From the sequence record PQ330092.1: DNA of 64,000 bases; one strand, given 5' to 3'. Below are positions 1-64,000 of this stretch, piece by piece. The notes beneath the pieces were generated by a model. That model worked only from the letters and a program-made list of their open reading frames with translations. It was not told the origin of the DNA and did not search any database. How positions within the stretch are numbered: position 1 is the stretch's first letter; each line of letters starts with the position of its first letter. A program made the translations under genes and the position numbers.

Positions 1-768
1 ACGGAATGTAGTCGTACTTGAACTAAGAAAGTTTGGAGTTTGACCACATACGAAATATGATGTACCATTATAGTAATTTAATGCATTACCACCAATGGCT
101 GCATCGATTACACCAGAACTACGCAATCCCCAAGTGTTAATTTGTGTTTGGTTCCCCGTACCATGCTGCCCACTACTATTCCATCCAGAACTATATAGCT
201 TATTATCTAATGTAAGATACATACTATCATTCGCATTGGTCATTACTTTACGAACGTTCGTAGCACATTGAGTTAATGTATAAATTGATGATGAACCAAT
301 ACCCAAAGAACCACGATATCCATTATCTCCTGCACCATAGAGTACTGAATTAGTGCTAAGTACAAATATTAAACCATTTGTACATACAATATTAGCAATT
401 TCACTTACTGGTATAGCATTGGTAAACCAATTAGTCCTTTCAACTAATACAGTACTGTAAGAAGTAGTCGTAGAAGATGAGAACCAGTACGTTTGACCTG
501 ATGTCCATATAGTATTATCATTTTTAATAATAACAAGTGTACGATCACCCACGAAAAAATTAGAAACATCGGCACTTACTAATATCCATGAAGATACCGT
601 GTTGGTATTACCATTTCCAGATTCACCACCTTGATTTCTACCTATGTAATATAAATCATGTGAATCAGTCAATAAGAATTGACCTTGTGTAGAAGCACCA
701 ACTTTAATTATATTTTTAGGACCAGGTACAATATTTCCGTACTTAACCATTCTTCCAAAAGGTAACAT
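1..768 (-). CDS. RCC1/BLIP-II-like beta-propeller repeat protein, runs off window edge
   Basis: Hand translation from ATG 768 (MLPFGRMVKYGNIVPGP...) is open to base 1. SD AGGAGG. Repeats such as LYGAGDNGYRGSLGIG and LYSSGWNSSGQHGTG. Paralogue of 842..1990. Confidence 0.8.
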   Translation of the reverse strand, partial: MLPFGRMVKYGNIVPGPKNIIKVGASTQGQFLLTDSHDLYYIGRNQGGESGNGNTNTVSSWILVSADVSNFFVGDRTLVIIKNDNTIWTSGQTYWFSSSTTTSYSTVLVERTNWFTNAIPVSEIANIVCTNGLIFVLSTNSVLYGAGDNGYRGSLGIGSSSIYTLTQCATNVRKVMTNANDSMYLTLDNKLYSSGWNSSGQHGTGNQTQINTWGLRSSGVIDAAIGGNALNYYNGTSYFVCGQTPNFLSSSTTTFR

Positions 769-841
769 AAATCCCTCCTTATTCATTATACTATATTTAA
801 TACAAATAAGAAAAGCCAGTATCAAGTACTGGCATATCAAA

Positions 842-1990
842 TCACTGCAAAAATGACATATCGACTTCGGTATAATTAAGAACGTTCTGTCCAGCAATAC
901 CTCCCATTACTACAATTGAAGCCCCACAATAATATAACTTCGAAGTATCAGTAAGTATAAGTGAACCAGATGGGGTGCGTACCAAATTACACGAAGTATT
1001 AAACGAAGTATATGAAGGGGTATAAGAGTACTGATTAATATTATTACCAACACCTAATTGACCAGACGAGTTGCTTCCAGATGCATAAAGTACTTCATCA
1101 CCTTTAACTATATGTGACGCCATGTTACCAACACAAGTATATAAACTATAAACTCCTGAACTCAATAATGTTGGAGTTTTGTATTGTATATCTGTAGATG
1201 AAGAAGTACCACCTGTGCCAAATTCGTTCCCGTATTGTGCACCGAACTGTTTACCACATGCGTACAAATTATTATCTGATTTAATAAAAAATGTACTCTG
1301 ATAACTTACATCAAAATCTATAACATCCGAAGCAATCATCGTCACCCCAGTAATAGAAGTTTGATTACCTGTACCTAACTGATAGTAATAGTTAAAACCA
1401 CAACCCCATAAAGTATTATCTTCTTTTAGGTATATGTTACCAACTGCCTTTTTAACCGAAGTTATAGTATCTACCCTTTTGAATGTGTTAAAAGAATTAA
1501 TGTTTGTACCATCACCAAATGATGATAGGTTAGAGTTATTGTTAGCTCCACAACAATACAATGTACCATCGTTTGTTATCAAATTTACCTTCATATCATT
1601 AAAACTACTCATGTATTTTATATCAGAAACATTAATACCACTGGATGTTATCCACGTAGTACATTCCGTCCACAAAGTTTTTCTATCAGTTACACCAGTG
1701 AATGCCTTCGTGTTACCAGTGATAAAAACTTTTCCAGTACCTTTCTCTTCATACAATTGACAATCACTACTGTTATTTTCCAATAGAACTCGTTTAACAT
1801 TCTCCGCACTAAGAATAAATTTACTCGACGCTACACCAGTTCCAGTACCCCAATTCGTCGCAGAAGATGCATACAACTTATCAGTATAAGTATCATGAAG
1901 ATACATGGAATCACTGGAATATATTTTAAAACGTCCATCATCACCAGGGGCAATATTCCCGTAATTCATCATTCTAACAAAAGGTAACAT
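842..1990 (-). CDS. RCC1/BLIP-II-like beta-propeller repeat protein (382 aa)
   Basis: Start MLPFVRMMNYGNIAP after SD AGGAGG. Repeats LWGCGFNYYYQLGTG, LYACGKQ..EFGTG and LYASGSNSSGQLGVG. Confidence 0.85.
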   Translation of the reverse strand: MLPFVRMMNYGNIAPGDDGRFKIYSSDSMYLHDTYTDKLYASSATNWGTGTGVASSKFILSAENVKRVLLENNSSDCQLYEEKGTGKVFITGNTKAFTGVTDRKTLWTECTTWITSSGINVSDIKYMSSFNDMKVNLITNDGTLYCCGANNNSNLSSFGDGTNINSFNTFKRVDTITSVKKAVGNIYLKEDNTLWGCGFNYYYQLGTGNQTSITGVTMIASDVIDFDVSYQSTFFIKSDNNLYACGKQFGAQYGNEFGTGGTSSSTDIQYKTPTLLSSGVYSLYTCVGNMASHIVKGDEVLYASGSNSSGQLGVGNNINQYSYTPSYTSFNTSCNLVRTPSGSLILTDTSKLYYCGASIVVMGGIAGQNVLNYTEVDMSFLQ

Positions 1991-2038
1991 AAATCCCTCC
2001 TTATTCATTATATCATATTTACCCCATAAAGAAAACCC

Positions 2039-2067
2039 TTGACATCCTTTCAGTACTGGTGTACTAT
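2039..2067 (+). promoter_or_regulatory. sigma70-type promoter for the left small-gene array
   Basis: TTGACA-17-TACTAT upstream of SD AAGGAG and ATG 2093. Confidence 0.7.
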
Positions 2068-2092
2068 AGAAGGAATATAAGGAGAACTACAC

Positions 2093-2320
2093 ATGACAAA
2101 TACTCTTAAGTACTACCTCAATACTCTAAATGAACTAGAGTACGGGGAATTTCTCGCGGATAGTTCGTGGCTAATTGAGCTAAAAAATTATAATAGTCCA
2201 GGATGCACCCTTATGATGAACAATGCAATTGATACCCTCATTGTGAGTATTTTACACAGCAACATCTGCGGGGATAGCAATAAACAATTATCAAAAATCT
2301 TAGTACTGCTATCTATATGA
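2093..2320 (+). CDS. hypothetical, left array (divergent member)
   Basis: ORF with SD; Y-rich start; LLSI* end. Confidence 0.75.
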   Translation: MTNTLKYYLNTLNELEYGEFLADSSWLIELKNYNSPGCTLMMNNAIDTLIVSILHSNICGDSNKQLSKILVLLSI

Positions 2321-2520
2321 ATATCGAACAGTACTACATCGATGCACTACCAACAAAAGGTCTACGTGAAAGCCTACTGCATACACAAACTAATTTCAAA
2401 CACCTCAAACGTAGCCCTAAACTCCTGAACTCGTACAGGAATAATAACATAAGAAATGCTTTACAAGGGGTAGAATGTATGCAATACTATTACATCCTTA
2501 CCCTATTAATCGAGTACTAA
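2317..2520 (+). CDS. hypothetical, left ~60-aa paralogue array
   Basis: ATGA overlap; EQYY start; LLIEY* end. Confidence 0.75.
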   Translation: MNIEQYYIDALPTKGLRESLLHTQTNFKHLKRSPKLLNSYRNNNIRNALQGVECMQYYYILTLLIEY

Positions 2521-2521
2521 T

Positions 2522-2731
2522 ATGAATACTGAACATAAAGAATTCTACACCAAATACCTTAGCAACGAAGAACAATTGTTTCTAAGGAGTGTATCACCTG
2601 TAAGTACCAATACTCAATTCGGTAGAGATTGCTTTAATAATTGTATACGTAGTACTCTAGAAGCAATCGAATGCAATAACAAAAATATTATGTACTCAGG
2701 TTTAATAGGACTAATATATTTCTATGAATAA
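2522..2731 (+). CDS. hypothetical, left array; close paralogue of 6103
   Basis: MNTEHKEFY...FGRDCFNNCI. Confidence 0.8.
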   Translation: MNTEHKEFYTKYLSNEEQLFLRSVSPVSTNTQFGRDCFNNCIRSTLEAIECNNKNIMYSGLIGLIYFYE

Positions 2732-2918
2732 TCATAAAGATTTCTATTGTAGTAAACTACCCAAACAAGAACAGCTATCATTCTCTTTAGCACCACCTAT
2801 GAGAAAGGATAATCTGTATTATAATTACGATTTCAGGATGGTGACACGTTATGCAATAGAACATCAGTTCCCTGAAACTAAGTACCGCTCTATCCTGAAC
2901 CTCATCTTTAAGTTCTAA
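2724..2918 (+). CDS. hypothetical, left array
   Basis: MNNHKDFY...LIFKF*. Confidence 0.75.
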   Translation: MNNHKDFYCSKLPKQEQLSFSLAPPMRKDNLYYNYDFRMVTRYAIEHQFPETKYRSILNLIFKF

Positions 2919-2970
2919 AAGGTACACCAGGGACCGAGTACTTTAATATAGTAAGGCTAATTACATTATA

Positions 2971-3156
2971 ATGAATCATATAAGCTACTACTACCAACAA
3001 CTATCCGACAGAGACAAGTACAGTCACAACTCCCATGTGTGGTACTACAAACGCGGCAGTATAAGAGACAAACAACATTACTTCTGTATTTCTATTAAAG
3101 AAGCACTGACAACTAAGTACACGTACCGAGCAGTACTTAAACTTATTGAAATGTAA
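2971..3156 (+). CDS. hypothetical, left array (YRxVLKLI subfamily)
   Basis: C-terminus KYTYRAVLKLIEM*. Confidence 0.75.
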   Translation: MNHISYYYQQLSDRDKYSHNSHVWYYKRGSIRDKQHYFCISIKEALTTKYTYRAVLKLIEM

Positions 3157-3166
3157 AGAGAATACT

Positions 3167-3349
3167 ATGAACATTGAATTGTACTTAAGTAAATTACAGC
3201 CTGGCGATAGATTCATCTACAATAAGTTCGAATTCAACTACAAGAACGGGAGCAACAAATATCGTCGAGGATACCTATATACAAGCACAAGAGATGCACA
3301 AAACGAAAAGTACACATACAGAGAAGTACTTAAACTAATCTCTATTTGA
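3167..3349 (+). CDS. hypothetical, left array (YRxVLKLI subfamily)
   Basis: MNIELY...AQNEKYTYREVLKLISI*. Confidence 0.75.
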   Translation: MNIELYLSKLQPGDRFIYNKFEFNYKNGSNKYRRGYLYTSTRDAQNEKYTYREVLKLISI

Positions 3350-3357
3350 GGTAATAT

Positions 3358-3543
3358 ATGAATACATTTGAGTACTATACCAATAAACTATCTATGCCTG
3401 AAAGATCTCATCTCTATGTGTGGAGAAATGCGTATAAAAGCGGCAATAAACTTATACAAAGAAATTCCCTTACAGTGTGTACAAATTTAATTAAAGCAGA
3501 GTACCGCACATATATTGAAGTACTCAAACTGATAGCAATATAA
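3358..3543 (+). CDS. hypothetical, left array (YRxVLKLI subfamily)
   Basis: MNTFEYY...YIEVLKLIAI*. Confidence 0.75.
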   Translation: MNTFEYYTNKLSMPERSHLYVWRNAYKSGNKLIQRNSLTVCTNLIKAEYRTYIEVLKLIAI

Positions 3544-3551
3544 GGTACTCT

Positions 3552-3731
3552 ATGCAAGAATTCTATATCTATAACCTCCAGCACAAAGATAGATACAACT
3601 ATAATAAATTCCAAAGGTACTACACAGTCGGGAACAAAAGAGATAAAAAACGTTATCTACTCTCGTGTACAGTAGAAGCACAAAACGAAAAGTACACGTA
3701 CAGAGAAGTACTTAAACTAATCTCAATCTAA
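3552..3731 (+). CDS. hypothetical 59 aa, left array (below ORF-track cutoff)
   Basis: Hand translation MQEFYIYNLQHKDRY...AQNEKYTYREVLKLISI*. Confidence 0.75.
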   Translation: MQEFYIYNLQHKDRYNYNKFQRYYTVGNKRDKKRYLLSCTVEAQNEKYTYREVLKLISI

Positions 3732-3738
3732 GGTAGAC

Positions 3739-3927
3739 ATGAACACTTTTGAGTACTACTTCAATAAACTAAACCACATAGAACAAAGTATGCACCACAC
3801 ATTTATTCAGAACCATCAATCATCTTCACCTCTAATTAAAAACATATCGATTGAGATTATCACTACCCGTGTACAGTCATCTGAACGTTATATGTATATT
3901 GATGTACTGAAACTCATCTCTATGTAA
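3739..3927 (+). CDS. hypothetical, left array (YRxVLKLI subfamily)
   Basis: MNTFEYY...YIDVLKLISM*. Confidence 0.75.
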   Translation: MNTFEYYFNKLNHIEQSMHHTFIQNHQSSSPLIKNISIEIITTRVQSSERYMYIDVLKLISM

Positions 3928-3935
3928 GGAATACT

Positions 3936-4115
3936 ATGCAACAATTCTATAGAGAACACATAAGCATTAAAGACCGTTTCATGTACGACACCTTCGTGAA
4001 GTACTACAAACTAGGAACAAAAAGTACTAAAAATATTAATCTCAATAGCTGCATTTATGCTGTACTAACACAAGATAATCCCTACAGGGAAATCATTGCC
4101 CTGGCATCTATATAA
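3936..4115 (+). CDS. hypothetical 59 aa, left array (below ORF-track cutoff)
   Basis: Hand translation MQQFYREHISIKDRF...PYREIIALASI*; SD AAGGA. Confidence 0.7.
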   Translation: MQQFYREHISIKDRFMYDTFVKYYKLGTKSTKNINLNSCIYAVLTQDNPYREIIALASI

Positions 4116-4125
4116 AGGAAACCAA

Positions 4126-4785
4126 ATGAAACTTAATCCACACAGCAAACAATACCTTAAGCACTTTAAATACCTCAACAGTATTCAAGCAGAATCTTTT
4201 ACACCAGCATATACGTATCACCCAAATGTACTAAAGAAACGAAATAAAAAGAAAAAATCCAGAAATGTTCTCGTATCTAAGAACCTCAAATCGTACTTGA
4301 AGAAAAATAATATAGCTCTTGCTTTTATTAATATCTATAATACTGATTTAAAAGTATTGAGTACTAATACCAGCACAAAAGCACTAAAGAATGCATCTAT
4401 CTATATACACATGGATAATATCCCGTGCACTATAATTCTATCTTTCGGGAATGTATACTTCTTCGGGAATTGTAATAGCACCCATGATATCAGTACTGCA
4501 CAATTCCAAATCGGCGATATGTACTGCATGGGTTCAGAAAAAATACACGATAACATGCACTTCTTCCAAAAGCAACGTACTAACGAAACTGATACAGTAC
4601 TGCAATTCCTAAAAGAACTACAAAACAAAGAATTAACACCAGAAGAAGAATTCATGTACAGTACTGTAATCGATAATCCAGAACTCTATAAAAACGCGTA
4701 CAATCTAACAAAACATGTACAGGAACTTATCAGTACTGATAAGAAATTTCATCACCTCATTACGTATATTTCAAACTATGTATAA
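4126..4785 (+). CDS. hypothetical 219 aa with basic stretch and EEEFMYSTVID motif
   Basis: SD AAGGA before MKLNPHSK; KKRNKKKKSR; C-terminal variant of the EExFQxSLV motif. Confidence 0.8.
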   Translation: MKLNPHSKQYLKHFKYLNSIQAESFTPAYTYHPNVLKKRNKKKKSRNVLVSKNLKSYLKKNNIALAFINIYNTDLKVLSTNTSTKALKNASIYIHMDNIPCTIILSFGNVYFFGNCNSTHDISTAQFQIGDMYCMGSEKIHDNMHFFQKQRTNETDTVLQFLKELQNKELTPEEEFMYSTVIDNPELYKNAYNLTKHVQELISTDKKFHHLITYISNYV

Positions 4786-4960
4786 AGAATACTACAAAGA
4801 TAAAATCCCAATGCATCTACAACACCATATACCAAACGTTGCATTGGGTATCAAAGATCACGCAAAGATAATGTTCCAACAATGTACTAAGTACACGCTC
4901 ATATACGATGATAATCCATATATGCTGTACTACGTAGTAATGCTAACATTCAGGTACTAA
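4778..4960 (+). CDS. hypothetical, left array (HKEYY...RY subfamily)
   Basis: MYKEYY...LTFRY*. Confidence 0.75.
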   Translation: MYKEYYKDKIPMHLQHHIPNVALGIKDHAKIMFQQCTKYTLIYDDNPYMLYYVVMLTFRY

Positions 4961-4961
4961 T

Positions 4962-5141
4962 ATGAATACTTATAAAGAATTCTACCTCTCGTACCTTAAT
5001 TCCGATATAGTAACATCCAATACATTCAGTACTAAAATTATCTATAATGAATTAATGAAAGAATGTATTAAAGGTGCTATTAACCCTAAAGATACGTATG
5101 ACTTGTACTATGCAGTACTAACCCTTGTTTTCACGAAATAA
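4962..5141 (+). CDS. hypothetical 59 aa, left array (below ORF-track cutoff)
   Basis: Hand translation MNTYKEFYLSY...YYAVLTLVFTK*. Confidence 0.7.
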   Translation: MNTYKEFYLSYLNSDIVTSNTFSTKIIYNELMKECIKGAINPKDTYDLYYAVLTLVFTK

Positions 5142-5149
5142 CACATAAT

Positions 5150-5341
5150 ATGAATAACCACAAAGAATACTACATAGAGAAACTCCCAATGTATCTCCAA
5201 CACCTTGTACCAACAGTACCATTGGGTATAGAAAAAAACTACGAAAAAGACTACTTCATTCAGTGCACTAAATCCTCGATATATATTGAAGACTATAATC
5301 GAGTACTGTATCACATCCTTTTACTAATATATAGGTACTAA
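5150..5341 (+). CDS. hypothetical, left array
   Basis: MNNHKEYY...LIYRY*. Confidence 0.8.
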   Translation: MNNHKEYYIEKLPMYLQHLVPTVPLGIEKNYEKDYFIQCTKSSIYIEDYNRVLYHILLLIYRY

Positions 5342-5342
5342 T

Positions 5343-5525
5343 ATGCACAAAGAATACTACACACAATTTCTCCCCAGCATTTTTGAACACTACGCCAGAT
5401 ACAAAGTCCCTATGGATAACGATTTGGCAGTACTGGGATTCAATAACTGCATAGAACGAAGTATAGAAAATAGTAGTAGTTATGACCAGCTATATAACAC
5501 TATCCTACTTATATTCAGGTACTAA
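5343..5525 (+). CDS. hypothetical, left array
   Basis: MHKEYY...LIFRY*. Confidence 0.8.
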   Translation: MHKEYYTQFLPSIFEHYARYKVPMDNDLAVLGFNNCIERSIENSSSYDQLYNTILLIFRY

Positions 5526-5526
5526 T

Positions 5527-5715
5527 ATGCATAAAGAATACTACACAAAATATTTCCCAATGTACCTCAGTACTAATCTATTAGATAAACCTCGCGGTAT
5601 CAATGCACAAAACGATAAAGTGTACTTTACTATGTGCACTAAAGCATGTATACTAGATCATGACAGCTACCATCGAGTACTGTATCATACCCTGTACCTA
5701 GCTTTCGTATTCTAA
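5527..5715 (+). CDS. hypothetical, left array
   Basis: MHKEYYTKYFP start after AGGTACTAAT. Confidence 0.8.
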   Translation: MHKEYYTKYFPMYLSTNLLDKPRGINAQNDKVYFTMCTKACILDHDSYHRVLYHTLYLAFVF

Positions 5716-5724
5716 GAGAACAAT

Positions 5725-5910
5725 ATGCATAAAGAATTCTACTTAAGCCATCTCGATCTAAACTCCCAAATGCTTATACCACTAATCCCAATAGATATCA
5801 AGGATAAGAAAAATACCGAACAATTCATTTACCATACACAGTGTGCGATCACCCCAAATTACATTCCATATGAATTGTACTACATTATCGCCCTAATATA
5901 TAGGTACTAA
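5725..5910 (+). CDS. hypothetical, left array
   Basis: MHKEFY...LIYRY*. Confidence 0.8.
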   Translation: MHKEFYLSHLDLNSQMLIPLIPIDIKDKKNTEQFIYHTQCAITPNYIPYELYYIIALIYRY

Positions 5911-5911
5911 T

Positions 5912-6097
5912 ATGCATAGAGAATACTACACACAATTTGTTAAAGGGAACTACAAATGTGCCGTACCCAGAACCCCTTTAAATTCTCATGACCCAAGTAC
6001 TATATTCTTGTTTAATGACGCAATACGTACAGTACTCAATACTAAAGATGAAGATGTGCAGTACGTATTCTTACTATTACTTATATACAGACACTAA
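5912..6097 (+). CDS. hypothetical, left array
   Basis: MHREYY...LIYRH*. Confidence 0.8.
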   Translation: MHREYYTQFVKGNYKCAVPRTPLNSHDPSTIFLFNDAIRTVLNTKDEDVQYVFLLLLIYRH

Positions 6098-6102
6098 CTA
6101 AT

Positions 6103-6312
6103 ATGAATAAAGAACATAAAGAATTCTACTCCAAATACATAAGCCCCTCAGAACAAATGTTTCTAAGGACTACTCCACCTTTAAGTACTAATACATTTTT
6201 CGGCAGAGTATGCTACAATAATTGTATTCAAATGACTTTAAACGCAAATGAAGATGGTAACAGTACTAACCTGTACTCAGGTATCATAGGTATACTATTC
6301 CTGTATGAATAA
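6103..6312 (+). CDS. hypothetical, left array; close paralogue of 2522
   Basis: MNKEHKEFY...FGRVCYNNCI. Confidence 0.8.
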   Translation: MNKEHKEFYSKYISPSEQMFLRTTPPLSTNTFFGRVCYNNCIQMTLNANEDGNSTNLYSGIIGILFLYE

Positions 6313-6493
6313 TTACAAAGACTTCTATTTGAATACACTACCTACTGTACTTTCTCTAAGTGCTCAATGTAAAATCCCGCTGGATAATGCTTACGCCAGA
6401 TATAGCTATTCCATAACTGTTAATCGATGTATAGAGAATCATTGCAGTACTAACCAGTACTATAACATAATCCTACTTATATTCAGGTACTAA
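6305..6493 (+). CDS. hypothetical, left array
   Basis: MNNYKDFY...LIFRY*. Confidence 0.8.
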   Translation: MNNYKDFYLNTLPTVLSLSAQCKIPLDNAYARYSYSITVNRCIENHCSTNQYYNIILLIFRY

Positions 6494-6494
6494 T

Positions 6495-6677
6495 ATGAAT
6501 ACTGAACATAAAGAATTCTATATACGAAAACTAACATTCGTCCCCGTAAGAATATATAAAGAATGCGACCCAAGATTATACCTATGGCACTTCAATGAGT
6601 GCATAAAAGATTCTATATACCATAAGAACTATAAAGAACAATTGTGCTCAGTACTAACACTAGTACTATCATATTAA
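6495..6677 (+). CDS. hypothetical, left array
   Basis: MNTEHKEFY...FNECI. Confidence 0.8.
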   Translation: MNTEHKEFYIRKLTFVPVRIYKECDPRLYLWHFNECIKDSIYHKNYKEQLCSVLTLVLSY

Positions 6678-6692
6678 TTAATAGAGAATACT

Positions 6693-6884
6693 ATGTATAA
6701 AAACTTCTATATAAGTAAACTAAAAGAAAATGAACAAGTATGGATTAGATCTATAATTCCACTGGCATTTAATAGATATGCATTTAACAGATGTACCGAG
6801 ATTGCTATAGACCCTTATAATATCAAAGAGAATGTACAGTATAATCAGTACTACTATATCTTAATGCTTATATATAGGAAGTAA
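6693..6884 (+). CDS. hypothetical, left array
   Basis: MYKNFY...FNRC...LIYRK*. Confidence 0.75.
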   Translation: MYKNFYISKLKENEQVWIRSIIPLAFNRYAFNRCTEIAIDPYNIKENVQYNQYYYILMLIYRK

Positions 6885-6901
6885 TTAAACACAAGTAGAC
6901 A

Positions 6902-6986
6902 GGGGAAGCTCCTAGTGAACAACCTTTATGTACAGGCGAATTGTTAAAATTCAGCCTGGACAAATGCGATCACTAGGATTCTCCCC
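6902..6986. ncRNA. candidate rod-shaped structured RNA/ssDNA hairpin
   Basis: GGGGAAGCTCCTAGTGA (6902-6918) pairs with TCACTAGGATTCTCCCC (6970-6986); inner stem TGTACAGGC-GAATT / AATTC-A-GCCTGGACA; no ORF. Confidence 0.45.
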
Positions 6987-7284
6987 AGGCTAAACCCAGT
7001 AATCATAGGTAGTCATAAGTAATCATATATAAACATTTATATGAGCACCGTAGAATCACAGAATGATTATATATGATTCAGTACTGATTAGTATAGACAA
7101 GAATGCTCAAGAATGCACGGGAAGGATTCAGTACTGATATGCCACTAAGTAGGCAGAGGAAGTCTGCCGTACTTTGTAGTTTCCAAGCTCCTTTTCCATT
7201 TTGCAAATTACATCAAATGTAATCAAAAGTAATCACGCAATGATTAGTACTGAATTATTACTTTCACCTTAATTACAATTACCC

Positions 7285-7304
7285 TTTTACCCTTCGGGGT
7301 AAAA
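7285..7304. terminator. perfect hairpin TTTTACCC-TTCG-GGGTAAAA (UUCG tetraloop)
   Basis: 8-bp stem seen directly; possible terminator or end signal. Confidence 0.5.
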
Positions 7305-7512
7305 TTCAATTACCCCTTGAGGCTCCAGCAAAAAGTTGGTTAGTACTCCATCCTAAATCTCGATCCTAAAAATTTTGGAGTACCTATGAAATAAAAGTTG
7401 GATCTTCGAAAGTTGAAATTTACGTTGGGACGTTTATGATTTGTGGGATATAATGATGTTTGTAGACGGGTAGTTCTCAAGAATATCAGTACTGAATGGT
7501 GAAAGAAAGTTA

Positions 7513-7540
7513 TTGACATTATGATTCAGTACTGTATAAT
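7513..7540 (+). promoter_or_regulatory. first clear sigma70 promoter in the DTR
   Basis: TTGACA-16-TATAAT (consensus boxes). Confidence 0.85.
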
Positions 7541-7547
7541 GTTCTAC

Positions 7548-7644
7548 ATAGAGAGATGAGTTGCTGCGAACAATTCATTTACTCTACCTCCTGTCGTGAG
7601 ACAGTACAGAAAAGATAGTTCCTCCTGTGGTGGTACATCTTTTT
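7548..7644 (+). ncRNA. candidate sRNA, three hairpins, two CCUCCUGU anti-SD-like motifs
   Basis: Downstream of a consensus promoter with no ORF. ~15-bp 5' stem, CTGTC-GTGA-GACAG GNRA hairpin, AAAAGAT/ATCTTTT stem with T-run. Confidence 0.6.
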
Positions 7645-7724
7645 GAACCTCATATGAAAATTGTAATAACAGTACTGATATTAACAGAATGGTGTCAGTA
7701 CTGATTTTAATCTAAAGCATTATG

Positions 7725-7744
7725 CCACCAGCACAAGCTGGTGG
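7725..7744. other. inverted pair of Chi sites CCACCAGC-acaa-GCTGGTGG
   Basis: Exact E. coli Chi octamer on both strands. Confidence 0.8.
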
Positions 7745-7942
7745 ATTCCCTCTAACAGTATTCAGTACTACATGATAGTCTTCATCCTCCTAGGGTAACA
7801 TAGTGAGGGCTATGATGGCAGTACTGAATACTCCCTTTCAAAAGATAGATCTATGGTATAGTACTGACGGATTTTGGGTGTAGTTACCCTGGATGGATTT
7901 TGGACGTAGATATGTCTAGCCCTCCAGAAGTCTGGAAGTAAA

Positions 7943-8056
7943 GATGGCTATCCATCTAGACGGCTAAACGGCTAGATTTCTGGATGGCTGGATGGCTAGA
8001 CGTTTGGACGGCTAAACGGCTAGATGGTTACACGTCTGGAAGTATAGACGGCTAAA
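7943..8056 (+). repeat. cluster of ~9 short repeats (G/A)A(C/T)GG(C/T)T(A/G)
   Basis: GACGGCTAAACGGCTAGA twice plus GATGGCT variants; non-coding. Confidence 0.75.
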
Positions 8057-8236
8057 TCAAAATTTTATTTTGTTTTTCCAATAGTTCCCCTACCGCGTGG
8101 GGATAGTTTCCCCGCAGTATCTGTAGTTAGATTTTTCTGAATCTGGAATCATTATCTTATAAACTGGGGGCAATGTCAACGACCTGGCCGGATATTTTTA
8201 AAAATTTTTTCAGTACTGAATTTTGGGCGTAACTAT

Positions 8237-8465
8237 GCACCCGGTGGGCTTGAGTCTTTCTCGACTTGATGGAACTATTATACAGTACTGGAAAAATAAA
8301 GCAATACCCTGGATGAAAAAAGTTTTAATTAATTTGCTTGCCATCCTGGGCCGGACTATGGTACTATATTTCAGTACTGAGAAAGTGCGTTTACCTGCTA
8401 GGGTGCGGGAGTGTATCCTTTTTTTATATCTTGAATTTTGGGCGTAATTCCGCACCCTCTGGGGT
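8237..8465. promoter_or_regulatory. three CCC-Ann-GGGTGC elements with minus-strand promoters
   Basis: Motifs at 8237-8250(-), 8393-8406(+, degenerate) and 8452-8465(-). Minus-strand TTGCTT-16-TATAAT and TTGACT-16-TATAAT upstream. Confidence 0.6.
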
Positions 8466-8671
8466 TTCCGCTTTCTCGCGTCTATGTAGTAATTATACGC
8501 TTTTTCAGGATCAAGTCAATACCTAAAAACAAAATAATTGAAAATAATTTAACGCGTTTAAACGGCCTGTAAAGCCCTGGAATGATTGGAATGGTGCAAA
8601 TGTATAGCTTATGTGTATTAATGCGTTAGAATGCGTCTGAGGCCGTTTTATGGGGTGTAGTAGTGATTTGG

Positions 8672-8764
8672 TTGATTCAGTACTGAATAATAGTACTCCT
8701 ATATAGAAAGATAGTTCCCCTGGATTGATTCAGTACTGAATAATAGTACTCCTATATAGAAAGA
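8672..8764 (+). repeat. 40-bp exact direct repeat (8672-8711, 8725-8764)
   Basis: TTGATTCAGTACTGAATAATAGTACTCCTATATAGAAAGA x2. Confidence 0.9.
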
Positions 8765-8795
8765 AAACTATTTTAAAAGTATTTGTAGAAAGTAC

Positions 8796-8856
8796 TTGCA
8801 CCGTACTGATAAAAGCGTATAATGTTTTACATCGAGAGCGGGAACACTTCCCGCTA
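8796..8856 (+). promoter_or_regulatory. prototype promoter/stem-loop cassette head (~45 promoters per DTR, many with the hairpin)
   Basis: AAAGTAC-TTGCAC-16-TATAAT-GTTTTAC-ATCGAGA-GCGGGAA-cac-TTCCCGC. Variants at 9256, 9936, 11299, 11554, 13622, 13959, 15544, 15774, 16360, 16795, 19524, 21105, 23650, 23955, 24503, 24839, 25479, 26347 and others (approximate positions). Confidence 0.9.
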
Positions 8857-8878
8857 CACATTAAGAGAGATTAAAACG

Positions 8879-9241
8879 ATGGCGACTCAAATCAATAAAA
8901 TCATGCTTAACCTGGTAAACTTCCGCGAAGAGATGAAAGGTCTTCCGGCTGAAACTGTAAAAATTCACATTGCAGCTTATCGGGAACTTATTGCAATGTT
9001 GCCGCTTAAGCGTGAACAATACGCCGCTACTTTGATGCTTGATTCAATGATCCATATAATGATCTCAAATGATTTAACGATGGTTTATCAGTACATGGGC
9101 GAAAATTTCGCGGTGTGTAGTAAGCCAGTACCAGGGATGGCAACTACTGAGGAATTGCACGGTTTAAATTTAAAGCAAGATGCATGGGATAATATGCCTC
9201 GTTTCCTGGTATGGGCTGACAGTGGCAAAATTTACAAATAA
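8879..9241 (+). CDS. hypothetical early protein
   Basis: Own promoter/hairpin; MATQINK start. Confidence 0.8.
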   Translation: MATQINKIMLNLVNFREEMKGLPAETVKIHIAAYRELIAMLPLKREQYAATLMLDSMIHIMISNDLTMVYQYMGENFAVCSKPVPGMATTEELHGLNLKQDAWDNMPRFLVWADSGKIYK

Positions 9242-9333
9242 GTTTAATAAAGTACTTGCAAACTAAGTTTAAAAGCGTATAATGTTTTACATCAGGTGGG
9301 GAATAGTTCCCCACTATATAAGAGGATTAAAAA

Positions 9334-9573
9334 ATGGCTAAATCAAAAATGTTCTTAGGTCACAAAAACAAAACTCATTGGAATGTAAGCCTTTGGATTA
9401 ATAACGATGAATCATTATACCGGTTGGCCCAGGACTTTATTAACGATAGCACTAATCGCAATGATGCGGCCCGTCATATGATGTTATTTTTAGAACAGAC
9501 TGGACAAGATAAAACACCGGACGGATTCAAATATAGCACTACTGCGATCCGTGCGGCGATGGTTGGAATGTAA
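9334..9573 (+). CDS. conserved phage hypothetical (WNVSLWINNDE...TPDG type)
   Basis: Own promoter, SD GAGGA; motif recalled from phage hypothetical proteins. Confidence 0.8.
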   Translation: MAKSKMFLGHKNKTHWNVSLWINNDESLYRLAQDFINDSTNRNDAARHMMLFLEQTGQDKTPDGFKYSTTAIRAAMVGM

Positions 9574-9661
9574 TAGAATAGAATTTATTTAAAGTACTAT
9601 TGCACGCTGATAGTACTTTATAATAGTGTTTTATTCATACACCAACGATAAGGGCAACAGC

Positions 9662-9928
9662 ATGAATATTAAGTATTTTGCGACGCGTGAACAAGCTCGG
9701 ATCGCCGCACGCCAGGACGGGGCAACGTTTAAAGATATGGGCGTACAATCGGAACGTGGTAAACGTTGGGCCATTGTAAAGCGTAGTACCGCCAGATCAT
9801 TACAGTACTGGTTAGCGGCCTTAAAAAGTCCCGATAGTGTATCGCGTCGAGTGGTAGAAATAAAGCTCGACCGAAAGGGCAACCGCGTGACCGTGTACCG
9901 TACTAAAAAGATTGCAGTACTTGAATAA
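9662..9928 (+). CDS. hypothetical basic protein; paralogue of 21607
   Basis: ATRExAR...FKDMG...RWA...RKGNRVTVY shared. Confidence 0.8.
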   Translation: MNIKYFATREQARIAARQDGATFKDMGVQSERGKRWAIVKRSTARSLQYWLAALKSPDSVSRRVVEIKLDRKGNRVTVYRTKKIAVLE

Positions 9929-10015
9929 AAAGTACTTGCAAACTATGTTTAAAGGCGTATAATGTTTTACATCGAGAGCGGGAACTCTTCCCGCCTATAA
10001 CCTGGAGTAATAAAA

Positions 10016-10246
10016 ATGACTAATATGTATATGACTGAAGTTAAAACCGTAAAAGATACTACCACGAATAAAACTACTTACTTACAGCGGATCTGTGGTG
10101 TATGGCAACGTATCAGCAAATCAAAGTACTTTAAATTAACATCATATGCCAATCGTTCGGATTCATTCAGTACTGAAATAAAAGGTAATAAAGTACACCA
10201 ATACGGCACTTATTATTATTATAGCCTGGACGCGATTGTAGTATAA
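10016..10246 (+). CDS. hypothetical early protein
   Basis: Own promoter/hairpin, SD GGAG. Confidence 0.8.
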   Translation: MTNMYMTEVKTVKDTTTNKTTYLQRICGVWQRISKSKYFKLTSYANRSDSFSTEIKGNKVHQYGTYYYYSLDAIVV

Positions 10247-10278
10247 GTAGTTTACAAATCTTTACAATTGCCAGTATT

Positions 10279-10450
10279 GACTTATTTTGTCAGTACTGGC
10301 ATAATGTATTCATTGGCAGATAAGCCGTAGCCCATAGGGTGCGGAAGTGTATCTATAGAAAAAGTAGTTTAGTACAGTTACAATTGTGCACCCGGTGGGT
10401 TAGCTGTTGTCATGGGGTATATTATACCAGTACTGGATAGTGCTGTCAAT
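10279..10450. promoter_or_regulatory. convergent pair of ORF-less promoter units with CCC-Ann-GGGTGC motifs
   Basis: + TTGACT-17-CATAAT leads to AGCCCATAGGGTGC (10329); minus TTGACA..TATAAT leads to AACCCACCGGGTGC (10388-10401). Confidence 0.7.
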
Positions 10451-10531
10451 ACTTTTTTTTTACTATTCAGTACTGAAAACTATTTTTAAAAAGTACTTGC
10501 AAACTATGTTTAAAGGCGTATAATGTTTTAC

Positions 10532-10606
10532 ATCAGGACGGGGAACGAAATAAGTAACTTCCCGTTAAGTAGCCCAGGAGTAAGGCACACGAAAAACTCC
10601 CCTGAT
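10532..10606 (+). ncRNA. candidate pseudoknot ncRNA, copy A
   Basis: Own promoter, no ORF. ATCAGG/CCTGAT closing stem; core TAAGTAGCCCAGGAGTAAGGCACACGAAAAACTCC. Confidence 0.7.
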
Positions 10607-10674
10607 AAAATAGTTTGACAAATGTTTTTAAAAGCGTATAATACTTACATCAACTACTGAATGAGGGTTACAAA

Positions 10675-11286
10675 ATGAAAACTATCACTACTACTACTTT
10701 CGTTATGGATTTTTCTGAATTGAACGCAGAACAAAAAACGTCAGCTATCGAACTGGTTCGGGAACGTGAAAAAAACTCAAACGACAATTATTTTTCTGAA
10801 AGTGAAATTGAATACTATAAAGAAACAGTACTACCGGAATATGGCATTAATGACGCTGAAATACAATTCAGTGGTTTTTGGTCCCAGGGTGACGGTGCAT
10901 CAATCAGTACTGACCACGTTGACGCAGTGAAGTTTTTACGCAAGGTAAGAGCATTAACTAAGTATCGCTCAATCCGTCACCTGCTGAATGAAGATGATTT
11001 GGCGATGAGTGTAAAGCGTTCGCACTCCCACTACTCGCATGAGAATACTGTAAGCGGGTACATTGAATCGGCTTACACTGATTTAACCGCAAAACAAGAA
11101 ACGTTAGTTAATGAGCTTGAGGAATTACTCACTGAAACTATTCGTGAATTGTCACGCAAGTTGTACCGTGATTTAGAGAATGCATATGAGGATCAATTCA
11201 CTACTGAAAACATTACGGCACTGATTGAGGGTAACGAGTATCAATTCAATGTTATTGATGGCGTAGTGGAATCAATCGAATATTAA
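10675..11286 (+). CDS. conserved phage hypothetical, acidic (FSGFWSQGDGAS motif)
   Basis: 203-aa ORF; own promoter TTGACA-16-TATAAT. Confidence 0.85.
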   Translation: MKTITTTTFVMDFSELNAEQKTSAIELVREREKNSNDNYFSESEIEYYKETVLPEYGINDAEIQFSGFWSQGDGASISTDHVDAVKFLRKVRALTKYRSIRHLLNEDDLAMSVKRSHSHYSHENTVSGYIESAYTDLTAKQETLVNELEELLTETIRELSRKLYRDLENAYEDQFTTENITALIEGNEYQFNVIDGVVESIEY

Positions 11287-11378
11287 TTTAAAAAGTACTT
11301 GCAAACTAAGTTTAAAAGCGTATAATACTTTATATCGAGAGCGGGAATAGTTCCCGCTACTAATGAGGAATACTACAA

Positions 11379-11543
11379 ATGAATACTTTTACCTTCGCTC
11401 AATTGAACGCCCTGGATGTATTGTCTGATGCTTTGCGGGATGCAACTGAAAGCGGTTTATTTGACAATGTTGACATTCACCCTGATGTAATTAATAATTT
11501 TTGTGATGCTATCGCAGAAGTACTGGAAGATCTAAAAAAATAA
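11379..11543 (+). CDS. hypothetical 54-aa acidic protein (below ORF-track cutoff)
   Basis: Own promoter/hairpin, SD GAGGA; MNTFTFAQLNALDVLSDAL. Confidence 0.75.
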   Translation: MNTFTFAQLNALDVLSDALRDATESGLFDNVDIHPDVINNFCDAIAEVLEDLKK

Positions 11544-11631
11544 TAGAAAGTACTTGCAATTAGTTTTTAGTACTGTATAATAGTTTACATAGAGGGGAGA
11601 AATGGTTCTCCCTGGTAATGAGGAAAATAAA

Positions 11632-11853
11632 ATGGCAAATATCACTACTCTTTCCCAACTGGAAGCACTGGTTAAATCTATGCGGGAACATGCCGACAAA
11701 ATCGGCGTACAAGATCCAGCCGTTTGCTTCTGCGACGAATTGAATGATGATACCCTGGTAATAGCAGAAGTCCAGGACGTTTCTAACTATTCCTCGCGTT
11801 ACACTGGCGGCGTAGCAAATAAAGGTGACTTCTGTTTATACCTTACAAAATAA
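11632..11853 (+). CDS. hypothetical early protein
   Basis: MANITT start after SD GAGGA. Confidence 0.8.
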   Translation: MANITTLSQLEALVKSMREHADKIGVQDPAVCFCDELNDDTLVIAEVQDVSNYSSRYTGGVANKGDFCLYLTK

Positions 11854-11919
11854 CAACGCGGGGAGATAATAACTCCCCGTTACTTTTTCAGTACTGAATC
11901 ATTTAATAGACGGATCTCG

Positions 11920-11990
11920 GCACCCGGTGGGTTAGTGACTGTTTCGTCTTGATGTAGTAATTATGCCAGTACTGGATGCACTTGTCAACA
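11920..11990 (-). promoter_or_regulatory. minus-strand ORF-less unit with AACCCACCGGGTGC
   Basis: Reverse complement TTGACA-17-CATAAT...CATCAAGACGAAACAGTCACTAACCCACCGGGTGC, near-identical to the + unit at 17893. Confidence 0.7.
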
Positions 11991-12095
11991 ACTATTTTTC
12001 AAATACTTTTTATTAAAATACTTGCTAATAGTTTTTAAACGCGTATAATGTTTTGCATAGGGGAGCGGTTCCCCTGGTAACTAAGGAATAAGAAA

Positions 12096-12332
12096 ATGCT
12101 TGAACAAATCAAATCAACGTCTGCTAATGTAACGGGAACGGTATCACACTTTATTGGTGATGAATCGCGGGGCGTTCCCTATTGTGCTGTACATGTAAAC
12201 ACTGAGGGTAACTACTGGTTTACGGTTTACGGATCATATTCATTTGGACGGCCAGGGCATCAAAAAATTCTGGATAAAGTACAGCCAACGGGTAAAAATA
12301 TCACGGCTGAAATGTTTTATAAAAAATCATAA
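12096..12332 (+). CDS. hypothetical early protein
   Basis: Own promoter/hairpin, SD AAGGA. Confidence 0.8.
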   Translation: MLEQIKSTSANVTGTVSHFIGDESRGVPYCAVHVNTEGNYWFTVYGSYSFGRPGHQKILDKVQPTGKNITAEMFYKKS

Positions 12333-12416
12333 AGTACTTGATAATAGTTTTTAGTACTGTATAATATTTTACATAGCACGGGGGAGCGGTTCCCCCTGGT
12401 AACTAAGGATAATCAA

Positions 12417-12716
12417 ATGAAAATTGCAATCATCGCCCTGGCTTTATCTGTTTCCTCTTTCGCTGTTAATGCGTCGTTAGATGTGAGTAGTGAAAAATTC
12501 ATTCAGTGCACTGTTGCGATGACCAATGAAAGTACGGGCGAGATTGTTTTAAAGGATTTAGAGATCCAGCCACAAGCATTTAAAAACGGGCCGTTCCATG
12601 AAGAAGACGAAAACGGTAGCACAACCATTTATTATGATGCAAGTACTAAGCGTGGATCGGTCACGGTTATGGATACAGAGAAAGTAACGCACACAGGAGT
12701 AATTAACTGTTTATAA
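12417..12716 (+). CDS. putative exported protein (signal peptide)
   Basis: MKIAIIALALSVSSFAVNA: basic-hydrophobic-AxA. Confidence 0.7.
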   Translation: MKIAIIALALSVSSFAVNASLDVSSEKFIQCTVAMTNESTGEIVLKDLEIQPQAFKNGPFHEEDENGSTTIYYDASTKRGSVTVMDTEKVTHTGVINCL

Positions 12717-12733
12717 TCTAGTACTGAATCACT

Positions 12734-12760
12734 AGCCCACCTTAAACAGTGGGCTTTTTT
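12734..12760 (+). terminator. rho-independent terminator
   Basis: AGCCCAC-cttaaaca-GTGGGCT-TTTTT; part of a 43-bp repeat. Confidence 0.85.
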
Positions 12761-12839
12761 GTTTTGTAGTACTGCATACTTTAAAAATAGTTTTAAAAAA
12801 GTAGTTGACATTACCACAAAAAGGCGTAGAATGTATTAC

Positions 12840-12901
12840 ATCAAGACGGGGAGCACTAAGTAGACCGCCAGTAAGTCGAACGAAAAACTGGACACGTCGA
12901 T
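12840..12901 (+). ncRNA. candidate pseudoknot RNA, copy C (leader of H-NS-like gene)
   Basis: Core TAAGTAGACCGCCAGTAAGTCGAACGAAAAACTGG with compensatory changes vs copies A/B. Confidence 0.65.
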
Positions 12902-12955
12902 AAAACTTTGATACACTAATAAACGTAAACTAAACTTTAATTGAGGATTTATAAA

Positions 12956-13438
12956 ATGGCTAATGTAAAATCATTCCTGAAAGCACTGATTTCAAACGAT
13001 ACTGTTATTGCTGCTGAATTGCTGGCTGAACTGGATAACGATACAATGAAAGCGGTACGCAACAATTTTAACATTGCGTACAGTGAAGCTAAAGAACTGC
13101 AAGCCAAAAAGGTAGCAGAACTGGAAGAACAGAAAAAAGCCCGTGAAGCAGAACTACAAGCAACAATCGAAAGTATCCAGGCGGCAGTAGTTGGATTGGA
13201 TCTGGAAGTGGTTGTAGAAATGGCACATAAAGCCCTGGCGGTTAAGTACGGTGAAGATAAGCCGGAATCTAAGCCTAAAAAATGGATTCAGGAACGCGTA
13301 GCGGTAGTACTGGACAACGGGGAAGAATATCTTATTCCGGTGCGTGGTAACTGCATTGCGGTAGTACTGGACGCTATCAAAGAAAGCGGTATGACTCGCG
13401 AGGAATGGATCGAAGCTCATCGCAAAGTTGAAGCATAA
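12956..13438 (+). CDS. H-NS-like protein (coiled coil + degenerate DNA-binding domain)
   Basis: C-terminus LDNGEEYLIPVRGNCIAVVLDAIKESGMTREEWI aligns by eye with E. coli H-NS [35 protein letters not shown]; central coiled coil. Confidence 0.55.
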   Translation: MANVKSFLKALISNDTVIAAELLAELDNDTMKAVRNNFNIAYSEAKELQAKKVAELEEQKKAREAELQATIESIQAAVVGLDLEVVVEMAHKALAVKYGEDKPESKPKKWIQERVAVVLDNGEEYLIPVRGNCIAVVLDAIKESGMTREEWIEAHRKVEA

Positions 13439-13459
13439 CAATTAAAGTACTGAATCACT

Positions 13460-13486
13460 AGCCCACCTTAAACAGTGGGCTTTTTT
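13460..13486 (+). terminator. rho-independent terminator (identical to 12734)
   Basis: Same hairpin + T-run. Confidence 0.85.
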
Positions 13487-13505
13487 GTGTCTGTAGTATT
13501 CCAGT

Positions 13506-13575
13506 CCACCAGCACCGCCTAGAATCGATTCTAACGCATTAAACTGATTATCTGATACATCGCCCTAGCTGGTGG
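13506..13575. other. Chi sites 13506-13513(-) and 13568-13575(+) around 14-bp palindrome TAGAATCGATTCTA
   Basis: Seen directly; intergenic. Confidence 0.75.
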
Positions 13576-13723
13576 CGTTAAGGTCGTTAGAATGCGATTG
13601 AGAGCGTTTAAAGTATTTTGCAAAAAGTAATAAAAAGTACTTGCACGATAAAGAGATTAGCGTATAATGTTTTACATCGAGAGGGGGAAACGGTTCTCCT
13701 TCCAAATCAAAGGAATCAAAACA

Positions 13724-13951
13724 ATGGCTATTATCATTACTCGCGTATCTGGTACTACTGGCAACGAACAAGTAGTTGCAGTCATTACTAACAAGGCAGG
13801 TGCGGAATTGCAAAATGCAATGAATACCTGGGCCGTTAATGAGTTCGGTCAGTGGGCAAGTGTAGCATACATTGAAACCTATCAAGTGCCGTCGATTAGT
13901 TTAACTGATTTGGGCGTTGAGCGTATCCTTTGCCTGGATGAATTAAATTAA
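13724..13951 (+). CDS. hypothetical early protein
   Basis: MAIIITRV start after SD AAGGA. Confidence 0.8.
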   Translation: MAIIITRVSGTTGNEQVVAVITNKAGAELQNAMNTWAVNEFGQWASVAYIETYQVPSISLTDLGVERILCLDELN

Positions 13952-14036
13952 AAAAGTACTTGCAAAGTAAATCGAATAAAGTATAATACATTACATCAAG
14001 GGGAGAAATGATTCTCCCCACTACAAGGAAACTAAA

Positions 14037-14249
14037 ATGGCTATCATTACTAAAATCAAAGTTAACAAGACTATCGTTAAACTGGCAGAAGTGAAAGAAG
14101 GTTATAAAGTATCTTGGTGCGGTATGTATCGGACGTTCGCAGATATAGATGATGCGATCAATTATTACAGTGACACGGTTAAAAACTTTGTTCGTGCTGA
14201 TGTGGTTATGGCAGTGGCAACATATAAAGCAGCGAAAGAAAGTAAGTAA
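14037..14249 (+). CDS. hypothetical early protein; weak similarity to 17173
   Basis: Own promoter/hairpin. Confidence 0.8.
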   Translation: MAIITKIKVNKTIVKLAEVKEGYKVSWCGMYRTFADIDDAINYYSDTVKNFVRADVVMAVATYKAAKESK

Positions 14250-14340
14250 AAATATTATCACAGTACTATTGACATAGTTTGATAGTACTGGCATAATAGA
14301 TTTTATCAAGACGACACATATTAATTTAAGGAATACTAAA

Positions 14341-14664
14341 ATGGCTAAAACTATCATCAACACCGTTTCCCTGGCTGCAATCCATGCAATCAATGTTGAC
14401 GGTAAACGTTGGACTGATTCATATGGCAATACTTATCATTCTTGTCATGTAAGCGTTGAACTGGATAACGGCTTGAATGATCTGGCGGTTGAATCATTTA
14501 CTTATGGCTATGAGGATGCATATCAACAAACGGCGGTATCACTCTTAAAGGAATCAGTAGACGGGCTTGATACTGTTGAAACCTCCCTCTATCGTTTGTG
14601 CAATGATCTTAATATCCCGTTGCATTGTACTGTACAGGATGTAAAACGTAAAAAAGATCTTTAA
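14341..14664 (+). CDS. hypothetical; paralogue of 21188
   Basis: RWTD..GNTYHSC...FTYGY...DVKRKKD shared. Confidence 0.85.
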   Translation: MAKTIINTVSLAAIHAINVDGKRWTDSYGNTYHSCHVSVELDNGLNDLAVESFTYGYEDAYQQTAVSLLKESVDGLDTVETSLYRLCNDLNIPLHCTVQDVKRKKDL

Positions 14665-14744
14665 TTAGCTTTACTTTATGCAGATACTTTGATATAGTGT
14701 CTGCATAGGGGAAAGAAATTAAATCAACTTAAGAGGATAGTAAA

Positions 14745-15014
14745 ATGAAAAATATCAGTACTTTAATCGATGCAGGTACACATGTTCGTCGGTCTATGGT
14801 TGCAACCAGTACTACAAAACAAGTAGCAAGCGGTTATCTTGTATTTGTGCACGATGGTAAACTCCTGGAACGTTCAATCAATTTTGATGTTAAAAACAAT
14901 TGCCGTTTTATTATCTTTAAGCGTGAACAATATAAAATTGATTTGCCAGCGAAGCCCATAAGCGGGGCGTACAACGTGCAATCATTGTTTGAGCGTCAAC
15001 CATACACCTATTAA
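14745..15014 (+). CDS. hypothetical early protein
   Basis: SD GAGGA. Confidence 0.8.
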   Translation: MKNISTLIDAGTHVRRSMVATSTTKQVASGYLVFVHDGKLLERSINFDVKNNCRFIIFKREQYKIDLPAKPISGAYNVQSLFERQPYTY

Positions 15015-15065
15015 TCAAAACATCGTTAGCGGTCGATTCAGGCCGCTTATATTGGGGATTATACC

Positions 15066-15338
15066 ATGAACGTTAATCAAGTACTGAATGAGATCGAAAG
15101 CATCATAAAACCGATGAAGCGTACTGATGCTATGTTAACACCGGAAGAATGCCGCCTTTATGAGCGTTACAGCGTCGAACAAGTCCAGGCGATGGCTATG
15201 GCTACCCCAGCCGTTAAACCGCCTGAGAATGCGTTACAGGACGTTACAGGGGATTATATCATTAATCCAGTACTAGGGAAGATGGCGGCAATCACCGAAG
15301 ATCAACAAGACTACTTAAGCCAGTACTTAAAAGGTTAA
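15066..15338 (+). CDS. hypothetical early protein
   Basis: SD GGGGA. Confidence 0.75.
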   Translation: MNVNQVLNEIESIIKPMKRTDAMLTPEECRLYERYSVEQVQAMAMATPAVKPPENALQDVTGDYIINPVLGKMAAITEDQQDYLSQYLKG

Positions 15339-15343
15339 TTAAT

Positions 15344-15553
15344 ATGCTTACTGTACAGGATAAGATCGACATCTTAAAGGTTAATATGTATGTGATTGAT
15401 GCCGTACCTGGTAAAGTATTTGCATACGATGACACCACTGTAAGCGATTTCTACTATAGCCAGGACGTGGGGGATCTTTCTGTACAGTCGGTTATTGAAA
15501 ACGTAGTTAATGCAGCGTATGAGCATTTACTTTCAAATAGTACTTGCAATTAG
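15344..15553 (+). CDS. hypothetical early protein
   Basis: ORF track; SD AAGGT. Confidence 0.75.
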   Translation: MLTVQDKIDILKVNMYVIDAVPGKVFAYDDTTVSDFYYSQDVGDLSVQSVIENVVNAAYEHLLSNSTCN

Positions 15554-15622
15554 TTTTTAAACGCGTATAATGTTTTACATGAAGGGGAGAAATAGTACTC
15601 CCCACTAATTAAGGAATAGTAA

Positions 15623-15769
15623 ATGAAAGCATCAAAAAAGAGTACTAACAAGAAAGCACGTTCACCTTTCGCTGGGGTATTCCCTTTACGTTTCGTTGAT
15701 GAAGTAGTTTCCTACCCGCCGGGCCTTACTCCTGAGATGGTAGAAAGTTTGCGTAAATCTAAAAAATAA
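15623..15769 (+). CDS. hypothetical 48-aa basic protein (below cutoff)
   Basis: Own promoter/hairpin, SD AAGGA; MKASKKSTNKKARSPF. Confidence 0.7.
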   Translation: MKASKKSTNKKARSPFAGVFPLRFVDEVVSYPPGLTPEMVESLRKSKK

Positions 15770-15850
15770 TACTTGCAATTAGTTTTCAGTACTGTATAAT
15801 GTTTTACATCAAGGGGAGAAATGATTCTCCCCACTATCAGGAGAAACAAA

Positions 15851-16003
15851 ATGAAACAATATAATGCTCGGTTTGATGTTACTATCGGTAACGGCAAAGG
15901 TCAATTTTCTTTCAGTACTCGACGCAGTTATACAGAAAACTTCCTGCGTAATTGTGCACTGACCGCCGCTCAAATTAAACACTATTTTCAGGCTAAAAAA
16001 TGA
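15851..16003 (+). CDS. hypothetical 50 aa
   Basis: MKQYNARF after SD AGGAG. Confidence 0.75.
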   Translation: MKQYNARFDVTIGNGKGQFSFSTRRSYTENFLRNCALTAAQIKHYFQAKK

Positions 16004-16089
16004 AATCATTAGCTTATTACAGTTCGGCCCTGGTCGGTGCATTGATCGCGGCATTGTTAGTAACCTATCTATTCTTTATGGTGATTTAA
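16000..16089 (+). CDS. 29-aa hydrophobic membrane peptide
   Basis: ATGA overlap; MKSLAYYSSALVGALIAALLVTYLFFMVI. Confidence 0.55.
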   Translation: MKSLAYYSSALVGALIAALLVTYLFFMVI

Positions 16090-16224
16090 ATGAATCCTAA
16101 CGGTATAATTTACAGTACTCCTAAAACGAAAGCAGACAAGGTAAACGCTAAAAAAGCGAAAGTAAAGGAGTACATCAAACAAGGAATGACACGAAAGGCC
16201 GCAGTACTTAAAGCTAAAAAATAA
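16090..16224 (+). CDS. 44-aa Lys-rich peptide
   Basis: Abuts upstream stop; MNPNGIIYSTPKTKADKVNAKKAK. Confidence 0.55.
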   Translation: MNPNGIIYSTPKTKADKVNAKKAKVKEYIKQGMTRKAAVLKAKK

Positions 16225-16228
16225 ATGA

Positions 16229-16318
16229 AAAAAGTGGTTGACTTCGGTCAGCCATTTTGCTATTATATATTCATTGAGAGATAGCTCACTAGCCCACAGG
16301 GTGCAGGAGTGTATCTAT
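16229..16318 (+). promoter_or_regulatory. terminator hairpin fused to promoter, then CCC-ACA-GGGTGC unit
   Basis: AAAAGTGGTTGAC-TTCG-GTCAGCCATTTT overlaps TTGACT-17-TATTAT; motif 16291-16304 followed by TGTATCTAT. Confidence 0.75.
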
Positions 16319-16438
16319 TGTATAAGTATTGAGTACTGAAAACTATTTTTAAAAAGTACTTGCAAACTATCTCAATAGGCGTATAATGTTTTACATCGAA
16401 AGGGGAAACGGTTTCCCCTGGTAATAAGGAAACAAATC

Positions 16439-16780
16439 ATGACTATTGCAATTGCTCAATCTAACTTTGAAAATGAAATCATCGCTCAGACACTGCGTTT
16501 AAGTGATGGTCGGGCCGAAATTAATTACGGTTTCAATTCAGGCGGTTGTGAAAAATATCAGTACTTTGTAACGGCTGATGGCGGTGTCCTGGGTATCAAT
16601 ACAGTTATTGTAAACATCCAAAAAATTAATTTCAATGATCCAGACGATAGCCAGTTTTACATCACAGGCGTAGACGTGAACTATGAGGATGACTCACTAA
16701 CTGATGATCACACTGGCGAGCGGTTAGAAAGTGCATACGGTGAAGATGATTATCAGTCCGGTCCAGAAGATTTCGAATAA
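16439..16780 (+). CDS. conserved phage hypothetical, acidic (YFVTADGG...VNYED...ESAY)
   Basis: Own promoter/hairpin, SD AAGGA. Confidence 0.85.
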   Translation: MTIAIAQSNFENEIIAQTLRLSDGRAEINYGFNSGGCEKYQYFVTADGGVLGINTVIVNIQKINFNDPDDSQFYITGVDVNYEDDSLTDDHTGERLESAYGEDDYQSGPEDFE

Positions 16781-16876
16781 TATAAAAAAATAGTTTGACA
16801 ATAGATTATAGTACTGTATAATAGTTTACATCAAGGGGAGAAAAACTTCTCCCCACTAACAGAGAGAGAAAACAAA

Positions 16877-17089
16877 ATGGCTAATATCCGCACTGTACTG
16901 AAAAATGCAAAACAAGTTTTATTTTCTGACCACGATTATTTTAATAAAGATATTACAGGCGTTCGGAATATCAAAGATGTAAAAAGTGTTATGGGTATCT
17001 ATTGCAATATGAAACGTGTCGGCACGTTCGGCGATAAAGTACTATACCAGGCAGGGGATTACAATTTTACACTGACTATTATTAACTAA
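16877..17089 (+). CDS. hypothetical early protein
   Basis: Own promoter/hairpin. Confidence 0.8.
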   Translation: MANIRTVLKNAKQVLFSDHDYFNKDITGVRNIKDVKSVMGIYCNMKRVGTFGDKVLYQAGDYNFTLTIIN

Positions 17090-17172
17090 AAATATTATCA
17101 CAGTACTATTGACATAGTTTGATAGTACTGACATAATAACTTTTATCAACTACACTACTAAGGAATTAAAAA

Positions 17173-17352
17173 ATGGCTATCATCGCAAAAACTGAAATCG
17201 TTGGTATGGATTCTATCATCATGACGTTTGAAGATCAAAAAGGTATGTATGTAGTTTCCTATGGTGATTATGTTCGGGAGTATGAAACGGTAGACGAAGC
17301 CTTTGAAAGTTACATTCGCCAGGTGAATAAAGCATACGACGACTACCGCTAA
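17173..17352 (+). CDS. hypothetical 59 aa (below cutoff)
   Basis: Own promoter, SD AAGGA; MAIIAKTEIVGMDS. Confidence 0.75.
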   Translation: MAIIAKTEIVGMDSIIMTFEDQKGMYVVSYGDYVREYETVDEAFESYIRQVNKAYDDYR

Positions 17353-17442
17353 AATATATTACCAGTACTATTGACAACGTTTGATAGTACTGTATAATAA
17401 GTTTTATAAACAGTAGTTAACTTAACCTAAGAGAGAAATAAA

Positions 17443-17586
17443 ATGATCGCACTGGATTCATTCATCGACGCAGTACTGGCAAAAACTGGCGAGGATCTGA
17501 CCGCAGAACAATACGCGATGATCGAGCAATGTCAGCAAGACGGTAAATCGGTGAAAGATACTGTTAAGATTATCCGCAAGATGTAA
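17443..17586 (+). CDS. hypothetical 47 aa (below cutoff)
   Basis: Own promoter; MIALDSFIDAVLAKTGEDL. Confidence 0.7.
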   Translation: MIALDSFIDAVLAKTGEDLTAEQYAMIEQCQQDGKSVKDTVKIIRKM

Positions 17587-17592
17587 GATTAT

Positions 17593-17620
17593 AGCCCACT
17601 GGTTAACGCTGGTGGGCTTT
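17593..17620 (+). terminator. terminator-like hairpin containing a Chi site (17608-17615)
   Basis: AGCCCACTGG-ttaa-CGCTGGTGGGCTTT. Confidence 0.6.
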
Positions 17621-17691
17621 AATTCATCACCCTATACAATGCCAGTACTCAACCGTTTATCTCGTTAGAATGCGTTACAGGACGTTTAACA

Positions 17692-17889
17692 ATGATTAGC
17701 ATGAAATCAGTACAAAAACAAATAGAAACATTATCAAAAATTAAACGTAAACAGTACTCCTTAGAATATACAATCAATGGTAACTATCATCTAATGAAAG
17801 AGAATAATTTTATAGTCATTGATGAATCATTGCAAATCATTAGTATAGTACTGAAAGCATTAATCAATGACAGAAAAAAATTAAAATAA
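17692..17889 (+). CDS. hypothetical 65 aa
   Basis: ORF track; no clear own promoter. Confidence 0.55.
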   Translation: MISMKSVQKQIETLSKIKRKQYSLEYTINGNYHLMKENNFIVIDESLQIISIVLKALINDRKKLK

Positions 17890-17892
17890 TCT

Positions 17893-17975
17893 ATTGACAA
17901 TATCATCCAGTACTGGCATAATACTTACATCAAGACGAGAACGTCACTAACCCATAGGGTGCACAAATGTAACTG
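17893..17975 (+). promoter_or_regulatory. ORF-less unit with AACCCATAGGGTGC (17949-17962)
   Basis: TTGACA-17-CATAAT, hairpin GACG-agaa-CGTC, motif, TGTAACTGT. Confidence 0.7.
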
Positions 17976-18220
17976 TATAATATTGATCAAAAAATGATCT
18001 GATCAATACTTGATCAATTTGCGTAAAGTAGTATAATTCTATGCAGTTGGTTAGACGAAAGGTTATGATTAGTAGTGCAAGTGTATAAAAATTTTCATGG
18101 TGTATCGTTCCGCACATATGGCAATGAATATGTGGTATCATGTGGATTGGAAAAAGTAAGAACAAGTAATATTATTGTCGCATTACAGTACTATAGTATT
18201 TTTATAATGAGGTTAAAATA

Positions 18221-18478
18221 ATGGCTGTAGGATACGCGAAAGATGGGGCCGAGCAAGACGAGATTAACGCAGTGATTCAGGCCGCCGTTAACCACGCTAG
18301 AAAGCAAATTAACGCACAAATAGAATCACTGATACATTGCCTCGACTGCGGCGATAAAATCCCTGAGAATCGACGCCAGGCCGTTATAGGGTGCATGTAT
18401 TGTATTACTTGCCAGGAGGATCATGATAGTACTTTTAAAAGAGATCCGCGTAATTGTTGGCATAGATCTATGAGATAA
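18221..18478 (+). CDS. TraR/DksA-family C4 zinc-finger protein (YbiI-like)
   Basis: CLDCGDKIPENRRQAVIGCMYCITCQE matches CxxCGxxIPxxRRxAxPGxxxCxxCQ; N-terminus MAVGYAKD resembles YbiI MASGWAND. Confidence 0.85.
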   Translation: MAVGYAKDGAEQDEINAVIQAAVNHARKQINAQIESLIHCLDCGDKIPENRRQAVIGCMYCITCQEDHDSTFKRDPRNCWHRSMR

Positions 18479-18542
18479 AAAGTAATTGACAGTACTGAAA
18501 GATAGTGTATAATGTTTTATATCTTAACTGAGGATAGTAATC

Positions 18543-18899
18543 ATGGGAATACAACATATCACGCGTACTACTGACAATGGCGAGATCACTGGCTATCAAG
18601 TACAGGGCAAAGTAGCACAATTGCAGTACTGGTTTGTTAAACGTGGAATCATTGCACCGGATCTTGATTATGACCGTGTAGCGTTTATTGATTCTCTTTA
18701 TGTTGATCCTGATAGTCGGGGCAATGGTGAAGGTAACGAATTAATGAATGCCTTTATCGATGCCGCCGATGATTCAGATTGTATCATCTTAGAATGCGAT
18801 ACGGGAGAAGATAACGCCTTTAATCTTAAAGAATGGTACGAAGGTTTCGGATTCGAGGTATTGATAGATAGTGAATATCCTATCATGATTTTATCATAG
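18543..18899 (+). CDS. GNAT-family acetyltransferase
   Basis: Motif A IDSLYVDPDSRGNGEGNELM; motif B LKEWYEGFGF. Confidence 0.85.
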   Translation: MGIQHITRTTDNGEITGYQVQGKVAQLQYWFVKRGIIAPDLDYDRVAFIDSLYVDPDSRGNGEGNELMNAFIDAADDSDCIILECDTGEDNAFNLKEWYEGFGFEVLIDSEYPIMILS

Positions 18900-18977
18900 T
18901 ACTTGCATTTAGTTTTCAGTACTGTTATAGTACTTGCATCAAGGGGAAACATCTTCCCCTACTAAGAGGAAATAAAA

Positions 18978-19166
18978 ATGGAAAACTTATCAAGTATTTT
19001 AGTACAAGATGATTTCGGTAATCCTGGAAGTGCTATCATTGTTCGGGGTAATAAAGCAACATTTGTTATTGCTGGTGGACCTGTACAGCGTAGCATTAAA
19101 AACAATGCCGTTACTATTAATAATGTACGCTATCGCTTAGATAAAGAATTGATTCATAAACTGTAA
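18978..19166 (+). CDS. hypothetical early protein
   Basis: Own promoter/hairpin, SD GAGGA. Confidence 0.8.
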   Translation: MENLSSILVQDDFGNPGSAIIVRGNKATFVIAGGPVQRSIKNNAVTINNVRYRLDKELIHKL

Positions 19167-19193
19167 TATTAATTTAATAGAGGATAACAATAA

Positions 19194-19517
19194 ATGTACA
19201 TTCATACTACTATCACAAAGGAAGTCCGTTGCCAGTTCGAAAGTATTCCGGGCGTATGTTTCATCACTGGTACGTTTTCCCCTGGTGATCGTGATAATCC
19301 AGTACTGTTACAATTACGCCATCCATCATGGGATAAAGCATTTGATCTACCGTTGAATGAATTCGCAACTACTGCTGAAAAGTACATTAAAAATATTCGC
19401 GAGAATGATCGACTATTCATTAATGCTTTTAGTGATGCCGCGTTAAGTGAGATCCATGCTGTATTGGTTGCAATCATGGAATCAATGGAGAAAACTATAT
19501 TCAAACAAGGTGAATAA
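19194..19517 (+). CDS. hypothetical early protein
   Basis: SD GAGGA. Confidence 0.8.
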   Translation: MYIHTTITKEVRCQFESIPGVCFITGTFSPGDRDNPVLLQLRHPSWDKAFDLPLNEFATTAEKYIKNIRENDRLFINAFSDAALSEIHAVLVAIMESMEKTIFKQGE

Positions 19518-19600
19518 AAACTATTGACAATGCAATCTAGTACTGTATAATAAGTTACATGAAGGGGAGAAATGATTCTCCCCACTGAGAGGAAAGAAAA

Positions 19601-19813
19601 ATGCAAGGTCAACTAATCGTTCGTAAATGGTCTGATACTAACGAAAAACCGTGGGATGTACAATACATCGGACCGGATGGGGTATCACGTTATCAGCCTG
19701 GCGTAACGCATAGTACTGAGCAATATGCCGCCGCTCACCGCGAACGCCTGTTAGAATCCATGAAACAGGGATTCTGTGAAAAATTCATTCAAGATCATTG
19801 GCTGAAAGATTAA
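19601..19813 (+). CDS. hypothetical early protein
   Basis: Own promoter/hairpin. Confidence 0.8.
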   Translation: MQGQLIVRKWSDTNEKPWDVQYIGPDGVSRYQPGVTHSTEQYAAAHRERLLESMKQGFCEKFIQDHWLKD

Positions 19814-19830
19814 TAGAAGGAGTACAGCTT

Positions 19831-19923
19831 ATGCAAATGAATCCGATGATTATTGTTTTAGCTGTACTTATGATCATTCATGCAATTGTAGAAGTATTAA
19901 CGCAATCAGGAGTAATAAAATGA
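19831..19923 (+). CDS. 30-aa membrane peptide
   Basis: SD AAGGAG; MQMNPMIIVLAVLMIIHAIVEVL. Confidence 0.6.
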   Translation: MQMNPMIIVLAVLMIIHAIVEVLTQSGVIK

Positions 19924-20093
19924 TTCAAGTAGAATTATCAGTACTGAAAGATCTGTTTTATCGGATTGGTACTACTGGCGAATATCCGAAGGGTGATAAT
20001 GCAAAACTTTACGTATCACTCGACTTATGGCAACGCGAACAATTAGCAACGTCCTGGCGTAAAGGTAAAGCAGATAGCGAGGTGAAAGCATGA
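19920..20093 (+). CDS. hypothetical 57 aa (below cutoff)
   Basis: SD AGGAG, ATGA overlap; MIQVELSVLKDLFY. Confidence 0.7.
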   Translation: MIQVELSVLKDLFYRIGTTGEYPKGDNAKLYVSLDLWQREQLATSWRKGKADSEVKA

Positions 20094-20239
20094 AAGAATT
20101 CTTATTCGAAGTAGTGTTTCAAGGTGTCGGTAGTAACCAACTGATTCGCTCAAGTGGTTACAATGTTAACCAGGCATGGAATAACATTAAACAAATGTAC
20201 CCGAACGCTATCACCTATCGCAACCCGAAAGAAGTTTAA
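20090..20239 (+). CDS. hypothetical 49 aa (below cutoff)
   Basis: SD GAGGT, ATGA overlap; MKEFLFEVVFQG. Confidence 0.7.
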   Translation: MKEFLFEVVFQGVGSNQLIRSSGYNVNQAWNNIKQMYPNAITYRNPKEV

Positions 20240-20249
20240 AAAGAATTGA

Positions 20250-20346
20250 AAAAGGGATTGACTCCGGTCAGTCCCTTTGCTATTATATACGCATAGAAAC
20301 AAATCAGCCCACAGGGTGCATAAATGTATCTATTGTTAGCTGGTGG
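20250..20346 (+). promoter_or_regulatory. terminator-promoter fusion, CCC-ACA-GGGTGC unit (20306-20319) and Chi (20339-20346)
   Basis: AAAGGGATTGAC-TCCG-GTCAGTCCCTTT overlaps TTGACT-17-TATTAT. Confidence 0.75.
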
Positions 20347-20412
20347 CTAGTACTGAAAACTATTTTTAAAAAAGTACTTGCATTGTACTTAGAATCAAGT
20401 ATAATGTTTTAC

Positions 20413-20485
20413 ATCAGGACGGGGAACAAAACAAGTAACCCCGTTAAGTAGTCCAGGAGTAAGACATACGAAAACCTCCCCTGAT
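20413..20485 (+). ncRNA. candidate pseudoknot ncRNA, copy B
   Basis: Own promoter, no ORF; core TAAGTAGTCCAGGAGTAAGACATACGAAAACCTCC. Confidence 0.7.
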
Positions 20486-20554
20486 AAAAAAGATTGACAA
20501 TAGTTTGAAGTACTGATAAAATAATCACATCAACTACTGATAAGGTAATACAAA

Positions 20555-20755
20555 ATGAAACAATTCACTTTCGGCGTAGTAGGTTTCCCAGTATCTAACG
20601 GTGTTTACAATTCAGAACGCGGTGCAAAAAATGCAGCAAGCCGGGCGTATGGTAGTCAGCGTGATCTCCAAGTAGGTTATATCAGTACTATTAGTAACAT
20701 GTTTATTCCAGTATCTCAGCGTAAAGCTGGTAGCATGAAATGGGAAACTATCTAA
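20555..20755 (+). CDS. hypothetical early protein
   Basis: Own promoter. Confidence 0.8.
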   Translation: MKQFTFGVVGFPVSNGVYNSERGAKNAASRAYGSQRDLQVGYISTISNMFIPVSQRKAGSMKWETI

Positions 20756-20824
20756 TAAAATAGATTGACAAAGTATCTTAGTACTGTATAATACTTACAT
20801 CAACCACTGATAAGGAAACATAAA

Positions 20825-21100
20825 ATGCGGATTCTACTGACAGCTAACGAAATCGAGCAAGTACTGACTACTAACCTGGAAGACTGGAAACGTGAAGCAG
20901 ATATCCAGGCGGTTCAATGGCTTAACGATAAGTTAACGCCGGATGACTTAAGCAAGATTGTAGATCCTCAATTCTACGAAGATATCCACGACACCGCGTT
21001 AAGCGTCGAGGATGTACTTGATAAGCATTTTATTGATATTGATTTGCAGGTTTACGGTCGTAAAAACTTTATCACTATTCACGACATTTACAATAATTAA
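20825..21100 (+). CDS. hypothetical acidic protein
   Basis: Own promoter, SD AAGGA. Confidence 0.8.
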   Translation: MRILLTANEIEQVLTTNLEDWKREADIQAVQWLNDKLTPDDLSKIVDPQFYEDIHDTALSVEDVLDKHFIDIDLQVYGRKNFITIHDIYNN

Positions 21101-21187
21101 GTATTGACAAAGTATCTTAGTACTGTATAATAGTTTACATCAAGCGAGGGGAATGGTTCCCCTCCTAACAAAGAGAGAGAAATAAAA

Positions 21188-21511
21188 ATGACTATGATCC
21201 TTACCCAGAAAGTAGAACTGAAAATTGTAACCTCCTTTGACATTAAAGTTAATCGCTGGACTGATCGGAACGGTAACACTTACCACTCTTGCTACGTGTC
21301 CGCGTTAATTGGCGACCGCTGGGAAGACCTGGGACATGAAACCTTTACTTACGGTTACGGTACACAAGGCGAATACACGGGCTTGGAGATCATTAAAGAA
21401 ACCGTTATAGGTTTCAACCCGAAAGAAAAAGTTATTCACCGCATCGAGGAAGAGATCAACAAAGAAATAACAGTTCGCTACCACGATGTAAAACGTAAGA
21501 AAGACATGTAA
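21188..21511 (+). CDS. hypothetical; paralogue of 14341
   Basis: RWTDRNGNTYHSC...FTYGY...DVKRKKDM. Confidence 0.85.
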   Translation: MTMILTQKVELKIVTSFDIKVNRWTDRNGNTYHSCYVSALIGDRWEDLGHETFTYGYGTQGEYTGLEIIKETVIGFNPKEKVIHRIEEEINKEITVRYHDVKRKKDM

Positions 21512-21606
21512 TAGAATCCATTTAAAGTACTATTTGACATTGCCCAGATAGTACTTTATAATAGACTCTAACTTGTAGTACTAACTTAACTAATAGGATG
21601 TATACC

Positions 21607-22002
21607 ATGATTACTAAATTCTACGCTACCCGTGAAGCTGCCCGTATTGTTGCACGCGAGGAAGGCGAAACATTTAAAGACATGGGCAAAGATGCACCGA
21701 AAGGTCAACGCTGGGCCGTACAGTTCAAAGAGATCTCTGATATTGTGAATTCACCGGAGCCAGTACTAACAGCAGCAGAACTAAAACGAGCGGATTTACT
21801 GGCGTCAATACTTGATGCACAAGATGAGTTTATCGCTGATTCTGATATCAAAGTACAGACAAACCATACCGCATGGACTCACGCGGATCACCTGGCAAAC
21901 CTTAAGCGTCCAAGTGAACTGATTCGCAACCAGAAAGAGATCCGACACGACCGTAAGGGTAATCGTGTAACAGTATACAGTAAACGCCGCCAGGTTATCT
22001 AA
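21607..22002 (+). CDS. hypothetical; paralogue of 9662 with a longer middle
   Basis: ATREAAR...FKDMG...DRKGNRVTVY. Confidence 0.8.
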   Translation: MITKFYATREAARIVAREEGETFKDMGKDAPKGQRWAVQFKEISDIVNSPEPVLTAAELKRADLLASILDAQDEFIADSDIKVQTNHTAWTHADHLANLKRPSELIRNQKEIRHDRKGNRVTVYSKRRQVI

Positions 22003-22063
22003 TAACTTGCAGTACTAACAACACGGCGGGATCAGTTCCCGCCTTTTTTATAGGACAAACAAA

Positions 22064-22318
22064 ATGATTAAGGTTCAACTATATAAAGATAACATCTTAC
22101 GGGTACACTATAAAGCACCTCAGAGAATCATCACAAAGGCCGTACAGCTTGCTAATGAGTTTATTAATGGTAACCTATTACCTAGGAAGTTAAGCAACGG
22201 GAAACTGCGTGTAATCGATGTAGACACTAACAACAGAATAGTAATAGAGAACACAGGAAAGATAAACCTTTATGAGCATCAACAATACAATAAGAAAATA
22301 AAACTAATATCACGTTGA
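22064..22318 (+). CDS. hypothetical basic protein
   Basis: SD AGGA. Confidence 0.75.
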   Translation: MIKVQLYKDNILRVHYKAPQRIITKAVQLANEFINGNLLPRKLSNGKLRVIDVDTNNRIVIENTGKINLYEHQQYNKKIKLISR

Positions 22319-22371
22319 CAGTACTCAATTGTTTTAGTACTATGTACACATACCAACACGGGAGAAACAAA

Positions 22372-22590
22372 ATGAAATTATCTAAAATCGAAAAGAAAAC
22401 TATTGATGAAGCAGTTAAGCACGGTTATACCTTTCGTAATGATTCACATTTTACCAATTTTCAACAAGGGTATCGTACTATTAAAAAACTAATTGACAAA
22501 GGTTTATTAGTTGAAGTCAATAACGGTAACGGTATCGAGTATCAACCAACACAAGACGCATTTTATTTTAAGAAATATAATATTATCTAA
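22372..22590 (+). CDS. hypothetical, possible winged-helix
   Basis: YRTIKKLIDKGLLVEV resembles a wHTH recognition helix/wing; weak. Confidence 0.6.
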   Translation: MKLSKIEKKTIDEAVKHGYTFRNDSHFTNFQQGYRTIKKLIDKGLLVEVNNGNGIEYQPTQDAFYFKKYNII

Positions 22591-22648
22591 TTGACAGTAC
22601 TCAAATGTTTTAGTACTATATGTACATACCAACACGGGGAAAAACAAA

Positions 22649-22891
22649 ATGATTACTTTAGAAAAACGTATCAAAGAAACTACATCGCTGGTGGAATTGT
22701 TAACAGTACTGAAATGTAAAACTACTCGGTTTAGTACACCGGACTTTATTAATATGGTTGATGTTAACGGTCGTTATCGTATTGCAGTAGAACAAGGCAC
22801 GGCAAAAGTATTCAGTACTAAAAACACTAAGGAAGTGATTCACGCGGTTAGTGTAAAAAAAGTAGTTGCCATTGATAGTAAAGTACTGTAA
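22649..22891 (+). CDS. hypothetical early protein (contains Chi 22687-22694)
   Basis: Own promoter. Confidence 0.75.
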   Translation: MITLEKRIKETTSLVELLTVLKCKTTRFSTPDFINMVDVNGRYRIAVEQGTAKVFSTKNTKEVIHAVSVKKVVAIDSKVL

Positions 22892-22922
22892 TATAGTTTC
22901 ATTAACTCAAGGAGAACATGCA

Positions 22923-23507
22923 ATGCGTAATTATACTAAATTCATCCGTACACTGTCAGAAATGGAAACCAACAAAGAGATCCTTTCAGCTTGTCGGTTA
23001 GCTGGTCTGGAGATCATCGGGGCAGGTTCTTCCCGTATAGTTTTCGCTTTAAATGATCGGTTAGTGATCAAGGTCGCGAATTGTGATGCGGGTGTAGAAC
23101 AAAATGAAACAGAATGTAGGGTATGGAATTTTTTAGACTATGACCGCCCTCAGTTGAAACAGTTCTTCGCTAAAGTGCATATGCATTTAAGCGATCCTGA
23201 TAATATGTTTATTGTTATGGATCGGTTGAGTACTGCAAGTAAAGGCAGTGTAAAGCACGTTAACGCGTGCAATGAATTAAAGTACAATATTAAACGTAAT
23301 GCCATTGAACGCCAGCACCGCTTTGCTGATGCACTACAACACGTTGATGATACATTATCAACACTAACGATAAGAGATATCAGAAAACAGAATATCGGCC
23401 AGGATCGCAACGGCCTTATTAAAGTACTTGATTACGGTTTAACCCGCAATATCTGGAATCAGTACTATAAAAAGCGTGATGTAAAAGCCGTAACTATAAC
23501 ACGATAA
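22923..23507 (+). CDS. protein kinase-like (phage Ser/Thr kinase, T7 gp0.7-type fold)
   Basis: Gly loop IGAGSSRIVF, VIK lysine, helix-C E (QNETE), catalytic DIRKQN, DYG; SD AAGGAG. Confidence 0.8.
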   Translation: MRNYTKFIRTLSEMETNKEILSACRLAGLEIIGAGSSRIVFALNDRLVIKVANCDAGVEQNETECRVWNFLDYDRPQLKQFFAKVHMHLSDPDNMFIVMDRLSTASKGSVKHVNACNELKYNIKRNAIERQHRFADALQHVDDTLSTLTIRDIRKQNIGQDRNGLIKVLDYGLTRNIWNQYYKKRDVKAVTITR

Positions 23508-23519
23508 AAAAAGATTAAA

Positions 23520-23608
23520 AAAGGGATTGACTCCGGTCAGTCCCTTTGCTATTATATATTCATTGAGAGATAACTCACTGACCCATAGGGTGCGGAAGTG
23601 TATCTATT
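23520..23608 (+). promoter_or_regulatory. terminator-promoter fusion and CCC-ATA-GGGTGC unit (23580-23593)
   Basis: Same block as 20250 and 25780. Confidence 0.75.
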
Positions 23609-23729
23609 ATATAAGTATTCAGTACTGAAAACTATTTGATAAAAAGTACTTGCATTGTACTTAGAATCAAGTATAATGTTTTATATCGAGAGGGGGAAAC
23701 GGTTCTCCCTGGCAATAAGGAATAAAATC

Positions 23730-23951
23730 ATGACTACAATGACTTGCATTTACGCTTCCAATCTTCTGAATGATGCGGCCTTTAATGTTGATTCAGAATA
23801 TCAATGTTATCGGGATGAAAATAAAAAAGTTTTTGTAGTTGATAATAATGGTTTCCATATTGAATTACAATCCGGCTTCACTGGTGTTGATGGTAAATCA
23901 GTATGGGGCGTACAGGATGATAAAGGCACATATCATTTTAAACGTAATTAA
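23730..23951 (+). CDS. hypothetical early protein
   Basis: MTTMTC after SD AAGGA. Confidence 0.8.
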   Translation: MTTMTCIYASNLLNDAAFNVDSEYQCYRDENKKVFVVDNNGFHIELQSGFTGVDGKSVWGVQDDKGTYHFKRN

Positions 23952-24035
23952 GTATTGACAAAGTATATTAGTACTGTATAATAGTTTACATCAAGGGGAG
24001 AATAGTTCTCCCCGATACTAAAAGGAAACAAAATT

Positions 24036-24308
24036 ATGTCCAGCTACTCCGCTACTATGATCATTAAAGATATGAACGGTAATCCTACTTCTGCTGGTGG
24101 ATCATTTGGAAACATTAATTTAGATGGTCGGTTATCCATGCAATCAGCCATCGATGCAGCGAAAGAAGTTTTTAAGAATGAATGTACTGTTAGTAAGCTG
24201 GATTATATGGGATTCGCTATCGAAAAAACTAATCGTTTTGTGAACTACAAAAAACCATTGATGATTGATACTAACCTGAAAGCTAACGAAGTGGAGTACT
24301 TATTATGA
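24036..24308 (+). CDS. hypothetical early protein (contains Chi 24093-24100)
   Basis: Own promoter/hairpin. Confidence 0.8.
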   Translation: MSSYSATMIIKDMNGNPTSAGGSFGNINLDGRLSMQSAIDAAKEVFKNECTVSKLDYMGFAIEKTNRFVNYKKPLMIDTNLKANEVEYLL

Positions 24309-24496
24309 CAGTTGAAGAAGTTAAAAAAGTACTGGCAGTACTACGCTATCATAATCATTGCAAGGTGAAGAATGATCCTGATTATCTCGATTCATCCCTG
24401 GAAGAGGATACACTACAAGCAATAAGCCATATGCAAAAAATGCTTAAGCGTATGACTGAAAAGAATAGACCGGACTATATCGGAAATAAAATTTAA
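24305..24496 (+). CDS. hypothetical
   Basis: SD GGAG, ATGA overlap. Confidence 0.75.
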   Translation: MTVEEVKKVLAVLRYHNHCKVKNDPDYLDSSLEEDTLQAISHMQKMLKRMTEKNRPDYIGNKI

Positions 24497-24582
24497 AAAG
24501 TACTTGCATTGTAGTTAGATTAACGTATAATGTTTTACATAGAGCGGGGGAATAGTTCTCCCGCCAGTCCAGGAGATACACC

Positions 24583-24846
24583 ATGAACACTATCGAAATC
24601 ACTATCAATGCACACGTATACGACAACGTAGTACTGCAAACTACTATGACCGCTAATGATACCAGTACTTTGCGGAATACTGTTATTAGTGCCGTATGTG
24701 CTGCAATCGGTGATGTCGCCCTGGAAAATGCAAAACACGTAAACGATGGTTTCACTATGTGCAAACGTGATAACGCAAAACATATCATCGTAGAAGGTTA
24801 CGGCGGTGTAGAATATAATGTTTATATGAAAAAAGTACTTGCATAA
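24583..24846 (+). CDS. hypothetical early protein
   Basis: Own promoter/hairpin, SD AGGAG. Confidence 0.8.
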   Translation: MNTIEITINAHVYDNVVLQTTMTANDTSTLRNTVISAVCAAIGDVALENAKHVNDGFTMCKRDNAKHIIVEGYGGVEYNVYMKKVLA

Positions 24847-24913
24847 TAACTAAAACAAAGTATAATGTTTTGCATAGGGGGAGATATCCTCCCCCACTAA
24901 AAGGAGTAATAAA

Positions 24914-25138
24914 ATGGCTAACTTTGATGAACTGATGCGGGAAGTAGCTAACCTGGCAGAAGAGAAGAAATCATTCGATTCTATCTATAACACCGCTCAC
25001 CGTGATTCAGTACTGGCATGTAACCAGGATCAAAAAGATGAACTAATCGCCACCTATCATGAAGCATGGAAGTACTACCGACAATGGGAGAAAGAAGAAA
25101 GAGAGTCTACCATTGACGGCCTCAATAATCTAATCTAA
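24914..25138 (+). CDS. hypothetical helical protein
   Basis: Own promoter/hairpin, SD AAGGAG. Confidence 0.8.
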   Translation: MANFDELMREVANLAEEKKSFDSIYNTAHRDSVLACNQDQKDELIATYHEAWKYYRQWEKEERESTIDGLNNLI

Positions 25139-25214
25139 AAGTTTTATTTCAGTACTATTGACATAGCTTGATAGTACTGATGTAATAACTTTACTAACTA
25201 CAAGGGGAAACATA

Positions 25215-25472
25215 ATGGAACAGTTCACACAATATCGGGTAAATCCTCAAGCGATGGCCTACGTAGAAGACCATAAAACGTTACCAGTACTAACACCAAT
25301 TAAAGGCCATATCTATCGTGCAATGTCGTGGTGTACGGCCCAGGATGGCTATAAAACCGTAGCCGTTGGTATGTATTGCGGTAATGGTGAATGGTTTGAT
25401 CCAAATAATCCGGTAGCCATTGACAGTACTGAAAAAATGAAATGGGCCGACTACATCGAAGATATTTCATAA
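25215..25472 (+). CDS. hypothetical early protein
   Basis: Own promoter. Confidence 0.8.
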   Translation: MEQFTQYRVNPQAMAYVEDHKTLPVLTPIKGHIYRAMSWCTAQDGYKTVAVGMYCGNGEWFDPNNPVAIDSTEKMKWADYIEDIS

Positions 25473-25561
25473 AACTATTTGACAGTACTAACCAGTAATG
25501 TATAATGTTTTACATAGAGCGGGGGAATAGTTCTCCCGCCAATAGTTTGGAGTAAAATATT

Positions 25562-25762
25562 ATGTCTATCGCTCTCGCCCTGGTTGAAGTACTGAAAGAA
25601 GCTAAAGCCAACCTTATCGATGTACAGATTAAGGAATTGCAAAACGGCTTAATCGGCTGTACTTGTACCGCTGGCGGTGCGGCAGACTATCGAGAACACG
25701 AATCACTCGAATCACTGGTTCGGTATCTTACCATGATCGTTGATGATTGGAGAATCATCTAA
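25562..25762 (+). CDS. hypothetical early protein
   Basis: Own promoter/hairpin, SD GGAG. Confidence 0.8.
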   Translation: MSIALALVEVLKEAKANLIDVQIKELQNGLIGCTCTAGGAADYREHESLESLVRYLTMIVDDWRII

Positions 25763-25779
25763 CAAAAAAGAATAAAAAA

Positions 25780-25900
25780 AGGGATTGACTCCGGTCAGTC
25801 CCTTTGCTATTATATACGCATAGACAAAAACTAGCCCACAGGGTGCATAGGTGTATCTAAAATATATAGTTAATAACGGTGAGTAACTATCTGCTGGTGG
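25780..25900 (+). promoter_or_regulatory. terminator-promoter fusion, CCC-ACA-GGGTGC unit (25833-25846) and Chi (25893-25900)
   Basis: Same block as 20250 and 23520. Confidence 0.75.
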
Positions 25901-26007
25901 AACTAAAACTATTAATAAAAAAGTATTGACAAAGTATATCAGTACTGCGATAATGTATCTCGTAGGGCGGCAATGGTGCGACGGCCCACAAAGTTAGGAG
26001 CTTCAAA

Positions 26008-26340
26008 ATGACTACTTCAATCGCTATCGTTAAAGCTTTCATCCGTACCAATGTTTCTTCTGTATTCATCGACGGTATGGATCGGGAAGTAGAATACTCA
26101 ATCATTATCGCACAGACTGCAAACGGTGCTCGGTATATCCTTAATGATAGTGAAGCAAATCACTACTACTTCACTAAAGCCACTGGCTTTAAACGCATCG
26201 ATGCTGATGTAGTATACGCTAAGATGAATAAGCTGGTAGACAAGATTAACGCTAAAGGCACTATTGATTTACAGTACTGGACCGAAACCGATCCAGAATA
26301 TGGATCTCACCGCTACCTGAATCCAGGAATTAAAATGTAA
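26008..26340 (+). CDS. hypothetical early protein
   Basis: SD AGGAG. Confidence 0.8.
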   Translation: MTTSIAIVKAFIRTNVSSVFIDGMDREVEYSIIIAQTANGARYILNDSEANHYYFTKATGFKRIDADVVYAKMNKLVDKINAKGTIDLQYWTETDPEYGSHRYLNPGIKM

Positions 26341-26429
26341 AAAGTACTTGCATAGTACTTAGATTCATGTATAATGTTTTACATAGAGAGGGGGAAATGG
26401 TTCTCCCTCCTAAATTAAGGAGTTTTATC

Positions 26430-26831
26430 ATGACCTTCTCAATCACTTCCTTCGCTGACGTTTTAGTACTGGCTCGGACTTTTGGTAAAGATGCACTGGA
26501 GTACGCTGTAAGTAATGGCACTATCCAACCGGAACAGTGCCGCATCATTGGAAACTGCAAACGTTGGGCGGTATCCAATACTATTGCACTGGAAAACTTC
26601 CACGATGGCAACAATGAATATTCTGTTGATGTAGTATTCGAAGCCGTTGATCTCGGCGGTATCTATAATACTAACCTGAATGATGTGCGTATCGTTCGCA
26701 CGGGGTTCGGTGCTTATGATGTATCTATTCGTGAAGCTATGAACACCGGATACATTAGCAAGGACTTACTTGCTCACATCATGCAGCTGTGTACGGAACG
26801 TAACGAAGCACGCACAATCTTAGGACTGTAA
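26430..26831 (+). CDS. hypothetical early protein
   Basis: MTFSITSF after SD AAGGAG. Confidence 0.8.
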   Translation: MTFSITSFADVLVLARTFGKDALEYAVSNGTIQPEQCRIIGNCKRWAVSNTIALENFHDGNNEYSVDVVFEAVDLGGIYNTNLNDVRIVRTGFGAYDVSIREAMNTGYISKDLLAHIMQLCTERNEARTILGL

Positions 26832-26899
26832 GCGTTACACATCACCAAACATCATAGGCCGCTCTCTAGCGGCCTTAACTATATCAGGAGTACATACAC

Positions 26900-27109
26900 A
26901 TGATCTATACAGTATACAGCGTCCTAGGCACTATTGCAGGCGTACATGATAACGTCGATAGTGCTATGCGTACAGTACTGCAACAGGTTCCACTAAAGCC
27001 TAAGACCATTAAGCAGATGACAGCACGACTAACCAGGGCGACCGATGGCGTGGAAGTATGGCAGGACTACGGGGATACACAGATAATCGTTAGCGTAACG
27101 AAGGATTAA
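26900..27109 (+). CDS. hypothetical, last gene of the DTR
   Basis: SD AGGAG. Confidence 0.75.
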   Translation: MIYTVYSVLGTIAGVHDNVDSAMRTVLQQVPLKPKTIKQMTARLTRATDGVEVWQDYGDTQIIVSVTKD

Positions 27110-27137
27110 TGCGTAAAGGGATCTAGTACTGATTCAG

Positions 27138-27203
27138 AAAAAAGTCAAGGCGTTTTTAAAATTATGCGTTAAAAAAATGCATAGGTAATCCCTTGACTTT
27201 TTT
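27138..27203. repeat. 13-bp inverted repeat near the DTR right end
   Basis: AAAAAAGTCAAGG (27138-27150) / CCTTGACTTTTTT (27191-27203). Confidence 0.7.
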
Positions 27204-27661
27204 GAAATAAAAGGGATTGGACTATGGCAAAATGCGTAGGGGGCTAAAGGGCGGGTAACCTAGTAGGCAGAGGAAGTCTGCCGTACTTTGTAGTTTCCAA
27301 GCTCCTTTTCCATTTTGCAAATTACATCAAATGTAATCAAAAGTAATCACGCAATGATTAGTACTGAATTATTACTTTCACCTTAATTACAATTACCCTT
27401 TTACCCTTCGGGGTAAAATTCAATTACCCCTTGAGGCTCCAGCAAAAAGTTGGTTAGTACTCCATCCTAAATCTCGATCCTAAAAATTTTGGAGTACCTA
27501 TGAAATAAAAGTTGGATCTTCGAAAGTTGAAATTTACGTTGGGACGTTTATGATTTGTGGGATATAATGATGTTTGTAGACGGGTAGTTCTCAAGAATAT
27601 CAGTACTGAATGGTGAAAGAAAGTTATTGACATTATGATTCAGTACTGTATAATGTTCTAC

Positions 27662-27758
27662 ATAGAGAGATGAGTTGCTGCGAACAATTCATTTACTCTA
27701 CCTCCTGTCGTGAGACAGTACAGAAAAGATAGTTCCTCCTGTGGTGGTACATCTTTTT
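27662..27758 (+). ncRNA. copy of anti-SD-like sRNA candidate
   Basis: 7548+20114. Confidence 0.6.
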
Positions 27759-28992
27759 GAACCTCATATGAAAATTGTAATAACAGTACTGATATTAACA
27801 GAATGGTGTCAGTACTGATTTTAATCTAAAGCATTATGCCACCAGCACAAGCTGGTGGATTCCCTCTAACAGTATTCAGTACTACATGATAGTCTTCATC
27901 CTCCTAGGGTAACATAGTGAGGGCTATGATGGCAGTACTGAATACTCCCTTTCAAAAGATAGATCTATGGTATAGTACTGACGGATTTTGGGTGTAGTTA
28001 CCCTGGATGGATTTTGGACGTAGATATGTCTAGCCCTCCAGAAGTCTGGAAGTAAAGATGGCTATCCATCTAGACGGCTAAACGGCTAGATTTCTGGATG
28101 GCTGGATGGCTAGACGTTTGGACGGCTAAACGGCTAGATGGTTACACGTCTGGAAGTATAGACGGCTAAATCAAAATTTTATTTTGTTTTTCCAATAGTT
28201 CCCCTACCGCGTGGGGATAGTTTCCCCGCAGTATCTGTAGTTAGATTTTTCTGAATCTGGAATCATTATCTTATAAACTGGGGGCAATGTCAACGACCTG
28301 GCCGGATATTTTTAAAAATTTTTTCAGTACTGAATTTTGGGCGTAACTATGCACCCGGTGGGCTTGAGTCTTTCTCGACTTGATGGAACTATTATACAGT
28401 ACTGGAAAAATAAAGCAATACCCTGGATGAAAAAAGTTTTAATTAATTTGCTTGCCATCCTGGGCCGGACTATGGTACTATATTTCAGTACTGAGAAAGT
28501 GCGTTTACCTGCTAGGGTGCGGGAGTGTATCCTTTTTTTATATCTTGAATTTTGGGCGTAATTCCGCACCCTCTGGGGTTTCCGCTTTCTCGCGTCTATG
28601 TAGTAATTATACGCTTTTTCAGGATCAAGTCAATACCTAAAAACAAAATAATTGAAAATAATTTAACGCGTTTAAACGGCCTGTAAAGCCCTGGAATGAT
28701 TGGAATGGTGCAAATGTATAGCTTATGTGTATTAATGCGTTAGAATGCGTCTGAGGCCGTTTTATGGGGTGTAGTAGTGATTTGGTTGATTCAGTACTGA
28801 ATAATAGTACTCCTATATAGAAAGATAGTTCCCCTGGATTGATTCAGTACTGAATAATAGTACTCCTATATAGAAAGAAAACTATTTTAAAAGTATTTGT
28901 AGAAAGTACTTGCACCGTACTGATAAAAGCGTATAATGTTTTACATCGAGAGCGGGAACACTTCCCGCTACACATTAAGAGAGATTAAAACG

Positions 28993-29355
28993 ATGGCGAC
29001 TCAAATCAATAAAATCATGCTTAACCTGGTAAACTTCCGCGAAGAGATGAAAGGTCTTCCGGCTGAAACTGTAAAAATTCACATTGCAGCTTATCGGGAA
29101 CTTATTGCAATGTTGCCGCTTAAGCGTGAACAATACGCCGCTACTTTGATGCTTGATTCAATGATCCATATAATGATCTCAAATGATTTAACGATGGTTT
29201 ATCAGTACATGGGCGAAAATTTCGCGGTGTGTAGTAAGCCAGTACCAGGGATGGCAACTACTGAGGAATTGCACGGTTTAAATTTAAAGCAAGATGCATG
29301 GGATAATATGCCTCGTTTCCTGGTATGGGCTGACAGTGGCAAAATTTACAAATAA
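28993..29355 (+). CDS. hypothetical (DTR copy 2)
   Basis: copy of 8879. Confidence 0.8.
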   Translation: MATQINKIMLNLVNFREEMKGLPAETVKIHIAAYRELIAMLPLKREQYAATLMLDSMIHIMISNDLTMVYQYMGENFAVCSKPVPGMATTEELHGLNLKQDAWDNMPRFLVWADSGKIYK

Positions 29356-29447
29356 GTTTAATAAAGTACTTGCAAACTAAGTTTAAAAGCGTATAATGTT
29401 TTACATCAGGTGGGGAATAGTTCCCCACTATATAAGAGGATTAAAAA

Positions 29448-29687
29448 ATGGCTAAATCAAAAATGTTCTTAGGTCACAAAAACAAAACTCATTGGAATGT
29501 AAGCCTTTGGATTAATAACGATGAATCATTATACCGGTTGGCCCAGGACTTTATTAACGATAGCACTAATCGCAATGATGCGGCCCGTCATATGATGTTA
29601 TTTTTAGAACAGACTGGACAAGATAAAACACCGGACGGATTCAAATATAGCACTACTGCGATCCGTGCGGCGATGGTTGGAATGTAA
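29448..29687 (+). CDS. conserved hypothetical (DTR copy 2)
   Basis: copy of 9334. Confidence 0.8.
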   Translation: MAKSKMFLGHKNKTHWNVSLWINNDESLYRLAQDFINDSTNRNDAARHMMLFLEQTGQDKTPDGFKYSTTAIRAAMVGM

Positions 29688-29775
29688 TAGAATAGAATTT
29701 ATTTAAAGTACTATTGCACGCTGATAGTACTTTATAATAGTGTTTTATTCATACACCAACGATAAGGGCAACAGC

Positions 29776-30042
29776 ATGAATATTAAGTATTTTGCGACGC
29801 GTGAACAAGCTCGGATCGCCGCACGCCAGGACGGGGCAACGTTTAAAGATATGGGCGTACAATCGGAACGTGGTAAACGTTGGGCCATTGTAAAGCGTAG
29901 TACCGCCAGATCATTACAGTACTGGTTAGCGGCCTTAAAAAGTCCCGATAGTGTATCGCGTCGAGTGGTAGAAATAAAGCTCGACCGAAAGGGCAACCGC
30001 GTGACCGTGTACCGTACTAAAAAGATTGCAGTACTTGAATAA
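29776..30042 (+). CDS. hypothetical (DTR copy 2)
   Basis: copy of 9662. Confidence 0.8.
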   Translation: MNIKYFATREQARIAARQDGATFKDMGVQSERGKRWAIVKRSTARSLQYWLAALKSPDSVSRRVVEIKLDRKGNRVTVYRTKKIAVLE

Positions 30043-30129
30043 AAAGTACTTGCAAACTATGTTTAAAGGCGTATAATGTTTTACATCGAGAGCGGGAACT
30101 CTTCCCGCCTATAACCTGGAGTAATAAAA

Positions 30130-30360
30130 ATGACTAATATGTATATGACTGAAGTTAAAACCGTAAAAGATACTACCACGAATAAAACTACTTACTTACA
30201 GCGGATCTGTGGTGTATGGCAACGTATCAGCAAATCAAAGTACTTTAAATTAACATCATATGCCAATCGTTCGGATTCATTCAGTACTGAAATAAAAGGT
30301 AATAAAGTACACCAATACGGCACTTATTATTATTATAGCCTGGACGCGATTGTAGTATAA
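30130..30360 (+). CDS. hypothetical (DTR copy 2)
   Basis: copy of 10016. Confidence 0.8.
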   Translation: MTNMYMTEVKTVKDTTTNKTTYLQRICGVWQRISKSKYFKLTSYANRSDSFSTEIKGNKVHQYGTYYYYSLDAIVV

Positions 30361-30645
30361 GTAGTTTACAAATCTTTACAATTGCCAGTATTGACTTATT
30401 TTGTCAGTACTGGCATAATGTATTCATTGGCAGATAAGCCGTAGCCCATAGGGTGCGGAAGTGTATCTATAGAAAAAGTAGTTTAGTACAGTTACAATTG
30501 TGCACCCGGTGGGTTAGCTGTTGTCATGGGGTATATTATACCAGTACTGGATAGTGCTGTCAATACTTTTTTTTTACTATTCAGTACTGAAAACTATTTT
30601 TAAAAAGTACTTGCAAACTATGTTTAAAGGCGTATAATGTTTTAC

Positions 30646-30720
30646 ATCAGGACGGGGAACGAAATAAGTAACTTCCCGTTAAGTAGCCCAGGAGTAAGGC
30701 ACACGAAAAACTCCCCTGAT
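30646..30720 (+). ncRNA. pseudoknot ncRNA candidate A (copy 2)
   Basis: copy of 10532. Confidence 0.7.
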
Positions 30721-30788
30721 AAAATAGTTTGACAAATGTTTTTAAAAGCGTATAATACTTACATCAACTACTGAATGAGGGTTACAAA

Positions 30789-31400
30789 ATGAAAACTATC
30801 ACTACTACTACTTTCGTTATGGATTTTTCTGAATTGAACGCAGAACAAAAAACGTCAGCTATCGAACTGGTTCGGGAACGTGAAAAAAACTCAAACGACA
30901 ATTATTTTTCTGAAAGTGAAATTGAATACTATAAAGAAACAGTACTACCGGAATATGGCATTAATGACGCTGAAATACAATTCAGTGGTTTTTGGTCCCA
31001 GGGTGACGGTGCATCAATCAGTACTGACCACGTTGACGCAGTGAAGTTTTTACGCAAGGTAAGAGCATTAACTAAGTATCGCTCAATCCGTCACCTGCTG
31101 AATGAAGATGATTTGGCGATGAGTGTAAAGCGTTCGCACTCCCACTACTCGCATGAGAATACTGTAAGCGGGTACATTGAATCGGCTTACACTGATTTAA
31201 CCGCAAAACAAGAAACGTTAGTTAATGAGCTTGAGGAATTACTCACTGAAACTATTCGTGAATTGTCACGCAAGTTGTACCGTGATTTAGAGAATGCATA
31301 TGAGGATCAATTCACTACTGAAAACATTACGGCACTGATTGAGGGTAACGAGTATCAATTCAATGTTATTGATGGCGTAGTGGAATCAATCGAATATTAA
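30789..31400 (+). CDS. conserved hypothetical (DTR copy 2)
   Basis: copy of 10675. Confidence 0.85.
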   Translation: MKTITTTTFVMDFSELNAEQKTSAIELVREREKNSNDNYFSESEIEYYKETVLPEYGINDAEIQFSGFWSQGDGASISTDHVDAVKFLRKVRALTKYRSIRHLLNEDDLAMSVKRSHSHYSHENTVSGYIESAYTDLTAKQETLVNELEELLTETIRELSRKLYRDLENAYEDQFTTENITALIEGNEYQFNVIDGVVESIEY

Positions 31401-31492
31401 TTTAAAAAGTACTTGCAAACTAAGTTTAAAAGCGTATAATACTTTATATCGAGAGCGGGAATAGTTCCCGCTACTAATGAGGAATACTACAA

Positions 31493-31657
31493 ATGAATAC
31501 TTTTACCTTCGCTCAATTGAACGCCCTGGATGTATTGTCTGATGCTTTGCGGGATGCAACTGAAAGCGGTTTATTTGACAATGTTGACATTCACCCTGAT
31601 GTAATTAATAATTTTTGTGATGCTATCGCAGAAGTACTGGAAGATCTAAAAAAATAA
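31493..31657 (+). CDS. hypothetical (DTR copy 2)
   Basis: copy of 11379. Confidence 0.75.
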   Translation: MNTFTFAQLNALDVLSDALRDATESGLFDNVDIHPDVINNFCDAIAEVLEDLKK

Positions 31658-31745
31658 TAGAAAGTACTTGCAATTAGTTTTTAGTACTGTATAATAGTTT
31701 ACATAGAGGGGAGAAATGGTTCTCCCTGGTAATGAGGAAAATAAA

Positions 31746-31967
31746 ATGGCAAATATCACTACTCTTTCCCAACTGGAAGCACTGGTTAAATCTATGCGGG
31801 AACATGCCGACAAAATCGGCGTACAAGATCCAGCCGTTTGCTTCTGCGACGAATTGAATGATGATACCCTGGTAATAGCAGAAGTCCAGGACGTTTCTAA
31901 CTATTCCTCGCGTTACACTGGCGGCGTAGCAAATAAAGGTGACTTCTGTTTATACCTTACAAAATAA
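31746..31967 (+). CDS. hypothetical (DTR copy 2)
   Basis: copy of 11632. Confidence 0.8.
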   Translation: MANITTLSQLEALVKSMREHADKIGVQDPAVCFCDELNDDTLVIAEVQDVSNYSSRYTGGVANKGDFCLYLTK

Positions 31968-32209
31968 CAACGCGGGGAGATAATAACTCCCCGTTACTTT
32001 TTCAGTACTGAATCATTTAATAGACGGATCTCGGCACCCGGTGGGTTAGTGACTGTTTCGTCTTGATGTAGTAATTATGCCAGTACTGGATGCACTTGTC
32101 AACAACTATTTTTCAAATACTTTTTATTAAAATACTTGCTAATAGTTTTTAAACGCGTATAATGTTTTGCATAGGGGAGCGGTTCCCCTGGTAACTAAGG
32201 AATAAGAAA

Positions 32210-32446
32210 ATGCTTGAACAAATCAAATCAACGTCTGCTAATGTAACGGGAACGGTATCACACTTTATTGGTGATGAATCGCGGGGCGTTCCCTATTGTG
32301 CTGTACATGTAAACACTGAGGGTAACTACTGGTTTACGGTTTACGGATCATATTCATTTGGACGGCCAGGGCATCAAAAAATTCTGGATAAAGTACAGCC
32401 AACGGGTAAAAATATCACGGCTGAAATGTTTTATAAAAAATCATAA
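32210..32446 (+). CDS. hypothetical (DTR copy 2)
   Basis: copy of 12096. Confidence 0.8.
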   Translation: MLEQIKSTSANVTGTVSHFIGDESRGVPYCAVHVNTEGNYWFTVYGSYSFGRPGHQKILDKVQPTGKNITAEMFYKKS

Positions 32447-32530
32447 AGTACTTGATAATAGTTTTTAGTACTGTATAATATTTTACATAGCACGGGGGAG
32501 CGGTTCCCCCTGGTAACTAAGGATAATCAA

Positions 32531-32830
32531 ATGAAAATTGCAATCATCGCCCTGGCTTTATCTGTTTCCTCTTTCGCTGTTAATGCGTCGTTAGATGTGA
32601 GTAGTGAAAAATTCATTCAGTGCACTGTTGCGATGACCAATGAAAGTACGGGCGAGATTGTTTTAAAGGATTTAGAGATCCAGCCACAAGCATTTAAAAA
32701 CGGGCCGTTCCATGAAGAAGACGAAAACGGTAGCACAACCATTTATTATGATGCAAGTACTAAGCGTGGATCGGTCACGGTTATGGATACAGAGAAAGTA
32801 ACGCACACAGGAGTAATTAACTGTTTATAA
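32531..32830 (+). CDS. putative exported protein (DTR copy 2)
   Basis: copy of 12417. Confidence 0.7.
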   Translation: MKIAIIALALSVSSFAVNASLDVSSEKFIQCTVAMTNESTGEIVLKDLEIQPQAFKNGPFHEEDENGSTTIYYDASTKRGSVTVMDTEKVTHTGVINCL

Positions 32831-32953
32831 TCTAGTACTGAATCACTAGCCCACCTTAAACAGTGGGCTTTTTTGTTTTGTAGTACTGCATACTTTAAAA
32901 ATAGTTTTAAAAAAGTAGTTGACATTACCACAAAAAGGCGTAGAATGTATTAC

Positions 32954-33015
32954 ATCAAGACGGGGAGCACTAAGTAGACCGCCAGTAAGTCGAACGAAAA
33001 ACTGGACACGTCGAT
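32954..33015 (+). ncRNA. pseudoknot RNA candidate C (copy 2)
   Basis: copy of 12840. Confidence 0.65.
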
Positions 33016-33069
33016 AAAACTTTGATACACTAATAAACGTAAACTAAACTTTAATTGAGGATTTATAAA

Positions 33070-33552
33070 ATGGCTAATGTAAAATCATTCCTGAAAGCAC
33101 TGATTTCAAACGATACTGTTATTGCTGCTGAATTGCTGGCTGAACTGGATAACGATACAATGAAAGCGGTACGCAACAATTTTAACATTGCGTACAGTGA
33201 AGCTAAAGAACTGCAAGCCAAAAAGGTAGCAGAACTGGAAGAACAGAAAAAAGCCCGTGAAGCAGAACTACAAGCAACAATCGAAAGTATCCAGGCGGCA
33301 GTAGTTGGATTGGATCTGGAAGTGGTTGTAGAAATGGCACATAAAGCCCTGGCGGTTAAGTACGGTGAAGATAAGCCGGAATCTAAGCCTAAAAAATGGA
33401 TTCAGGAACGCGTAGCGGTAGTACTGGACAACGGGGAAGAATATCTTATTCCGGTGCGTGGTAACTGCATTGCGGTAGTACTGGACGCTATCAAAGAAAG
33501 CGGTATGACTCGCGAGGAATGGATCGAAGCTCATCGCAAAGTTGAAGCATAA
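33070..33552 (+). CDS. H-NS-like protein (DTR copy 2)
   Basis: copy of 12956. Confidence 0.55.
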   Translation: MANVKSFLKALISNDTVIAAELLAELDNDTMKAVRNNFNIAYSEAKELQAKKVAELEEQKKAREAELQATIESIQAAVVGLDLEVVVEMAHKALAVKYGEDKPESKPKKWIQERVAVVLDNGEEYLIPVRGNCIAVVLDAIKESGMTREEWIEAHRKVEA

Positions 33553-33837
33553 CAATTAAAGTACTGAATCACTAGCCCACCTTAAACAGTGGGCTTTTTT
33601 GTGTCTGTAGTATTCCAGTCCACCAGCACCGCCTAGAATCGATTCTAACGCATTAAACTGATTATCTGATACATCGCCCTAGCTGGTGGCGTTAAGGTCG
33701 TTAGAATGCGATTGAGAGCGTTTAAAGTATTTTGCAAAAAGTAATAAAAAGTACTTGCACGATAAAGAGATTAGCGTATAATGTTTTACATCGAGAGGGG
33801 GAAACGGTTCTCCTTCCAAATCAAAGGAATCAAAACA

Positions 33838-34065
33838 ATGGCTATTATCATTACTCGCGTATCTGGTACTACTGGCAACGAACAAGTAGTTGCAGTCATT
33901 ACTAACAAGGCAGGTGCGGAATTGCAAAATGCAATGAATACCTGGGCCGTTAATGAGTTCGGTCAGTGGGCAAGTGTAGCATACATTGAAACCTATCAAG
34001 TGCCGTCGATTAGTTTAACTGATTTGGGCGTTGAGCGTATCCTTTGCCTGGATGAATTAAATTAA
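33838..34065 (+). CDS. hypothetical (DTR copy 2)
   Basis: copy of 13724. Confidence 0.8.
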   Translation: MAIIITRVSGTTGNEQVVAVITNKAGAELQNAMNTWAVNEFGQWASVAYIETYQVPSISLTDLGVERILCLDELN

Positions 34066-34150
34066 AAAAGTACTTGCAAAGTAAATCGAATAAAGTATAA
34101 TACATTACATCAAGGGGAGAAATGATTCTCCCCACTACAAGGAAACTAAA

Positions 34151-34363
34151 ATGGCTATCATTACTAAAATCAAAGTTAACAAGACTATCGTTAAACTGGC
34201 AGAAGTGAAAGAAGGTTATAAAGTATCTTGGTGCGGTATGTATCGGACGTTCGCAGATATAGATGATGCGATCAATTATTACAGTGACACGGTTAAAAAC
34301 TTTGTTCGTGCTGATGTGGTTATGGCAGTGGCAACATATAAAGCAGCGAAAGAAAGTAAGTAA
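34151..34363 (+). CDS. hypothetical (DTR copy 2)
   Basis: copy of 14037. Confidence 0.8.
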   Translation: MAIITKIKVNKTIVKLAEVKEGYKVSWCGMYRTFADIDDAINYYSDTVKNFVRADVVMAVATYKAAKESK

Positions 34364-34454
34364 AAATATTATCACAGTACTATTGACATAGTTTGATAGT
34401 ACTGGCATAATAGATTTTATCAAGACGACACATATTAATTTAAGGAATACTAAA

Positions 34455-34778
34455 ATGGCTAAAACTATCATCAACACCGTTTCCCTGGCTGCAATCCATG
34501 CAATCAATGTTGACGGTAAACGTTGGACTGATTCATATGGCAATACTTATCATTCTTGTCATGTAAGCGTTGAACTGGATAACGGCTTGAATGATCTGGC
34601 GGTTGAATCATTTACTTATGGCTATGAGGATGCATATCAACAAACGGCGGTATCACTCTTAAAGGAATCAGTAGACGGGCTTGATACTGTTGAAACCTCC
34701 CTCTATCGTTTGTGCAATGATCTTAATATCCCGTTGCATTGTACTGTACAGGATGTAAAACGTAAAAAAGATCTTTAA
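34455..34778 (+). CDS. hypothetical (DTR copy 2)
   Basis: copy of 14341. Confidence 0.85.
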   Translation: MAKTIINTVSLAAIHAINVDGKRWTDSYGNTYHSCHVSVELDNGLNDLAVESFTYGYEDAYQQTAVSLLKESVDGLDTVETSLYRLCNDLNIPLHCTVQDVKRKKDL

Positions 34779-34858
34779 TTAGCTTTACTTTATGCAGATA
34801 CTTTGATATAGTGTCTGCATAGGGGAAAGAAATTAAATCAACTTAAGAGGATAGTAAA

Positions 34859-35128
34859 ATGAAAAATATCAGTACTTTAATCGATGCAGGTACACATGTT
34901 CGTCGGTCTATGGTTGCAACCAGTACTACAAAACAAGTAGCAAGCGGTTATCTTGTATTTGTGCACGATGGTAAACTCCTGGAACGTTCAATCAATTTTG
35001 ATGTTAAAAACAATTGCCGTTTTATTATCTTTAAGCGTGAACAATATAAAATTGATTTGCCAGCGAAGCCCATAAGCGGGGCGTACAACGTGCAATCATT
35101 GTTTGAGCGTCAACCATACACCTATTAA
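34859..35128 (+). CDS. hypothetical (DTR copy 2)
   Basis: copy of 14745. Confidence 0.8.
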   Translation: MKNISTLIDAGTHVRRSMVATSTTKQVASGYLVFVHDGKLLERSINFDVKNNCRFIIFKREQYKIDLPAKPISGAYNVQSLFERQPYTY

Positions 35129-35179
35129 TCAAAACATCGTTAGCGGTCGATTCAGGCCGCTTATATTGGGGATTATACC

Positions 35180-35452
35180 ATGAACGTTAATCAAGTACTG
35201 AATGAGATCGAAAGCATCATAAAACCGATGAAGCGTACTGATGCTATGTTAACACCGGAAGAATGCCGCCTTTATGAGCGTTACAGCGTCGAACAAGTCC
35301 AGGCGATGGCTATGGCTACCCCAGCCGTTAAACCGCCTGAGAATGCGTTACAGGACGTTACAGGGGATTATATCATTAATCCAGTACTAGGGAAGATGGC
35401 GGCAATCACCGAAGATCAACAAGACTACTTAAGCCAGTACTTAAAAGGTTAA
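35180..35452 (+). CDS. hypothetical (DTR copy 2)
   Basis: copy of 15066. Confidence 0.75.
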   Translation: MNVNQVLNEIESIIKPMKRTDAMLTPEECRLYERYSVEQVQAMAMATPAVKPPENALQDVTGDYIINPVLGKMAAITEDQQDYLSQYLKG

Positions 35453-35457
35453 TTAAT

Positions 35458-35667
35458 ATGCTTACTGTACAGGATAAGATCGACATCTTAAAGGTTAATA
35501 TGTATGTGATTGATGCCGTACCTGGTAAAGTATTTGCATACGATGACACCACTGTAAGCGATTTCTACTATAGCCAGGACGTGGGGGATCTTTCTGTACA
35601 GTCGGTTATTGAAAACGTAGTTAATGCAGCGTATGAGCATTTACTTTCAAATAGTACTTGCAATTAG
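35458..35667 (+). CDS. hypothetical (DTR copy 2)
   Basis: copy of 15344. Confidence 0.75.
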   Translation: MLTVQDKIDILKVNMYVIDAVPGKVFAYDDTTVSDFYYSQDVGDLSVQSVIENVVNAAYEHLLSNSTCN

Positions 35668-35736
35668 TTTTTAAACGCGTATAATGTTTTACATGAAGGG
35701 GAGAAATAGTACTCCCCACTAATTAAGGAATAGTAA

Positions 35737-35883
35737 ATGAAAGCATCAAAAAAGAGTACTAACAAGAAAGCACGTTCACCTTTCGCTGGGGTATTCCCTT
35801 TACGTTTCGTTGATGAAGTAGTTTCCTACCCGCCGGGCCTTACTCCTGAGATGGTAGAAAGTTTGCGTAAATCTAAAAAATAA
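35737..35883 (+). CDS. hypothetical (DTR copy 2)
   Basis: copy of 15623. Confidence 0.7.
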   Translation: MKASKKSTNKKARSPFAGVFPLRFVDEVVSYPPGLTPEMVESLRKSKK

Positions 35884-35964
35884 TACTTGCAATTAGTTTT
35901 CAGTACTGTATAATGTTTTACATCAAGGGGAGAAATGATTCTCCCCACTATCAGGAGAAACAAA

Positions 35965-36117
35965 ATGAAACAATATAATGCTCGGTTTGATGTTACTATC
36001 GGTAACGGCAAAGGTCAATTTTCTTTCAGTACTCGACGCAGTTATACAGAAAACTTCCTGCGTAATTGTGCACTGACCGCCGCTCAAATTAAACACTATT
36101 TTCAGGCTAAAAAATGA
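35965..36117 (+). CDS. hypothetical (DTR copy 2)
   Basis: copy of 15851. Confidence 0.75.
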   Translation: MKQYNARFDVTIGNGKGQFSFSTRRSYTENFLRNCALTAAQIKHYFQAKK

Positions 36118-36203
36118 AATCATTAGCTTATTACAGTTCGGCCCTGGTCGGTGCATTGATCGCGGCATTGTTAGTAACCTATCTATTCTTTATGGTGATT
36201 TAA
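36114..36203 (+). CDS. membrane peptide (DTR copy 2)
   Basis: copy of 16000. Confidence 0.55.
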   Translation: MKSLAYYSSALVGALIAALLVTYLFFMVI

Positions 36204-36338
36204 ATGAATCCTAACGGTATAATTTACAGTACTCCTAAAACGAAAGCAGACAAGGTAAACGCTAAAAAAGCGAAAGTAAAGGAGTACATCAAACAAGGAA
36301 TGACACGAAAGGCCGCAGTACTTAAAGCTAAAAAATAA
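36204..36338 (+). CDS. Lys-rich peptide (DTR copy 2)
   Basis: copy of 16090. Confidence 0.55.
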   Translation: MNPNGIIYSTPKTKADKVNAKKAKVKEYIKQGMTRKAAVLKAKK

Positions 36339-36552
36339 ATGAAAAAAGTGGTTGACTTCGGTCAGCCATTTTGCTATTATATATTCATTGAGAGATAGCT
36401 CACTAGCCCACAGGGTGCAGGAGTGTATCTATTGTATAAGTATTGAGTACTGAAAACTATTTTTAAAAAGTACTTGCAAACTATCTCAATAGGCGTATAA
36501 TGTTTTACATCGAAAGGGGAAACGGTTTCCCCTGGTAATAAGGAAACAAATC

Positions 36553-36894
36553 ATGACTATTGCAATTGCTCAATCTAACTTTGAAAATGAAATCATCGCT
36601 CAGACACTGCGTTTAAGTGATGGTCGGGCCGAAATTAATTACGGTTTCAATTCAGGCGGTTGTGAAAAATATCAGTACTTTGTAACGGCTGATGGCGGTG
36701 TCCTGGGTATCAATACAGTTATTGTAAACATCCAAAAAATTAATTTCAATGATCCAGACGATAGCCAGTTTTACATCACAGGCGTAGACGTGAACTATGA
36801 GGATGACTCACTAACTGATGATCACACTGGCGAGCGGTTAGAAAGTGCATACGGTGAAGATGATTATCAGTCCGGTCCAGAAGATTTCGAATAA
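36553..36894 (+). CDS. conserved hypothetical (DTR copy 2)
   Basis: copy of 16439. Confidence 0.85.
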   Translation: MTIAIAQSNFENEIIAQTLRLSDGRAEINYGFNSGGCEKYQYFVTADGGVLGINTVIVNIQKINFNDPDDSQFYITGVDVNYEDDSLTDDHTGERLESAYGEDDYQSGPEDFE

Positions 36895-36990
36895 TATAAA
36901 AAAATAGTTTGACAATAGATTATAGTACTGTATAATAGTTTACATCAAGGGGAGAAAAACTTCTCCCCACTAACAGAGAGAGAAAACAAA

Positions 36991-37203
36991 ATGGCTAATA
37001 TCCGCACTGTACTGAAAAATGCAAAACAAGTTTTATTTTCTGACCACGATTATTTTAATAAAGATATTACAGGCGTTCGGAATATCAAAGATGTAAAAAG
37101 TGTTATGGGTATCTATTGCAATATGAAACGTGTCGGCACGTTCGGCGATAAAGTACTATACCAGGCAGGGGATTACAATTTTACACTGACTATTATTAAC
37201 TAA
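36991..37203 (+). CDS. hypothetical (DTR copy 2)
   Basis: copy of 16877. Confidence 0.8.
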   Translation: MANIRTVLKNAKQVLFSDHDYFNKDITGVRNIKDVKSVMGIYCNMKRVGTFGDKVLYQAGDYNFTLTIIN

Positions 37204-37286
37204 AAATATTATCACAGTACTATTGACATAGTTTGATAGTACTGACATAATAACTTTTATCAACTACACTACTAAGGAATTAAAAA

Positions 37287-37466
37287 ATGGCTATCATCGC
37301 AAAAACTGAAATCGTTGGTATGGATTCTATCATCATGACGTTTGAAGATCAAAAAGGTATGTATGTAGTTTCCTATGGTGATTATGTTCGGGAGTATGAA
37401 ACGGTAGACGAAGCCTTTGAAAGTTACATTCGCCAGGTGAATAAAGCATACGACGACTACCGCTAA
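37287..37466 (+). CDS. hypothetical (DTR copy 2)
   Basis: copy of 17173. Confidence 0.75.
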   Translation: MAIIAKTEIVGMDSIIMTFEDQKGMYVVSYGDYVREYETVDEAFESYIRQVNKAYDDYR

Positions 37467-37556
37467 AATATATTACCAGTACTATTGACAACGTTTGATA
37501 GTACTGTATAATAAGTTTTATAAACAGTAGTTAACTTAACCTAAGAGAGAAATAAA

Positions 37557-37700
37557 ATGATCGCACTGGATTCATTCATCGACGCAGTACTGGCAAAAAC
37601 TGGCGAGGATCTGACCGCAGAACAATACGCGATGATCGAGCAATGTCAGCAAGACGGTAAATCGGTGAAAGATACTGTTAAGATTATCCGCAAGATGTAA
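37557..37700 (+). CDS. hypothetical (DTR copy 2)
   Basis: copy of 17443. Confidence 0.7.
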   Translation: MIALDSFIDAVLAKTGEDLTAEQYAMIEQCQQDGKSVKDTVKIIRKM

Positions 37701-37805
37701 GATTATAGCCCACTGGTTAACGCTGGTGGGCTTTAATTCATCACCCTATACAATGCCAGTACTCAACCGTTTATCTCGTTAGAATGCGTTACAGGACGTT
37801 TAACA

Positions 37806-38003
37806 ATGATTAGCATGAAATCAGTACAAAAACAAATAGAAACATTATCAAAAATTAAACGTAAACAGTACTCCTTAGAATATACAATCAATGGTAACTA
37901 TCATCTAATGAAAGAGAATAATTTTATAGTCATTGATGAATCATTGCAAATCATTAGTATAGTACTGAAAGCATTAATCAATGACAGAAAAAAATTAAAA
38001 TAA
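37806..38003 (+). CDS. hypothetical (DTR copy 2)
   Basis: copy of 17692. Confidence 0.55.
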   Translation: MISMKSVQKQIETLSKIKRKQYSLEYTINGNYHLMKENNFIVIDESLQIISIVLKALINDRKKLK

Positions 38004-38334
38004 TCTATTGACAATATCATCCAGTACTGGCATAATACTTACATCAAGACGAGAACGTCACTAACCCATAGGGTGCACAAATGTAACTGTATAATATTGA
38101 TCAAAAAATGATCTGATCAATACTTGATCAATTTGCGTAAAGTAGTATAATTCTATGCAGTTGGTTAGACGAAAGGTTATGATTAGTAGTGCAAGTGTAT
38201 AAAAATTTTCATGGTGTATCGTTCCGCACATATGGCAATGAATATGTGGTATCATGTGGATTGGAAAAAGTAAGAACAAGTAATATTATTGTCGCATTAC
38301 AGTACTATAGTATTTTTATAATGAGGTTAAAATA

Positions 38335-38592
38335 ATGGCTGTAGGATACGCGAAAGATGGGGCCGAGCAAGACGAGATTAACGCAGTGATTCAGGCCGCC
38401 GTTAACCACGCTAGAAAGCAAATTAACGCACAAATAGAATCACTGATACATTGCCTCGACTGCGGCGATAAAATCCCTGAGAATCGACGCCAGGCCGTTA
38501 TAGGGTGCATGTATTGTATTACTTGCCAGGAGGATCATGATAGTACTTTTAAAAGAGATCCGCGTAATTGTTGGCATAGATCTATGAGATAA
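38335..38592 (+). CDS. TraR/DksA-family C4 zinc finger (DTR copy 2)
   Basis: copy of 18221. Confidence 0.85.
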   Translation: MAVGYAKDGAEQDEINAVIQAAVNHARKQINAQIESLIHCLDCGDKIPENRRQAVIGCMYCITCQEDHDSTFKRDPRNCWHRSMR

Positions 38593-38656
38593 AAAGTAAT
38601 TGACAGTACTGAAAGATAGTGTATAATGTTTTATATCTTAACTGAGGATAGTAATC

Positions 38657-39013
38657 ATGGGAATACAACATATCACGCGTACTACTGACAATGGCGAGAT
38701 CACTGGCTATCAAGTACAGGGCAAAGTAGCACAATTGCAGTACTGGTTTGTTAAACGTGGAATCATTGCACCGGATCTTGATTATGACCGTGTAGCGTTT
38801 ATTGATTCTCTTTATGTTGATCCTGATAGTCGGGGCAATGGTGAAGGTAACGAATTAATGAATGCCTTTATCGATGCCGCCGATGATTCAGATTGTATCA
38901 TCTTAGAATGCGATACGGGAGAAGATAACGCCTTTAATCTTAAAGAATGGTACGAAGGTTTCGGATTCGAGGTATTGATAGATAGTGAATATCCTATCAT
39001 GATTTTATCATAG
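38657..39013 (+). CDS. GNAT acetyltransferase (DTR copy 2)
   Basis: copy of 18543. Confidence 0.85.
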   Translation: MGIQHITRTTDNGEITGYQVQGKVAQLQYWFVKRGIIAPDLDYDRVAFIDSLYVDPDSRGNGEGNELMNAFIDAADDSDCIILECDTGEDNAFNLKEWYEGFGFEVLIDSEYPIMILS

Positions 39014-39091
39014 TACTTGCATTTAGTTTTCAGTACTGTTATAGTACTTGCATCAAGGGGAAACATCTTCCCCTACTAAGAGGAAATAAAA

Positions 39092-39280
39092 ATGGAAAAC
39101 TTATCAAGTATTTTAGTACAAGATGATTTCGGTAATCCTGGAAGTGCTATCATTGTTCGGGGTAATAAAGCAACATTTGTTATTGCTGGTGGACCTGTAC
39201 AGCGTAGCATTAAAAACAATGCCGTTACTATTAATAATGTACGCTATCGCTTAGATAAAGAATTGATTCATAAACTGTAA
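39092..39280 (+). CDS. hypothetical (DTR copy 2)
   Basis: copy of 18978. Confidence 0.8.
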   Translation: MENLSSILVQDDFGNPGSAIIVRGNKATFVIAGGPVQRSIKNNAVTINNVRYRLDKELIHKL

Positions 39281-39307
39281 TATTAATTTAATAGAGGATA
39301 ACAATAA

Positions 39308-39631
39308 ATGTACATTCATACTACTATCACAAAGGAAGTCCGTTGCCAGTTCGAAAGTATTCCGGGCGTATGTTTCATCACTGGTACGTTTTCCCCTGGT
39401 GATCGTGATAATCCAGTACTGTTACAATTACGCCATCCATCATGGGATAAAGCATTTGATCTACCGTTGAATGAATTCGCAACTACTGCTGAAAAGTACA
39501 TTAAAAATATTCGCGAGAATGATCGACTATTCATTAATGCTTTTAGTGATGCCGCGTTAAGTGAGATCCATGCTGTATTGGTTGCAATCATGGAATCAAT
39601 GGAGAAAACTATATTCAAACAAGGTGAATAA
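39308..39631 (+). CDS. hypothetical (DTR copy 2)
   Basis: copy of 19194. Confidence 0.8.
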   Translation: MYIHTTITKEVRCQFESIPGVCFITGTFSPGDRDNPVLLQLRHPSWDKAFDLPLNEFATTAEKYIKNIRENDRLFINAFSDAALSEIHAVLVAIMESMEKTIFKQGE

Positions 39632-39714
39632 AAACTATTGACAATGCAATCTAGTACTGTATAATAAGTTACATGAAGGGGAGAAATGATTCTCCCCACT
39701 GAGAGGAAAGAAAA

Positions 39715-39927
39715 ATGCAAGGTCAACTAATCGTTCGTAAATGGTCTGATACTAACGAAAAACCGTGGGATGTACAATACATCGGACCGGATGGGGTATC
39801 ACGTTATCAGCCTGGCGTAACGCATAGTACTGAGCAATATGCCGCCGCTCACCGCGAACGCCTGTTAGAATCCATGAAACAGGGATTCTGTGAAAAATTC
39901 ATTCAAGATCATTGGCTGAAAGATTAA
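39715..39927 (+). CDS. hypothetical (DTR copy 2)
   Basis: copy of 19601. Confidence 0.8.
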   Translation: MQGQLIVRKWSDTNEKPWDVQYIGPDGVSRYQPGVTHSTEQYAAAHRERLLESMKQGFCEKFIQDHWLKD

Positions 39928-39944
39928 TAGAAGGAGTACAGCTT

Positions 39945-40037
39945 ATGCAAATGAATCCGATGATTATTGTTTTAGCTGTACTTATGATCATTCATGCAAT
40001 TGTAGAAGTATTAACGCAATCAGGAGTAATAAAATGA
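39945..40037 (+). CDS. membrane peptide (DTR copy 2)
   Basis: copy of 19831. Confidence 0.6.
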   Translation: MQMNPMIIVLAVLMIIHAIVEVLTQSGVIK

Positions 40038-40207
40038 TTCAAGTAGAATTATCAGTACTGAAAGATCTGTTTTATCGGATTGGTACTACTGGCGAATATC
40101 CGAAGGGTGATAATGCAAAACTTTACGTATCACTCGACTTATGGCAACGCGAACAATTAGCAACGTCCTGGCGTAAAGGTAAAGCAGATAGCGAGGTGAA
40201 AGCATGA
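40034..40207 (+). CDS. hypothetical (DTR copy 2)
   Basis: copy of 19920. Confidence 0.7.
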   Translation: MIQVELSVLKDLFYRIGTTGEYPKGDNAKLYVSLDLWQREQLATSWRKGKADSEVKA

Positions 40208-40353
40208 AAGAATTCTTATTCGAAGTAGTGTTTCAAGGTGTCGGTAGTAACCAACTGATTCGCTCAAGTGGTTACAATGTTAACCAGGCATGGAATAACA
40301 TTAAACAAATGTACCCGAACGCTATCACCTATCGCAACCCGAAAGAAGTTTAA
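40204..40353 (+). CDS. hypothetical (DTR copy 2)
   Basis: copy of 20090. Confidence 0.7.
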   Translation: MKEFLFEVVFQGVGSNQLIRSSGYNVNQAWNNIKQMYPNAITYRNPKEV

Positions 40354-40526
40354 AAAGAATTGAAAAAGGGATTGACTCCGGTCAGTCCCTTTGCTATTAT
40401 ATACGCATAGAAACAAATCAGCCCACAGGGTGCATAAATGTATCTATTGTTAGCTGGTGGCTAGTACTGAAAACTATTTTTAAAAAAGTACTTGCATTGT
40501 ACTTAGAATCAAGTATAATGTTTTAC

Positions 40527-40599
40527 ATCAGGACGGGGAACAAAACAAGTAACCCCGTTAAGTAGTCCAGGAGTAAGACATACGAAAACCTCCCCTGAT
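40527..40599 (+). ncRNA. pseudoknot ncRNA candidate B (copy 2)
   Basis: copy of 20413. Confidence 0.7.
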
Positions 40600-40668
40600 A
40601 AAAAAGATTGACAATAGTTTGAAGTACTGATAAAATAATCACATCAACTACTGATAAGGTAATACAAA

Positions 40669-40869
40669 ATGAAACAATTCACTTTCGGCGTAGTAGGTTT
40701 CCCAGTATCTAACGGTGTTTACAATTCAGAACGCGGTGCAAAAAATGCAGCAAGCCGGGCGTATGGTAGTCAGCGTGATCTCCAAGTAGGTTATATCAGT
40801 ACTATTAGTAACATGTTTATTCCAGTATCTCAGCGTAAAGCTGGTAGCATGAAATGGGAAACTATCTAA
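40669..40869 (+). CDS. hypothetical (DTR copy 2)
   Basis: copy of 20555. Confidence 0.8.
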   Translation: MKQFTFGVVGFPVSNGVYNSERGAKNAASRAYGSQRDLQVGYISTISNMFIPVSQRKAGSMKWETI

Positions 40870-40938
40870 TAAAATAGATTGACAAAGTATCTTAGTACTG
40901 TATAATACTTACATCAACCACTGATAAGGAAACATAAA

Positions 40939-41214
40939 ATGCGGATTCTACTGACAGCTAACGAAATCGAGCAAGTACTGACTACTAACCTGGAAGACTG
41001 GAAACGTGAAGCAGATATCCAGGCGGTTCAATGGCTTAACGATAAGTTAACGCCGGATGACTTAAGCAAGATTGTAGATCCTCAATTCTACGAAGATATC
41101 CACGACACCGCGTTAAGCGTCGAGGATGTACTTGATAAGCATTTTATTGATATTGATTTGCAGGTTTACGGTCGTAAAAACTTTATCACTATTCACGACA
41201 TTTACAATAATTAA
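40939..41214 (+). CDS. hypothetical (DTR copy 2)
   Basis: copy of 20825. Confidence 0.8.
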   Translation: MRILLTANEIEQVLTTNLEDWKREADIQAVQWLNDKLTPDDLSKIVDPQFYEDIHDTALSVEDVLDKHFIDIDLQVYGRKNFITIHDIYNN

Positions 41215-41301
41215 GTATTGACAAAGTATCTTAGTACTGTATAATAGTTTACATCAAGCGAGGGGAATGGTTCCCCTCCTAACAAAGAGAGAGAAATAAA
41301 A

Positions 41302-41625
41302 ATGACTATGATCCTTACCCAGAAAGTAGAACTGAAAATTGTAACCTCCTTTGACATTAAAGTTAATCGCTGGACTGATCGGAACGGTAACACTTACCAC
41401 TCTTGCTACGTGTCCGCGTTAATTGGCGACCGCTGGGAAGACCTGGGACATGAAACCTTTACTTACGGTTACGGTACACAAGGCGAATACACGGGCTTGG
41501 AGATCATTAAAGAAACCGTTATAGGTTTCAACCCGAAAGAAAAAGTTATTCACCGCATCGAGGAAGAGATCAACAAAGAAATAACAGTTCGCTACCACGA
41601 TGTAAAACGTAAGAAAGACATGTAA
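41302..41625 (+). CDS. hypothetical (DTR copy 2)
   Basis: copy of 21188. Confidence 0.85.
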   Translation: MTMILTQKVELKIVTSFDIKVNRWTDRNGNTYHSCYVSALIGDRWEDLGHETFTYGYGTQGEYTGLEIIKETVIGFNPKEKVIHRIEEEINKEITVRYHDVKRKKDM

Positions 41626-41720
41626 TAGAATCCATTTAAAGTACTATTTGACATTGCCCAGATAGTACTTTATAATAGACTCTAACTTGTAGTACTAACT
41701 TAACTAATAGGATGTATACC

Positions 41721-42116
41721 ATGATTACTAAATTCTACGCTACCCGTGAAGCTGCCCGTATTGTTGCACGCGAGGAAGGCGAAACATTTAAAGACATGGG
41801 CAAAGATGCACCGAAAGGTCAACGCTGGGCCGTACAGTTCAAAGAGATCTCTGATATTGTGAATTCACCGGAGCCAGTACTAACAGCAGCAGAACTAAAA
41901 CGAGCGGATTTACTGGCGTCAATACTTGATGCACAAGATGAGTTTATCGCTGATTCTGATATCAAAGTACAGACAAACCATACCGCATGGACTCACGCGG
42001 ATCACCTGGCAAACCTTAAGCGTCCAAGTGAACTGATTCGCAACCAGAAAGAGATCCGACACGACCGTAAGGGTAATCGTGTAACAGTATACAGTAAACG
42101 CCGCCAGGTTATCTAA
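41721..42116 (+). CDS. hypothetical (DTR copy 2)
   Basis: copy of 21607. Confidence 0.8.
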   Translation: MITKFYATREAARIVAREEGETFKDMGKDAPKGQRWAVQFKEISDIVNSPEPVLTAAELKRADLLASILDAQDEFIADSDIKVQTNHTAWTHADHLANLKRPSELIRNQKEIRHDRKGNRVTVYSKRRQVI

Positions 42117-42177
42117 TAACTTGCAGTACTAACAACACGGCGGGATCAGTTCCCGCCTTTTTTATAGGACAAACAAA

Positions 42178-42432
42178 ATGATTAAGGTTCAACTATATAA
42201 AGATAACATCTTACGGGTACACTATAAAGCACCTCAGAGAATCATCACAAAGGCCGTACAGCTTGCTAATGAGTTTATTAATGGTAACCTATTACCTAGG
42301 AAGTTAAGCAACGGGAAACTGCGTGTAATCGATGTAGACACTAACAACAGAATAGTAATAGAGAACACAGGAAAGATAAACCTTTATGAGCATCAACAAT
42401 ACAATAAGAAAATAAAACTAATATCACGTTGA
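42178..42432 (+). CDS. hypothetical (DTR copy 2)
   Basis: copy of 22064. Confidence 0.75.
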   Translation: MIKVQLYKDNILRVHYKAPQRIITKAVQLANEFINGNLLPRKLSNGKLRVIDVDTNNRIVIENTGKINLYEHQQYNKKIKLISR

Positions 42433-42485
42433 CAGTACTCAATTGTTTTAGTACTATGTACACATACCAACACGGGAGAAACAAA

Positions 42486-42704
42486 ATGAAATTATCTAAA
42501 ATCGAAAAGAAAACTATTGATGAAGCAGTTAAGCACGGTTATACCTTTCGTAATGATTCACATTTTACCAATTTTCAACAAGGGTATCGTACTATTAAAA
42601 AACTAATTGACAAAGGTTTATTAGTTGAAGTCAATAACGGTAACGGTATCGAGTATCAACCAACACAAGACGCATTTTATTTTAAGAAATATAATATTAT
42701 CTAA
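42486..42704 (+). CDS. hypothetical, possible wHTH (DTR copy 2)
   Basis: copy of 22372. Confidence 0.6.
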   Translation: MKLSKIEKKTIDEAVKHGYTFRNDSHFTNFQQGYRTIKKLIDKGLLVEVNNGNGIEYQPTQDAFYFKKYNII

Positions 42705-42762
42705 TTGACAGTACTCAAATGTTTTAGTACTATATGTACATACCAACACGGGGAAAAACAAA

Positions 42763-43005
42763 ATGATTACTTTAGAAAAACGTATCAAAGAAACTACATC
42801 GCTGGTGGAATTGTTAACAGTACTGAAATGTAAAACTACTCGGTTTAGTACACCGGACTTTATTAATATGGTTGATGTTAACGGTCGTTATCGTATTGCA
42901 GTAGAACAAGGCACGGCAAAAGTATTCAGTACTAAAAACACTAAGGAAGTGATTCACGCGGTTAGTGTAAAAAAAGTAGTTGCCATTGATAGTAAAGTAC
43001 TGTAA
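42763..43005 (+). CDS. hypothetical (DTR copy 2)
   Basis: copy of 22649. Confidence 0.75.
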   Translation: MITLEKRIKETTSLVELLTVLKCKTTRFSTPDFINMVDVNGRYRIAVEQGTAKVFSTKNTKEVIHAVSVKKVVAIDSKVL

Positions 43006-43036
43006 TATAGTTTCATTAACTCAAGGAGAACATGCA

Positions 43037-43621
43037 ATGCGTAATTATACTAAATTCATCCGTACACTGTCAGAAATGGAAACCAACAAAGAGATCCTTT
43101 CAGCTTGTCGGTTAGCTGGTCTGGAGATCATCGGGGCAGGTTCTTCCCGTATAGTTTTCGCTTTAAATGATCGGTTAGTGATCAAGGTCGCGAATTGTGA
43201 TGCGGGTGTAGAACAAAATGAAACAGAATGTAGGGTATGGAATTTTTTAGACTATGACCGCCCTCAGTTGAAACAGTTCTTCGCTAAAGTGCATATGCAT
43301 TTAAGCGATCCTGATAATATGTTTATTGTTATGGATCGGTTGAGTACTGCAAGTAAAGGCAGTGTAAAGCACGTTAACGCGTGCAATGAATTAAAGTACA
43401 ATATTAAACGTAATGCCATTGAACGCCAGCACCGCTTTGCTGATGCACTACAACACGTTGATGATACATTATCAACACTAACGATAAGAGATATCAGAAA
43501 ACAGAATATCGGCCAGGATCGCAACGGCCTTATTAAAGTACTTGATTACGGTTTAACCCGCAATATCTGGAATCAGTACTATAAAAAGCGTGATGTAAAA
43601 GCCGTAACTATAACACGATAA
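43037..43621 (+). CDS. protein kinase-like (DTR copy 2)
   Basis: copy of 22923. Confidence 0.8.
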   Translation: MRNYTKFIRTLSEMETNKEILSACRLAGLEIIGAGSSRIVFALNDRLVIKVANCDAGVEQNETECRVWNFLDYDRPQLKQFFAKVHMHLSDPDNMFIVMDRLSTASKGSVKHVNACNELKYNIKRNAIERQHRFADALQHVDDTLSTLTIRDIRKQNIGQDRNGLIKVLDYGLTRNIWNQYYKKRDVKAVTITR

Positions 43622-43843
43622 AAAAAGATTAAAAAAGGGATTGACTCCGGTCAGTCCCTTTGCTATTATATATTCATTGAGAGATAACTCACTGACCCAT
43701 AGGGTGCGGAAGTGTATCTATTATATAAGTATTCAGTACTGAAAACTATTTGATAAAAAGTACTTGCATTGTACTTAGAATCAAGTATAATGTTTTATAT
43801 CGAGAGGGGGAAACGGTTCTCCCTGGCAATAAGGAATAAAATC

Positions 43844-44065
43844 ATGACTACAATGACTTGCATTTACGCTTCCAATCTTCTGAATGATGCGGCCTTTAAT
43901 GTTGATTCAGAATATCAATGTTATCGGGATGAAAATAAAAAAGTTTTTGTAGTTGATAATAATGGTTTCCATATTGAATTACAATCCGGCTTCACTGGTG
44001 TTGATGGTAAATCAGTATGGGGCGTACAGGATGATAAAGGCACATATCATTTTAAACGTAATTAA
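43844..44065 (+). CDS. hypothetical (DTR copy 2)
   Basis: copy of 23730. Confidence 0.8.
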   Translation: MTTMTCIYASNLLNDAAFNVDSEYQCYRDENKKVFVVDNNGFHIELQSGFTGVDGKSVWGVQDDKGTYHFKRN

Positions 44066-44149
44066 GTATTGACAAAGTATATTAGTACTGTATAATAGTT
44101 TACATCAAGGGGAGAATAGTTCTCCCCGATACTAAAAGGAAACAAAATT

Positions 44150-44422
44150 ATGTCCAGCTACTCCGCTACTATGATCATTAAAGATATGAACGGTAATCCT
44201 ACTTCTGCTGGTGGATCATTTGGAAACATTAATTTAGATGGTCGGTTATCCATGCAATCAGCCATCGATGCAGCGAAAGAAGTTTTTAAGAATGAATGTA
44301 CTGTTAGTAAGCTGGATTATATGGGATTCGCTATCGAAAAAACTAATCGTTTTGTGAACTACAAAAAACCATTGATGATTGATACTAACCTGAAAGCTAA
44401 CGAAGTGGAGTACTTATTATGA
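44150..44422 (+). CDS. hypothetical (DTR copy 2)
   Basis: copy of 24036. Confidence 0.8.
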   Translation: MSSYSATMIIKDMNGNPTSAGGSFGNINLDGRLSMQSAIDAAKEVFKNECTVSKLDYMGFAIEKTNRFVNYKKPLMIDTNLKANEVEYLL

Positions 44423-44610
44423 CAGTTGAAGAAGTTAAAAAAGTACTGGCAGTACTACGCTATCATAATCATTGCAAGGTGAAGAATGATCCTGATTATC
44501 TCGATTCATCCCTGGAAGAGGATACACTACAAGCAATAAGCCATATGCAAAAAATGCTTAAGCGTATGACTGAAAAGAATAGACCGGACTATATCGGAAA
44601 TAAAATTTAA
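44419..44610 (+). CDS. hypothetical (DTR copy 2)
   Basis: copy of 24305. Confidence 0.75.
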   Translation: MTVEEVKKVLAVLRYHNHCKVKNDPDYLDSSLEEDTLQAISHMQKMLKRMTEKNRPDYIGNKI

Positions 44611-44696
44611 AAAGTACTTGCATTGTAGTTAGATTAACGTATAATGTTTTACATAGAGCGGGGGAATAGTTCTCCCGCCAGTCCAGGAGATACACC

Positions 44697-44960
44697 ATGA
44701 ACACTATCGAAATCACTATCAATGCACACGTATACGACAACGTAGTACTGCAAACTACTATGACCGCTAATGATACCAGTACTTTGCGGAATACTGTTAT
44801 TAGTGCCGTATGTGCTGCAATCGGTGATGTCGCCCTGGAAAATGCAAAACACGTAAACGATGGTTTCACTATGTGCAAACGTGATAACGCAAAACATATC
44901 ATCGTAGAAGGTTACGGCGGTGTAGAATATAATGTTTATATGAAAAAAGTACTTGCATAA
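44697..44960 (+). CDS. hypothetical (DTR copy 2)
   Basis: copy of 24583. Confidence 0.8.
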   Translation: MNTIEITINAHVYDNVVLQTTMTANDTSTLRNTVISAVCAAIGDVALENAKHVNDGFTMCKRDNAKHIIVEGYGGVEYNVYMKKVLA

Positions 44961-45027
44961 TAACTAAAACAAAGTATAATGTTTTGCATAGGGGGAGATA
45001 TCCTCCCCCACTAAAAGGAGTAATAAA

Positions 45028-45252
45028 ATGGCTAACTTTGATGAACTGATGCGGGAAGTAGCTAACCTGGCAGAAGAGAAGAAATCATTCGATTCTATCT
45101 ATAACACCGCTCACCGTGATTCAGTACTGGCATGTAACCAGGATCAAAAAGATGAACTAATCGCCACCTATCATGAAGCATGGAAGTACTACCGACAATG
45201 GGAGAAAGAAGAAAGAGAGTCTACCATTGACGGCCTCAATAATCTAATCTAA
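45028..45252 (+). CDS. hypothetical (DTR copy 2)
   Basis: copy of 24914. Confidence 0.8.
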   Translation: MANFDELMREVANLAEEKKSFDSIYNTAHRDSVLACNQDQKDELIATYHEAWKYYRQWEKEERESTIDGLNNLI

Positions 45253-45328
45253 AAGTTTTATTTCAGTACTATTGACATAGCTTGATAGTACTGATGTAAT
45301 AACTTTACTAACTACAAGGGGAAACATA

Positions 45329-45586
45329 ATGGAACAGTTCACACAATATCGGGTAAATCCTCAAGCGATGGCCTACGTAGAAGACCATAAAACGTTACCA
45401 GTACTAACACCAATTAAAGGCCATATCTATCGTGCAATGTCGTGGTGTACGGCCCAGGATGGCTATAAAACCGTAGCCGTTGGTATGTATTGCGGTAATG
45501 GTGAATGGTTTGATCCAAATAATCCGGTAGCCATTGACAGTACTGAAAAAATGAAATGGGCCGACTACATCGAAGATATTTCATAA
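45329..45586 (+). CDS. hypothetical (DTR copy 2)
   Basis: copy of 25215. Confidence 0.8.
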   Translation: MEQFTQYRVNPQAMAYVEDHKTLPVLTPIKGHIYRAMSWCTAQDGYKTVAVGMYCGNGEWFDPNNPVAIDSTEKMKWADYIEDIS

Positions 45587-45675
45587 AACTATTTGACAGT
45601 ACTAACCAGTAATGTATAATGTTTTACATAGAGCGGGGGAATAGTTCTCCCGCCAATAGTTTGGAGTAAAATATT

Positions 45676-45876
45676 ATGTCTATCGCTCTCGCCCTGGTTG
45701 AAGTACTGAAAGAAGCTAAAGCCAACCTTATCGATGTACAGATTAAGGAATTGCAAAACGGCTTAATCGGCTGTACTTGTACCGCTGGCGGTGCGGCAGA
45801 CTATCGAGAACACGAATCACTCGAATCACTGGTTCGGTATCTTACCATGATCGTTGATGATTGGAGAATCATCTAA
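45676..45876 (+). CDS. hypothetical (DTR copy 2)
   Basis: copy of 25562. Confidence 0.8.
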   Translation: MSIALALVEVLKEAKANLIDVQIKELQNGLIGCTCTAGGAADYREHESLESLVRYLTMIVDDWRII

Positions 45877-46121
45877 CAAAAAAGAATAAAAAAAGGGATT
45901 GACTCCGGTCAGTCCCTTTGCTATTATATACGCATAGACAAAAACTAGCCCACAGGGTGCATAGGTGTATCTAAAATATATAGTTAATAACGGTGAGTAA
46001 CTATCTGCTGGTGGAACTAAAACTATTAATAAAAAAGTATTGACAAAGTATATCAGTACTGCGATAATGTATCTCGTAGGGCGGCAATGGTGCGACGGCC
46101 CACAAAGTTAGGAGCTTCAAA

Positions 46122-46454
46122 ATGACTACTTCAATCGCTATCGTTAAAGCTTTCATCCGTACCAATGTTTCTTCTGTATTCATCGACGGTATGGATCGGG
46201 AAGTAGAATACTCAATCATTATCGCACAGACTGCAAACGGTGCTCGGTATATCCTTAATGATAGTGAAGCAAATCACTACTACTTCACTAAAGCCACTGG
46301 CTTTAAACGCATCGATGCTGATGTAGTATACGCTAAGATGAATAAGCTGGTAGACAAGATTAACGCTAAAGGCACTATTGATTTACAGTACTGGACCGAA
46401 ACCGATCCAGAATATGGATCTCACCGCTACCTGAATCCAGGAATTAAAATGTAA
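46122..46454 (+). CDS. hypothetical (DTR copy 2)
   Basis: copy of 26008. Confidence 0.8.
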   Translation: MTTSIAIVKAFIRTNVSSVFIDGMDREVEYSIIIAQTANGARYILNDSEANHYYFTKATGFKRIDADVVYAKMNKLVDKINAKGTIDLQYWTETDPEYGSHRYLNPGIKM

Positions 46455-46543
46455 AAAGTACTTGCATAGTACTTAGATTCATGTATAATGTTTTACATAG
46501 AGAGGGGGAAATGGTTCTCCCTCCTAAATTAAGGAGTTTTATC

Positions 46544-46945
46544 ATGACCTTCTCAATCACTTCCTTCGCTGACGTTTTAGTACTGGCTCGGACTTTTGGT
46601 AAAGATGCACTGGAGTACGCTGTAAGTAATGGCACTATCCAACCGGAACAGTGCCGCATCATTGGAAACTGCAAACGTTGGGCGGTATCCAATACTATTG
46701 CACTGGAAAACTTCCACGATGGCAACAATGAATATTCTGTTGATGTAGTATTCGAAGCCGTTGATCTCGGCGGTATCTATAATACTAACCTGAATGATGT
46801 GCGTATCGTTCGCACGGGGTTCGGTGCTTATGATGTATCTATTCGTGAAGCTATGAACACCGGATACATTAGCAAGGACTTACTTGCTCACATCATGCAG
46901 CTGTGTACGGAACGTAACGAAGCACGCACAATCTTAGGACTGTAA
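46544..46945 (+). CDS. hypothetical (DTR copy 2)
   Basis: copy of 26430. Confidence 0.8.
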   Translation: MTFSITSFADVLVLARTFGKDALEYAVSNGTIQPEQCRIIGNCKRWAVSNTIALENFHDGNNEYSVDVVFEAVDLGGIYNTNLNDVRIVRTGFGAYDVSIREAMNTGYISKDLLAHIMQLCTERNEARTILGL

Positions 46946-47013
46946 GCGTTACACATCACCAAACATCATAGGCCGCTCTCTAGCGGCCTTAACTATATCA
47001 GGAGTACATACAC

Positions 47014-47223
47014 ATGATCTATACAGTATACAGCGTCCTAGGCACTATTGCAGGCGTACATGATAACGTCGATAGTGCTATGCGTACAGTACTGCAACAG
47101 GTTCCACTAAAGCCTAAGACCATTAAGCAGATGACAGCACGACTAACCAGGGCGACCGATGGCGTGGAAGTATGGCAGGACTACGGGGATACACAGATAA
47201 TCGTTAGCGTAACGAAGGATTAA
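47014..47223 (+). CDS. hypothetical (DTR copy 2)
   Basis: copy of 26900. Confidence 0.75.
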   Translation: MIYTVYSVLGTIAGVHDNVDSAMRTVLQQVPLKPKTIKQMTARLTRATDGVEVWQDYGDTQIIVSVTKD

Positions 47224-47414
47224 TGCGTAAAGGGATCTAGTACTGATTCAGAAAAAAGTCAAGGCGTTTTTAAAATTATGCGTTAAAAAAATGCATAGGT
47301 AATCCCTTGACTTTTTTGAAATAAAAGGGATTGGACTATGGCAAAATGCGTAGGGGGCTAAAGGGCGGGTAACCTTAGCGACTTCGATAAAGGGGTATTA
47401 CGAATAAAATGTTA

Positions 47415-47442
47415 TTGATTTTTTATACGAATCGTATATTAT
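47415..47442 (+). promoter_or_regulatory. probable promoter of the LGTxxQE array with a palindrome in the spacer
   Basis: TTGATT-16-TATTAT; TATACG-aat-CGTATA overlaps spacer/-10. Confidence 0.5.
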
Positions 47443-47472
47443 AGGATTGATATTATTTTTAATGGAGTCCCT

Positions 47473-47670
47473 ATGCGTATTTTAACTAAAGAACAGCACC
47501 ACGAAAGACTTATCAATAACATGGCTATGATAATGTATAAGTCCCATGACCGTGGTATTGCCTATAAGCGTGAATTAATTATGGCACTATTCATTGGAAC
47601 TAACTTTCAGGAAAGGTATGTCAACGATTGGATTTGGTATTTAATTGAAGATATAACGAGTAAACTATGA
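47473..47670 (+). CDS. LGTxxQE-family paralogue 1
   Basis: FIGTNFQE; SD GGAG. Confidence 0.85.
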   Translation: MRILTKEQHHERLINNMAMIMYKSHDRGIAYKRELIMALFIGTNFQERYVNDWIWYLIEDITSKL

Positions 47671-47867
47671 AAATGCGTATTTTAAATAAAGAAGAATATC
47701 AATCACTGTTACGTAAAAACTTCACAAAGATTTATAATACAGACACACACGTAGAACGAATGGAGTTATACCTTTTGATTACTTTGGGAACTAACTATCA
47801 GGAAAGATGGGTGATTCAATATATGGATACATTGAAAAATAAAATATTGTCCACGAGGAAACAATGA
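47667..47867 (+). CDS. LGTxxQE-family paralogue 2
   Basis: TLGTNYQE. Confidence 0.85.
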   Translation: MKMRILNKEEYQSLLRKNFTKIYNTDTHVERMELYLLITLGTNYQERWVIQYMDTLKNKILSTRKQ

Positions 47868-48073
47868 AAACTATAACACGAACCCAATCATACGGTCTTA
47901 TCTTGAAATACATGGACTTAATGGTGGATATCAGCAAAGACCTTCCTAAAACTGAAATTCAAGTTGCAAGAGCAGAGATCCGTATGTTGGCTGTACTGAA
48001 CACAAACCATCAGGAAGAGTATGTTGAAGAATGGATTCGATTTTTAATAGAAGATATAAAGAGTAAATTATGA
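47864..48073 (+). CDS. LGTxxQE-family paralogue 3
   Basis: VLNTNHQE. Confidence 0.85.
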   Translation: MKTITRTQSYGLILKYMDLMVDISKDLPKTEIQVARAEIRMLAVLNTNHQEEYVEEWIRFLIEDIKSKL

Positions 48074-48285
48074 TTATTATAGAAAACTCATATCAATATA
48101 CTGAACGCATCGCTGCCAGACAACTTGAAATCCTCATAATATACGAAGAGACTTCTGATTTAAACTTAGCCGAGGTATTGGAAAATGATATACTATTGGG
48201 TGCATTCTTAGGAACAGACTATCAGAAGTATTATGAGGAAAAGTATTTGTCATCTCTTGAGAAATATATCAGGAGCAAATTATGA
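48070..48285 (+). CDS. LGTxxQE-family paralogue 4
   Basis: FLGTDYQK. Confidence 0.85.
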   Translation: MIIIENSYQYTERIAARQLEILIIYEETSDLNLAEVLENDILLGAFLGTDYQKYYEEKYLSSLEKYIRSKL

Positions 48286-48494
48286 TTTTTTTAACACCAG
48301 AAGAATATAAGAAACGTTTCAATTCCGCACAGGGTGAAATCTTACTTATATACCTTTCAAATGCAGACCTTAACTTATCAAGGGTATTAGAAAAAGATTT
48401 ACTTATGGGTGCATTCCTTGATACAGACTTTCAGGTGTATTATGTAGGGGAATACTTAATTGCACTTCAGAATTATATCAGGAGTAAACTATGA
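48282..48494 (+). CDS. LGTxxQE-family paralogue 5
   Basis: FLDTDFQV; close to paralogue 4. Confidence 0.85.
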   Translation: MIFLTPEEYKKRFNSAQGEILLIYLSNADLNLSRVLEKDLLMGAFLDTDFQVYYVGEYLIALQNYIRSKL

Positions 48495-48718
48495 AACATT
48501 TAAGTAATATTGAGAAGATGAGAATTATCATTGATGCATTAAACAAATACGATACCCTTTTACAAATAAAAGGTTTAACTCGATTGGAACACAAGATAAA
48601 CACCACCGATGTACGCATGTTGGCTGTACTGGGGACAAACTATCAGGAAGGTTATGTTCATGAGCACATAGTTGCACTCACTAATTACATAATGGACAAA
48701 TGTAATGAACATCATTAA
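48491..48718 (+). CDS. LGTxxQE-family paralogue 6
   Basis: VLGTNYQE. Confidence 0.85.
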   Translation: MKHLSNIEKMRIIIDALNKYDTLLQIKGLTRLEHKINTTDVRMLAVLGTNYQEGYVHEHIVALTNYIMDKCNEHH

Positions 48719-48929
48719 TAACTTTGAATACGAGGCCCGTGCTAAGAGTGCCAGAAAAAAAGAGAACACCATTTACTTCACTATGATGTACTTACAATGG
48801 ACTGAAATTGAAGAAAAGGTTGCTGAAGTATGGATGTTGGAATTCATGGGGACGCAGTATCAGAATAGGTTTGCGGGTGAGTATATCAATGTTCTTATGA
48901 AACAAATAGAAAGAAAGGAAAAGAACTAA
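48705..48929 (+). CDS. LGTxxQE-family paralogue 7
   Basis: FMGTQYQN. Confidence 0.85.
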   Translation: MNIINNFEYEARAKSARKKENTIYFTMMYLQWTEIEEKVAEVWMLEFMGTQYQNRFAGEYINVLMKQIERKEKN

Positions 48930-49087
48930 TGGTTTTCATTAACATATCTGACCAACTCGATACTAAACTAGAAGTCGAGCAGAGTGAGGGATGGATGCTG
49001 TACTTTCTTGGAACTTCTCATCAAAATTTTTATATCCATGAACACATAGTTGCACTCACAAATCTAATAAGGGATAAATGTAAATGA
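48929..49087 (+). CDS. LGTxxQE-family paralogue 8, shortened 52 aa (below cutoff)
   Basis: Hand translation ...FLGTSHQNFYIHEHIVALTNLIRDKCK*. Confidence 0.7.
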   Translation: MVFINISDQLDTKLEVEQSEGWMLYFLGTSHQNFYIHEHIVALTNLIRDKCK

Positions 49088-49341
49088 AACACTTAACACA
49101 AGATGAATTTGAAACTATAATTCGTAAACTAACCCCCATCACAAGGATAGTCTACGGTGACCCCAGCCTTACATGGAACCAAATGCGAGCTAAAGTTAAT
49201 GAGCTATGGTTGCTGTACTTTATGGGGACTCAATATCAAGATAAGTTTTGCACAGAATATATCGAACAATTAACGAATGTTATACAGGATAAACTAGATG
49301 ATTATTTGCTCACAAAACATGAAGACTTTATCAGGAGTTGA
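49084..49341 (+). CDS. LGTxxQE-family paralogue 9
   Basis: FMGTQYQD. Confidence 0.85.
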   Translation: MKHLTQDEFETIIRKLTPITRIVYGDPSLTWNQMRAKVNELWLLYFMGTQYQDKFCTEYIEQLTNVIQDKLDDYLLTKHEDFIRS

Positions 49342-49570
49342 GTATCAAACTGCCCTATTCTCTTTAATCCATGCCCTTAGAAAAAACAATGCCTTATATG
49401 GTGCACCTGAAGTGGATGTTATCAACGGTGAACTTTATCTTATGAAATTCATTGGAACAAACTATCAAGATCTGTTCATTCAACGATACTTATCAGCATT
49501 AAGAAACCAAATCCAATATAAAACCCAGAGAGCCAAAAAAGAATGGAATAAACAATGCGACACAGACTAA
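49319..49570 (+). CDS. LGTxxQE-family paralogue 10
   Basis: MKTLSGVEY start; FIGTNYQD. Confidence 0.8.
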   Translation: MKTLSGVEYQTALFSLIHALRKNNALYGAPEVDVINGELYLMKFIGTNYQDLFIQRYLSALRNQIQYKTQRAKKEWNKQCDTD

Positions 49571-49806
49571 ATCACAAAATGTATTGTAAACTATTGCAGA
49601 CACTGGCACAGAAACACTATGACACGGTATCTGAAATATTACCCTATGATATCATGCGTTTACTTCACTGTGAGGCCGAGATGCTTGTACTGATGACAGG
49701 CACTGATAAAAAAGCAATTGCCAAATCAATAGATATGTTCATCGAAGCACAATGTCAACACATTAGAACCGAGATATGGAGACGAGAGAATGATAACACT
49801 AAATGA
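49555..49806 (+). CDS. LGTxxQE-family paralogue 11 (divergent)
   Basis: EAEMLVLMTGTDKK. Confidence 0.7.
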   Translation: MRHRLNHKMYCKLLQTLAQKHYDTVSEILPYDIMRLLHCEAEMLVLMTGTDKKAIAKSIDMFIEAQCQHIRTEIWRRENDNTK

Positions 49807-50005
49807 GTTTCAGTATCATTGGAGGTTACAAGCTATAAGAAGGAAAGTTGTTAGTATTTCTTTAGACAAGTCTATTGCACAAGAGGACAAATGTGTTATA
49901 ATAGCTGAAATGAAGTTGGGTGCTTTCGTAGGGACAAACTATCAAAACATCTACACTGACGTATTGTTAAGTGCCTTACGTAACAAGGTGATATCAAAAG
50001 AATGA
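49790..50005 (+). CDS. LGTxxQE-family paralogue 12
   Basis: FVGTNYQN. Confidence 0.85.
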   Translation: MITLNEFQYHWRLQAIRRKVVSISLDKSIAQEDKCVIIAEMKLGAFVGTNYQNIYTDVLLSALRNKVISKE

Positions 50006-50220
50006 GAAATTTACAAGGCTTTGAATACATCAGACTCCTGAAAACATGCACCAGCAGAAGGAAAATCTTATCAAGCGATAAGAGCATCCAAGCTAACCTT
50101 AAGCACGCACTAGTAACTGAACTCTATGTAGGTGCACTCTTAGGCACAAACTATCAACAAATGTATGTAGATCTATGGATTGACGCTCTACAGAAAGAGG
50201 TTAAAAGTAAATGCAAATGA
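50002..50220 (+). CDS. LGTxxQE-family paralogue 13
   Basis: LLGTNYQQ. Confidence 0.85.
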   Translation: MRNLQGFEYIRLLKTCTSRRKILSSDKSIQANLKHALVTELYVGALLGTNYQQMYVDLWIDALQKEVKSKCK

Positions 50221-50429
50221 TTAATTTAAGTAAAGACGAATTTTATGTTATACTGGCGAAAACTTATCCAGCACGTAAGGCCGTTTATGATAGTCACATT
50301 ATTGAACCCTCAAAGAAGTTGATTTTAGTAAATGAGATAAAGATGCTTTCAGTCTTAGGAACAAACTATCAAGAGAATGCTGTACTGATGTTAATTGATG
50401 CCCTCCAGAGAGAGGTTAAACGTAAATGA
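50211..50429 (+). CDS. LGTxxQE-family paralogue 14
   Basis: VLGTNYQE. Confidence 0.85.
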   Translation: MQMINLSKDEFYVILAKTYPARKAVYDSHIIEPSKKLILVNEIKMLSVLGTNYQENAVLMLIDALQREVKRK

Positions 50430-50656
50430 AAATGATTAATTTAACTTACCATGAATATCAAAAACGTTTAAATGCATCCAGAGATATAAGGATTCAAATA
50501 TTCAATAACAAAAAATTGAAACCTGATACCAGAAGAATCAAAATCATAGAAGCCGTGTTGTGTAACTTCCTAGGGACTAACTATCAGGAAGGTAAGGTAG
50601 AAAACTATCTTATAGAACTCATGAATAGTATTGAAAATAAATGTAAGGGTAATTAA
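50426..50656 (+). CDS. LGTxxQE-family paralogue 15
   Basis: FLGTNYQE. Confidence 0.85.
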   Translation: MKMINLTYHEYQKRLNASRDIRIQIFNNKKLKPDTRRIKIIEAVLCNFLGTNYQEGKVENYLIELMNSIENKCKGN

Positions 50657-50657
50657 C

Positions 50658-50897
50658 ATGAAAATGATTAAATTATCTCAAGCAAAATATAAAGAACGCC
50701 TGGTGAAAATTGCACCTGGACTTAATGAAATCCATCACGGAGAAGTCATTAAACACGGAAATAAGATGATTATGAAACTTGAGTTAAAGGTGGGTGCATT
50801 CATAGGAACAAACTATCAGGAGTATTATGTAGATGAATACATAATCGCACTTAAGAGATATATTGGAAGAAAACTATATCTACAAACTAAAGAATAG
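50658..50897 (+). CDS. LGTxxQE-family paralogue 16
   Basis: MKMIKLSQ start; FIGTNYQE. Confidence 0.85.
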   Translation: MKMIKLSQAKYKERLVKIAPGLNEIHHGEVIKHGNKMIMKLELKVGAFIGTNYQEYYVDEYIIALKRYIGRKLYLQTKE

Positions 50898-50926
50898 TAT
50901 TGAAAATAAATGTAAGGGTAATTAAC

Positions 50927-51190
50927 ATGCAAATGATCAATTTAAGTAAAGATGAATATACCGAGCGTATGACAAAAATTACGCACAAACGTAATACAAT
51001 CTATCACAACCCAGAAATTCAACACAGTAAGAAAATGATTATGATGCGTGAGTTAAAGATGGGTGTATTCTTAGGAACAAACTATCAAGATACAGAAGTA
51101 AATCGCTTAATCGCGGAGTTACTACTGGAAATCAGAGGTAAGCTGTACTTTCATCAAATGACCCAACCACTGAGGTGTACTAAGAAATGA
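50927..51190 (+). CDS. LGTxxQE-family paralogue 17
   Basis: MQMINLSK start; FLGTNYQD. Confidence 0.85.
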   Translation: MQMINLSKDEYTERMTKITHKRNTIYHNPEIQHSKKMIMMRELKMGVFLGTNYQDTEVNRLIAELLLEIRGKLYFHQMTQPLRCTKK

Positions 51191-51402
51191 TCAACATCAC
51201 ATTGCAAGAAAGATTCATCCGAATCAACTATGCAATTACCAAATTAGATGCTACTATAGGATTCCAAAGTCTACCATACAAAACCAGATTGTTATTAGAG
51301 TGTGAAGCTAAGTTGGGTGTACTATTAGGGACGCAACACCAACAACGATATGTGGAAATCTGGATTGATCTTTTAACCCAGGATGTACATGAGAGAATGT
51401 AA
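51187..51402 (+). CDS. LGTxxQE-family paralogue 18
   Basis: LLGTQHQQ. Confidence 0.85.
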   Translation: MINITLQERFIRINYAITKLDATIGFQSLPYKTRLLLECEAKLGVLLGTQHQQRYVEIWIDLLTQDVHERM

Positions 51403-51657
51403 ATGCAAAATGAAATGATATACTTAACCTATAATGAATACGTCGAGAGATTAGTTCGTGCCAAGAGATATACCAATAAACGTCCAATTGACCTAAACCA
51501 AACCCCTGCCGAAAGGAGTGCAGAAGTTTTATTCCAATCACTACCATACCTTCTTGGAACTGATAGACAAGAGGAATATGTTGCACGTATGATTAGATAT
51601 CTTAAAATCACTATTAAGGAAAAAGTAAATGCAAATGAAATACTTAACAGACGATGA
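51403..51657 (+). CDS. LGTxxQE-family paralogue 19
   Basis: AERSAEVL...LLGTDRQE. Confidence 0.85.
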   Translation: MQNEMIYLTYNEYVERLVRAKRYTNKRPIDLNQTPAERSAEVLFQSLPYLLGTDRQEEYVARMIRYLKITIKEKVNANEILNRR

Positions 51658-51880
51658 GTTAAAAGAACGACTAATTAAATCCAGAAAACTTACAAATCAA
51701 CTTCCAAACGACACAAACAAGTCACATGCCGAAAGGAGTGCAGAAGTTTTATACATTCAACTCATGTACTTTCTTGGCACTGACAGACAAGAGTATTACA
51801 TTGAAAGTATGCTTCGATATCTTAAATTCTCTATAAAGGAAAAGATACATGCTCAAGAATTTAAAAATCCTAACAGTTAA
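51629..51880 (+). CDS. LGTxxQE-family paralogue 20
   Basis: AERSAEVL...FLGTDRQE; recent duplicate of 19. Confidence 0.85.
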   Translation: MQMKYLTDDELKERLIKSRKLTNQLPNDTNKSHAERSAEVLYIQLMYFLGTDRQEYYIESMLRYLKFSIKEKIHAQEFKNPNS

Positions 51881-52091
51881 TGAATATCATACGATTGTAA
51901 TGAAAACTAATAGTGCAATTTCTAAAAAATCAAACCCCAAGTACATACTGGAACACACATTCGAAGAACGTCAATTAGCTTTAGTTGAAGCAAAACTTCT
52001 TGCACTCCTAGGAACAAACTATCAGGAAGAATACATCAGAAAACTAATATACCTTTTAACTAAACATATAAGAAAAAGAAAAAATGCATGA
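51849..52091 (+). CDS. LGTxxQE-family paralogue 21
   Basis: LLGTNYQE. Confidence 0.85.
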   Translation: MLKNLKILTVNEYHTIVMKTNSAISKKSNPKYILEHTFEERQLALVEAKLLALLGTNYQEEYIRKLIYLLTKHIRKRKNA

Positions 52092-52318
52092 AACACTTGA
52101 CAGATGATGAACATGGACTTATAGTAATGGATGTAATCAACATCGAATACAAAAAGTTGATACGCTACCGTTGTTATGAAGATAAGCAACTCGTTCTAGC
52201 AGAACAGAAGTTGTTTCGACTCTTAAACACAAACTTCCAAGCACAATACGAAGAATCGTATATGTACCTTTTGGCGAGGAAAGCAAAAAGAGATTATGAA
52301 AATTTTAAGCAAAGGTGA
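52088..52318 (+). CDS. LGTxxQE-family paralogue 22
   Basis: LLNTNFQA. Confidence 0.85.
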   Translation: MKHLTDDEHGLIVMDVINIEYKKLIRYRCYEDKQLVLAEQKLFRLLNTNFQAQYEESYMYLLARKAKRDYENFKQR

Positions 52319-52517
52319 TTCAGTAATATTACTTATAGAGAGTTCAAGTAAATTCTTAAACATAACACTGTCTGATATAGATGAAGATGACAAAGAAGTA
52401 CTGAGAGCAGATTTAAGAGTACTGTTACATATCGGAACAAACCTACAAGAAGAATATGTAGAGTGCTACATTAATGAACTTAAAGAATCAGTACTGAGAA
52501 AATGCAAATGCAAATGA
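52296..52517 (+). CDS. LGTxxQE-family paralogue 23
   Basis: HIGTNLQE. Confidence 0.85.
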   Translation: MKILSKGDSVILLIESSSKFLNITLSDIDEDDKEVLRADLRVLLHIGTNLQEEYVECYINELKESVLRKCKCK

Positions 52518-52741
52518 AAATCATTTCACCCACAGAATACAACCAACTATTAAGTAGTTTAATTCTAAAGCTGTTTATAACAAAAAGCATGAAATTACCA
52601 GATGATGAAATAAGTATTCTAGTAAGTGAAATCTATGTTCAAGCTACACTAGGGACTAACTATCAAGAATGCAATATTAATGATTACATCAATGAACTAA
52701 AAAGGTTTATCCAATGCAAATGCGAATCATTACCGAAGTAG
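52502..52741 (+). CDS. LGTxxQE-family paralogue 24
   Basis: EIYVQATLGTNYQE. Confidence 0.85.
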   Translation: MQMQMKIISPTEYNQLLSSLILKLFITKSMKLPDDEISILVSEIYVQATLGTNYQECNINDYINELKRFIQCKCESLPK

Positions 52742-52956
52742 AATACCTAACAATCATAAATGGACTGTTTTCGAAGTTATTTGCCATTAACACATCAAAA
52801 CTTCCAGATTCTGATAAAATTATTAAGTTAAATGAAATCTACGTTCAAGCTACTCTAGGAACAAACTATCAAGAAGCCAATGTGTATAATTACATTAATA
52901 CACTCAAAAGGGTAATACAATTAAAATGCACAGACAGCACACACACAAACCCCTAG
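52714..52956 (+). CDS. LGTxxQE-family paralogue 25
   Basis: EIYVQATLGTNYQE; recent duplicate of 24. Confidence 0.85.
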   Translation: MQMRIITEVEYLTIINGLFSKLFAINTSKLPDSDKIIKLNEIYVQATLGTNYQEANVYNYINTLKRVIQLKCTDSTHTNP

Positions 52957-53156
52957 GAACAGCAGAATACATTGAACTAATGGCTGCAAACTTCTCATCC
53001 TTTAAGAAACTGATGCAAGAATCAAAGAATGATTTAGAATATCACATCAAAAGTTCAGATTTAAGATTGCTACTCACTCTAGGAACAGATTCCCAAGAGC
53101 GATTTGTCAATGAGCATATTAGAGCACTTTTAAATGGCATCAGGAATAAACTATGA
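52926..53156 (+). CDS. LGTxxQE-family paralogue 26
   Basis: TLGTDSQE; start uncertain. Confidence 0.8.
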   Translation: MHRQHTHKPLGTAEYIELMAANFSSFKKLMQESKNDLEYHIKSSDLRLLLTLGTDSQERFVNEHIRALLNGIRNKL

Positions 53157-53368
53157 AGGAAATATCAAATCAAGAGTACTTGGCACTATTCAGGAAGAAT
53201 AATCACAAATATATGGCACTTGATTCAAGAACTGATATAAGTGAACTTGAAAAAAATCTTTTGCGTTCAGAGATGATAGTACTGACACTCTTAGGAACAC
53301 AGCATCAAGAGAGAACTGTTAATTCACACATAGGGATTCTTATGCAGATAGTTCAGGAAAAGATATGA
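53153..53368 (+). CDS. LGTxxQE-family paralogue 27
   Basis: LLGTQHQE. Confidence 0.85.
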   Translation: MKEISNQEYLALFRKNNHKYMALDSRTDISELEKNLLRSEMIVLTLLGTQHQERTVNSHIGILMQIVQEKI

Positions 53369-53586
53369 GAATCATAACACAACAAGATATTCTTAAGTTC
53401 ACAAGGGTTCATGCATCTGAATTTGATGCTATATTATCAAAAAGTTACAACAACCCTTATACACAAGATGTACATTACAGTGAATTATGGATGTATATAC
53501 TTTTAGGTACAAATAAGCAAGAGCAAGCCGTACAGAAGTATTTGACAGCTTTACGTGATGCTACTGCTAATGGAGTACATGTTTAA
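53365..53586 (+). CDS. LGTxxQE-family paralogue 28
   Basis: LLGTNKQE. Confidence 0.85.
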   Translation: MRIITQQDILKFTRVHASEFDAILSKSYNNPYTQDVHYSELWMYILLGTNKQEQAVQKYLTALRDATANGVHV

Positions 53587-53587
53587 T

Positions 53588-53830
53588 ATGAAAGTACTGA
53601 CAGAACTAGAAATGTATCATAGATTTAATAAGTACTATCATTTACTTAAGCCTATACAGAGGATTAAATGTCCATTTGAAGAGAAACAGGTTTTAATCTA
53701 TGAGCACAAGTTCTTTGTATCATTAGGTACAGATCAACAAGAGTACTATTTGACGTTGTACTTGATTACATTAATAGATTTAATTCACTATAAAACCAAA
53801 CAAGCTAATAAAGAGAAATATGAAAACTAA
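53588..53830 (+). CDS. LGTxxQE-family paralogue 29
   Basis: MKVLTELEMY start (uncertain); SLGTDQQE. Confidence 0.8.
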   Translation: MKVLTELEMYHRFNKYYHLLKPIQRIKCPFEEKQVLIYEHKFFVSLGTDQQEYYLTLYLITLIDLIHYKTKQANKEKYEN

Positions 53831-54164
53831 TATACAACTCAAGGTATATAAATCATTTGAACATACATATATCAAAAGTAGTCTATGTAGAGATGTAATG
53901 GATTACAAGGGTAAGCCATTCACAATTACCTATGATTCTTATGTTAGTGATTTATATATATCATTTGTTAATTACGAAAATAAAATATACAAGCACGTTG
54001 ATATTAAAGATTTAAGTACTTTATCACCAGAGGAATACTTTCAGGAATCATTAGTATGGGATTTAGAGTTTCCTATGCCATTAGTACATAAGATGATAGT
54101 ACTAATGAAAGAATCTAAACAGGAGCCTAATGGTGATTATGAAGAACACACAGTTGAGTATTAA
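53820..54164 (+). CDS. EExFQxSLV-motif protein
   Basis: LSTLSPEEYFQESLVWD. Confidence 0.85.
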   Translation: MKTNIQLKVYKSFEHTYIKSSLCRDVMDYKGKPFTITYDSYVSDLYISFVNYENKIYKHVDIKDLSTLSPEEYFQESLVWDLEFPMPLVHKMIVLMKESKQEPNGDYEEHTVEY

Positions 54165-54534
54165 AAGTACTGATAATATTAAGAGTTATACAAGCTCAAG
54201 TACTGTGACAATCGAAGTGAATTCTCTTAATGCTGGTAATACAGTAGATAAGTTCTTTATTGCTCAAGGGTACAGGAAAGATATTCATCAATATTGTTCA
54301 GTATATGGGGAGTACAATAGTACTGAAGATATAATTTATTGGTCAACACATCAAGATTATATAACTAAAATTGGCGTTCCAGATGTTAGTACTTTATCTG
54401 AAGAAGAATACTTTCAGTACAGCTTAGTACATGATGTACCTATACCTTTAGGGTTAATCAAGGGTATACAGGAAGAGGTTCATAAGCTTAAATCCATGAG
54501 TAAAGGTACTTTCATTAGAACAGTGCAGTACTAG
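54139..54534 (+). CDS. EExFQxSLV-motif protein
   Basis: VSTLSEEEYFQYSLVHD; SD GGTG. Confidence 0.85.
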   Translation: MKNTQLSIKSTDNIKSYTSSSTVTIEVNSLNAGNTVDKFFIAQGYRKDIHQYCSVYGEYNSTEDIIYWSTHQDYITKIGVPDVSTLSEEEYFQYSLVHDVPIPLGLIKGIQEEVHKLKSMSKGTFIRTVQY

Positions 54535-54535
54535 C

Positions 54536-54564
54536 TTGACAGAACTTTTCATTACTGATATAGT
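54536..54564 (+). promoter_or_regulatory. sigma70-type promoter
   Basis: TTGACA-17-TATAGT. Confidence 0.7.
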
Positions 54565-54593
54565 ACACTAACGTTAATCATAGGGTAAAAATT

Positions 54594-54839
54594 ATGTTAA
54601 ATTTTTTAAATTTTCTTATCGTCTTGTGTATTGTTCTTGGGATTGCACCATTTGTATTGTATTTCATGGATTCAGATGAAATGCAAAAGATGAATTGCAC
54701 AAGGACAGGACAGAGTAGAGTAGAGACGATTCTTATGCCTGTTACGGTTATTGTTAATAATATGCCCATTACCAACATGGTCCCTACCCTAACGACAACG
54801 TACCAGTACTCTTGTGCTGACGGAGAGAGGTGGAGATGA
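54594..54839 (+). CDS. membrane-anchored small protein
   Basis: N-terminal TM FLIVLCIVLGIAPFVLYF; two Cys in the soluble part. Confidence 0.75.
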   Translation: MLNFLNFLIVLCIVLGIAPFVLYFMDSDEMQKMNCTRTGQSRVETILMPVTVIVNNMPITNMVPTLTTTYQYSCADGERWR

Positions 54840-55147
54840 AATTTAATATAGCAAAAACATCGAGTATATGTATTTTTGGTTATGCTGATGAGTTAGGTGA
54901 TATTGACATTCTTTTGTACAAAAAGGATGGTGTTATGCATTTCAAGTACCAGGATGAAGAGGCAGACAATTATCTTTTACCTAATTTAGTACAAATGCAG
55001 GAAGAGGAATTATTCCAGTACAGCTTAGTATACGACATTGATATTTGCACGATGCCAGTACTAATTAGTATTCAAAAAGTGATGCTCGATATGTATGATA
55101 AGCTAATACAAGGTATGTCAGGGAGGATCATTGAAATTGACATATAA
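54836..55147 (+). CDS. EExFQxSLV-motif protein
   Basis: MQEEELFQYSLVYD. Confidence 0.85.
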   Translation: MKFNIAKTSSICIFGYADELGDIDILLYKKDGVMHFKYQDEEADNYLLPNLVQMQEEELFQYSLVYDIDICTMPVLISIQKVMLDMYDKLIQGMSGRIIEIDI

Positions 55148-55343
55148 GAATATACCTAATGCATATGAAATGAAGTACAGGGAGTTTATTAAAAATGTAC
55201 ACACCGATCCTTTTAATATCAAAATATCAGAGTTTGATGTATTATTTTATCTAGGGTCAATAGCACAGGATCAATGCGTTGATAAGCTCATATGGTCCTT
55301 GAAAATGGAGATACAATGCAGACCCAAATATATAAAAAGGTAG
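55131..55343 (+). CDS. outlying LGTxxQE-like paralogue
   Basis: SEFDVLFYLGSIAQD; TTG start. Confidence 0.7.
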   Translation: MKLTYKNIPNAYEMKYREFIKNVHTDPFNIKISEFDVLFYLGSIAQDQCVDKLIWSLKMEIQCRPKYIKR

Positions 55344-55579
55344 ATTCTTTATTGTACGCTTCAAAGTACAGGGATTTTTGTTTACGAGGGGGAGAGGAAG
55401 ATTTCTCTCTGAGATTATCTGAATTTAATATGTTATTTTATCTTGGTACAAAAGATCAAGAAGATACAGTACAGAAATTTATCAAGCACCTTGAACAAAA
55501 AATTCATATGCAAATTTTTATGCTTAAGGTACATAATGAGATAAACAAATATGAACCCAACAATAGTACAGGATCTTAA
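55316..55579 (+). CDS. outlying LGTxxQE-like paralogue
   Basis: SEFNMLFYLGTKDQE. Confidence 0.75.
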   Translation: MQTQIYKKVDSLLYASKYRDFCLRGGEEDFSLRLSEFNMLFYLGTKDQEDTVQKFIKHLEQKIHMQIFMLKVHNEINKYEPNNSTGS

Positions 55580-55937
55580 AAAAGTAATATTTCTTTTGAA
55601 TACCAGAAGTGAATTGTATACAGAGTTAAAAGAGATTAATGCATTTTATCAGAATTTTGTAATCCAAGAGATCAGTGATTTAATTACAGATGCATTATTT
55701 GAATTCTCGGAGAAATACAAAGGTTCAGAGTTCAGTGTTAAGAATGTTATTCGTCCAAGTGCAAGGAAAATTATATTATCACATTTTACATTTGACAATA
55801 AAGATTTATTCAGTCATAATCCAAGTACAGCTTTATATTTTATTCCTGATTCAGACAAAAATCATCCTATTCATTACGGATGGATTTTGTCATATATAGT
55901 ACAAGGAAAGGAGTATCCTATTAAATGGAAAGATTAG
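55551..55937 (+). CDS. hypothetical
   Basis: 128-aa ORF in an overlapping chain. Confidence 0.75.
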   Translation: MNPTIVQDLKKVIFLLNTRSELYTELKEINAFYQNFVIQEISDLITDALFEFSEKYKGSEFSVKNVIRPSARKIILSHFTFDNKDLFSHNPSTALYFIPDSDKNHPIHYGWILSYIVQGKEYPIKWKD

Positions 55938-56086
55938 GGCGATTAGATTATTACACAATTAATACAAATTATTTGTTGCGTAATATAAAATCCGATTACA
56001 AAATATGGATAAAGAACAGAGATAGCATGTGTTATGAATTTTATTTAGATTATGCTATCAAACGATTTTTAAGAGAAGAACATTAA
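55925..56086 (+). CDS. hypothetical 53 aa (below cutoff)
   Basis: Hand translation MERLGRLDYY...FLREEH*; TAATG coupling to the next gene. Confidence 0.55.
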   Translation: MERLGRLDYYTINTNYLLRNIKSDYKIWIKNRDSMCYEFYLDYAIKRFLREEH

Positions 56087-56289
56087 TGCAAAAGATTAAT
56101 ACGATAACATTAAATGCATTACAGGATTCATTATTAGATAGTATTAAGATGTATTACAATATACATTTGAAGGGTGGTATTGATAATTACGATTATTATT
56201 TGAGTTTAATTACATTTGAGCACCTTTCAGTACAGGACAGGATTTTACATCCTACAAATCCTAGGTATCCATCGATAGGTAAATTATGA
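56086..56289 (+). CDS. hypothetical
   Basis: ORF track. Confidence 0.7.
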   Translation: MQKINTITLNALQDSLLDSIKMYYNIHLKGGIDNYDYYLSLITFEHLSVQDRILHPTNPRYPSIGKL

Positions 56290-56840
56290 ATGAGATAGAG
56301 TTATTAGCACACAAGATAAGTACAATAATGCTTATCCTCAATAACAACCATCCTATATCGCATATAGATGGAATCCTGAGTCAGAGGACAGGTGGTAGTT
56401 TATATTTGTCCATAAACGCAGATATCGCAAGGAAATACATTGATATTGACATTGATGTTGAAATCGAATATGATACAACGGGGATTGTTGATGTAGGTGC
56501 ATTAATCAGTTCAAATCCAGTATCAGCATCCCCATTGACCAAAGGTGTTAGTACAGGATTCGAAGGGTATTTGTGGTACAATACCAATGATGATTATTTT
56601 ATATATCAGCATTCCAATACAAATTATGATGAAGACAAATTTCAGTTCATAGACCCTTATGATGAAGCTGGCGTATTCCAACAATCATTAATCACAAAAC
56701 CGCATGAGATGATGTATCTAATGTTATTCAGTACAATGCATTTGAATTCATTAATTAAAGGTTTAAAATTTTATATTCAATTAAATTTAGTCCATGTAGT
56801 TTATGATTTATTAATGCAAGGATACAGTTATGAAGTATAA
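56286..56840 (+). CDS. FQxSL-motif protein; paralogue of 56912
   Basis: MNEIELLAHKIST...EGYLW...VFQQSLI...LMQGYSYEV. Confidence 0.85.
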   Translation: MNEIELLAHKISTIMLILNNNHPISHIDGILSQRTGGSLYLSINADIARKYIDIDIDVEIEYDTTGIVDVGALISSNPVSASPLTKGVSTGFEGYLWYNTNDDYFIYQHSNTNYDEDKFQFIDPYDEAGVFQQSLITKPHEMMYLMLFSTMHLNSLIKGLKFYIQLNLVHVVYDLLMQGYSYEV

Positions 56841-56890
56841 AATGATGTATACCCAAAGATATGATTTATGTTGAATTAGAAGATGATGCA
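56830..56890 (+). pseudogene. frameshifted, truncated copy of the 5' end of 57408
   Basis: Near-identical to 57408-57466 but ACCCAAAGAT vs ACCCCAGAT (+1) gives an early stop. Confidence 0.7.
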
Positions 56891-56911
56891 TCCATCAATA
56901 GGTAATAATAT

Positions 56912-57418
56912 ATGAATGAGATAGAATTATTAGCACACAAGATTAGTACAGTAATGCTTATGCTCAAGAATAATCATTCTATGCATAAGTACATTTATAT
57001 AGGTGATTTACGCATAGAAGATAGATATGATAAATTATCGTTTTTGTTTAAAGATGAAAGTAATGCAAAAGTTTGTTTTGCAGCATTTGCCCAAGGCAAT
57101 CCAGAACAAGCATCTCCTGTTATATACGAAAATAGTGAAGGGTATTTGTGGGTCAACACAAACGATTATTTCTTTTATGATTTGAAACAAAATGATGAAG
57201 TAGAAGCACGAATTGATTTAATTGATATTAGTTCAGATTGTAGTTCTGAATTATTTCAGAAATCGTTATTATACAGTCCTCGTCAAATACATTATCTAAA
57301 GTTATTCAGTTCATTGTACGCGAATCCTTTAATTAAGGGTTTTAAATTTTATATCAAAATTCCGTACCTTTCAAACGTTTATGATATTTTGATGCAAGGA
57401 TATAGTTATGAAGTATAA
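56912..57418 (+). CDS. FQxSL-motif protein; paralogue of 56286
   Basis: SSELFQKSLLYS. Confidence 0.85.
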   Translation: MNEIELLAHKISTVMLMLKNNHSMHKYIYIGDLRIEDRYDKLSFLFKDESNAKVCFAAFAQGNPEQASPVIYENSEGYLWVNTNDYFFYDLKQNDEVEARIDLIDISSDCSSELFQKSLLYSPRQIHYLKLFSSLYANPLIKGFKFYIKIPYLSNVYDILMQGYSYEV

Positions 57419-57719
57419 AATGATGTATACCCCAGATATGATTTATGTTGAATTAGAAGATGATGACGATGGGTGGAATTTGATTTATTCAAGAAGTTCA
57501 GGTTGGTACATGGCACATTTAAATGATTCGATAGTTACAGATTATTTTGTAGATTTCAATACATTATCCGATGAAGAATTGTTCCAACAGCAATTAGTGA
57601 TTGACACGGGTGGTTATGATGTCTTATTATTAAAAAAGATACAGAAAGCTGTTATTGATTTTAAGCCCATGATATGGCAAAGGAAATATTATGACCTCGA
57701 AGTACCGTACCAGCAATGA
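57408..57719 (+). CDS. EExFQ-motif protein
   Basis: FNTLSDEELFQQQLVID. Confidence 0.85.
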   Translation: MKYKMMYTPDMIYVELEDDDDGWNLIYSRSSGWYMAHLNDSIVTDYFVDFNTLSDEELFQQQLVIDTGGYDVLLLKKIQKAVIDFKPMIWQRKYYDLEVPYQQ

Positions 57720-58257
57720 TATTCAGTACACCTACGCTAATGCAATCCTTATGGGACAAAAGTTAGCTTGTATTGTTGCAGCCTTATATAATGCACAGAA
57801 AGATTACAAGCGTCACATCCACAAATGTATTGGTATTATTCCATCGAAGTACAATACATATATTACGTGCACGAGTCATTTTGATAAACGATTCAATACA
57901 CCTGATACACCAAATGCCCGTAGTGTTATTGGTCTTTTGGATTTTGCACCTGGTGCTGTTATTGGAAAGAATGATTTAGAGTACGCATGGTATAATAAAA
58001 ATGCCCCGTTAGTAATGGTAAAATATGATACAGAAACGAACAAAGCAATAGAGTACAATACATATAAATCAGAGGAAGAATTTTTCCAAGGTTCAATGCT
58101 TGTACCAGTGCGTTTGTTATTTTATAATGTCATAATGAGTACAGTACACAATAGTCCATTACACAAGAATCACAAAATTAATTTCAATTTTTGTGCTTAT
58201 GCGATTGATGGTGTGTATGAGTGTTTAATGGAGGTATTGAGTTATGAAGCTGAATAA
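57691..58257 (+). CDS. EExFQ-motif protein
   Basis: YKSEEEFFQGSMLV. Confidence 0.8.
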   Translation: MTSKYRTSNDIQYTYANAILMGQKLACIVAALYNAQKDYKRHIHKCIGIIPSKYNTYITCTSHFDKRFNTPDTPNARSVIGLLDFAPGAVIGKNDLEYAWYNKNAPLVMVKYDTETNKAIEYNTYKSEEEFFQGSMLVPVRLLFYNVIMSTVHNSPLHKNHKINFNFCAYAIDGVYECLMEVLSYEAE

Positions 58258-58585
58258 TACATTTGATATTAATAAGTTAAGAGAATGGTTTTATAGTATT
58301 GAAATTGAAGCCATCCCGTATCATAGATATGAACAATATAATTTAACCAGTATTGATATCCGTGAGTTGTACGCGTATTATCAAAGTGCATTAGAGATGC
58401 ATAAGTTATTTTTGAGTACAGATTTTGTTCTAAATTACAATTTTGAGGAATTTAAAAATTATAATTTAGTACAGAAATATGTAGTAGCAAAGTACATGTA
58501 CAATCAAGGAATCAAAGGTTGCATCGAATTCAATACCGTTCTTATTTTAGTTGAGGTAATTTTATGCACCGCATGTCTGATTTAG
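58244..58585 (+). CDS. hypothetical
   Basis: SD GGAGGT; ORF track. Confidence 0.75.
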   Translation: MKLNNTFDINKLREWFYSIEIEAIPYHRYEQYNLTSIDIRELYAYYQSALEMHKLFLSTDFVLNYNFEEFKNYNLVQKYVVAKYMYNQGIKGCIEFNTVLILVEVILCTACLI

Positions 58586-59070
58586 AGTTCAGTTTAGATG
58601 CAGCCTTTAAATTTGTTCACAAAATAGAAACAATATACAGTACATTATGTGCAATAACATCAGTATCAAAAGAGTTTGATGTTGGTGAAAGGTATCAGGT
58701 GTGGAATAATTCATTTTATAATAAAGAACATTCTGCGACGGCATTTTATATTTTAGCATTTAATCCCAGCAATTGTTACCCAGAGAAGCATGAACGTTAT
58801 CCAAATGACGACATGTGGTTTGAGTACAAAGAAGATTCTGATATGTCGTCAATTGTAGTTCCTGATGATTTTAATGCACAAGATTTAACAGAAGAGTGGT
58901 GGTTCCAGCAGAATTTAGTACATGATGATATTGATTTATTTTTCTATATTGCATTTAAAATGCTTTATCACAACAATATAGTTAAAGAAAGTGTATCGTT
59001 TTCATGTCTATATATTGATGATTTGTACAATGAAATTCAAATAAACATGCCCAGAACGCCTGTATCGTAA
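58573..59070 (+). CDS. EExFQ-motif protein
   Basis: LTEEWWFQQNLVHD. Confidence 0.8.
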   Translation: MSDLEFSLDAAFKFVHKIETIYSTLCAITSVSKEFDVGERYQVWNNSFYNKEHSATAFYILAFNPSNCYPEKHERYPNDDMWFEYKEDSDMSSIVVPDDFNAQDLTEEWWFQQNLVHDDIDLFFYIAFKMLYHNNIVKESVSFSCLYIDDLYNEIQINMPRTPVS

Positions 59071-59095
59071 GATATGGGCTTTTTTCGTTTTGGTA

Positions 59096-59124
59096 TTGAC
59101 ATAGAAGACCAAAGCTGTTATCAT
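59096..59124 (+). promoter_or_regulatory. sigma70-type promoter with extended -10
   Basis: TTGACA-17-TATCAT with TGn, after a GCCCA/TGGGC-TTTTTT terminator-like element. Confidence 0.65.
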
Positions 59125-59152
59125 GTGTAATCATTTTAAAGGAGAACATATA

Positions 59153-59665
59153 GTGAGTTTCATAATCCCAAGTACATACGAAGATGCATCAAGTGCAGTT
59201 CATAAGATTCATTATATTTTTAATTTAATTATTAGATCTGCAAAAATTAAAATGTATGCACCTCTTGTGACAAATAATCGAAATGAAGAAATTTTTATTA
59301 GCACAGACAAAATTATTTTTCCATCTTTCCATGAAGATAGATTGTGGTTCATGCATTTAGCTGCATTACAAAAATATAAAATGTCAATTCGTAATAATTT
59401 GGATATACCGTTATATCATCCTGATATTGGAGAGGATGAATATTTTCAGTACAGTACAGTACACCGCCATGAAGATATCTTTGTTGCTATGCTTATTGCT
59501 AAATTGAATACCGTTGATTTGGAGCAGCACAAATATAATAATACATCATGTAAGATCATAATCCCTGCATTCATAGCTCTTTATGATTATGTGGTGCATA
59601 ACATAAAAGATGATACATATGCTTTCAATGAAGAGTATTTGGATTTTTTTAAGGAGAACATATGA
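59153..59665 (+). CDS. EExFQ-motif protein
   Basis: Probable GTG start after GGAGA; IGEDEYFQYSTVHR. Confidence 0.75.
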   Translation: MSFIIPSTYEDASSAVHKIHYIFNLIIRSAKIKMYAPLVTNNRNEEIFISTDKIIFPSFHEDRLWFMHLAALQKYKMSIRNNLDIPLYHPDIGEDEYFQYSTVHRHEDIFVAMLIAKLNTVDLEQHKYNNTSCKIIIPAFIALYDYVVHNIKDDTYAFNEEYLDFFKENI

Positions 59666-60192
59666 GCAGTACAACAGTACAGAAAGCAATGTCATTCAAT
59701 GAAATTGGTACATTTAAAGATAAGATCATTGATTGCCTTGAATACATGATTTGTAGTAATATCGAAAGTATCGAGATATTTAACAAGACAAATCGCTCTT
59801 ACCATATGATGTACATTGCAAACAATAATGGTATCATTCCATTTATTTCGGATAGTACAATATGGTACGCATGTGATACGAAAAAAACCACAATAGGTTT
59901 ACATTTATTTGAGACACATTATGATCTAATTATTCCTGAACATTGTATGCAAGAAGAAGAATATTTTCAAATGCAATGTATACATTCACCATTAGTGTTG
60001 TTTAGTTTATATATTATACCTTATATCACCAAATGTGTTCATGAGAATAAAGCTCCGTGGAATCATGAATTTGTATCGTTGAAGTTATTGTATAATGTAT
60101 TAGTAGAATATTATGATTACAGGCACAATGGTACAATCAGTGATGTATGGGATTTTGAATCGCTAAGGGTGAAAACATACACAGGTGAATGA
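59662..60192 (+). CDS. EExFQ-motif protein
   Basis: MQEEEYFQMQCIHS. Confidence 0.8.
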   Translation: MSSTTVQKAMSFNEIGTFKDKIIDCLEYMICSNIESIEIFNKTNRSYHMMYIANNNGIIPFISDSTIWYACDTKKTTIGLHLFETHYDLIIPEHCMQEEEYFQMQCIHSPLVLFSLYIIPYITKCVHENKAPWNHEFVSLKLLYNVLVEYYDYRHNGTISDVWDFESLRVKTYTGE

Positions 60193-60808
60193 TATGACCA
60201 GAATTAAAATGTATGATTTGATGCAGTACAGTAAAAATGCCATTCCAGTGCTTAATAAAGTGCTGGATGCATTCATTGCCAAATACCCTGAGAATTCAGT
60301 GTTATGTATTCCATTTAGCGTTCCAGATAAAGATGATATATTCCAAGTGAATGTCAGTACACGTGGTATTACATTACAGCAGAAATACATGGATACGGAA
60401 TATTATGGAATAAAGTTGGATTCAGTACAGGGTTCAAAATCAGCCTATGATTTTTTTGTTCCTAATAATATAGAGTCATGGGAAACAAACATTTCAAAGA
60501 AAGATGAAAATGATGTTCCTATTAGTGGTGTGTTCAACAATAAAGTTTTTTATTATTACGAAACCGACAAATTCCCTGAAGAGTTATATTACAATTCAGA
60601 AATGAATGAAGATGTAGATGCATTCATGTTTCAATTATCTTTAGTACATGATATCATTGATGTTCAAGAGTTAAGAGCAGAAATCAATTTAGCTAAAGAG
60701 TTATCGGACATGCTGCCACCGTTTAGTATGCTTTTTTGTGAAGGTGGTTATTTTTCAAAAGAAGTGTTTGAACATTTCGTAGATGTTGTAAAAGGGTTGG
60801 ATATATAG
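60185..60808 (+). CDS. FQxSLV-motif protein
   Basis: DAFMFQLSLVHD. Confidence 0.8.
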   Translation: MNDMTRIKMYDLMQYSKNAIPVLNKVLDAFIAKYPENSVLCIPFSVPDKDDIFQVNVSTRGITLQQKYMDTEYYGIKLDSVQGSKSAYDFFVPNNIESWETNISKKDENDVPISGVFNNKVFYYYETDKFPEELYYNSEMNEDVDAFMFQLSLVHDIIDVQELRAEINLAKELSDMLPPFSMLFCEGGYFSKEVFEHFVDVVKGLDI

Positions 60809-60809
60809 T

Positions 60810-61004
60810 ATGCTTACAGTTGATGTTAAACAAAAATACCGTAAGTTTGATTGGTTCACCGACAGTTTCCAGCTTGAATTATTACATTTGAATATCTGTG
60901 AAACATTATGTGCAGAAACACAAGATGAATTTGATGATAGAGTGCTTCACATCGTAGTTCTTTCTTGCTTTAAACATTTTGGTTATTTTTTCGGACAGAA
61001 TTGA
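60810..61004 (+). CDS. hypothetical
   Basis: ORF track. Confidence 0.65.
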   Translation: MLTVDVKQKYRKFDWFTDSFQLELLHLNICETLCAETQDEFDDRVLHIVVLSCFKHFGYFFGQN

Positions 61005-61012
61005 GGTAAAAA

Positions 61013-61528
61013 ATGCATCAACACAAGCATCATTCATATGATTTTGCAATTAACATTATGAAGTTCATTCGAGCGTTGGAGGATGGGAAGCTTAGTCATA
61101 AGTACAGGAAAGAGGGTAACAATTGGTTCAGAAATGATTCCGAGTTCAGTTGTCATAAAATCGTGTATAGTAATCAGTACAGTGCCAATTACCTACAAGA
61201 TGTAGTGATGTGTTTTGAATACGTGTTGCAGTTCAGGGGTTCAATCCAAGATGAGTTGATGGAGAACATGTACATCCGATACCTTCCAATGCTCAAAGAT
61301 GAAAATGTATTATTAAATTCAATATACCAACGAGTTCGTGAAATTGAGTGCAGGGATATATTAGATACAGAAGAATCGTATTTCCAGCAATCCCTGATTT
61401 ATTCACCTGATTTATTACAGGTACATAATTTGTTTAATACATTACGTCAGAACATCAGTACAGACATATTTTTGTCATTATCGGATTATGATACATTTGT
61501 TAAAGATTTAGAGGAAATAGGTTTATGA
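61013..61528 (+). CDS. EExFQxSL-motif protein
   Basis: DTEESYFQQSLIYS; SD GAGGT. Confidence 0.8.
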   Translation: MHQHKHHSYDFAINIMKFIRALEDGKLSHKYRKEGNNWFRNDSEFSCHKIVYSNQYSANYLQDVVMCFEYVLQFRGSIQDELMENMYIRYLPMLKDENVLLNSIYQRVREIECRDILDTEESYFQQSLIYSPDLLQVHNLFNTLRQNISTDIFLSLSDYDTFVKDLEEIGL

Positions 61529-61869
61529 GTCAATTTTCGGTTTATATAGTAAACGTCAGTAAAGATGGTAGTTTAATTGAATTTGATGTAGTTGATAACA
61601 ATGATAATTCATATGGTATTAAGGTACAGGACAATGATGTACAGTTCAGTACAAGGACAAATTTTGAAAATCCAGTCCAAGTTCCGAATTTCATAGAAGA
61701 TGAAGCTGCACGATTCCAATACGAAACGGCATATGACAATGTACATATGCATATTATTATGCAAACGAGTTTAGTTCAATTAGTTCCTTTGTTCAGACAA
61801 AATATATATGTACATGAAGTGTCGATTAATGGCATTCAAAGTTCCGTTTTGTTCGGTACAAATATGTAA
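61525..61869 (+). CDS. EExFQ-motif protein
   Basis: EDEAARFQYETAYD. Confidence 0.8.
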   Translation: MSQFSVYIVNVSKDGSLIEFDVVDNNDNSYGIKVQDNDVQFSTRTNFENPVQVPNFIEDEAARFQYETAYDNVHMHIIMQTSLVQLVPLFRQNIYVHEVSINGIQSSVLFGTNM

Positions 61870-61879
61870 GGAAAGTATA

Positions 61880-62422
61880 ATGAGTTTATTAGATACATTA
61901 GAAAAAGACAGAAGTGCAATTAAGCGTTTAAAAGAGCAAGTACAAAAGATTGTATACAACGTTGATAAGTTTGAAGTCCCAGGAAGATTTGGTGATATTT
62001 CCCATACGGAGATCAAATCCCTTAAGTCAGATTTGTTGATTAAAAATAAAAATGGGTTGATTTTAGTTTTGAGTTCAGATATGATGGGGGCAACACATAG
62101 TTATAATGCAGTATCGGTGCGTTCAGAGTGTGAAGGTATATATCTATCACAGGGTTTCAATAGCGAGACACAGGTTTGTTTTTGTGATGCAGTACATGAC
62201 CCTATGAAGTTCACGAGAAGTGAAGCCCAAGCGTTATTAGAGATATCAGACGAGAGTTTGTTTCAGTACAGTACAATGTATGACAATGATAAGCTTCGTT
62301 GTATGTACGCTGTAAAGCATTATACACAGGAGTTTTCTGGATTTGCATACCTTTTAGTTAGAACCAATACCAGATATATTGATATGTTAGAAGATTACAT
62401 CGATAAAGTTGTTAATGTATGA
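61880..62422 (+). CDS. EExFQ-motif protein
   Basis: MSLLDTL after SD AAGGA; ISDESLFQYSTMYD. Confidence 0.8.
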   Translation: MSLLDTLEKDRSAIKRLKEQVQKIVYNVDKFEVPGRFGDISHTEIKSLKSDLLIKNKNGLILVLSSDMMGATHSYNAVSVRSECEGIYLSQGFNSETQVCFCDAVHDPMKFTRSEAQALLEISDESLFQYSTMYDNDKLRCMYAVKHYTQEFSGFAYLLVRTNTRYIDMLEDYIDKVVNV

Positions 62423-62444
62423 TGTATGATTATGGGATGGGATA

Positions 62445-62612
62445 ATGCTGATGAAAGAGTTATTTGAAGATCAGTTCGATACATATGTGGATAATATTCT
62501 TTATTCCAGCCGTGCTAGTCAACGAGGAAATCGTGCTTACAATATAGATTACCTATTAGTGGTGCTGAGTTCACAGTACACCTACGCTGTACAGAGGACA
62601 TATTATGAATAA
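62445..62612 (+). CDS. hypothetical 55 aa (below cutoff)
   Basis: Hand translation MLMKELFEDQFDTY... Confidence 0.5.
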   Translation: MLMKELFEDQFDTYVDNILYSSRASQRGNRAYNIDYLLVVLSSQYTYAVQRTYYE

Positions 62613-62808
62613 TTTTAGAGATGTTGCTAAGGAGAAGTTCAAGTGCAGTTTAGATTACGGTTTAAATGATTTTCTTACATGCACAATGTACAGGAATGAT
62701 GATTATGAGCAATCCGTAATTTCGTTGCACAGATATTTCGAAATAATTTACGCAAGATATCTTAGAAGGTTAGATGGGATAGGGGATTGGAATTATGATT
62801 ACGTTTGA
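62605..62808 (+). CDS. hypothetical
   Basis: SD GAGGA. Confidence 0.7.
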   Translation: MNNFRDVAKEKFKCSLDYGLNDFLTCTMYRNDDYEQSVISLHRYFEIIYARYLRRLDGIGDWNYDYV

Positions 62809-63004
62809 AGAGCCGGAAGTGTTAAGTTCGCATAGTATTAAGGGTTTTGAATACATGATGGATTTGATTTTGAAGGATACATATTTGGTTCAGAGTGTAG
62901 ATAATACGGTACACCGAGTATTGAATTTATACGAGATGACGAGTCGAAGGCTTTGTGCGATGAAAAGGATTGAAGAAATTAAGCTTTCTAGGCTGAATAA
63001 ATAG
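62795..63004 (+). CDS. hypothetical
   Basis: ORF track. Confidence 0.65.
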   Translation: MITFEEPEVLSSHSIKGFEYMMDLILKDTYLVQSVDNTVHRVLNLYEMTSRRLCAMKRIEEIKLSRLNK

Positions 63005-63036
63005 AGACGTTTCATTTTGACAGGCCGCAGGGGGGT

Positions 63037-63091
63037 NNNNNNNNNNNNNNNNNNNNNNNNNNNNNNNNNNNNNNNNNNNNNNNNNNNNNNN
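63037..63091. other. assembly gap (55 N)
   Basis: N run preceded by GCAGGGGGGT; CCCCGCCCCCGC ~45 bp downstream. Confidence 1.
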
Positions 63092-63201
63092 TATTGTGTT
63101 TTTCAGAGTACAGTTCATGTTTCCTGAAACAAAAAATACCCCGCCCCCGCAACGTGCTCCTTATATTGGAGTTTACCTTATTAATTATAGTAGAGATTAA
63201 G

Positions 63202-63579
63202 ATGGAAATAAAATATAATGAATTTTGTGCAAGGACATGGATGTACACTGGTGAGTTAGTTACGCACTCTAACTTATACAAGGGTGATTTAAACTACGCT
63301 AGGGACAAGATTTTAAAGTACTGGAATGCTGACTTTTATTTGATGGATTTTAGTACTGGGTTTCATGGGATATCTATCGAGATGCCGGACTATACAGTAC
63401 TTGATGATGCTGCACTGTTCCAGGAGGCATTAGTATTTGATAAGAAGTACATCTGTACATTAGAAGAGATGATTGAATTACAGCGTAGAATTAAATGTAT
63501 TCACAGGGAATGTATAGATATCTGGTGCAGTACTGGTGAAGATAATTTTTGTAATCATTTCAATCTAGGGGAAGTGTGA
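63202..63579 (+). CDS. FQxxLVFD-motif protein; paralogue of 63576
   Basis: MPDYTVLDDAALFQEALVFDKKYICT. Confidence 0.8.
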   Translation: MEIKYNEFCARTWMYTGELVTHSNLYKGDLNYARDKILKYWNADFYLMDFSTGFHGISIEMPDYTVLDDAALFQEALVFDKKYICTLEEMIELQRRIKCIHRECIDIWCSTGEDNFCNHFNLGEV

Positions 63580-63935
63580 TGGAATTTGATTTTTTAATAT
63601 CAGTACATACTTTCAAGCACAGTTATCAGTACTTTTGTAATTTAAACAAAGGTGATTTAATGCACAGTGCGAATGAGTATATTCATTACACTCAGGGTAA
63701 ATTTACATTCATTGATTACAGTTCATTACAGTATCCACACCAAGATATGCCGGACTATACATTAATGGATACCGCAGAACTATTCCAAGAATCATTAGTA
63801 TTTGATAAGAAGTACTTGTGTACATTTGAAGAAGTTATTGCAATACAAAATGAAATGAAAGAGTATGCTGCTTTGCATAAACCCAATGCAAGTATTAATC
63901 AAGAATACAAATTCAATTTAGGAATTCAAGAATGA
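63576..63935 (+). CDS. FQxSLVFD-motif protein; paralogue of 63202
   Basis: MPDYTLMDTAELFQESLVFDKKYLCT. Confidence 0.8.
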   Translation: MMEFDFLISVHTFKHSYQYFCNLNKGDLMHSANEYIHYTQGKFTFIDYSSLQYPHQDMPDYTLMDTAELFQESLVFDKKYLCTFEEVIAIQNEMKEYAALHKPNASINQEYKFNLGIQE

Positions 63936-64000
63936 CATATGATTATTCTATGTACTATTATAAGTTACCTAAAGGATGGGACTTGTGCTGTAATCTTATT

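What the first reader, a model, noticed from the sequence alone, without database searches (positions are those of the whole stretch)
8796..26430. One promoter + 5' stem-loop + one gene cassette architecture, ~45 near-consensus promoters in 20 kb
Seen: repeated AAAGTAC-TTG(C/A)(A/C)-16/17-TATAAT-GTTTTAC-AT(C/A), often followed by a G-run/C-run hairpin (e.g. GCGGGAA-nnn-TTCCCGC, GGGGAGAA-atga-TTCTCCCC), then SD and a single small ORF. Almost all face rightwards and many have 16-bp spacers. Established: similar promoter-stem-loop cassettes (PeSL) were proposed to drive modular gene shuffling in T4-type phages, and host RNAP pulls T7 DNA into the cell. Inference: this works at once as an integron-like shuffling platform, a sink titrating sigma70-RNAP from host genes, and possibly a transcription-powered DNA entry motor.
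Basis: partly seen in the sequence, partly recalled or inferred. Interest (0 to 1): 0.7.

Follow-up and report, generated by a model that had tools for sequence, protein, structure and literature searches.

The report
Promoter-cassette array in phage terminal repeat
The stretch is the 20-kb terminal repeat of a giant E. coli phage, filled with about 50 tiny genes, most with their own near-perfect host-type promoter and leader hairpin: a known style of phage early "host-takeover" module, and the repeated promoter heads are also where single genes are gained and lost.

Summary
Window 7148-27261 holds 36 gene-proximal sigma70-type promoters plus 6 promoters of small non-coding units, almost all rightward, against about 6 expected per strand. 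Of the 36, 29 have 16-bp spacers and 29 have TATAAT. A G-run/C-run hairpin starts about 12 nt after the -10 in 22 of them.

This unit is the long direct terminal repeat (DTR) of an Asteriusvirus jumbo coliphage (JP4/PBECO4/121Q type). Its ends match, to the base, the DTR of relatives, one of them mapped by PhageTerm and restriction digestion. The window carries the DTR twice in tandem (second copy 27262-47375), most likely a record artefact.

Best reading: an immediate-early, host-RNA-polymerase-driven takeover module. It resembles the SPO1 terminal-redundancy module and the T5 pre-early repeat, and is built from PeSL-type promoter/stem-loop heads.

Six relatives are collinear but differ by 21 mostly whole-cassette indels or replacements whose ends fall in the heads. 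An unrelated Vequintavirinae phage shares heads and gene bodies in a different order. So modular turnover is supported, but by homology between heads, not integron-like: no integrase, and cassettes carry their own promoters.

The sigma70-sink and DNA-entry-motor ideas are untested, and a whole-genome entry motor is kinetically implausible.

The parts
7148..27261 (+). Long direct terminal repeat (DTR), copy 1, 20,114 bp; contains the whole promoter-cassette array
   Evidence: Exact tandem repeat with 27262-47375. The first bases equal base 1 of fEgEco12, vB_Ec-M-J and E9.1, and the last bases equal the last base of the 20,993-bp DTR of fEgEco12 and of the annotated 21,525-bp DTR of vB_Ec-M-J. 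fEgEco12 termini were mapped by PhageTerm plus restriction digests (PMC13070987).
27262..47375 (+). DTR copy 2, identical to copy 1; the 27261|27262 junction joins the right and left virion ends
   Evidence: The same tandem layout is in record PQ330092 (JP4). Interpreted as a record/assembly representation, not shown to exist physically.
7148..8790 (+). ORF-poor terminal leader of the DTR. It has a 12/12 consensus promoter at 7513-7540 (366 nt from the end), small non-coding units and many CAGTACTG palindromes
   Evidence: The same promoter sits at position 366 of fEgEco12.
8796..27109 (+). Array of about 50 small ORFs (44-203 aa) with 36 gene-proximal sigma70-type heads
   Evidence: 43 of 50 ORF products match PHROG families.
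13941..14039 (+). Typical class A head: A-tract + AGTAC, -35 TTGCAA 13960-13965, 16-bp spacer, -10 TATAAT 13982-13987, leader hairpin 14000-14019 (GGGGAGAA/TTCTCCCC), SD, ATG 14037
   Evidence: This 91-nt head is found 10-28 times per Asteriusvirus record. It also occurs in Vequintavirinae-type phages and other Rak2-like genera.
16795..16879 (+). Typical class B head: perfect TTGACA, spacer ending in AGTACTG, TATAAT, hairpin, SD, ATG 16877
16231..16330 (+). Class C unit: a 12-bp hairpin that contains the -35 (terminator-like plus promoter TTGACT-17-TATTAT), then a short non-coding transcript with the box CCCAYNGGGTGC. Further + copies have -35 hexamers at 10277, 17894, 20258, 23527, 25785
   Evidence: No ORF. 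No Rfam match.
10358..10454 (-). Minus-strand copy of the same box unit (12/12 promoter with TGn extended -10), convergent with the + unit at 10277. Other minus copies have boxes at 8237, 8452, 11920
11858..11880 (+). Intrinsic-terminator-like site. Others lie at 8400, 12734, 13460, 22025 and in the class C hairpins at 16231, 20251, 23520, 25778. About 9 in all, dividing the array into multi-promoter blocks
18496..18917 (+). Example of a head-to-head cassette indel: the acetyltransferase cassette is absent in G17 and slurp01, which carry one hybrid head instead
18221..18478 (+). DksA/TraR-type C4 zinc-finger protein (85 aa)
   Evidence: phrog_54 at 2e-18. NF008243 at 2e-22, below the curated cut-off.
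18543..18899 (+). Small GNAT-type acetyltransferase (118 aa)
   Evidence: weak matches
22923..23507 (+). Minimal protein-kinase-like protein (194 aa)
   Evidence: All 68 weak PDB sequence matches are kinases. Invariant G-x-G-S-S, V-I-K, E, D-x-x-x-x-N and D-Y-G motifs in 12 homologues. The model's best fold matches are all kinase-like folds, with probability 0.9-1.0 but E about 2e-3 and TM 0.3-0.4.

Best explanation
Window 7148-27261, repeated at 27262-47375, is the ~20.1-kb long direct terminal repeat of an Asteriusvirus (Rak2-like) jumbo coliphage. It carries the phage's immediate-early gene set.

How it most likely works:
- About 50 small genes of mostly unknown function are transcribed by the host sigma70 RNA polymerase straight after DNA entry. 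The named ones are a DksA/TraR-type zinc finger, a GNAT acetyltransferase and a minimal kinase-like protein.
- 36 of the genes have their own head: an UP-like A-tract, AGTAC, -35 TTGCAA/TTGACA, a 16-17 bp spacer, TATAAT, and a conserved AT-rich start region GTTTTACAT.
- Many parallel promoters would let all genes fire within the first minute from a single DNA copy, without waiting for a polymerase to cross 20 kb (inferred).
- In 22 heads a G-run/C-run hairpin sits about 5 nt from the predicted 5' end of the mRNA. It has no U-tract. It most likely protects the short mRNAs from 5'-end-dependent decay, or serves as a common protein-binding handle, rather than terminating transcription (inferred).
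- The heads are ~100-bp near-repeats spaced about every 400 bp, sharing up to 48 nt of exact identity. They are therefore substrates for homologous recombination, which adds, deletes and swaps single cassettes. This is the PeSL mechanism described for T4-type phages, and it makes the DTR a hyperplastic region.

Shown: the anatomy, the DTR identity, promoter enrichment and strand bias, head-bounded indels, and cross-family sharing.
Inferred: early timing, host-takeover role, hairpin function, and the recombination mechanism.
For: DTR identity:
- Exact 20,114-bp tandem repeat.
- Both boundaries equal, to the base, those of relatives with mapped or annotated DTRs.

Promoters:
- 40 (+) against 8 (-) near-consensus sites, null about 6 per strand.
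- In the complete genome of relative fEgEco12, TTGMMN-16/17-TATAAT occurs 98 times forward and 4 reverse. 31 lie in each DTR and 36 in the 333-kb unique part, about 13.6 times denser in the DTR.
- The DTR flanks are back-to-back polycistronic small ORFs without their own promoters.

Heads and hairpins. No T-run follows the hairpins, and none is listed as a + strand terminator.

Genes: 43 of 50 ORF products match PHROG families, almost all of unknown function. The kinase-like protein.

Turnover:
- 6 relatives are collinear, with 21 events, mostly of 213-495 bp.
- 28 of 41 distinct block ends lie in heads that make up 23.6% of the sequence (binomial p = 2e-9). Many events have 45-108 nt of overlapping head homology.
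- The junction of the acetyltransferase cassette is a hybrid head.
- 17 head pairs share at least 25 nt of exact identity, maximum 48.

Spread:
- The same heads and several gene bodies (82-88% nt identity) occur in a different order in Vequintavirinae phage W70.
- The head occurs in other Rak2-like genera.
- Klebsiella phage fENko-Kae01, a different genus cluster, has the same grammar in its PhageTerm-defined 19.7-kb DTR.

Precedents:
- PeSLs (PMC2839356, PMC4122927).
- The SPO1 host-takeover module in the 12.4-kb terminal region, with strong promoters and ribosome-binding sites (PMC6873191).
- T5 pre-early genes in the terminal repeat (10.1101/866236).
- RpoD-like promoters with UP elements in the early region and terminal repeat of the Rak2-like phage CBB (PMC5259590).
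Against: - No transcript data exist for this phage group in what I could reach. Promoter activity, early timing and 5' ends are predictions.
- Only 3 of 50 proteins carry any functional hint, so 'host takeover' rests on analogy.
- The breakpoint enrichment is measured against a uniform null. Because nearly all intergenic sequence is head, selection for intact genes alone would also push surviving breakpoints into heads.
- If the start site is 7 nt after the -10, the hairpin begins after about 5 unpaired nt. That is at the edge of what is known to stabilise E. coli mRNAs (own knowledge).
- In RB49, a PeSL stem-loop reduced downstream reporter expression as much as a very strong terminator (rrnB T1).
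Confidence: 0.7

Rival explanations
1. Integron-like platform: cassettes are captured and reordered by site-specific recombination at the stem-loops.
For: Hairpins recur at every cassette head. Cassettes appear in a different order in W70. Wastewater contigs show joints between non-adjacent heads.
Against: A whole relative genome has no match to the integron integrase model at E <= 0.001. Every cassette has its own promoter, the opposite of promoterless integron cassettes. Stems are short, perfect 6-9 bp G/C stems, not attC-like. Order is collinear in 6 relatives, and indels carry 45-108 nt of homology on both sides. Contig joints at repeats can be assembly artefacts.
Confidence: 0.04
2. RNA-polymerase sink: the array mainly titrates sigma70 holoenzyme away from host promoters.
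For: About 42 near-consensus promoters per DTR, so about 84 per virion genome, with UP-like A-tracts.
Against: No measurement exists. The promoters precede conserved, translatable genes with strong SD sequences (43 of 50 in PHROG families), so expression is the simpler purpose. One infecting genome adds few promoters compared with the host's own; titration would matter only after replication, when early promoters are usually shut off (own knowledge).
Confidence: 0.12
3. Entry device: the DTR is the first DNA to enter. Either rightward transcription pulls it in (T7-like), or entry pauses after the DTR until its products act (T5-like two-step transfer).
For: The array lies at the physical end of the genome. 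All gene heads point inward from the left end. A 12/12 promoter sits 366 nt from the end. The DTR is 5.4% of the genome, against 7.9% for the T5 first-step segment. T7 needs transcription for full entry.
Against: This is a contractile-tail myovirus. Which end enters first is unknown, and the identical right-end copy would transcribe outward. At host-polymerase speed, 20 kb needs about 7-8 min and about 350 kb needs about 2 h (own knowledge), while latent periods are 60 min or 10 min. No A1/A2-like annotation appears among the 50 proteins.
Confidence: 0.1
4. The stem-loops are transcription attenuators or terminators that insulate cassettes from upstream read-through, as originally proposed for PeSLs, rather than mRNA 5' protectors.
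For: In RB49 a PeSL stem-loop lowered downstream lacZ expression as much as rrnB T1. Most cassettes here lack a separate terminator. Class C units do combine a hairpin plus T-rich tail with a promoter.
Against: In class A and B heads the hairpin lies downstream of the cassette's own predicted start site, so an efficient terminator would silence its own gene. No U-tract follows it. The strict G-rich 5' arm and C-rich 3' arm argue for a strand-specific (RNA-level) role, but do not tell the two roles apart.
Confidence: 0.2
5. Heads are similar only because all need to be strong promoters. Breakpoints fall there because only indels that keep genes intact survive, not because heads are recombination substrates.
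For: Nearly all intergenic DNA is head, so the uniform null overstates the enrichment. Some events end at stop codons or inside genes (12709/12733, 14348/14593, 15196, 19166).
Against: Similarity goes beyond the functional hexamers: spacers, start region and hairpins are shared, with exact words up to 48 nt. Many indels show the same head aligned at both sides (overlaps of 45-108 nt). One junction is a hybrid head.
Confidence: 0.2

Closest known systems
PeSL (promoter-early stem-loop) cassettes of T4-type phages (Arbiol, Comeau, Krisch 2010; Comeau et al. 2014)
   Same: A sigma70-consensus early promoter. An AT-rich upstream part holding the previous gene's stop codon. A GGGG..CCCC stem-loop, then SD and ATG of a small ORFan. 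Dense in a hyperplastic region. Indels and replacements between close relatives end in the motifs.
   Different: Here the commonest stem-loop position is inside the transcribed leader, about +6 to +25. In phi1/RB49 it lies mostly between or over the -35 and -10, or before the start site. Only the class C units here match that layout. The array fills a 20-kb terminal repeat of a Rak2-like jumbo phage instead of internal regions of a circularly permuted T4-type genome. Terminator activity and mini-circles are untested.
[quoted passage not shown]
   Same: Tens of small early genes with strong host-type promoters and ribosome-binding sites, inside a long terminal repeat (12.4 kb, 26 genes).
   Different: No sequence relationship was found. 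SPO1 genes are grouped in operons rather than mostly one promoter per gene. No leader hairpin family or head-mediated cassette turnover is mentioned in the one SPO1 paper I read (PMC6873191). Functions of the genes here are unknown.
T5 pre-early genes / first-step-transfer segment in the ~10-kb terminal repeat
   Same: Host-polymerase-transcribed first genes sit in a long DTR at the genome end. The DTR also contains a repeat- and palindrome-rich untranslated part.
   Different: There is no evidence here for two-step entry, an injection stop signal, DnaA-box arrays or A1/A2 homologues. This is a myovirus, not a siphovirus.
Early region of the Rak2-like phage vB_PcaM_CBB
   Same: RpoD-like promoters with UP-like elements in front of short hypothetical genes. 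Three of 18 predicted promoters lie on its 22.5-kb terminal repeat.
   Different: Only 18 such promoters were reported genome-wide, with no stem-loop or cassette-turnover analysis. Here there are about 42 in the DTR alone.
Integrons
   Same: Arrays of single-gene cassettes separated by hairpin-forming sites; variable cassette content.
   Different: No integrase and no attC-type sites. Cassettes carry their own promoters. Turnover is consistent with homologous recombination.

Membership tests
PeSL cassettes (T4-type phages) | [quoted passage not shown] | tested here: met
PeSL cassettes (T4-type phages) | Stable stem-loop, often polyG then polyC, within the motif (five described positions, from upstream of the -35 to just before the start site) | tested here: met
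   22 of 36 heads have a G-run/C-run stem. However, the usual position is after the predicted start site, which is not one of the five described. Class C units have the stem over the -35.
PeSL cassettes (T4-type phages) | Motif spans from the stop codon of the upstream small gene to the SD/ATG of the next, in a gene-variable region | tested here: met
   In 21 of 35 heads the -35 begins no more than 22 nt after the preceding stop. Gene content varies among relatives.
PeSL cassettes (T4-type phages) | Insertions, deletions and replacements between close relatives have their ends in the motifs | tested here: met
   28 of 41 distinct block ends lie in heads; head overlaps of 45-108 nt; a hybrid head. 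The null used was uniform, so selection is not excluded.
PeSL cassettes (T4-type phages) | Stem-loop acts as a terminator/attenuator; promoter is very strong in vivo; recombination yields mini-circles | not testable with these tools
   Needs reporter assays and inverse PCR
Terminal-repeat early / host-takeover module (SPO1, T5 type) | Lies within a long direct terminal repeat of a linear virion genome | tested here: met
   Boundaries are identical to the mapped DTR of a relative; not mapped for this phage itself.
Terminal-repeat early / host-takeover module (SPO1, T5 type) | Small genes with strong host-sigma promoters and strong ribosome-binding sites | tested here: met
Terminal-repeat early / host-takeover module (SPO1, T5 type) | Expressed first after infection; products shut off or redirect host functions | not testable with these tools
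   No usable transcript data. Only DksA/TraR-like, GNAT and kinase-like hints.
Integron | IntI-type tyrosine recombinase | tested here: not met
   No match at E <= 0.001 to TIGR02249 in the complete genome of relative fEgEco12
Integron | Promoterless cassettes expressed from a common promoter, each bounded by an attC site | tested here: not met
   36 cassette-own promoters. Stems are short and perfect, not attC-like.
T7-type transcription-driven genome entry | Strong host promoters close to the leading end and pointing inward | tested here: inconclusive
   A 12/12 promoter lies 366 nt from the left end and all heads point rightward. The leading end is unknown, and the right-end copy points outward.
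T7-type transcription-driven genome entry | Entry blocked by rifampicin; entry rate equals polymerase rate | not testable with these tools
   Needs infection experiments. Timing argues against whole-genome entry by this route.

The most novel reading that the evidence does not exclude
The terminal repeat may be a dedicated entry-and-takeover control unit shared by Rak2-like jumbo phages, made of three parts:
1. It is the first DNA exposed in the cell, possibly with staged entry as in T5.
2. Its ~10 promoter-driven non-coding units with the invariant box CCCAYNGGGTGC are a new class of phage regulatory RNA or protein-loading site. The box is conserved between genera whose genomes share only about 29% nucleotide identity.
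3. The palindrome CAGTACTG is the operator of a global phage regulator that switches the early array off. It is 65-fold over-represented genome-wide, densest in the DTR, and placed at fixed positions beside the -35 or -10.

None of this is excluded by my data, and none is shown.
Probability: 0.1. Interest if true: 0.75.

Novelty: new member of a known kind. Interest (0 to 1): 0.4.

Why it matters
- It places the least understood ~50 genes of a therapeutically studied group of jumbo coliphages into a defined class: terminal-repeat, host-polymerase, immediate-early genes. It also gives each one a predicted promoter and 5' end, so they can be tested one by one for host-takeover or anti-defence activity.
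- It extends the PeSL idea (regulatory heads that double as recombination linkers) from T4-type phages to Rak2-like jumbo phages and Vequintavirinae. These appear to exchange the same cassettes.
- It flags that records such as JP4 carry the terminal repeat as an internal tandem duplication, which inflates gene counts and can mislead comparative work.
- The heads are compact, very strong, naturally insulated E. coli expression units.

Tried and rejected
- Rfam at gathering and at E <= 1: nothing credible for hairpins or box units.
- RNAalifold on ten box units: only a 4-bp stem and no covariation. Single-sequence folds of 19 units from two genera: weak z-scores. So I do not call them structured RNAs.
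- Public runs: only Logan contigs of wastewater libraries. They give no starts, strands or levels. Joints between heads were seen but may come from other strains or from repeat-induced misassembly.
- My first chaining of BLAST blocks forbade overlaps above 30 nt. It wrongly suggested a 3.4-kb replacement at 20.8-23.9 kb. This was corrected with overlap-tolerant chaining.
- The control (random 100-mers from the right flank) was spoiled by paralogous genes there, so I use only the head-to-head figures.
- NCBIfam gave nothing for 8 of the 10 larger proteins.
- A literature search for Asteriusvirus transcriptomics returned nothing relevant. The papers on JP4, Sharanji, phAPEC6, fEgEco12 and fENko-Kae01 never use the word 'promoter'.
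- An assembly-artefact explanation for the promoter array itself is rejected: the array is present in dozens of independent records.

Full report
WHAT IS THERE

Reading 8700-14700 shows the motif exactly as described: A-rich DNA, AGTAC, TTGCAA or TTGACA, 16-17 bp, TATAAT, GTTTTACAT, then a G-run/C-run hairpin, a Shine-Dalgarno sequence and a small ORF.

A scan for TTG-N3, 16-18 bp, and at least 5/6 of TATAAT lists the sites with their context. In the unit 7148-27261, near-consensus sites (at least 10/12) number 40 on the + strand and 8 on the - strand. A first-order Markov null gives 5.9 +/- 2.5 per strand, maximum 13. Twelve sites are perfect 12/12, eleven of them on the + strand.

Curating the intergenic sites gives 36 heads directly in front of genes and 6 in front of short non-coding units. 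For the 36 gene heads:
- The spacer is 16 bp in 29 and 17 bp in 7.
- The -10 is TATAAT in 29.
- The -35 is TTGACA in 15, TTGCAA in 9 and TTGCAT in 6.
- The column consensus is aaAaAgtac-TTGcaa-16-(G)TATAAT-gttTTacATcaag, with phased A-tracts upstream.
- In 21 of 35 heads the -35 begins no more than 22 nt after the stop codon of the previous gene.

Twenty-two heads have a perfect 6-9 bp stem. It starts 12 +/- 2 nt after the -10 and ends 17-23 nt before the ATG. The 5' arm holds 112 G and 5 C. There are 13 different arm sequences, each matched by its complement.

- There are about 50 ORFs for 36 gene heads, so some genes sit in 2-4-gene groups.
- Only about nine intergenic terminator-like sites exist on the + strand. 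Transcripts from successive promoters should therefore be nested and co-terminal, not one transcript per gene.

A k-mer self-comparison shows that 7148-27261 is repeated exactly, head to tail, at 27262-47375, a unit of 20,114 bp.

The window is 100% identical over this unit to Escherichia phage JP4 (PQ330092), which has the same tandem layout. It is 89-97% identical in pieces to about 40 Asteriusvirus jumbo coliphages such as PBECO4, 121Q, G17, slurp01, fEgEco12 and Sharanji.

The first base of the unit is base 1 of the records of fEgEco12, vB_Ec-M-J and E9.1, and the last base of G17. The last base of the unit is the last base of fEgEco12's 20,993-bp direct terminal repeat and of vB_Ec-M-J's annotated 21,525-bp repeat. 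The fEgEco12 termini were set by PhageTerm and confirmed by restriction digests (PMC13070987). About 20-kb terminal repeats are also reported for G17 (PMC6563267), Sharanji (PMC11895373) and the more distant CBB (PMC5259590).

So the finding lies inside the phage's long direct terminal repeat (DTR). The window shows the right-end copy joined to the left-end copy. This is most likely a consequence of how the record was circularised, although I could not test it.

The array is specific to the DTR:
- In the complete genome of fEgEco12, the pattern TTGMMN-16/17-TATAAT occurs 98 times forward and 4 times reverse (reversed-pattern control: 0 and 2).
- 31 sites lie in each DTR and 36 in the 333-kb unique part, an approximately 13.6-fold higher density in the DTR.
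- The DNA on both sides of the DTR consists of back-to-back, often overlapping ORFs of 60-75 aa without individual promoters.

THE GENES

Of 50 predicted products (44-203 aa), 43 match PHROG families, so they are real, conserved phage genes. Almost all are of unknown function. The exceptions are:
- A DksA/TraR-type C4 zinc finger at 18221-18478.
- A small GNAT acetyltransferase at 18543-18899.
- A 194-aa protein at 22923-23507. All its weak PDB sequence matches are protein kinases. Its 12 homologues keep G-x-G-S-S, V-I-K, E, D-x-x-x-x-N and D-Y-G motifs invariant. Its model (mean pLDDT 70, with a confident N-terminal half) finds only kinase-like folds, at probability 0.9-1.0 but weak E-values and TM-scores.

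A polymerase-channel-type zinc finger, an acetyltransferase and a minimal kinase fit an early host-modifying set. T7's early kinase gp0.7 is the textbook parallel (own knowledge). This remains analogy.

COMPARISON WITH RELATIVES

I fetched the DTRs of six relatives and chained BLAST blocks against the window's DTR. My first chaining forbade overlaps and gave a misleading picture. After finding the error I allowed overlaps.

All six relatives are collinear with the window, with no inversions or transpositions. They differ by 21 distinct events in about 18 kb. Most are the presence or absence of one cassette (213-495 bp) or the replacement of one gene body. Of the 50 genes, 38 are present in all six relatives.

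Of 41 distinct block ends, 28 fall inside heads, which occupy 23.6% of the sequence (binomial p = 2e-9). Several more fall within 12 nt of a head.

In many events the same head aligns to both sides of the indel, with overlaps of 45-108 nt. This is what unequal or ectopic homologous exchange between repeated heads leaves behind. One clear case is the acetyltransferase cassette at 18496-18917. It is absent from G17 and slurp01, which carry one hybrid head: the upstream half comes from one window head and the downstream half from the next.

Heads offer enough homology. Seventeen head pairs share at least 25 nt of exact identity, and ten share at least 30 nt, up to 48 nt.

One caveat: nearly all intergenic DNA is head. 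Selection for intact genes would also concentrate surviving breakpoints there, and I did not separate the two effects.

BEYOND THE GENUS

- A 91-nt head (13950-14040) is found 10-28 times per Asteriusvirus record, 2-3 times in several ~140-kb Vequintavirinae-type phages, and in other Rak2-like genera.
- In Vequintavirinae phage W70, heads of the same type precede small genes. Six gene bodies are 74-88% identical in nucleotides to DTR genes of the window, plus one weaker 68% match. Their order is different: in window coordinates 10474, 13662, 14025, 9321, 16520, 12037, 25554. The homology blocks are bounded by heads.
- Klebsiella phage fENko-Kae01 belongs to a different genus cluster, with about 29% identity to fEgEco12. 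Its PhageTerm-defined 19.7-kb DTR holds 50 genes. It has 50 + strand matches to the same loose promoter scan, the same G-run/C-run leader hairpins, the same hairpin-embedded TTGACT-17-TATTAT units and the same AGTACT excess.

The regulatory grammar is therefore a trait of the Rak2-like clade's terminal repeats, and the cassettes move between phage families.

HOW IT MOST LIKELY WORKS

Shown: the anatomy, the position in the DTR, the enrichment and strand bias, the head-bounded turnover, and the cross-family sharing.

Inferred:
- Host sigma70 polymerase fires at about 40 promoters in parallel as soon as the DTR is in the cell. All takeover genes are then expressed from one DNA copy without a 7-8 min transit across 20 kb.
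- The AT-rich start region and UP-like tracts make the promoters strong.
- The leader hairpin most likely shields the short mRNAs from 5'-end-dependent decay, or is a shared handle for a regulator. It lies about 5 nt from the predicted 5' end and lacks a U-tract.
- The heads double as recombination linkers.

The PeSL papers describe the same elements in phi1/RB49, PST/T4 and nt-1/KVP40, and attribute modular shuffling to them. The main anatomical difference is the stem-loop position. In T4-type phages it lies mostly between or over the hexamers, where it was read as a terminator for upstream transcription. Here that layout is seen only in the class C units.

The closest functional precedents are SPO1's 26-gene host-takeover module in the 12.4-kb terminal region and T5's pre-early genes in the terminal repeat.

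- 'Shuffling platform': supported as head-mediated gain, loss and swap, but not as an integron. A complete relative genome has no match to the integron integrase model. The cassettes have their own promoters. Order within the genus is conserved.
- 'Sigma70 sink': not testable here. The presence of conserved, well-translated genes behind the promoters makes expression the simpler purpose.
- 'Entry motor': the location at the genome end, the inward orientation from the left end and a perfect promoter 366 nt from the end are compatible with it. However, the leading end is unknown, the right-end copy points outward and the phage has a contractile tail. Host polymerase at about 40-50 nt/s (own knowledge) would need about 2 h for about 350 kb, against reported latent periods of 60 min (Sharanji) and 10 min (JP4). 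At most, a role limited to the first 20 kb or a T5-like pause remains open.

TRANSCRIPT EVIDENCE

None is usable. The runs that hold this DNA are wastewater libraries kept as contigs. They cover the region and show joints between non-adjacent heads, for example 11339 to 11547 in two runs, 11601 to 14012, and 14312 back to 14026. They cannot show starts, strands or levels, and repeat-induced misjoins are possible. The genome papers on JP4, Sharanji, phAPEC6, fEgEco12 and fENko-Kae01 never use the word 'promoter'. Only the CBB paper notes RpoD-like promoters, three of them on its terminal repeat.

UNEXPLAINED EXTRAS

1. AGTACT occurs 133 times in the DTR against 6.5 expected. 54 of these are inside genes. 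CAGTACTG occurs 261 times in the fEgEco12 genome against 4 for the reversed control, and is densest in the DTRs. In heads it overlaps the first base of the -35 (class A) or abuts the -10 (class B).
2. Ten units per DTR, on both strands, each have their own promoter and the box CCCAYNGGGTGC about 20-25 nt after the predicted start. Chance expectation is 0.4, and none occur outside the DTR in the window. The box is conserved in fENko-Kae01, but I found no Rfam match, no covariation and no convincing fold.

VERDICT

This is a real, strongly non-random architecture, correctly recognised as PeSL-like. It is best explained as the immediate-early cassette array of a jumbo phage's terminal repeat, with head-mediated modular turnover. 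It is a new member of known kinds (PeSL regions; terminal-repeat takeover modules), not a new kind of system. Interest is moderate.

Noticed in passing
window 7148-27261 and 27262-47375 (junction 27261|27262): The 20,114-bp terminal repeat is written twice in tandem inside the sequence, as in record PQ330092 (JP4). This looks like the right and left virion ends joined by circularising the full linear genome. It duplicates about 50 genes in the annotation.
   Followed up: partly
window 1-47375, densest in 7148-27261; whole genome of PP777464 (L002): The palindrome AGTACT occurs 133 times in the DTR against 6.5 expected, 54 of them inside genes. CAGTACTG occurs 261 times in a relative's genome against 4 for the reversed control. 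It sits at fixed places beside the -35 or -10 of the heads. It is also enriched in Klebsiella phage fENko-Kae01's DTR (124 in 22 kb) but not in Vequintavirinae phage W70. Function unknown.
   Followed up: partly
boxes at window 8237(-), 8452(-), 10331(+), 10388(-), 11920(-), 16293(+), 17951(+), 20308(+), 23582(+), 25835(+): About ten small promoter-driven non-coding units per DTR carry the invariant box CCCAYNGGGTGC. Several have their -35 inside a 12-bp terminator-like hairpin, and two pairs are convergent. The box is conserved in another genus. No Rfam match, no covariation, weak folding.
   Followed up: partly
window 22923-23507 (+): A 194-aa protein with all catalytic motifs of a protein kinase and kinase-like fold matches. 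A 'putative protein kinase' is also annotated in the DTR of fENko-Kae01. It may be an early host-modifying kinase, by analogy with T7 gp0.7.
   Followed up: yes
window 10497-10614, 20378-20493, 12805-12955 (+): Three class A-type promoters are followed not by a gene but by a ~95-120-nt leader with a longer imperfect hairpin. In two cases a second (class B) promoter follows before the gene. The 10474-10653 segment is 83% identical in Vequintavirinae phage W70.
   Followed up: no
window 7513-7640 (+): A perfect 12/12 promoter lies 366 nt from the physical left end. It drives a structured non-coding stretch (about -14 kcal/mol hairpin) followed by two CCTCC motifs. It is conserved at the same position in fEgEco12.
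   Followed up: no
window 2093-6884 and 47473-~54000 (+): Both flanks of the DTR are long runs of back-to-back, often overlapping ORFs of about 60-75 aa without their own promoters. They are probably paralogue arrays, and their architecture contrasts sharply with the DTR.
   Followed up: partly
window 14341-14664 and 21188-21511; 9662-9928 and 21607-22002: Paralogous cassettes occur within the DTR (both pairs hit the same PHROG: phrog_6246 and phrog_8127). This is consistent with duplication by head-to-head exchange.
   Followed up: no
window 8796-14795, wastewater runs X2-X4, X9: Contigs from wastewater libraries join non-adjacent heads (for example 11339>11547, 11601>14012, 14312>14026, 11357>9272). 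They are either natural cassette variants or misjoins at repeats.
   Followed up: partly
window 12417-12716 (+): A 99-aa protein with an N-terminal signal-peptide-like segment. Its homologue in fEgEco12 is annotated 'protein spackle' (a T4 superinfection-exclusion protein). PHROG gives only a family of unknown function.
   Followed up: no
   Followed up: no
literature: PMC12648861 vs PMC11895373: The reported latent period is 10 min for JP4 and 60 min for the related Sharanji, a large discrepancy for ~350-kb phages of one genus.
   Followed up: no

Follow-up and report, generated by a model that had tools for sequence, protein, structure and literature searches.

The 64,000-nucleotide stretch of sequence record PQ330092.1 analysed here, referred to as the window, derives from an Asteriusvirus-type jumbo coliphage and displays the direct terminal repeat of this phage, 20,114 bp in length, twice in succession, the two copies being identical base for base. 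The terminal repeat, annotated as DTR in related phages, carries about 30 sigma-70 early promoters and three distinct copies (A, B and C) of a small RNA element, each located just downstream of a sigma-70 promoter. The motif TAAGTAG-NC-NNN-AGTAAG-NC-NN-ACGAAAA occurs at positions 10566, 12857 and 20445 and, shifted by exactly 20,114 bp, recurs at 30680, 32971 and 40559, while 0 occurrences are expected as judged from 100 shuffles. The first-pass annotation of three copies per terminal repeat is thus right. The coordinates of all features are collected in the table.

Table. Features of the terminal repeat and of the RNA elements in the window
Feature	Coordinates	Strand	Description
Terminal repeat, first copy	7148-27261	+	20,114 bp; about 30 sigma-70 early promoters and the three RNA elements
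Terminal repeat, second copy	27262-47375	+	duplicate elements at 30646-30720, 32954-33015 and 40527-40599
Promoter of copy A	10497-10524	+	sigma-70, TTGCAA-16-TATAAT; transcription start at about 10530-10532, inferred from the -10 spacing
Copy A	10532-10606	+	putative closing helix 10532-10537/10601-10606; generic 5' hairpin 10538-10565; J (UAAGUA) 10566-10571; S1 10572-10574/10584-10586; L1 10575-10576; S2 10577-10581/10596-10600; L3 ACACGAAAA 10587-10595; 47.5 bits
Promoter after copy A	10615-10642	+	consensus, TTGACA-16-TATAAT; 9 nt after copy A; drives ORF 10675-11286 (phrog_5162, unknown function)
Promoter of copy B	12805-12832	+	sigma-70, TTGACA-16-TAGAAT
Copy B	12840-12901	+	no 5' hairpin; putative closing pairs 12845-12848/12895-12898 (GACG/CGTC) and 12840-12842/12899-12901; J 12857-12862; S1 12863-12865/12875-12877; S2 12868-12872/12887-12891; L3 12878-12886; 50.9 bits; followed by ORF 12956-13438 (phrog_27871)
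Promoter of copy C	20378-20405	+	sigma-70, TTGCAT-16-TATAAT
Copy C	20413-20485	+	putative closing helix 20413-20418/20480-20485; hairpin 20419-20444; J 20445-20450; S1 20451-20453/20463-20465; S2 20456-20459/20476-20479; L3 20466-20475; 49.1 bits
Promoter after copy C	20494-20521	+	TTGACA-16-TAAAAT; 9 nt after copy C; drives ORF 20555-20755 (phrog_7744, unknown function)

The initial observation of a repeated pseudoknot element with compensatory base changes is confirmed. The pairings noted at first pass, GCC/GGC, GAC/GTC and GTC/GAC for stem 1 (S1) and GGAGT/ACTCC, CCAGT/ACTGG and GGAG/CTCC for stem 2 (S2), are all found as described, and a covariance model built from 29 distinct cores of several phage lineages scores the three copies at 47-51 bits, with the next best hit in the window at 7 bits. 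Two points require correction, though. The copies followed at once by a consensus promoter are the first and the third, not the first and the second as noted initially, while copy B is followed only by weak promoter-like matches and subsequently by an ORF. Equally, the proposed closing helix ATCAGG/CCTGAT of copies 1 and 3 is plausible and appears in the minimum free energy fold, but never varies among its relatives, is not significant per sequence and is only suggestive in a crude permutation across 7 lineage types (5 of 5040). The hairpin in front of copies 1 and 3 is not specific to the element, but is the generic 5' hairpin that most early transcripts of the repeat, from at least 19 of 30 early promoters, carry.

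Not anticipated initially, the family is peculiar neither to this phage nor to terminal repeats. The same core is present, apparently unnoticed, in phage T7 (nt 536-600, between promoters A1 and A2), in T3 and in about 490 T7-like records (Autographiviridae), and equally in Justusliebigvirus, Vequintavirinae and other jumbo phages. On the other hand, no convincing copy was recovered from the bacterial genomes and plasmids searched. A pattern scan of 185,579 bacterial species genomes gave only chance-like hits, and blastn found no similar sequence in 5,426 complete E. coli genomes or in 72,556 PLSDB plasmids. All bacterial genome hits and most metagenome hits of the pattern scans fail the S1/S2 pairing test or lie in unrelated contexts, with four hits that paired by chance (numbered L042, L081, L063 and L109) excluded on context. 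As this filter made use of pairing, unbiased support for the structure is drawn from the hairpin and loop-tail helices and from the sequences retrieved by BLAST, which were not chosen for pairing and yet keep it.

The core of the element runs, 5' to 3', from the invariant UAAGUA through the 5' strand of S1 (GNC), two nucleotides, the 5' strand of S2 (4-6 nt), (A)UAA, the 3' strand of S1 (GN'C) and NN-ACGAA(A/C)A to the 3' strand of S2, an H-type pseudoknot from which the 3' tail pairs back to a segment 5' of the core. In T7-like phages this segment is the loop of an adjacent upstream hairpin, which gives a double pseudoknot, while in the jumbo phage it is probably the first bases of the transcript. 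Across the core, S1 is 100% paired, with its middle pair taking all four Watson-Crick forms (AU 25, UA 5, CG 3, GC 1), three S2 pairs covary, and 94.8% of cells are paired compared with 79% in shuffles and 25-42% with slid partners. In 35 T7-like sequences the four helices are 95.6% paired and 11 of 19 pairs show compensatory change (0 of 500 shuffles); 5 of the 6 pairs of the loop-tail helix covary, and nine different fully complementary versions of this helix, in which the 3' tail is often the A2 -35 hexamer, were seen. RNAalifold identifies the two nested helices on its own. The compensatory changes and the G-U pairs, which fit only the transcribed strand, led us to reject a DNA-level site or chance. 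Likewise, a coding explanation was rejected, as the only ORFs over the elements are mechanical ones of 31-39 amino acids that start upstream of the transcription start, and the A-tract is not explained as an UP element, since its distance to the next -35 varies from 2 to 47 nt.

A match to a known Rfam family, named beforehand as an outcome that would overturn the claim, was not obtained. Rfam 15 gave 0 hits at gathering threshold in the window, no hit overlapping the elements at E<=10 in 11 kb or in T7 and other loci, and only noise when 91-131 nt covering the bare element were searched (PepN thermometer at 12 bits against 83 required, RT-7 at 8 bits against 117 required). In the searchable literature no description was found, the literal T7 sequence being quoted only inside template or primer listings. 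The family, as defined by UAAGUAG ... (A)UAAG ... ACGAA(A/C)A with paired S1 and S2 downstream of a sigma-70 early promoter, a definition all three window copies fulfil, is considered new.

The genetic context argues for autonomy of the element. Of 48 distinct instances, 46 have a sigma-70-like promoter starting within 110 nt downstream, mostly 2-47 nt, no terminator follows and no Shine-Dalgarno sequence overlaps. The downstream genes are unrelated, with three different PHROGs of unknown function in the window and gene 0.3 (Ocr or SAMase) in T7 and T3. Moreover, the element seems accessory, as a laboratory-evolved T7 growing on BL21 has lost its 3' half. Assembled contigs from RNA-seq of T7 infections each span the whole stretch, but give no ends and no proof of transcription.

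The interpretation offered at first pass, an early RNA decoy or antitoxin mimic, a ligand-binding RNA or a new ribozyme, is partly supported: a structured RNA family with crossing stems and compensatory changes exists, whereas a specific type III antitoxin mimic is weakened. We regard as demonstrated a conserved, sense-strand, structured RNA module of about 50-75 nt, transcribed by host RNA polymerase from strong early promoters as read from the sequence; any function, whether decoy, ligand binding or catalysis, is inferred. As the element travels with its own promoter, unrelated genes lie downstream, a second promoter almost always follows and the unpaired nucleotides are almost invariant across unrelated phage lineages that share enterobacterial hosts, it might most likely (probability about 0.35) act as a self-contained, aptamer-like RNA, made in the first seconds of infection, that would bind, by sequestering, decoying or sensing, one conserved host component, either a protein or a small molecule, rather than regulate the gene behind it. 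In this view, the multiple copies in the jumbo phage, three per repeat and six per genome, would raise the dose. However, a free-standing small RNA would be expected to have a terminator, which is not present, and the near-universal downstream promoter could be part of the mechanism, which would favour a cis-acting role, or a simple by-product of promoter-dense early regions.

In a wider reading, which we consider about as likely as not, an undescribed class of phage RNA, present in T7 itself, folds into a double pseudoknot and acts in the first seconds of infection as an RNA-only effector against a conserved enterobacterial target, such as a defence protein, an immune signalling nucleotide or the host transcription or decay machinery, or else represents a new ribozyme class, having spread horizontally together with its promoter among unrelated virulent phages. 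T7 is among the best-studied genomes in biology, yet a roughly 60-nt stretch between A1 and A2 carries strong covariation for a four-helix double pseudoknot. Conservation of the core almost letter for letter in at least four unrelated lineages of virulent phages of Enterobacterales, always in the very first host-made transcripts and without a convincing copy in the bacterial genomes scanned, points to a specific and strongly selected interaction with the host, which would add an RNA player to phage host take-over or counter-defence. With the element in T7, every hypothesis becomes directly accessible to standard genetics and biochemistry.

Among the alternatives, a cis-acting modifier of the transcribing polymerase, working like HK022 put RNA, survives best, though it is unlikely on present evidence. 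The nascent fold would bind the RNA polymerase that made it and change pausing or termination, and the promoter-like sequence just downstream might act as a sigma-70-dependent pause that gives the RNA time to load. In agreement, the position is always promoter-proximal on host-polymerase early transcripts irrespective of gene identity, no terminator follows, the downstream -35/-10 pair overlaps the 3' strand of the fold in T7-like phages, and in Cronosvirus and in one contig, L023, an rrn-type boxA (CGCTCTTTAACAA) follows within 25-60 nt. The window, however, has no boxA, so that this association is not general, polymerases starting at A2 and A3 of T7-like phages bypass the element, and in the jumbo repeat almost every gene has its own promoter, so that read-through is not obviously needed.

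A small self-cleaving ribozyme that processes the 5' leader of early transcripts is a more doubtful possibility. The compact, multi-pseudoknotted fold with nearly invariant unpaired nucleotides resembles small ribozymes, and as the usual T7A1 in vitro template stops at +53, inside the first hairpin, decades of T7A1 work would not have revealed cleavage. On the other hand, no ribozyme model of Rfam is hit even in the 91-131 nt search space, the order of the helices differs from pistol, HDV, twister and hammerhead, and no cleavage site can be named. Equally doubtful is a nuclease barrier or stabiliser that would block 3'-to-5' exonucleases or RNase E entry so that a stable 5' leader fragment, or the mRNA, survives. 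Pseudoknots are good exonuclease blocks and the element replaces or extends the simple 5' hairpin of the repeat, but a plain hairpin serves the other transcripts, transcripts from the second promoter lack the element, and near-invariance of about 18 unpaired nucleotides across unrelated phages is far more than a physical barrier needs. A mimic of a type III antitoxin that neutralises a ToxN-family abortive-infection toxin is improbable. Although the element is a small pseudoknotted RNA with an A-rich segment, expressed early and dispensable in a laboratory strain, the copies are single and lie 2.3 and 7.6 kb apart, with no adjacent units found by the model instead of tandem repeats of a 34-45 nt unit, no Rfam ToxI hit was obtained, the three downstream proteins have no ToxN domain, and the E. 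coli genomes and plasmids searched contain no similar sequence. A riboswitch controlling the downstream gene is the least likely, as, in spite of H-type pseudoknot aptamers with an A-rich third loop (preQ1-I, SAM-II), there is no terminator, no Shine-Dalgarno sequestration and no Rfam riboswitch hit, and a promoter usually lies between element and gene.

Comparison with established systems places the element as follows. The HK022 putL/putR antiterminator RNAs are equally phage RNA elements of about 60-70 nt just downstream of early host-polymerase promoters, which need no adjacent gene and, should the cis-acting alternative apply, would share action on the transcription complex; put, however, consists of two stem-loops, which act in cis on RNA polymerase and suppress downstream terminators, rather than a pseudoknot, sequence similarity is lacking and here later tandem promoters bypass the element. 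ToxI and the pseudo-ToxI of phage PhiTE are likewise small pseudoknotted RNAs that a phage can use as an early decoy, but ToxI works as tandem 36-nt repeats next to toxN and the phage mimic copies the host sequence, whereas the element comes as single units without a toxin gene and without a look-alike in the E. coli genomes and plasmids searched. The phage-associated pistol ribozyme shares a hairpin whose entire loop forms a 5-6 bp pseudoknot with a downstream strand, an A-rich joiner (UAAAUAG against UAAGUAG) and a UAAG segment (UUAAG against (A)UAAG), but in pistol the helix order is P1, loop-pseudoknot, P2 and P3, with the 3' strand of the pseudoknot inside P2, while here the hairpin is followed by the core S1/S2 and the loop pairs with the extreme 3' tail, outside the second stem, and there is no P3 hairpin and no identifiable G-U cleavage site. 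The preQ1-I and other H-type pseudoknot aptamers show the same core order of stem 1 5', stem 2 5', stem 1 3', A-rich loop and stem 2 3' within less than 40 nt, but here stem 1 has only 3 bp, the conserved nucleotides differ and the 3' strand of S2 is followed by a promoter and not by a ribosome site. Finally, the T4 gene 32 leader pseudoknot, a protein-binding nucleation site at the 5' end of a phage early/middle mRNA, is tied to a single gene and its own product, whereas the element described here sits in front of unrelated genes in unrelated phages.

Megablast places bases 10000-21000 of the window in Asteriusvirus-type jumbo coliphages, with JP4 at 99.9% and PBECO4, 121Q, G17 and others as further matches. 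A 20,114-bp direct terminal repeat is laid out twice, and related records annotate the same region as DTR. The repeat carries about 30 near-consensus sigma-70 promoters, all pointing the same way, of which at least 19 are followed, a few bases after the inferred start site (ACATCAAG...), by a perfect G+C-rich hairpin such as GGGGAGAA-nnnn-TTCTCCCC. Most early transcripts of the repeat start with ACATCAAG or ACATCGAGAG before forming this 5' hairpin, and the initial transcribed sequence CATCGAGAG is the same as that of T7 A1 (ATCGAGAGGG), which suggests that promoter cassettes are shared between unrelated phages. The hexamer AGTACT occurs 133 times in the 20-kb terminal repeat against about 5 expected and is built into the early promoters, with AAAAAGTACTTGCA just before the -35 and TAGTACTGTATAAT as an extended -10.

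Coordinates of the RNA element copies and of associated features
Sequence	Position	Feature
Window	7148-27261	First copy of the direct terminal repeat, identical to 27262-47375
Window	27262-47375	Second copy of the direct terminal repeat
Window	9256-26348	About 30 early promoters
Window	10566	Scaffold of copy 1, recurring 20,114 bp later
Window	12857	Scaffold of copy 2, recurring 20,114 bp later
Window	20445	Scaffold of copy 3, recurring 20,114 bp later
Window	12956	ORF preceded by copy 2
Window	12720-12762 and 13447-13489	Identical stretch of about 43 nt flanking the cassette with copy 2 and its ORF
Window	50596-50821 and 50865-51090	Pair of 226-nt direct repeats, 76% identity, outside the terminal repeat
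Window	63037-63091	Run of 55 N, far from the elements
IMG/VR contig of 39,937 bp	536-600	RNA element
T3 record	467-472	-10 of promoter A1
T3 record	572-577	-35 of promoter A2
MZ318363 (T7_del_holin_F20)	65-298 (locus)	Deletion with its left end in the third loop of the element
Salmonella phage KE18	262-321 (locus)	Element with insertion in the second loop

The observation of the first-pass annotation, a recurrent scaffold with two interleaved stems, holds. None of the occurrences of the scaffold is expected by chance, a covariance model of the core gives 47-51 bits for these copies while nothing else in the window scores above 7 bits, and each copy follows its own promoter. The stems are exactly as described in that annotation, whereas its statement on which copies are directly followed by another promoter requires correction, as these are copies 1 and 3. 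Copies 1 and 3 consist of a putative closing helix (AUCAGG/CCUGAU), the generic 5' hairpin and the pseudoknot core, with a consensus promoter following 9 nt later. Copy 2 lacks the hairpin, appears to close with GACG/CGUC and precedes an ORF. The cassette that holds copy 2 is flanked by an identical stretch (AGTACTGAATCACT plus the terminator hairpin AGCCCACCTTAAACAGTGGGCT and a T-run) and looks like a moron-like insertion or duplication. In phage CMSTMSU, the record of which is marked UNVERIFIED, the counterpart of copy 3 has small deletions in the core (34.9 bits), which probably reflects assembly errors in that record.

The element is not confined to this phage. Short-query blastn and pattern scans found the same core in Justusliebigvirus (outra, muut and others), in Vequintavirinae (LTH01), in the jumbo phages Hallingskeid (Erwinia) and fENko-Kae01 (Klebsiella, inside its annotated DTR), in Munch-like Salmonella phages and in T7-like podoviruses. 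The IMG/VR contig that carries the element is identical over the 65-nt element to GenBank T7 records, and in the annotated T3 record the element lies, without an annotation of its own, between the A1 -10 and the A2 -35. A 65-nt T7 query hits 490 phage records at one place each, covering Teseptimavirus, Teetrevirus, Kayfunavirus, Przondovirus-like Klebsiella phages, Cronosvirus, and Aeromonas, Morganella and Serratia phages. On the other hand, no credible copy was found in one genome from each of 185,579 prokaryote species, in 5,426 complete E. coli genomes or in PLSDB plasmids.

On 34 sequences from all lineages, S1 (G-N-C with G-N'-C) is paired in every sequence, with the middle pair being A-U in 25, U-A in 5, C-G in 3 and G-C in 1, and three pairs of S2 covary. 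Of all cells, 94.8% pair, against 79% after shuffling and 25-42% when partners are slid, although the sequence set for the S1/S2 statistics was partly chosen by requiring pairing. The BLAST-derived sequences are free of that bias, as are two additional helices that appear in T7-like phages and played no part in how the sequences were collected. One of these is a 4-bp hairpin directly 5' of UAAGUAG, while the other pairs the whole loop of that hairpin with the bases just after S2. This loop-tail helix was seen in nine different fully complementary forms, namely GUCAA/UUGAC, GUCAAG/CUUGAC, UCAAC/GUUGA, GUCAUC/GAUGAC, GUCAC/GUGAC, GUCAGA/UCUGAC, GUCGGU/ACCGAC, GAUUAG/CUAAUC and GCUAA/UUAGC. On 35 sequences the four helices are 95.6% paired and 11 of 19 pairs show changes on both sides, with no shuffle reaching the observed values, and RNAalifold recovers the nested pair of helices unaided. 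G-U pairs occur in four of the pairs and would be A-C mismatches on the other strand; the structure therefore belongs to the transcribed strand.

In T7 and T3 the 3' strand of the loop-tail helix is the TTGAC of the A2 -35 hexamer, and where the next promoter lies further away, the pairing is kept with other sequences. For the copies in the window the equivalent pairing is between the first bases of the transcript and the tail, which is plausible, but invariant among close relatives and not significant one sequence at a time. Matched 5' segments and tails from seven lineage types do, however, beat almost all permutations (5 of 5040, without correction for relatedness). The unpaired bases UAAGUAG, (A)UAA(G) and ACGAA(A/C)A are almost invariant across all lineages. 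Rare variants are UGAGUAG in one metagenome contig, UCAG in GAP227, AAGAAAA in LTH01 and ACGAAAG in fENko-Kae01. The copy of the Kayfunavirus KE18 carries a hairpin-like insertion of about 20 nt in the second loop and has lost the UAA, being either a degenerate copy or showing a tolerated insertion point.

The genes behind the three copies of the window belong to three unrelated PHROGs of unknown function, while in T7 and T3 the first gene is 0.3. In 46 of 48 distinct instances a sigma-70-like promoter begins within 110 nt after the core, usually 2-47 nt; the arrangement is therefore promoter, element, promoter, gene. No terminator follows the element and no ribosome site overlaps it. In the laboratory-evolved T7_del_holin_F20, grown on BL21, a deletion starts inside the third loop of the element (after ...GTCGCACGA) and removes the 3' strands together with A2, A3 and downstream early sequence, so that the intact fold is dispensable in that strain. 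These facts argue against a riboswitch or any gene-specific regulator and fit a module that works on its own or on the polymerase that makes it.

The interpretation of the first-pass annotation, an undescribed pseudoknot RNA serving as an early RNA decoy or antitoxin mimic, a ligand-binding RNA or a new ribozyme, is partly supported. Favoured here, with a confidence of about 0.35, is a self-contained aptamer-like RNA that would bind one conserved host component very early, which could be a defence or house-keeping protein or a small molecule, and the multiple copies in the jumbo phage would raise the dose. While the fold and its distribution are demonstrated by the sequence comparisons, the binding role is an inference, as are a discrete RNA species, a partner and an activity; the only RNA-seq data for T7 were assembled contigs spanning the whole region, which show no ends.

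The strongest, though still doubtful, alternative is a put-like RNA that modifies the transcribing polymerase, in which case the ever-present downstream promoter might serve as a sigma-dependent pause. An rrn-type boxA (CGCTCTTTAACAA) lies 25-60 nt downstream of the element in the T7-like phages Dev-CD-23823 and GAP227 (boxA follows the element in Cronosvirus) and in one metagenomic T7-like contig, L023, as it does further downstream in T7, but it is absent from the window. A ribozyme is unlikely but cannot be dismissed. The widely used T7A1 template ends at +53, inside the first hairpin, and thus never contained the element. A nuclease barrier, equally unlikely, explains the position but not the invariance of the loops. 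A type III antitoxin mimic is disfavoured by the lack of tandem repeats and of any look-alike in the complete E. coli genomes or PLSDB plasmids.

A match to an established Rfam family would have spoken against a new family, but no Rfam 15 family, including the ribozyme models, matches. Literature searches found no description of the element and no sign that a conserved pseudoknot family has been recognised, although a passing mention of dyad symmetry in old scanned T7 papers, which fell outside the searches, cannot be excluded; the T7 sequence appears in papers only inside template listings. Among known RNAs, there are loose resemblances to the pistol ribozyme, in which the order of the helices, however, differs from that of the element.

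Follow-up and report, generated by a model that had tools for sequence, protein, structure and literature searches.

Small protein scaffolds that occur in many diverged copies near the genome termini are found in large eukaryotic viruses, as in the Bcl-2-like proteins of poxviruses and MGF110/360 of African swine fever virus; their products are non-structural, each targets a host factor of its own, and isolates differ in copy number. Bacillus phage SPO1 carries a host-takeover module within its terminal redundancy, and T4-type phages have hyperplastic regions with promoter-early stem-loops. The term gene accordion denotes near-identical copies that were amplified recently and can be lost again, and Elde et al. 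reportedly described in 2012 that the copy number of vaccinia K3L shifts via recombination between tandem copies. In Firmicutes, recombination between paralogues alters the copy number of tandem esaG arrays, which provide immunity in type VII secretion (PMC9484751). Bacillus phage G shows a lineage-specific expansion of a zinc-ribbon protein with about 35 copies (PMC7824862).

The window analyzed here (64,000 nucleotides of record PQ330092.1) derives from Escherichia phage JP4, an Asteriusvirus (Rak2-like jumbo myovirus), and contains an array of small paralogous genes. The esaG and JP4 arrays are both strings of non-identical small paralogues with inter-copy recombination, and in both a match to polymorphic partners is presumed. 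However, the esaG arrays occur in bacteria, differ from the JP4 array in fold and family and have a known toxin partner (EsaD), whereas the latter lies in a virulent phage and has no known partner. The poxvirus and MGF families resemble the JP4 array in the expansion of one small scaffold near genome termini with variable copy number, but they are unrelated to it in fold and host, and their function is demonstrated while that of the JP4 array is predicted. With the K3L case the JP4 array shares copy-number change through recombination between tandem copies, but identity among the JP4 copies does not exceed 52% and their slots are orthologous genus-wide. Phage G resembles JP4 in being a jumbo phage that encodes one small protein tens of times over, although its zinc ribbon differs from the JP4 helical bundle. 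The SPO1 and T4-type blocks share with JP4 dense, plastic small-gene blocks at or next to terminal repeats and strong host-type promoters, but they comprise unrelated genes with a promoter each, whereas JP4 has a single family in one promoter-less block.

Organization and distribution of the array

The main array spans 6,358 bp and encodes proteins of 52-87 aa (Table 1). Overlapping or abutting genes were found at 26 of the 28 junctions, 12 of which are ATGA-type 4-nt overlaps; the remaining two are gaps of 1 and 29 nt, and there is no room between the genes for a promoter or terminator. A Shine-Dalgarno match of at least 4 nt precedes 14 of the 29 starts, compared with 8.7% of random array positions. 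The array genes are probably expressed as one packed, translationally coupled unit. The initial annotation had described 29 consecutive genes plus two outliers, ATGA-type overlapping junctions over 6.4 kb and one truncated member, all of which were confirmed. Its size range of 52-90 aa was correct at the lower bound, whereas 90 aa is reached only via the alternative start at 49298. A second paralogue family and a hydrophobic ORF separate the contiguous block from the outliers.

The array starts 98 bp past the inner boundary of the left terminal repeat, whose + strand is dense in near-consensus sigma-70 promoters (19). No canonical early promoter was found ahead of the array; the only candidate between the repeat and the array is a putative weak sigma-70-like site 30 nt ahead of g01. 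The available RNA runs consist of contigs and do not demonstrate transcription of the array.

Table 1. Features of the JP4 locus (window positions unless marked as record positions)
Feature	Position	Strand	Size	Motif or remark
Left direct terminal repeat	27262-47375	+	20,114 bp	identical to 7148-27261; PMC13070987; PMC11895373
Weak sigma-70-like site	47415-47442	+		TTGATT-16-TATTAT; 9/12 consensus match, putative
Shine-Dalgarno of g01	47461-47464	+		GGAG
Main array	47473-53830	+	29 genes	consecutive LGTxxQ family (PHROG 4148/28039)
g01	47473-47670	+	65 aa	IGTNFQE
g02	47667-47867	+	66 aa	LGTNYQE
g03	47864-48073	+	69 aa	LNTNHQE
g04	48070-48285	+	71 aa	LGTDYQK; pI 4.4, most acidic; nearest paralogue g05 (51%)
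g05	48282-48494	+	70 aa	LDTDFQV
g06	48491-48718	+	75 aa	LGTNYQE; 3' end recurs at g08 end
Repeat, g06 3' end	48660-48709	+	~50 nt	recurs at 49039-49088
g07	48705-48929	+	74 aa	MGTQYQN
g08	48929-49087	+	52 aa	LGTSHQN; truncated, without helices 1-2
Repeat, second copy, g08 3' end	49039-49088	+	~50 nt
g09	49084-49341	+	85 aa	MGTQYQD
g10	49319-49570	+	83 aa	IGTNYQD; 90 aa from alternative ATG
g11	49555-49806	+	83 aa	MTGTDKK; most divergent motif
g12	49790-50005	+	71 aa	VGTNYQN
g13	50002-50220	+	72 aa	LGTNYQQ
g14	50211-50429	+	72 aa	LGTNYQE
g15	50426-50656	+	76 aa	LGTNYQE; used for structure model
g16	50658-50897	+	79 aa	IGTNYQE
g17	50927-51190	+	87 aa	LGTNYQD
g18	51187-51402	+	71 aa	LGTQHQQ
g19	51403-51657	+	84 aa	LGTDRQE; nearest paralogue g20 (52%)
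g20	51629-51880	+	83 aa	LGTDRQE
g21	51849-52091	+	80 aa	LGTNYQE; net +8, most basic
g22	52088-52318	+	76 aa	LNTNFQA
g23	52296-52517	+	73 aa	IGTNLQE
g24	52508-52741	+	77 aa	LGTNYQE; nearest paralogue g25 (52%)
g25	52714-52956	+	80 aa	LGTNYQE
g26	52926-53156	+	76 aa	LGTDSQE
g27	53153-53368	+	71 aa	LGTQHQE
g28	53365-53586	+	73 aa	LGTNKQE
g29	53579-53830	+	83 aa	LGTDQQE; closes contiguous block
Interruption, second paralogue family	53820-55147	+
Second-family gene 1	53820-54164	+		(E/L)(Y/L)FQxSL
Second-family gene 2	54130-54534	+		(E/L)(Y/L)FQxSL
Hydrophobic ORF	54594-54839	+	81 aa	inside interruption
Second-family gene 3	54836-55147	+		(E/L)(Y/L)FQxSL
g30, outlier	55170-55343	+	57 aa	LGSIAQD; short at N-terminus
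g31, outlier	55316-55579	+	87 aa	LGTKDQE
Two extra family matches	record 183914-184199			~4.3 kb past window end

PHROG 4148 was matched by 30 of the 31 members (best E 9e-27) and PHROG 28039 by 15; both belong to the same family as the array, and PHROGs give the cluster only, without function. The initial statement that no family could be recognized is thus borne out as to known function. Among 1.84 billion proteins searched with a profile, only 94 small relatives were found, all with the LGT motif, and the known relatives in the database are confined to phage arrays. The family has 21-33 copies in Asteriusvirus and 12-13 in Alcyoneusvirus and was not detected in five other Rak2-like phages. 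In the whole JP4 record, 33 matches were detected by the profile search, including the 31 in the window. No description of the array architecture, fold, distribution or evolution was found in the literature; the JP4 array is a genuine, previously unstudied multigene family.

Scaffold and surfaces of the array proteins

The array proteins share the motifs MKxL(S/T)xxEY and (L/I/M)GTxxQ(E/D), in which G, T, Q and one Leu are conserved in at least 90% of the members, confirming the protein pattern first noticed. The AlphaFold2 model of g15 is a confident small helical bundle (pLDDT 96.3, pTM 0.81), in which the LGTxxQ turn sits between helices 3 and 4 and is bridged to the N-terminal MKxL strand. 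Since DSSP pairs T51 with residue 4 in this model, the sole two beta-bridge residues, the invariance of the LGT motif would most simply reflect a structural role; alternatively, the conserved T and Q could form a shared functional site. The fold search with the g15 model matched no known fold and gave no pointer to a binding function, and no PDB chain matched an array protein in sequence at E up to 10. Constraint is strongest at columns M1, L4, F46, T49, Q52, L63, and K70 (pN/pS 0.04-0.11), and the fastest columns (17-19, 25, 54, 57, 58, 61) show helical periodicity in helices 1-2 and 4. The members range in pI from 4.4 to 9.9 and in net charge from -6 to +8. The proposal that the members are paralogues of a single family, with variable surfaces on a conserved scaffold, is supported.

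Members of the CpxP/Spy LTXXQ family (PF07813) are likewise small and helical and carry an L-T-x-x-Q-like motif where a helix begins. Two CpxP/Spy-family ESM Atlas clusters were among the weak shape matches (TM 0.48-0.54), and none of the family was among the top 50 structural matches of the array model. The array motif has an extra Gly, and the array proteins contain no signal peptide. We regard the resemblance as coincidental.

Duplication, exchange and selection

Identity between the paralogues is 27% on average and 52% at maximum. The closest paralogue is a direct neighbor for 13 of the 29 members (mean of 2.0 after permutation, with none of 10,000 permutations attaining 13); the pairs 4/5, 19/20 and 24/25, noted earlier as closest relatives, were recovered together with 16/17 at 48-52% identity, and g16/g17 is the youngest duplicate pair (76% identity over 226 nt). 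The recurrent DNA motif GGRACWAACTATCARGA was also recovered, with 10 exact occurrences and 15 with up to 2 mismatches, against 0.08 expected by chance. Its suggested role as recombination homology was not upheld; the single resolved crossover lies instead at the shared 3' end of helix 4. The truncated g08 is a chimera, its 5' part being like g07/g09 and its 3' part like g06. Relative to phage E9.1, a 379-bp indel is bordered by the ~50-nt repeats of g06 and g08. The position of this indel between matching gene ends shows in-register recombination, of which the repeat is the crossover zone.

Copy number varies from 21 to 31 in ten phages, as the initial annotation had suggested checking; the reading frames are intact in all ten, and the slot order is collinear across isolates of the genus. 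Cassettes are replaced between otherwise near-identical phages. The gene g07 has no copy in E9.1, phAPEC6, fEgEco12, and ph0011, and the counterpart of g24 is missing in E9.1, G17, and 121Q. Between JP4 and Turkey5, the array members have a median identity of 36%, whereas identity is 92-99% for the nine genes directly to the left. The orthologues have a pooled dN/dS of 0.34-0.46 in the array versus 0.22-0.43 for the flanking genes. The highest pooled per-column value is 0.92. Because no site has a pooled dN/dS above 1, an arms race still running within slots is not demonstrated. Each slot is under purifying selection, and copy number is not fixed. Of the gene accordion proposed initially, recombination between copies and variable copy number stand, but recent amplification does not fit, as the paralogues are old, their order is collinear and the slots are under purifying selection. 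The array evolves by birth-and-death, not as a recent accordion.

Possible roles of the array products

Our best, still tentative reading is that the array encodes non-structural binders that share one scaffold and may serve host takeover or counter-defence. Old tandem duplications built the lineage-specific family (~31 genes in the window, 33 in the genome), each gene encoding a predicted soluble small helical bundle of ~70-85 aa. In the model, the MKxL strand and the LGTxxQ turn pair and hold the fold together, while helices 1-2 and 4 differ between copies on their exposed faces, and net charge differs as well. Purifying selection retains each slot, and in-register recombination and inter-phage exchange add, lose and replace cassettes. 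The products would be non-structural, in line with their absence from the phAPEC6 virion proteome, and made during infection, and each may bind a different host or competitor protein, e.g. polymorphic defence or toxin proteins, which would make the array a set of inhibitors or decoys that share one scaffold but are directed at different targets. Such a decoy or inhibitor library is compatible with all observations. Elsewhere, paralogue arrays that combine one scaffold with variable surfaces act as multi-target inhibitors or immunity sets, e.g. EsaG (PMC9484751). The Bcl-2-like proteins of poxviruses are a further case.

An immunity or antitoxin set, in which each copy neutralizes one polymorphic toxin variant of rival phages, prophages or plasmids, would share the architecture and evolutionary mode of tandem esaG arrays (PMC9484751) and agrees with the cassette replacement between otherwise near-identical phages and the purifying selection on each copy. 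The targets would then not be chromosomal defence, and the logic would be that of orphan-immunity arrays. We consider this unlikely: no toxin partner gene was seen within or beside the array, the PHROG matches of the neighbors are all without assigned function, and it is not obvious why a virulent jumbo phage should need standing immunity to secreted toxins. It is less probable that the products are nucleic-acid binders or regulators, e.g. small modulators of transcription or translation that carry basic tails at the C-terminus and tune phage or host expression. Although 17 of the 31 members have a pI above 8 and many have K/R-rich tails, about one third are acidic or neutral (pI 4.4-6.8), and the fold search matched neither a helix-turn-helix nor another DNA-binding fold. 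The conservation of the basic tail may partly be a coding by-product because its codons coincide with the region where ribosomes bind for the following gene. A parallel in favour is phage G, whose zinc-ribbon proteins are proposed to be transcription factors (PMC7824862).

The initial annotation had also suggested that the proteins are mixed polymer subunits. If the members joined into homo- or hetero-oligomers, or into a polymer, and so formed an intracellular structure during infection, this would fit the conserved scaffold core and the equal-sized products of a translationally coupled unit, which would be made in similar amounts. However, copy number ranges from 21 to 31, viable isolates lose or exchange entire cassettes, charges differ widely, and the model is a self-contained bundle (pTM 0.81). 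Moreover, none of the array products gp462c-gp489c was among the 62 phAPEC6 virion proteins, a proteome in which a protein as small as 4.7 kDa was detected (PMC7247149). The polymer suggestion is thus unsupported, and we consider assembling subunits of any kind very improbable. Neutral or selfish duplicated DNA, kept since jumbo phages tolerate extra DNA, would account for the lack of assigned function, the truncated copy and the hypervariable region, but it fits poorly and is hardly credible: ten phages have kept all frames intact, dN/dS lies well below 1 with strong site-specific constraint that tracks the fold, and the family is kept in two genera.

Organization of the LGT array

The JP4 array is an old multigene family that is maintained by selection and undergoes recombination; its products are small soluble helical proteins with a conserved core and a variable surface and charge. 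ORF listing and translation bore out the run of 29 consecutive genes (g01-g29) and the two outlying members (g30 and g31) described in the initial annotation. The JP4 record (PQ330092.1) is 370,741 bp in length, and its region at window positions 47473-55579 shares 86-97% identity with some 35 further jumbo phages, which are Escherichia and Salmonella phages of the genus Asteriusvirus (e.g. PBECO4, 121Q, G17, and phAPEC6). The array genes are annotated solely as hypothetical proteins in all records. Alignment of the 31 products with MAFFT gave the consensus MxxLxxxEY...E......LGTNxQExYV..I..L...I..K, in which G, T, Q, and one Leu were conserved in at least 90% of the sequences; the column identity was 28% on average. 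We refer to these proteins, with their N-terminal MKxL(S/T)xxEY and (L/I/M)GTxxQ(E/D) turn, as the LGT family.

The ATGA-type junctions claimed earlier were found at 12 of the 28 gene boundaries, and 26 boundaries overlap or abut, the remaining gaps being 1 and 29 nt. A Shine-Dalgarno match of at least 4 nt was present at half of the array starts, compared with 8.7% of random positions; judging from the sequence, the starts that lack such a match presumably depend on re-initiation. A scan for terminators in the array gave a count not above that of shuffled sequence. A weak sigma-70-like site (9/12 match) lies before the array, 30 nt upstream of g01, and the two best sites inside it, in g09 and g22, are probably coding by-products. 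With its stop/start overlaps and no apparent internal promoters or terminators, the array is predicted to be translationally coupled. One copy is indeed truncated (g08, 52 aa). The recurrence of a DNA word at the LGT motif was also confirmed; GGRACWAACTATCARGA has ten exact occurrences, and 15 when up to two mismatches are allowed, with 0.08 occurrences expected. When the entire JP4 record was searched with the profile, 33 LGT-family matches were obtained, including two away from the main array.

Positions of features in the JP4 window, unless the whole record is stated
Feature	Position	Strand	Remark
LGT array, g01-g29	47473-53830	+	29 consecutive genes
Outlying members g30, g31	55170-55343, 55316-55579		
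Extra LGT-family matches (two)	183914-184199 (JP4 record)		E 9e-13 and 6e-6; about 4.3 kb past the window end
Common sequence bounding the indel between JP4 and E9.1	48660-48709, 49039-49088		about 50 nt
Exact tandem duplication	7148-27261 = 27262-47375		20,114 bp
Repeat promoters	27627-46068, e.g. 34361-34427, 37201-37267, 41626-41692, 45892-45927	+	
Best sigma-70-like sites inside the array	49093-49121 (g09), 52097-52125 (g22)		conserved N-terminal Leu-Thr, codons TTG ACA / TTA ACA
Intergenic repeat family D1	8765-8883 and nine more copies		119 nt; five copies per terminal repeat
Intergenic repeat family D2	16217-16355		139 nt; two copies per terminal repeat
FQxSL family	53820-55147, 56286-58257, 63202-63935		PHROGs 13866 and 19795, unknown function
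RCC1-like 'regulator of chromosome condensation' repeat genes	842-2008, 1-897	-	right unique end; PHROG 4219, E 3e-115 for 842-2008
Run of 55 N	63037-63091		

Distribution and mode of evolution

The initial annotation recognised no family for these proteins. This holds as far as families of known function are concerned, but the members do match unnamed clusters; PHROG 4148 was matched by 30 of the 31 (in one case, residues 3-74 covered positions 1-72 of the 74 in the profile, E 1.7e-24) and PHROG 28039 by 15, both of unknown function. NCBIfam contained no match. An exhaustive HMMER search of 1.84 billion representative proteins with the alignment profile retrieved 94 proteins in total. All of them carry the LGTxxQ motif and are 52-122 aa long apart from one fusion of 269 aa (P0084, Asteriusvirus-type), whose LGT-family part is joined to a 200-aa orphan C-terminal domain; a Rosetta-stone attempt found no relatives of this domain. 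The relatives that were traced sit in Asteriusvirus-type 350-kb contigs or in one metagenomic contig, where at least 15 genes form a similar array. Two RaK2 members (sequence L022, 1170-1535 and 4892-5161) and one metagenomic member (sequence L021, 6052-6369) carry an extra C-terminal extension of about 55 aa, and these extensions resemble each other by eye.

Profile searches of whole phage records detected 21-33 copies in ten Asteriusvirus phages and 12-13 copies, in small clusters of 1-3, in RaK2 and K64-1 (Alcyoneusvirus). No copies were detected by the same searches in GAP32 and CBB (Mimasvirus), Salmonella phage Munch, Klebsiella phage fENko-Kae01, or Yersinia phage fHe-Yen9-04 (Eneladusvirus). 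The exact DNA motif was present in 44 stretches of IMG/VR, and the matches beyond 121Q and RaK2 were single and, by our own estimate, at about the chance rate. The LGT family was not described in any paper found by a literature search; the RaK2 study states that paralogues make up about 10% of its proteins, with no further remark (PMC3622015). The size, architecture, fold, distribution, and mode of evolution of the family thus appear undescribed, what was known before being an unnamed PHROG cluster and hypothetical genes.

The paralogues share a mean identity of 27% and a maximum of 52%, and even in the youngest pair, g16/g17, the identity across 226 nt is 76%. Neighbours are often closest relatives, as had been noticed, in 13 of 29 cases compared with a permuted expectation of 2.0, and none of 10,000 permutations reached 13. 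The slots are collinear and orthologous across the ten phages at 60-100% identity, and the changes among these phages affect single, different cassettes, which were lost, gained, or swapped for divergent alleles. The main locus contains 31 members in JP4, PBECO4, and G17, 30 in phAPEC6, fEgEco12, and ph0011, 28 in E9.1, 25 in 121Q, 23 in A4, and 21 in Turkey5. The copy-number comparison proposed in the initial annotation therefore gave a clear result; the number is not fixed.

In orthologue pairs, the pooled Nei-Gojobori dN/dS was 0.34-0.46 for the array and 0.22-0.43 for the flanking small genes. The array values are slightly higher, yet clearly indicate purifying selection. No site had a dN/dS above 1, and the maximum pooled pN/pS per profile column was 0.92, as obtained by a crude counting method in which orthologue-pair counts from six of eight phages were pooled. 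Purifying selection throughout together with a fixed copy number had been named as an outcome contrary to the proposed diversification; the purifying part was seen, whereas the copy number ranges over 21-31. Between JP4 and Turkey5, the median protein identity of the array members is 36%, compared with 92-99% for the nine genes immediately to their left, so that divergence is far greater in the array. No one-to-one orthology was found between genera. By all these measures, the array lies in a hypervariable region and follows a birth-and-death mode of evolution; a recent accordion and concerted evolution were both rejected. The gene accordion proposed earlier stands as far as variable copy number and unequal recombination are concerned, but its copies are not near-identical.

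Recombination between array copies is directly visible. JP4 g06-g07-g08 correspond to a single gene in E9.1, phAPEC6, fEgEco12, and ph0011, and the 3' end of that gene can be aligned with the g06 3' end followed by the g08 3' end. JP4 and E9.1 differ here by a 379-bp indel, and about 20 nt are identical at the core of the shared ends of g06 and g08. The 5' part of the chimeric g08 is g07/g09-like, and its 3' end resembles that of g06. In contigs of one public sequencing run (X1), which is probably DNA of a mixed phage population, g03/g04/g05 at window 48059-48479 are joined otherwise, with a skip of 252 nt and a back-step of 421 nt; these arrangements may reflect either structural variation or misassembly at paralogues.

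The DNA motif had been proposed as recombination homology. Its recurrence holds, but it did not stand out as a breakpoint; by our reading, 4 of about 15 junction ends lie close to it, which is not clearly above expectation, the HSP ends from blastn chaining being too imprecise for this test. The sole junction resolved to the base lies 3' of the motif. The motif codons at window 47596-52874 are nearly fixed. For Asn, AAC is used over AAT at 16:1, compared with 43:75 elsewhere in the array genes (p=5e-6), and for Tyr, TAT is used over TAC at 15:0, compared with 76:51 (p=1e-3); no such bias was found at other Asn-Tyr pairs of the window. The excess of codon identity over expectation is greatest at alignment columns 4 and 49-51; columns 41-45 show a lesser one. 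Short-tract gene conversion and a nucleotide-level signal are both possible explanations.

Predicted structure and possible functions

The proposed AlphaFold/Foldseek check was carried out on the alignment with g15 (76 aa) as the first sequence, and gave a confident model (mean pLDDT 96.3, pTM 0.81) with helices at residues 8-17, 19-26, 33-46, and 54-73. I4 and T51 are the sole beta-bridge residues, and therefore the conserved N-terminal MKxL would pair with the LGT turn, which lies between helix 3 and helix 4. The modelled pairing agrees with the per-column constraint profile; the lowest pN/pS values (0.04-0.11) are those of M1, L4, F46, T49, Q52, L63, and K70, and the fastest columns (17-19, 25, 54, 57, 58, and 61; 0.62-0.92) fall in helices 1-2 and, helically spaced, in helix 4. 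Because of the pairing and this profile, we infer that the 'invariant turn' may act as a fold clasp.

No known fold, housekeeping or other, matched the model convincingly. Foldseek detected no solved structure in the PDB at E <= 0.001, the best E being 2.6; the best Z of a wide VIA-align search was 7.0, which is inside the stated noise for helical bundles; matches in the ESM Atlas reached a TM of only about 0.5, and its feature search gave no usable match. BFVD returned the LGT family itself and nothing else, and the alignment profile gave only chance matches to PDB sequences (E above 0.6). As judged from the model, structures resembling it outside the family, whether solved or predicted, are thus not convincing. 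Membership in the CpxP/Spy LTXXQ family (PF07813) was rejected; no supporting PDB sequence match appeared at E up to 10, PF07813 was absent among the 50 best structural matches of the wide search, and shape matches to LTXXQ clusters were weak (TM about 0.5). Neither a signal peptide, as periplasmic targeting would involve, nor a membrane segment is visible in the LGT-family sequences.

The virion of phAPEC6 contains 62 proteins, the smallest of 4.66 kDa (Table 1, PMC7247149), and none of them is encoded by the array genes gp462c-gp489c (PMC7247149), indicating that the array products are non-structural. That they form a self-assembling structure is decidedly improbable. A homodimer prediction of g15, made as a multimer check, gave an ipSAE of 0.29, below the mark, and speaks neither for nor against such a structure. 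The pI of the members spans 4.4 to 9.9, which argues against one common charged ligand. A role as nucleic-acid-binding regulators is improbable. It is highly improbable that the array is functionless DNA. About 2% of a 350-kb genome is devoted to the LGT family, which selection keeps intact in every isolate and which varies from isolate to isolate. The most economical mechanism is a binder repertoire on a common scaffold, which would serve host takeover, counter-defence, or immunity to polymorphic toxins. We tentatively favour such a repertoire, in which each putative binder would have its own target among host or competitor proteins, as a serious possibility that falls somewhat short of probable. 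No homology or common fold with known anti-defence inhibitors, such as anti-CRISPR and anti-restriction proteins or anti-CBASS/Thoeris sponges, was detected (Foldseek best E 2.6; BFVD; NCBIfam). The variant in which the array confers immunity to polymorphic toxins is unlikely.

Alternatively, the recombining cassettes may be a combinatorial library against polymorphic host defence proteins. Recognition surfaces on a rigid mini-scaffold would then be re-assorted by in-register recombination between cassettes and co-infecting phages, so that the phage population would hold a standing 'library' of inhibitors, and the fixed synonymous codons ACA AAC TAT would be kept as a common recombination or gene-conversion anchor. 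We consider this reading unlikely. The remaining probability belongs to something not considered here.

Jumbo phages are mostly genetic dark matter. The array shows, as a clean natural example, how a multigene family of a phage evolves by birth and death and by in-register recombination. It belongs in kind with lineage-specific expansions in large viruses, such as the poxvirus and asfarvirus multigene families. Further examples are recombining immunity arrays (PMC9484751) and the zinc ribbons of phage G (PMC7824862). A link between the array and host range can be tested as well. Should the members be inhibitors that differ in aim, over 90 natural variants of a tiny, confidently modelled scaffold would be available for target finding, and the targets would be new bacterial defence or host-takeover proteins. 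The array could then explain host-range differences of Asteriusvirus phages developed against pathogenic E. coli and Salmonella.

Terminal repeat, promoters and neighbouring genes

An exact tandem duplication precedes the array. The records of the related phages E9.1 and fEgEco12 start exactly at the homologue of position 27262 and end at that of 47375, with the homologous segment present at both ends. A direct terminal repeat of 20,993 bp was confirmed in fEgEco12 with PhageTerm and restriction mapping (PMC13070987), and that of Sharanji is 20,668 bp (PMC11895373). Therefore, the JP4 record is permuted, which is why both terminal repeats appear joined in it. The physical ends of the genome lie at 27261|27262, and the unique DNA that follows the left repeat starts with the array.

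The + strand of the terminal repeat carries 19 near-consensus sigma-70 promoters (0.94 per kb), whereas none was found in the right unique end. The public RNA runs with array sequence were Logan contigs, mostly from wastewater and possibly derived from DNA. The common form of these strong host-type promoters is TTGACA, about 11 nt, AGTACTG, and TATAAT, and in several of them the -35 box lies in a hairpin loop or stem (DNA folding energy -8 to -10 kcal/mol), resembling the promoter-early stem-loops of T4-type phages. The D1 and D2 intergenic elements probably contain promoters.

A second paralogue family (FQxSL), with at least 5-8 genes encoding 103-188 aa, interrupts and follows the LGT array. 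Two Tyr residues and F-Q-x-S-L are invariant in the five aligned members (53820-55147 and 56286-57418), and the AlphaFold model, with a pLDDT of only 65, shows a beta-meander and two helices. The RCC1-like repeat genes lie in the right unique end, and the phAPEC6 virion proteome includes proteins annotated 'DNA condensation protein' (PMC7247149).
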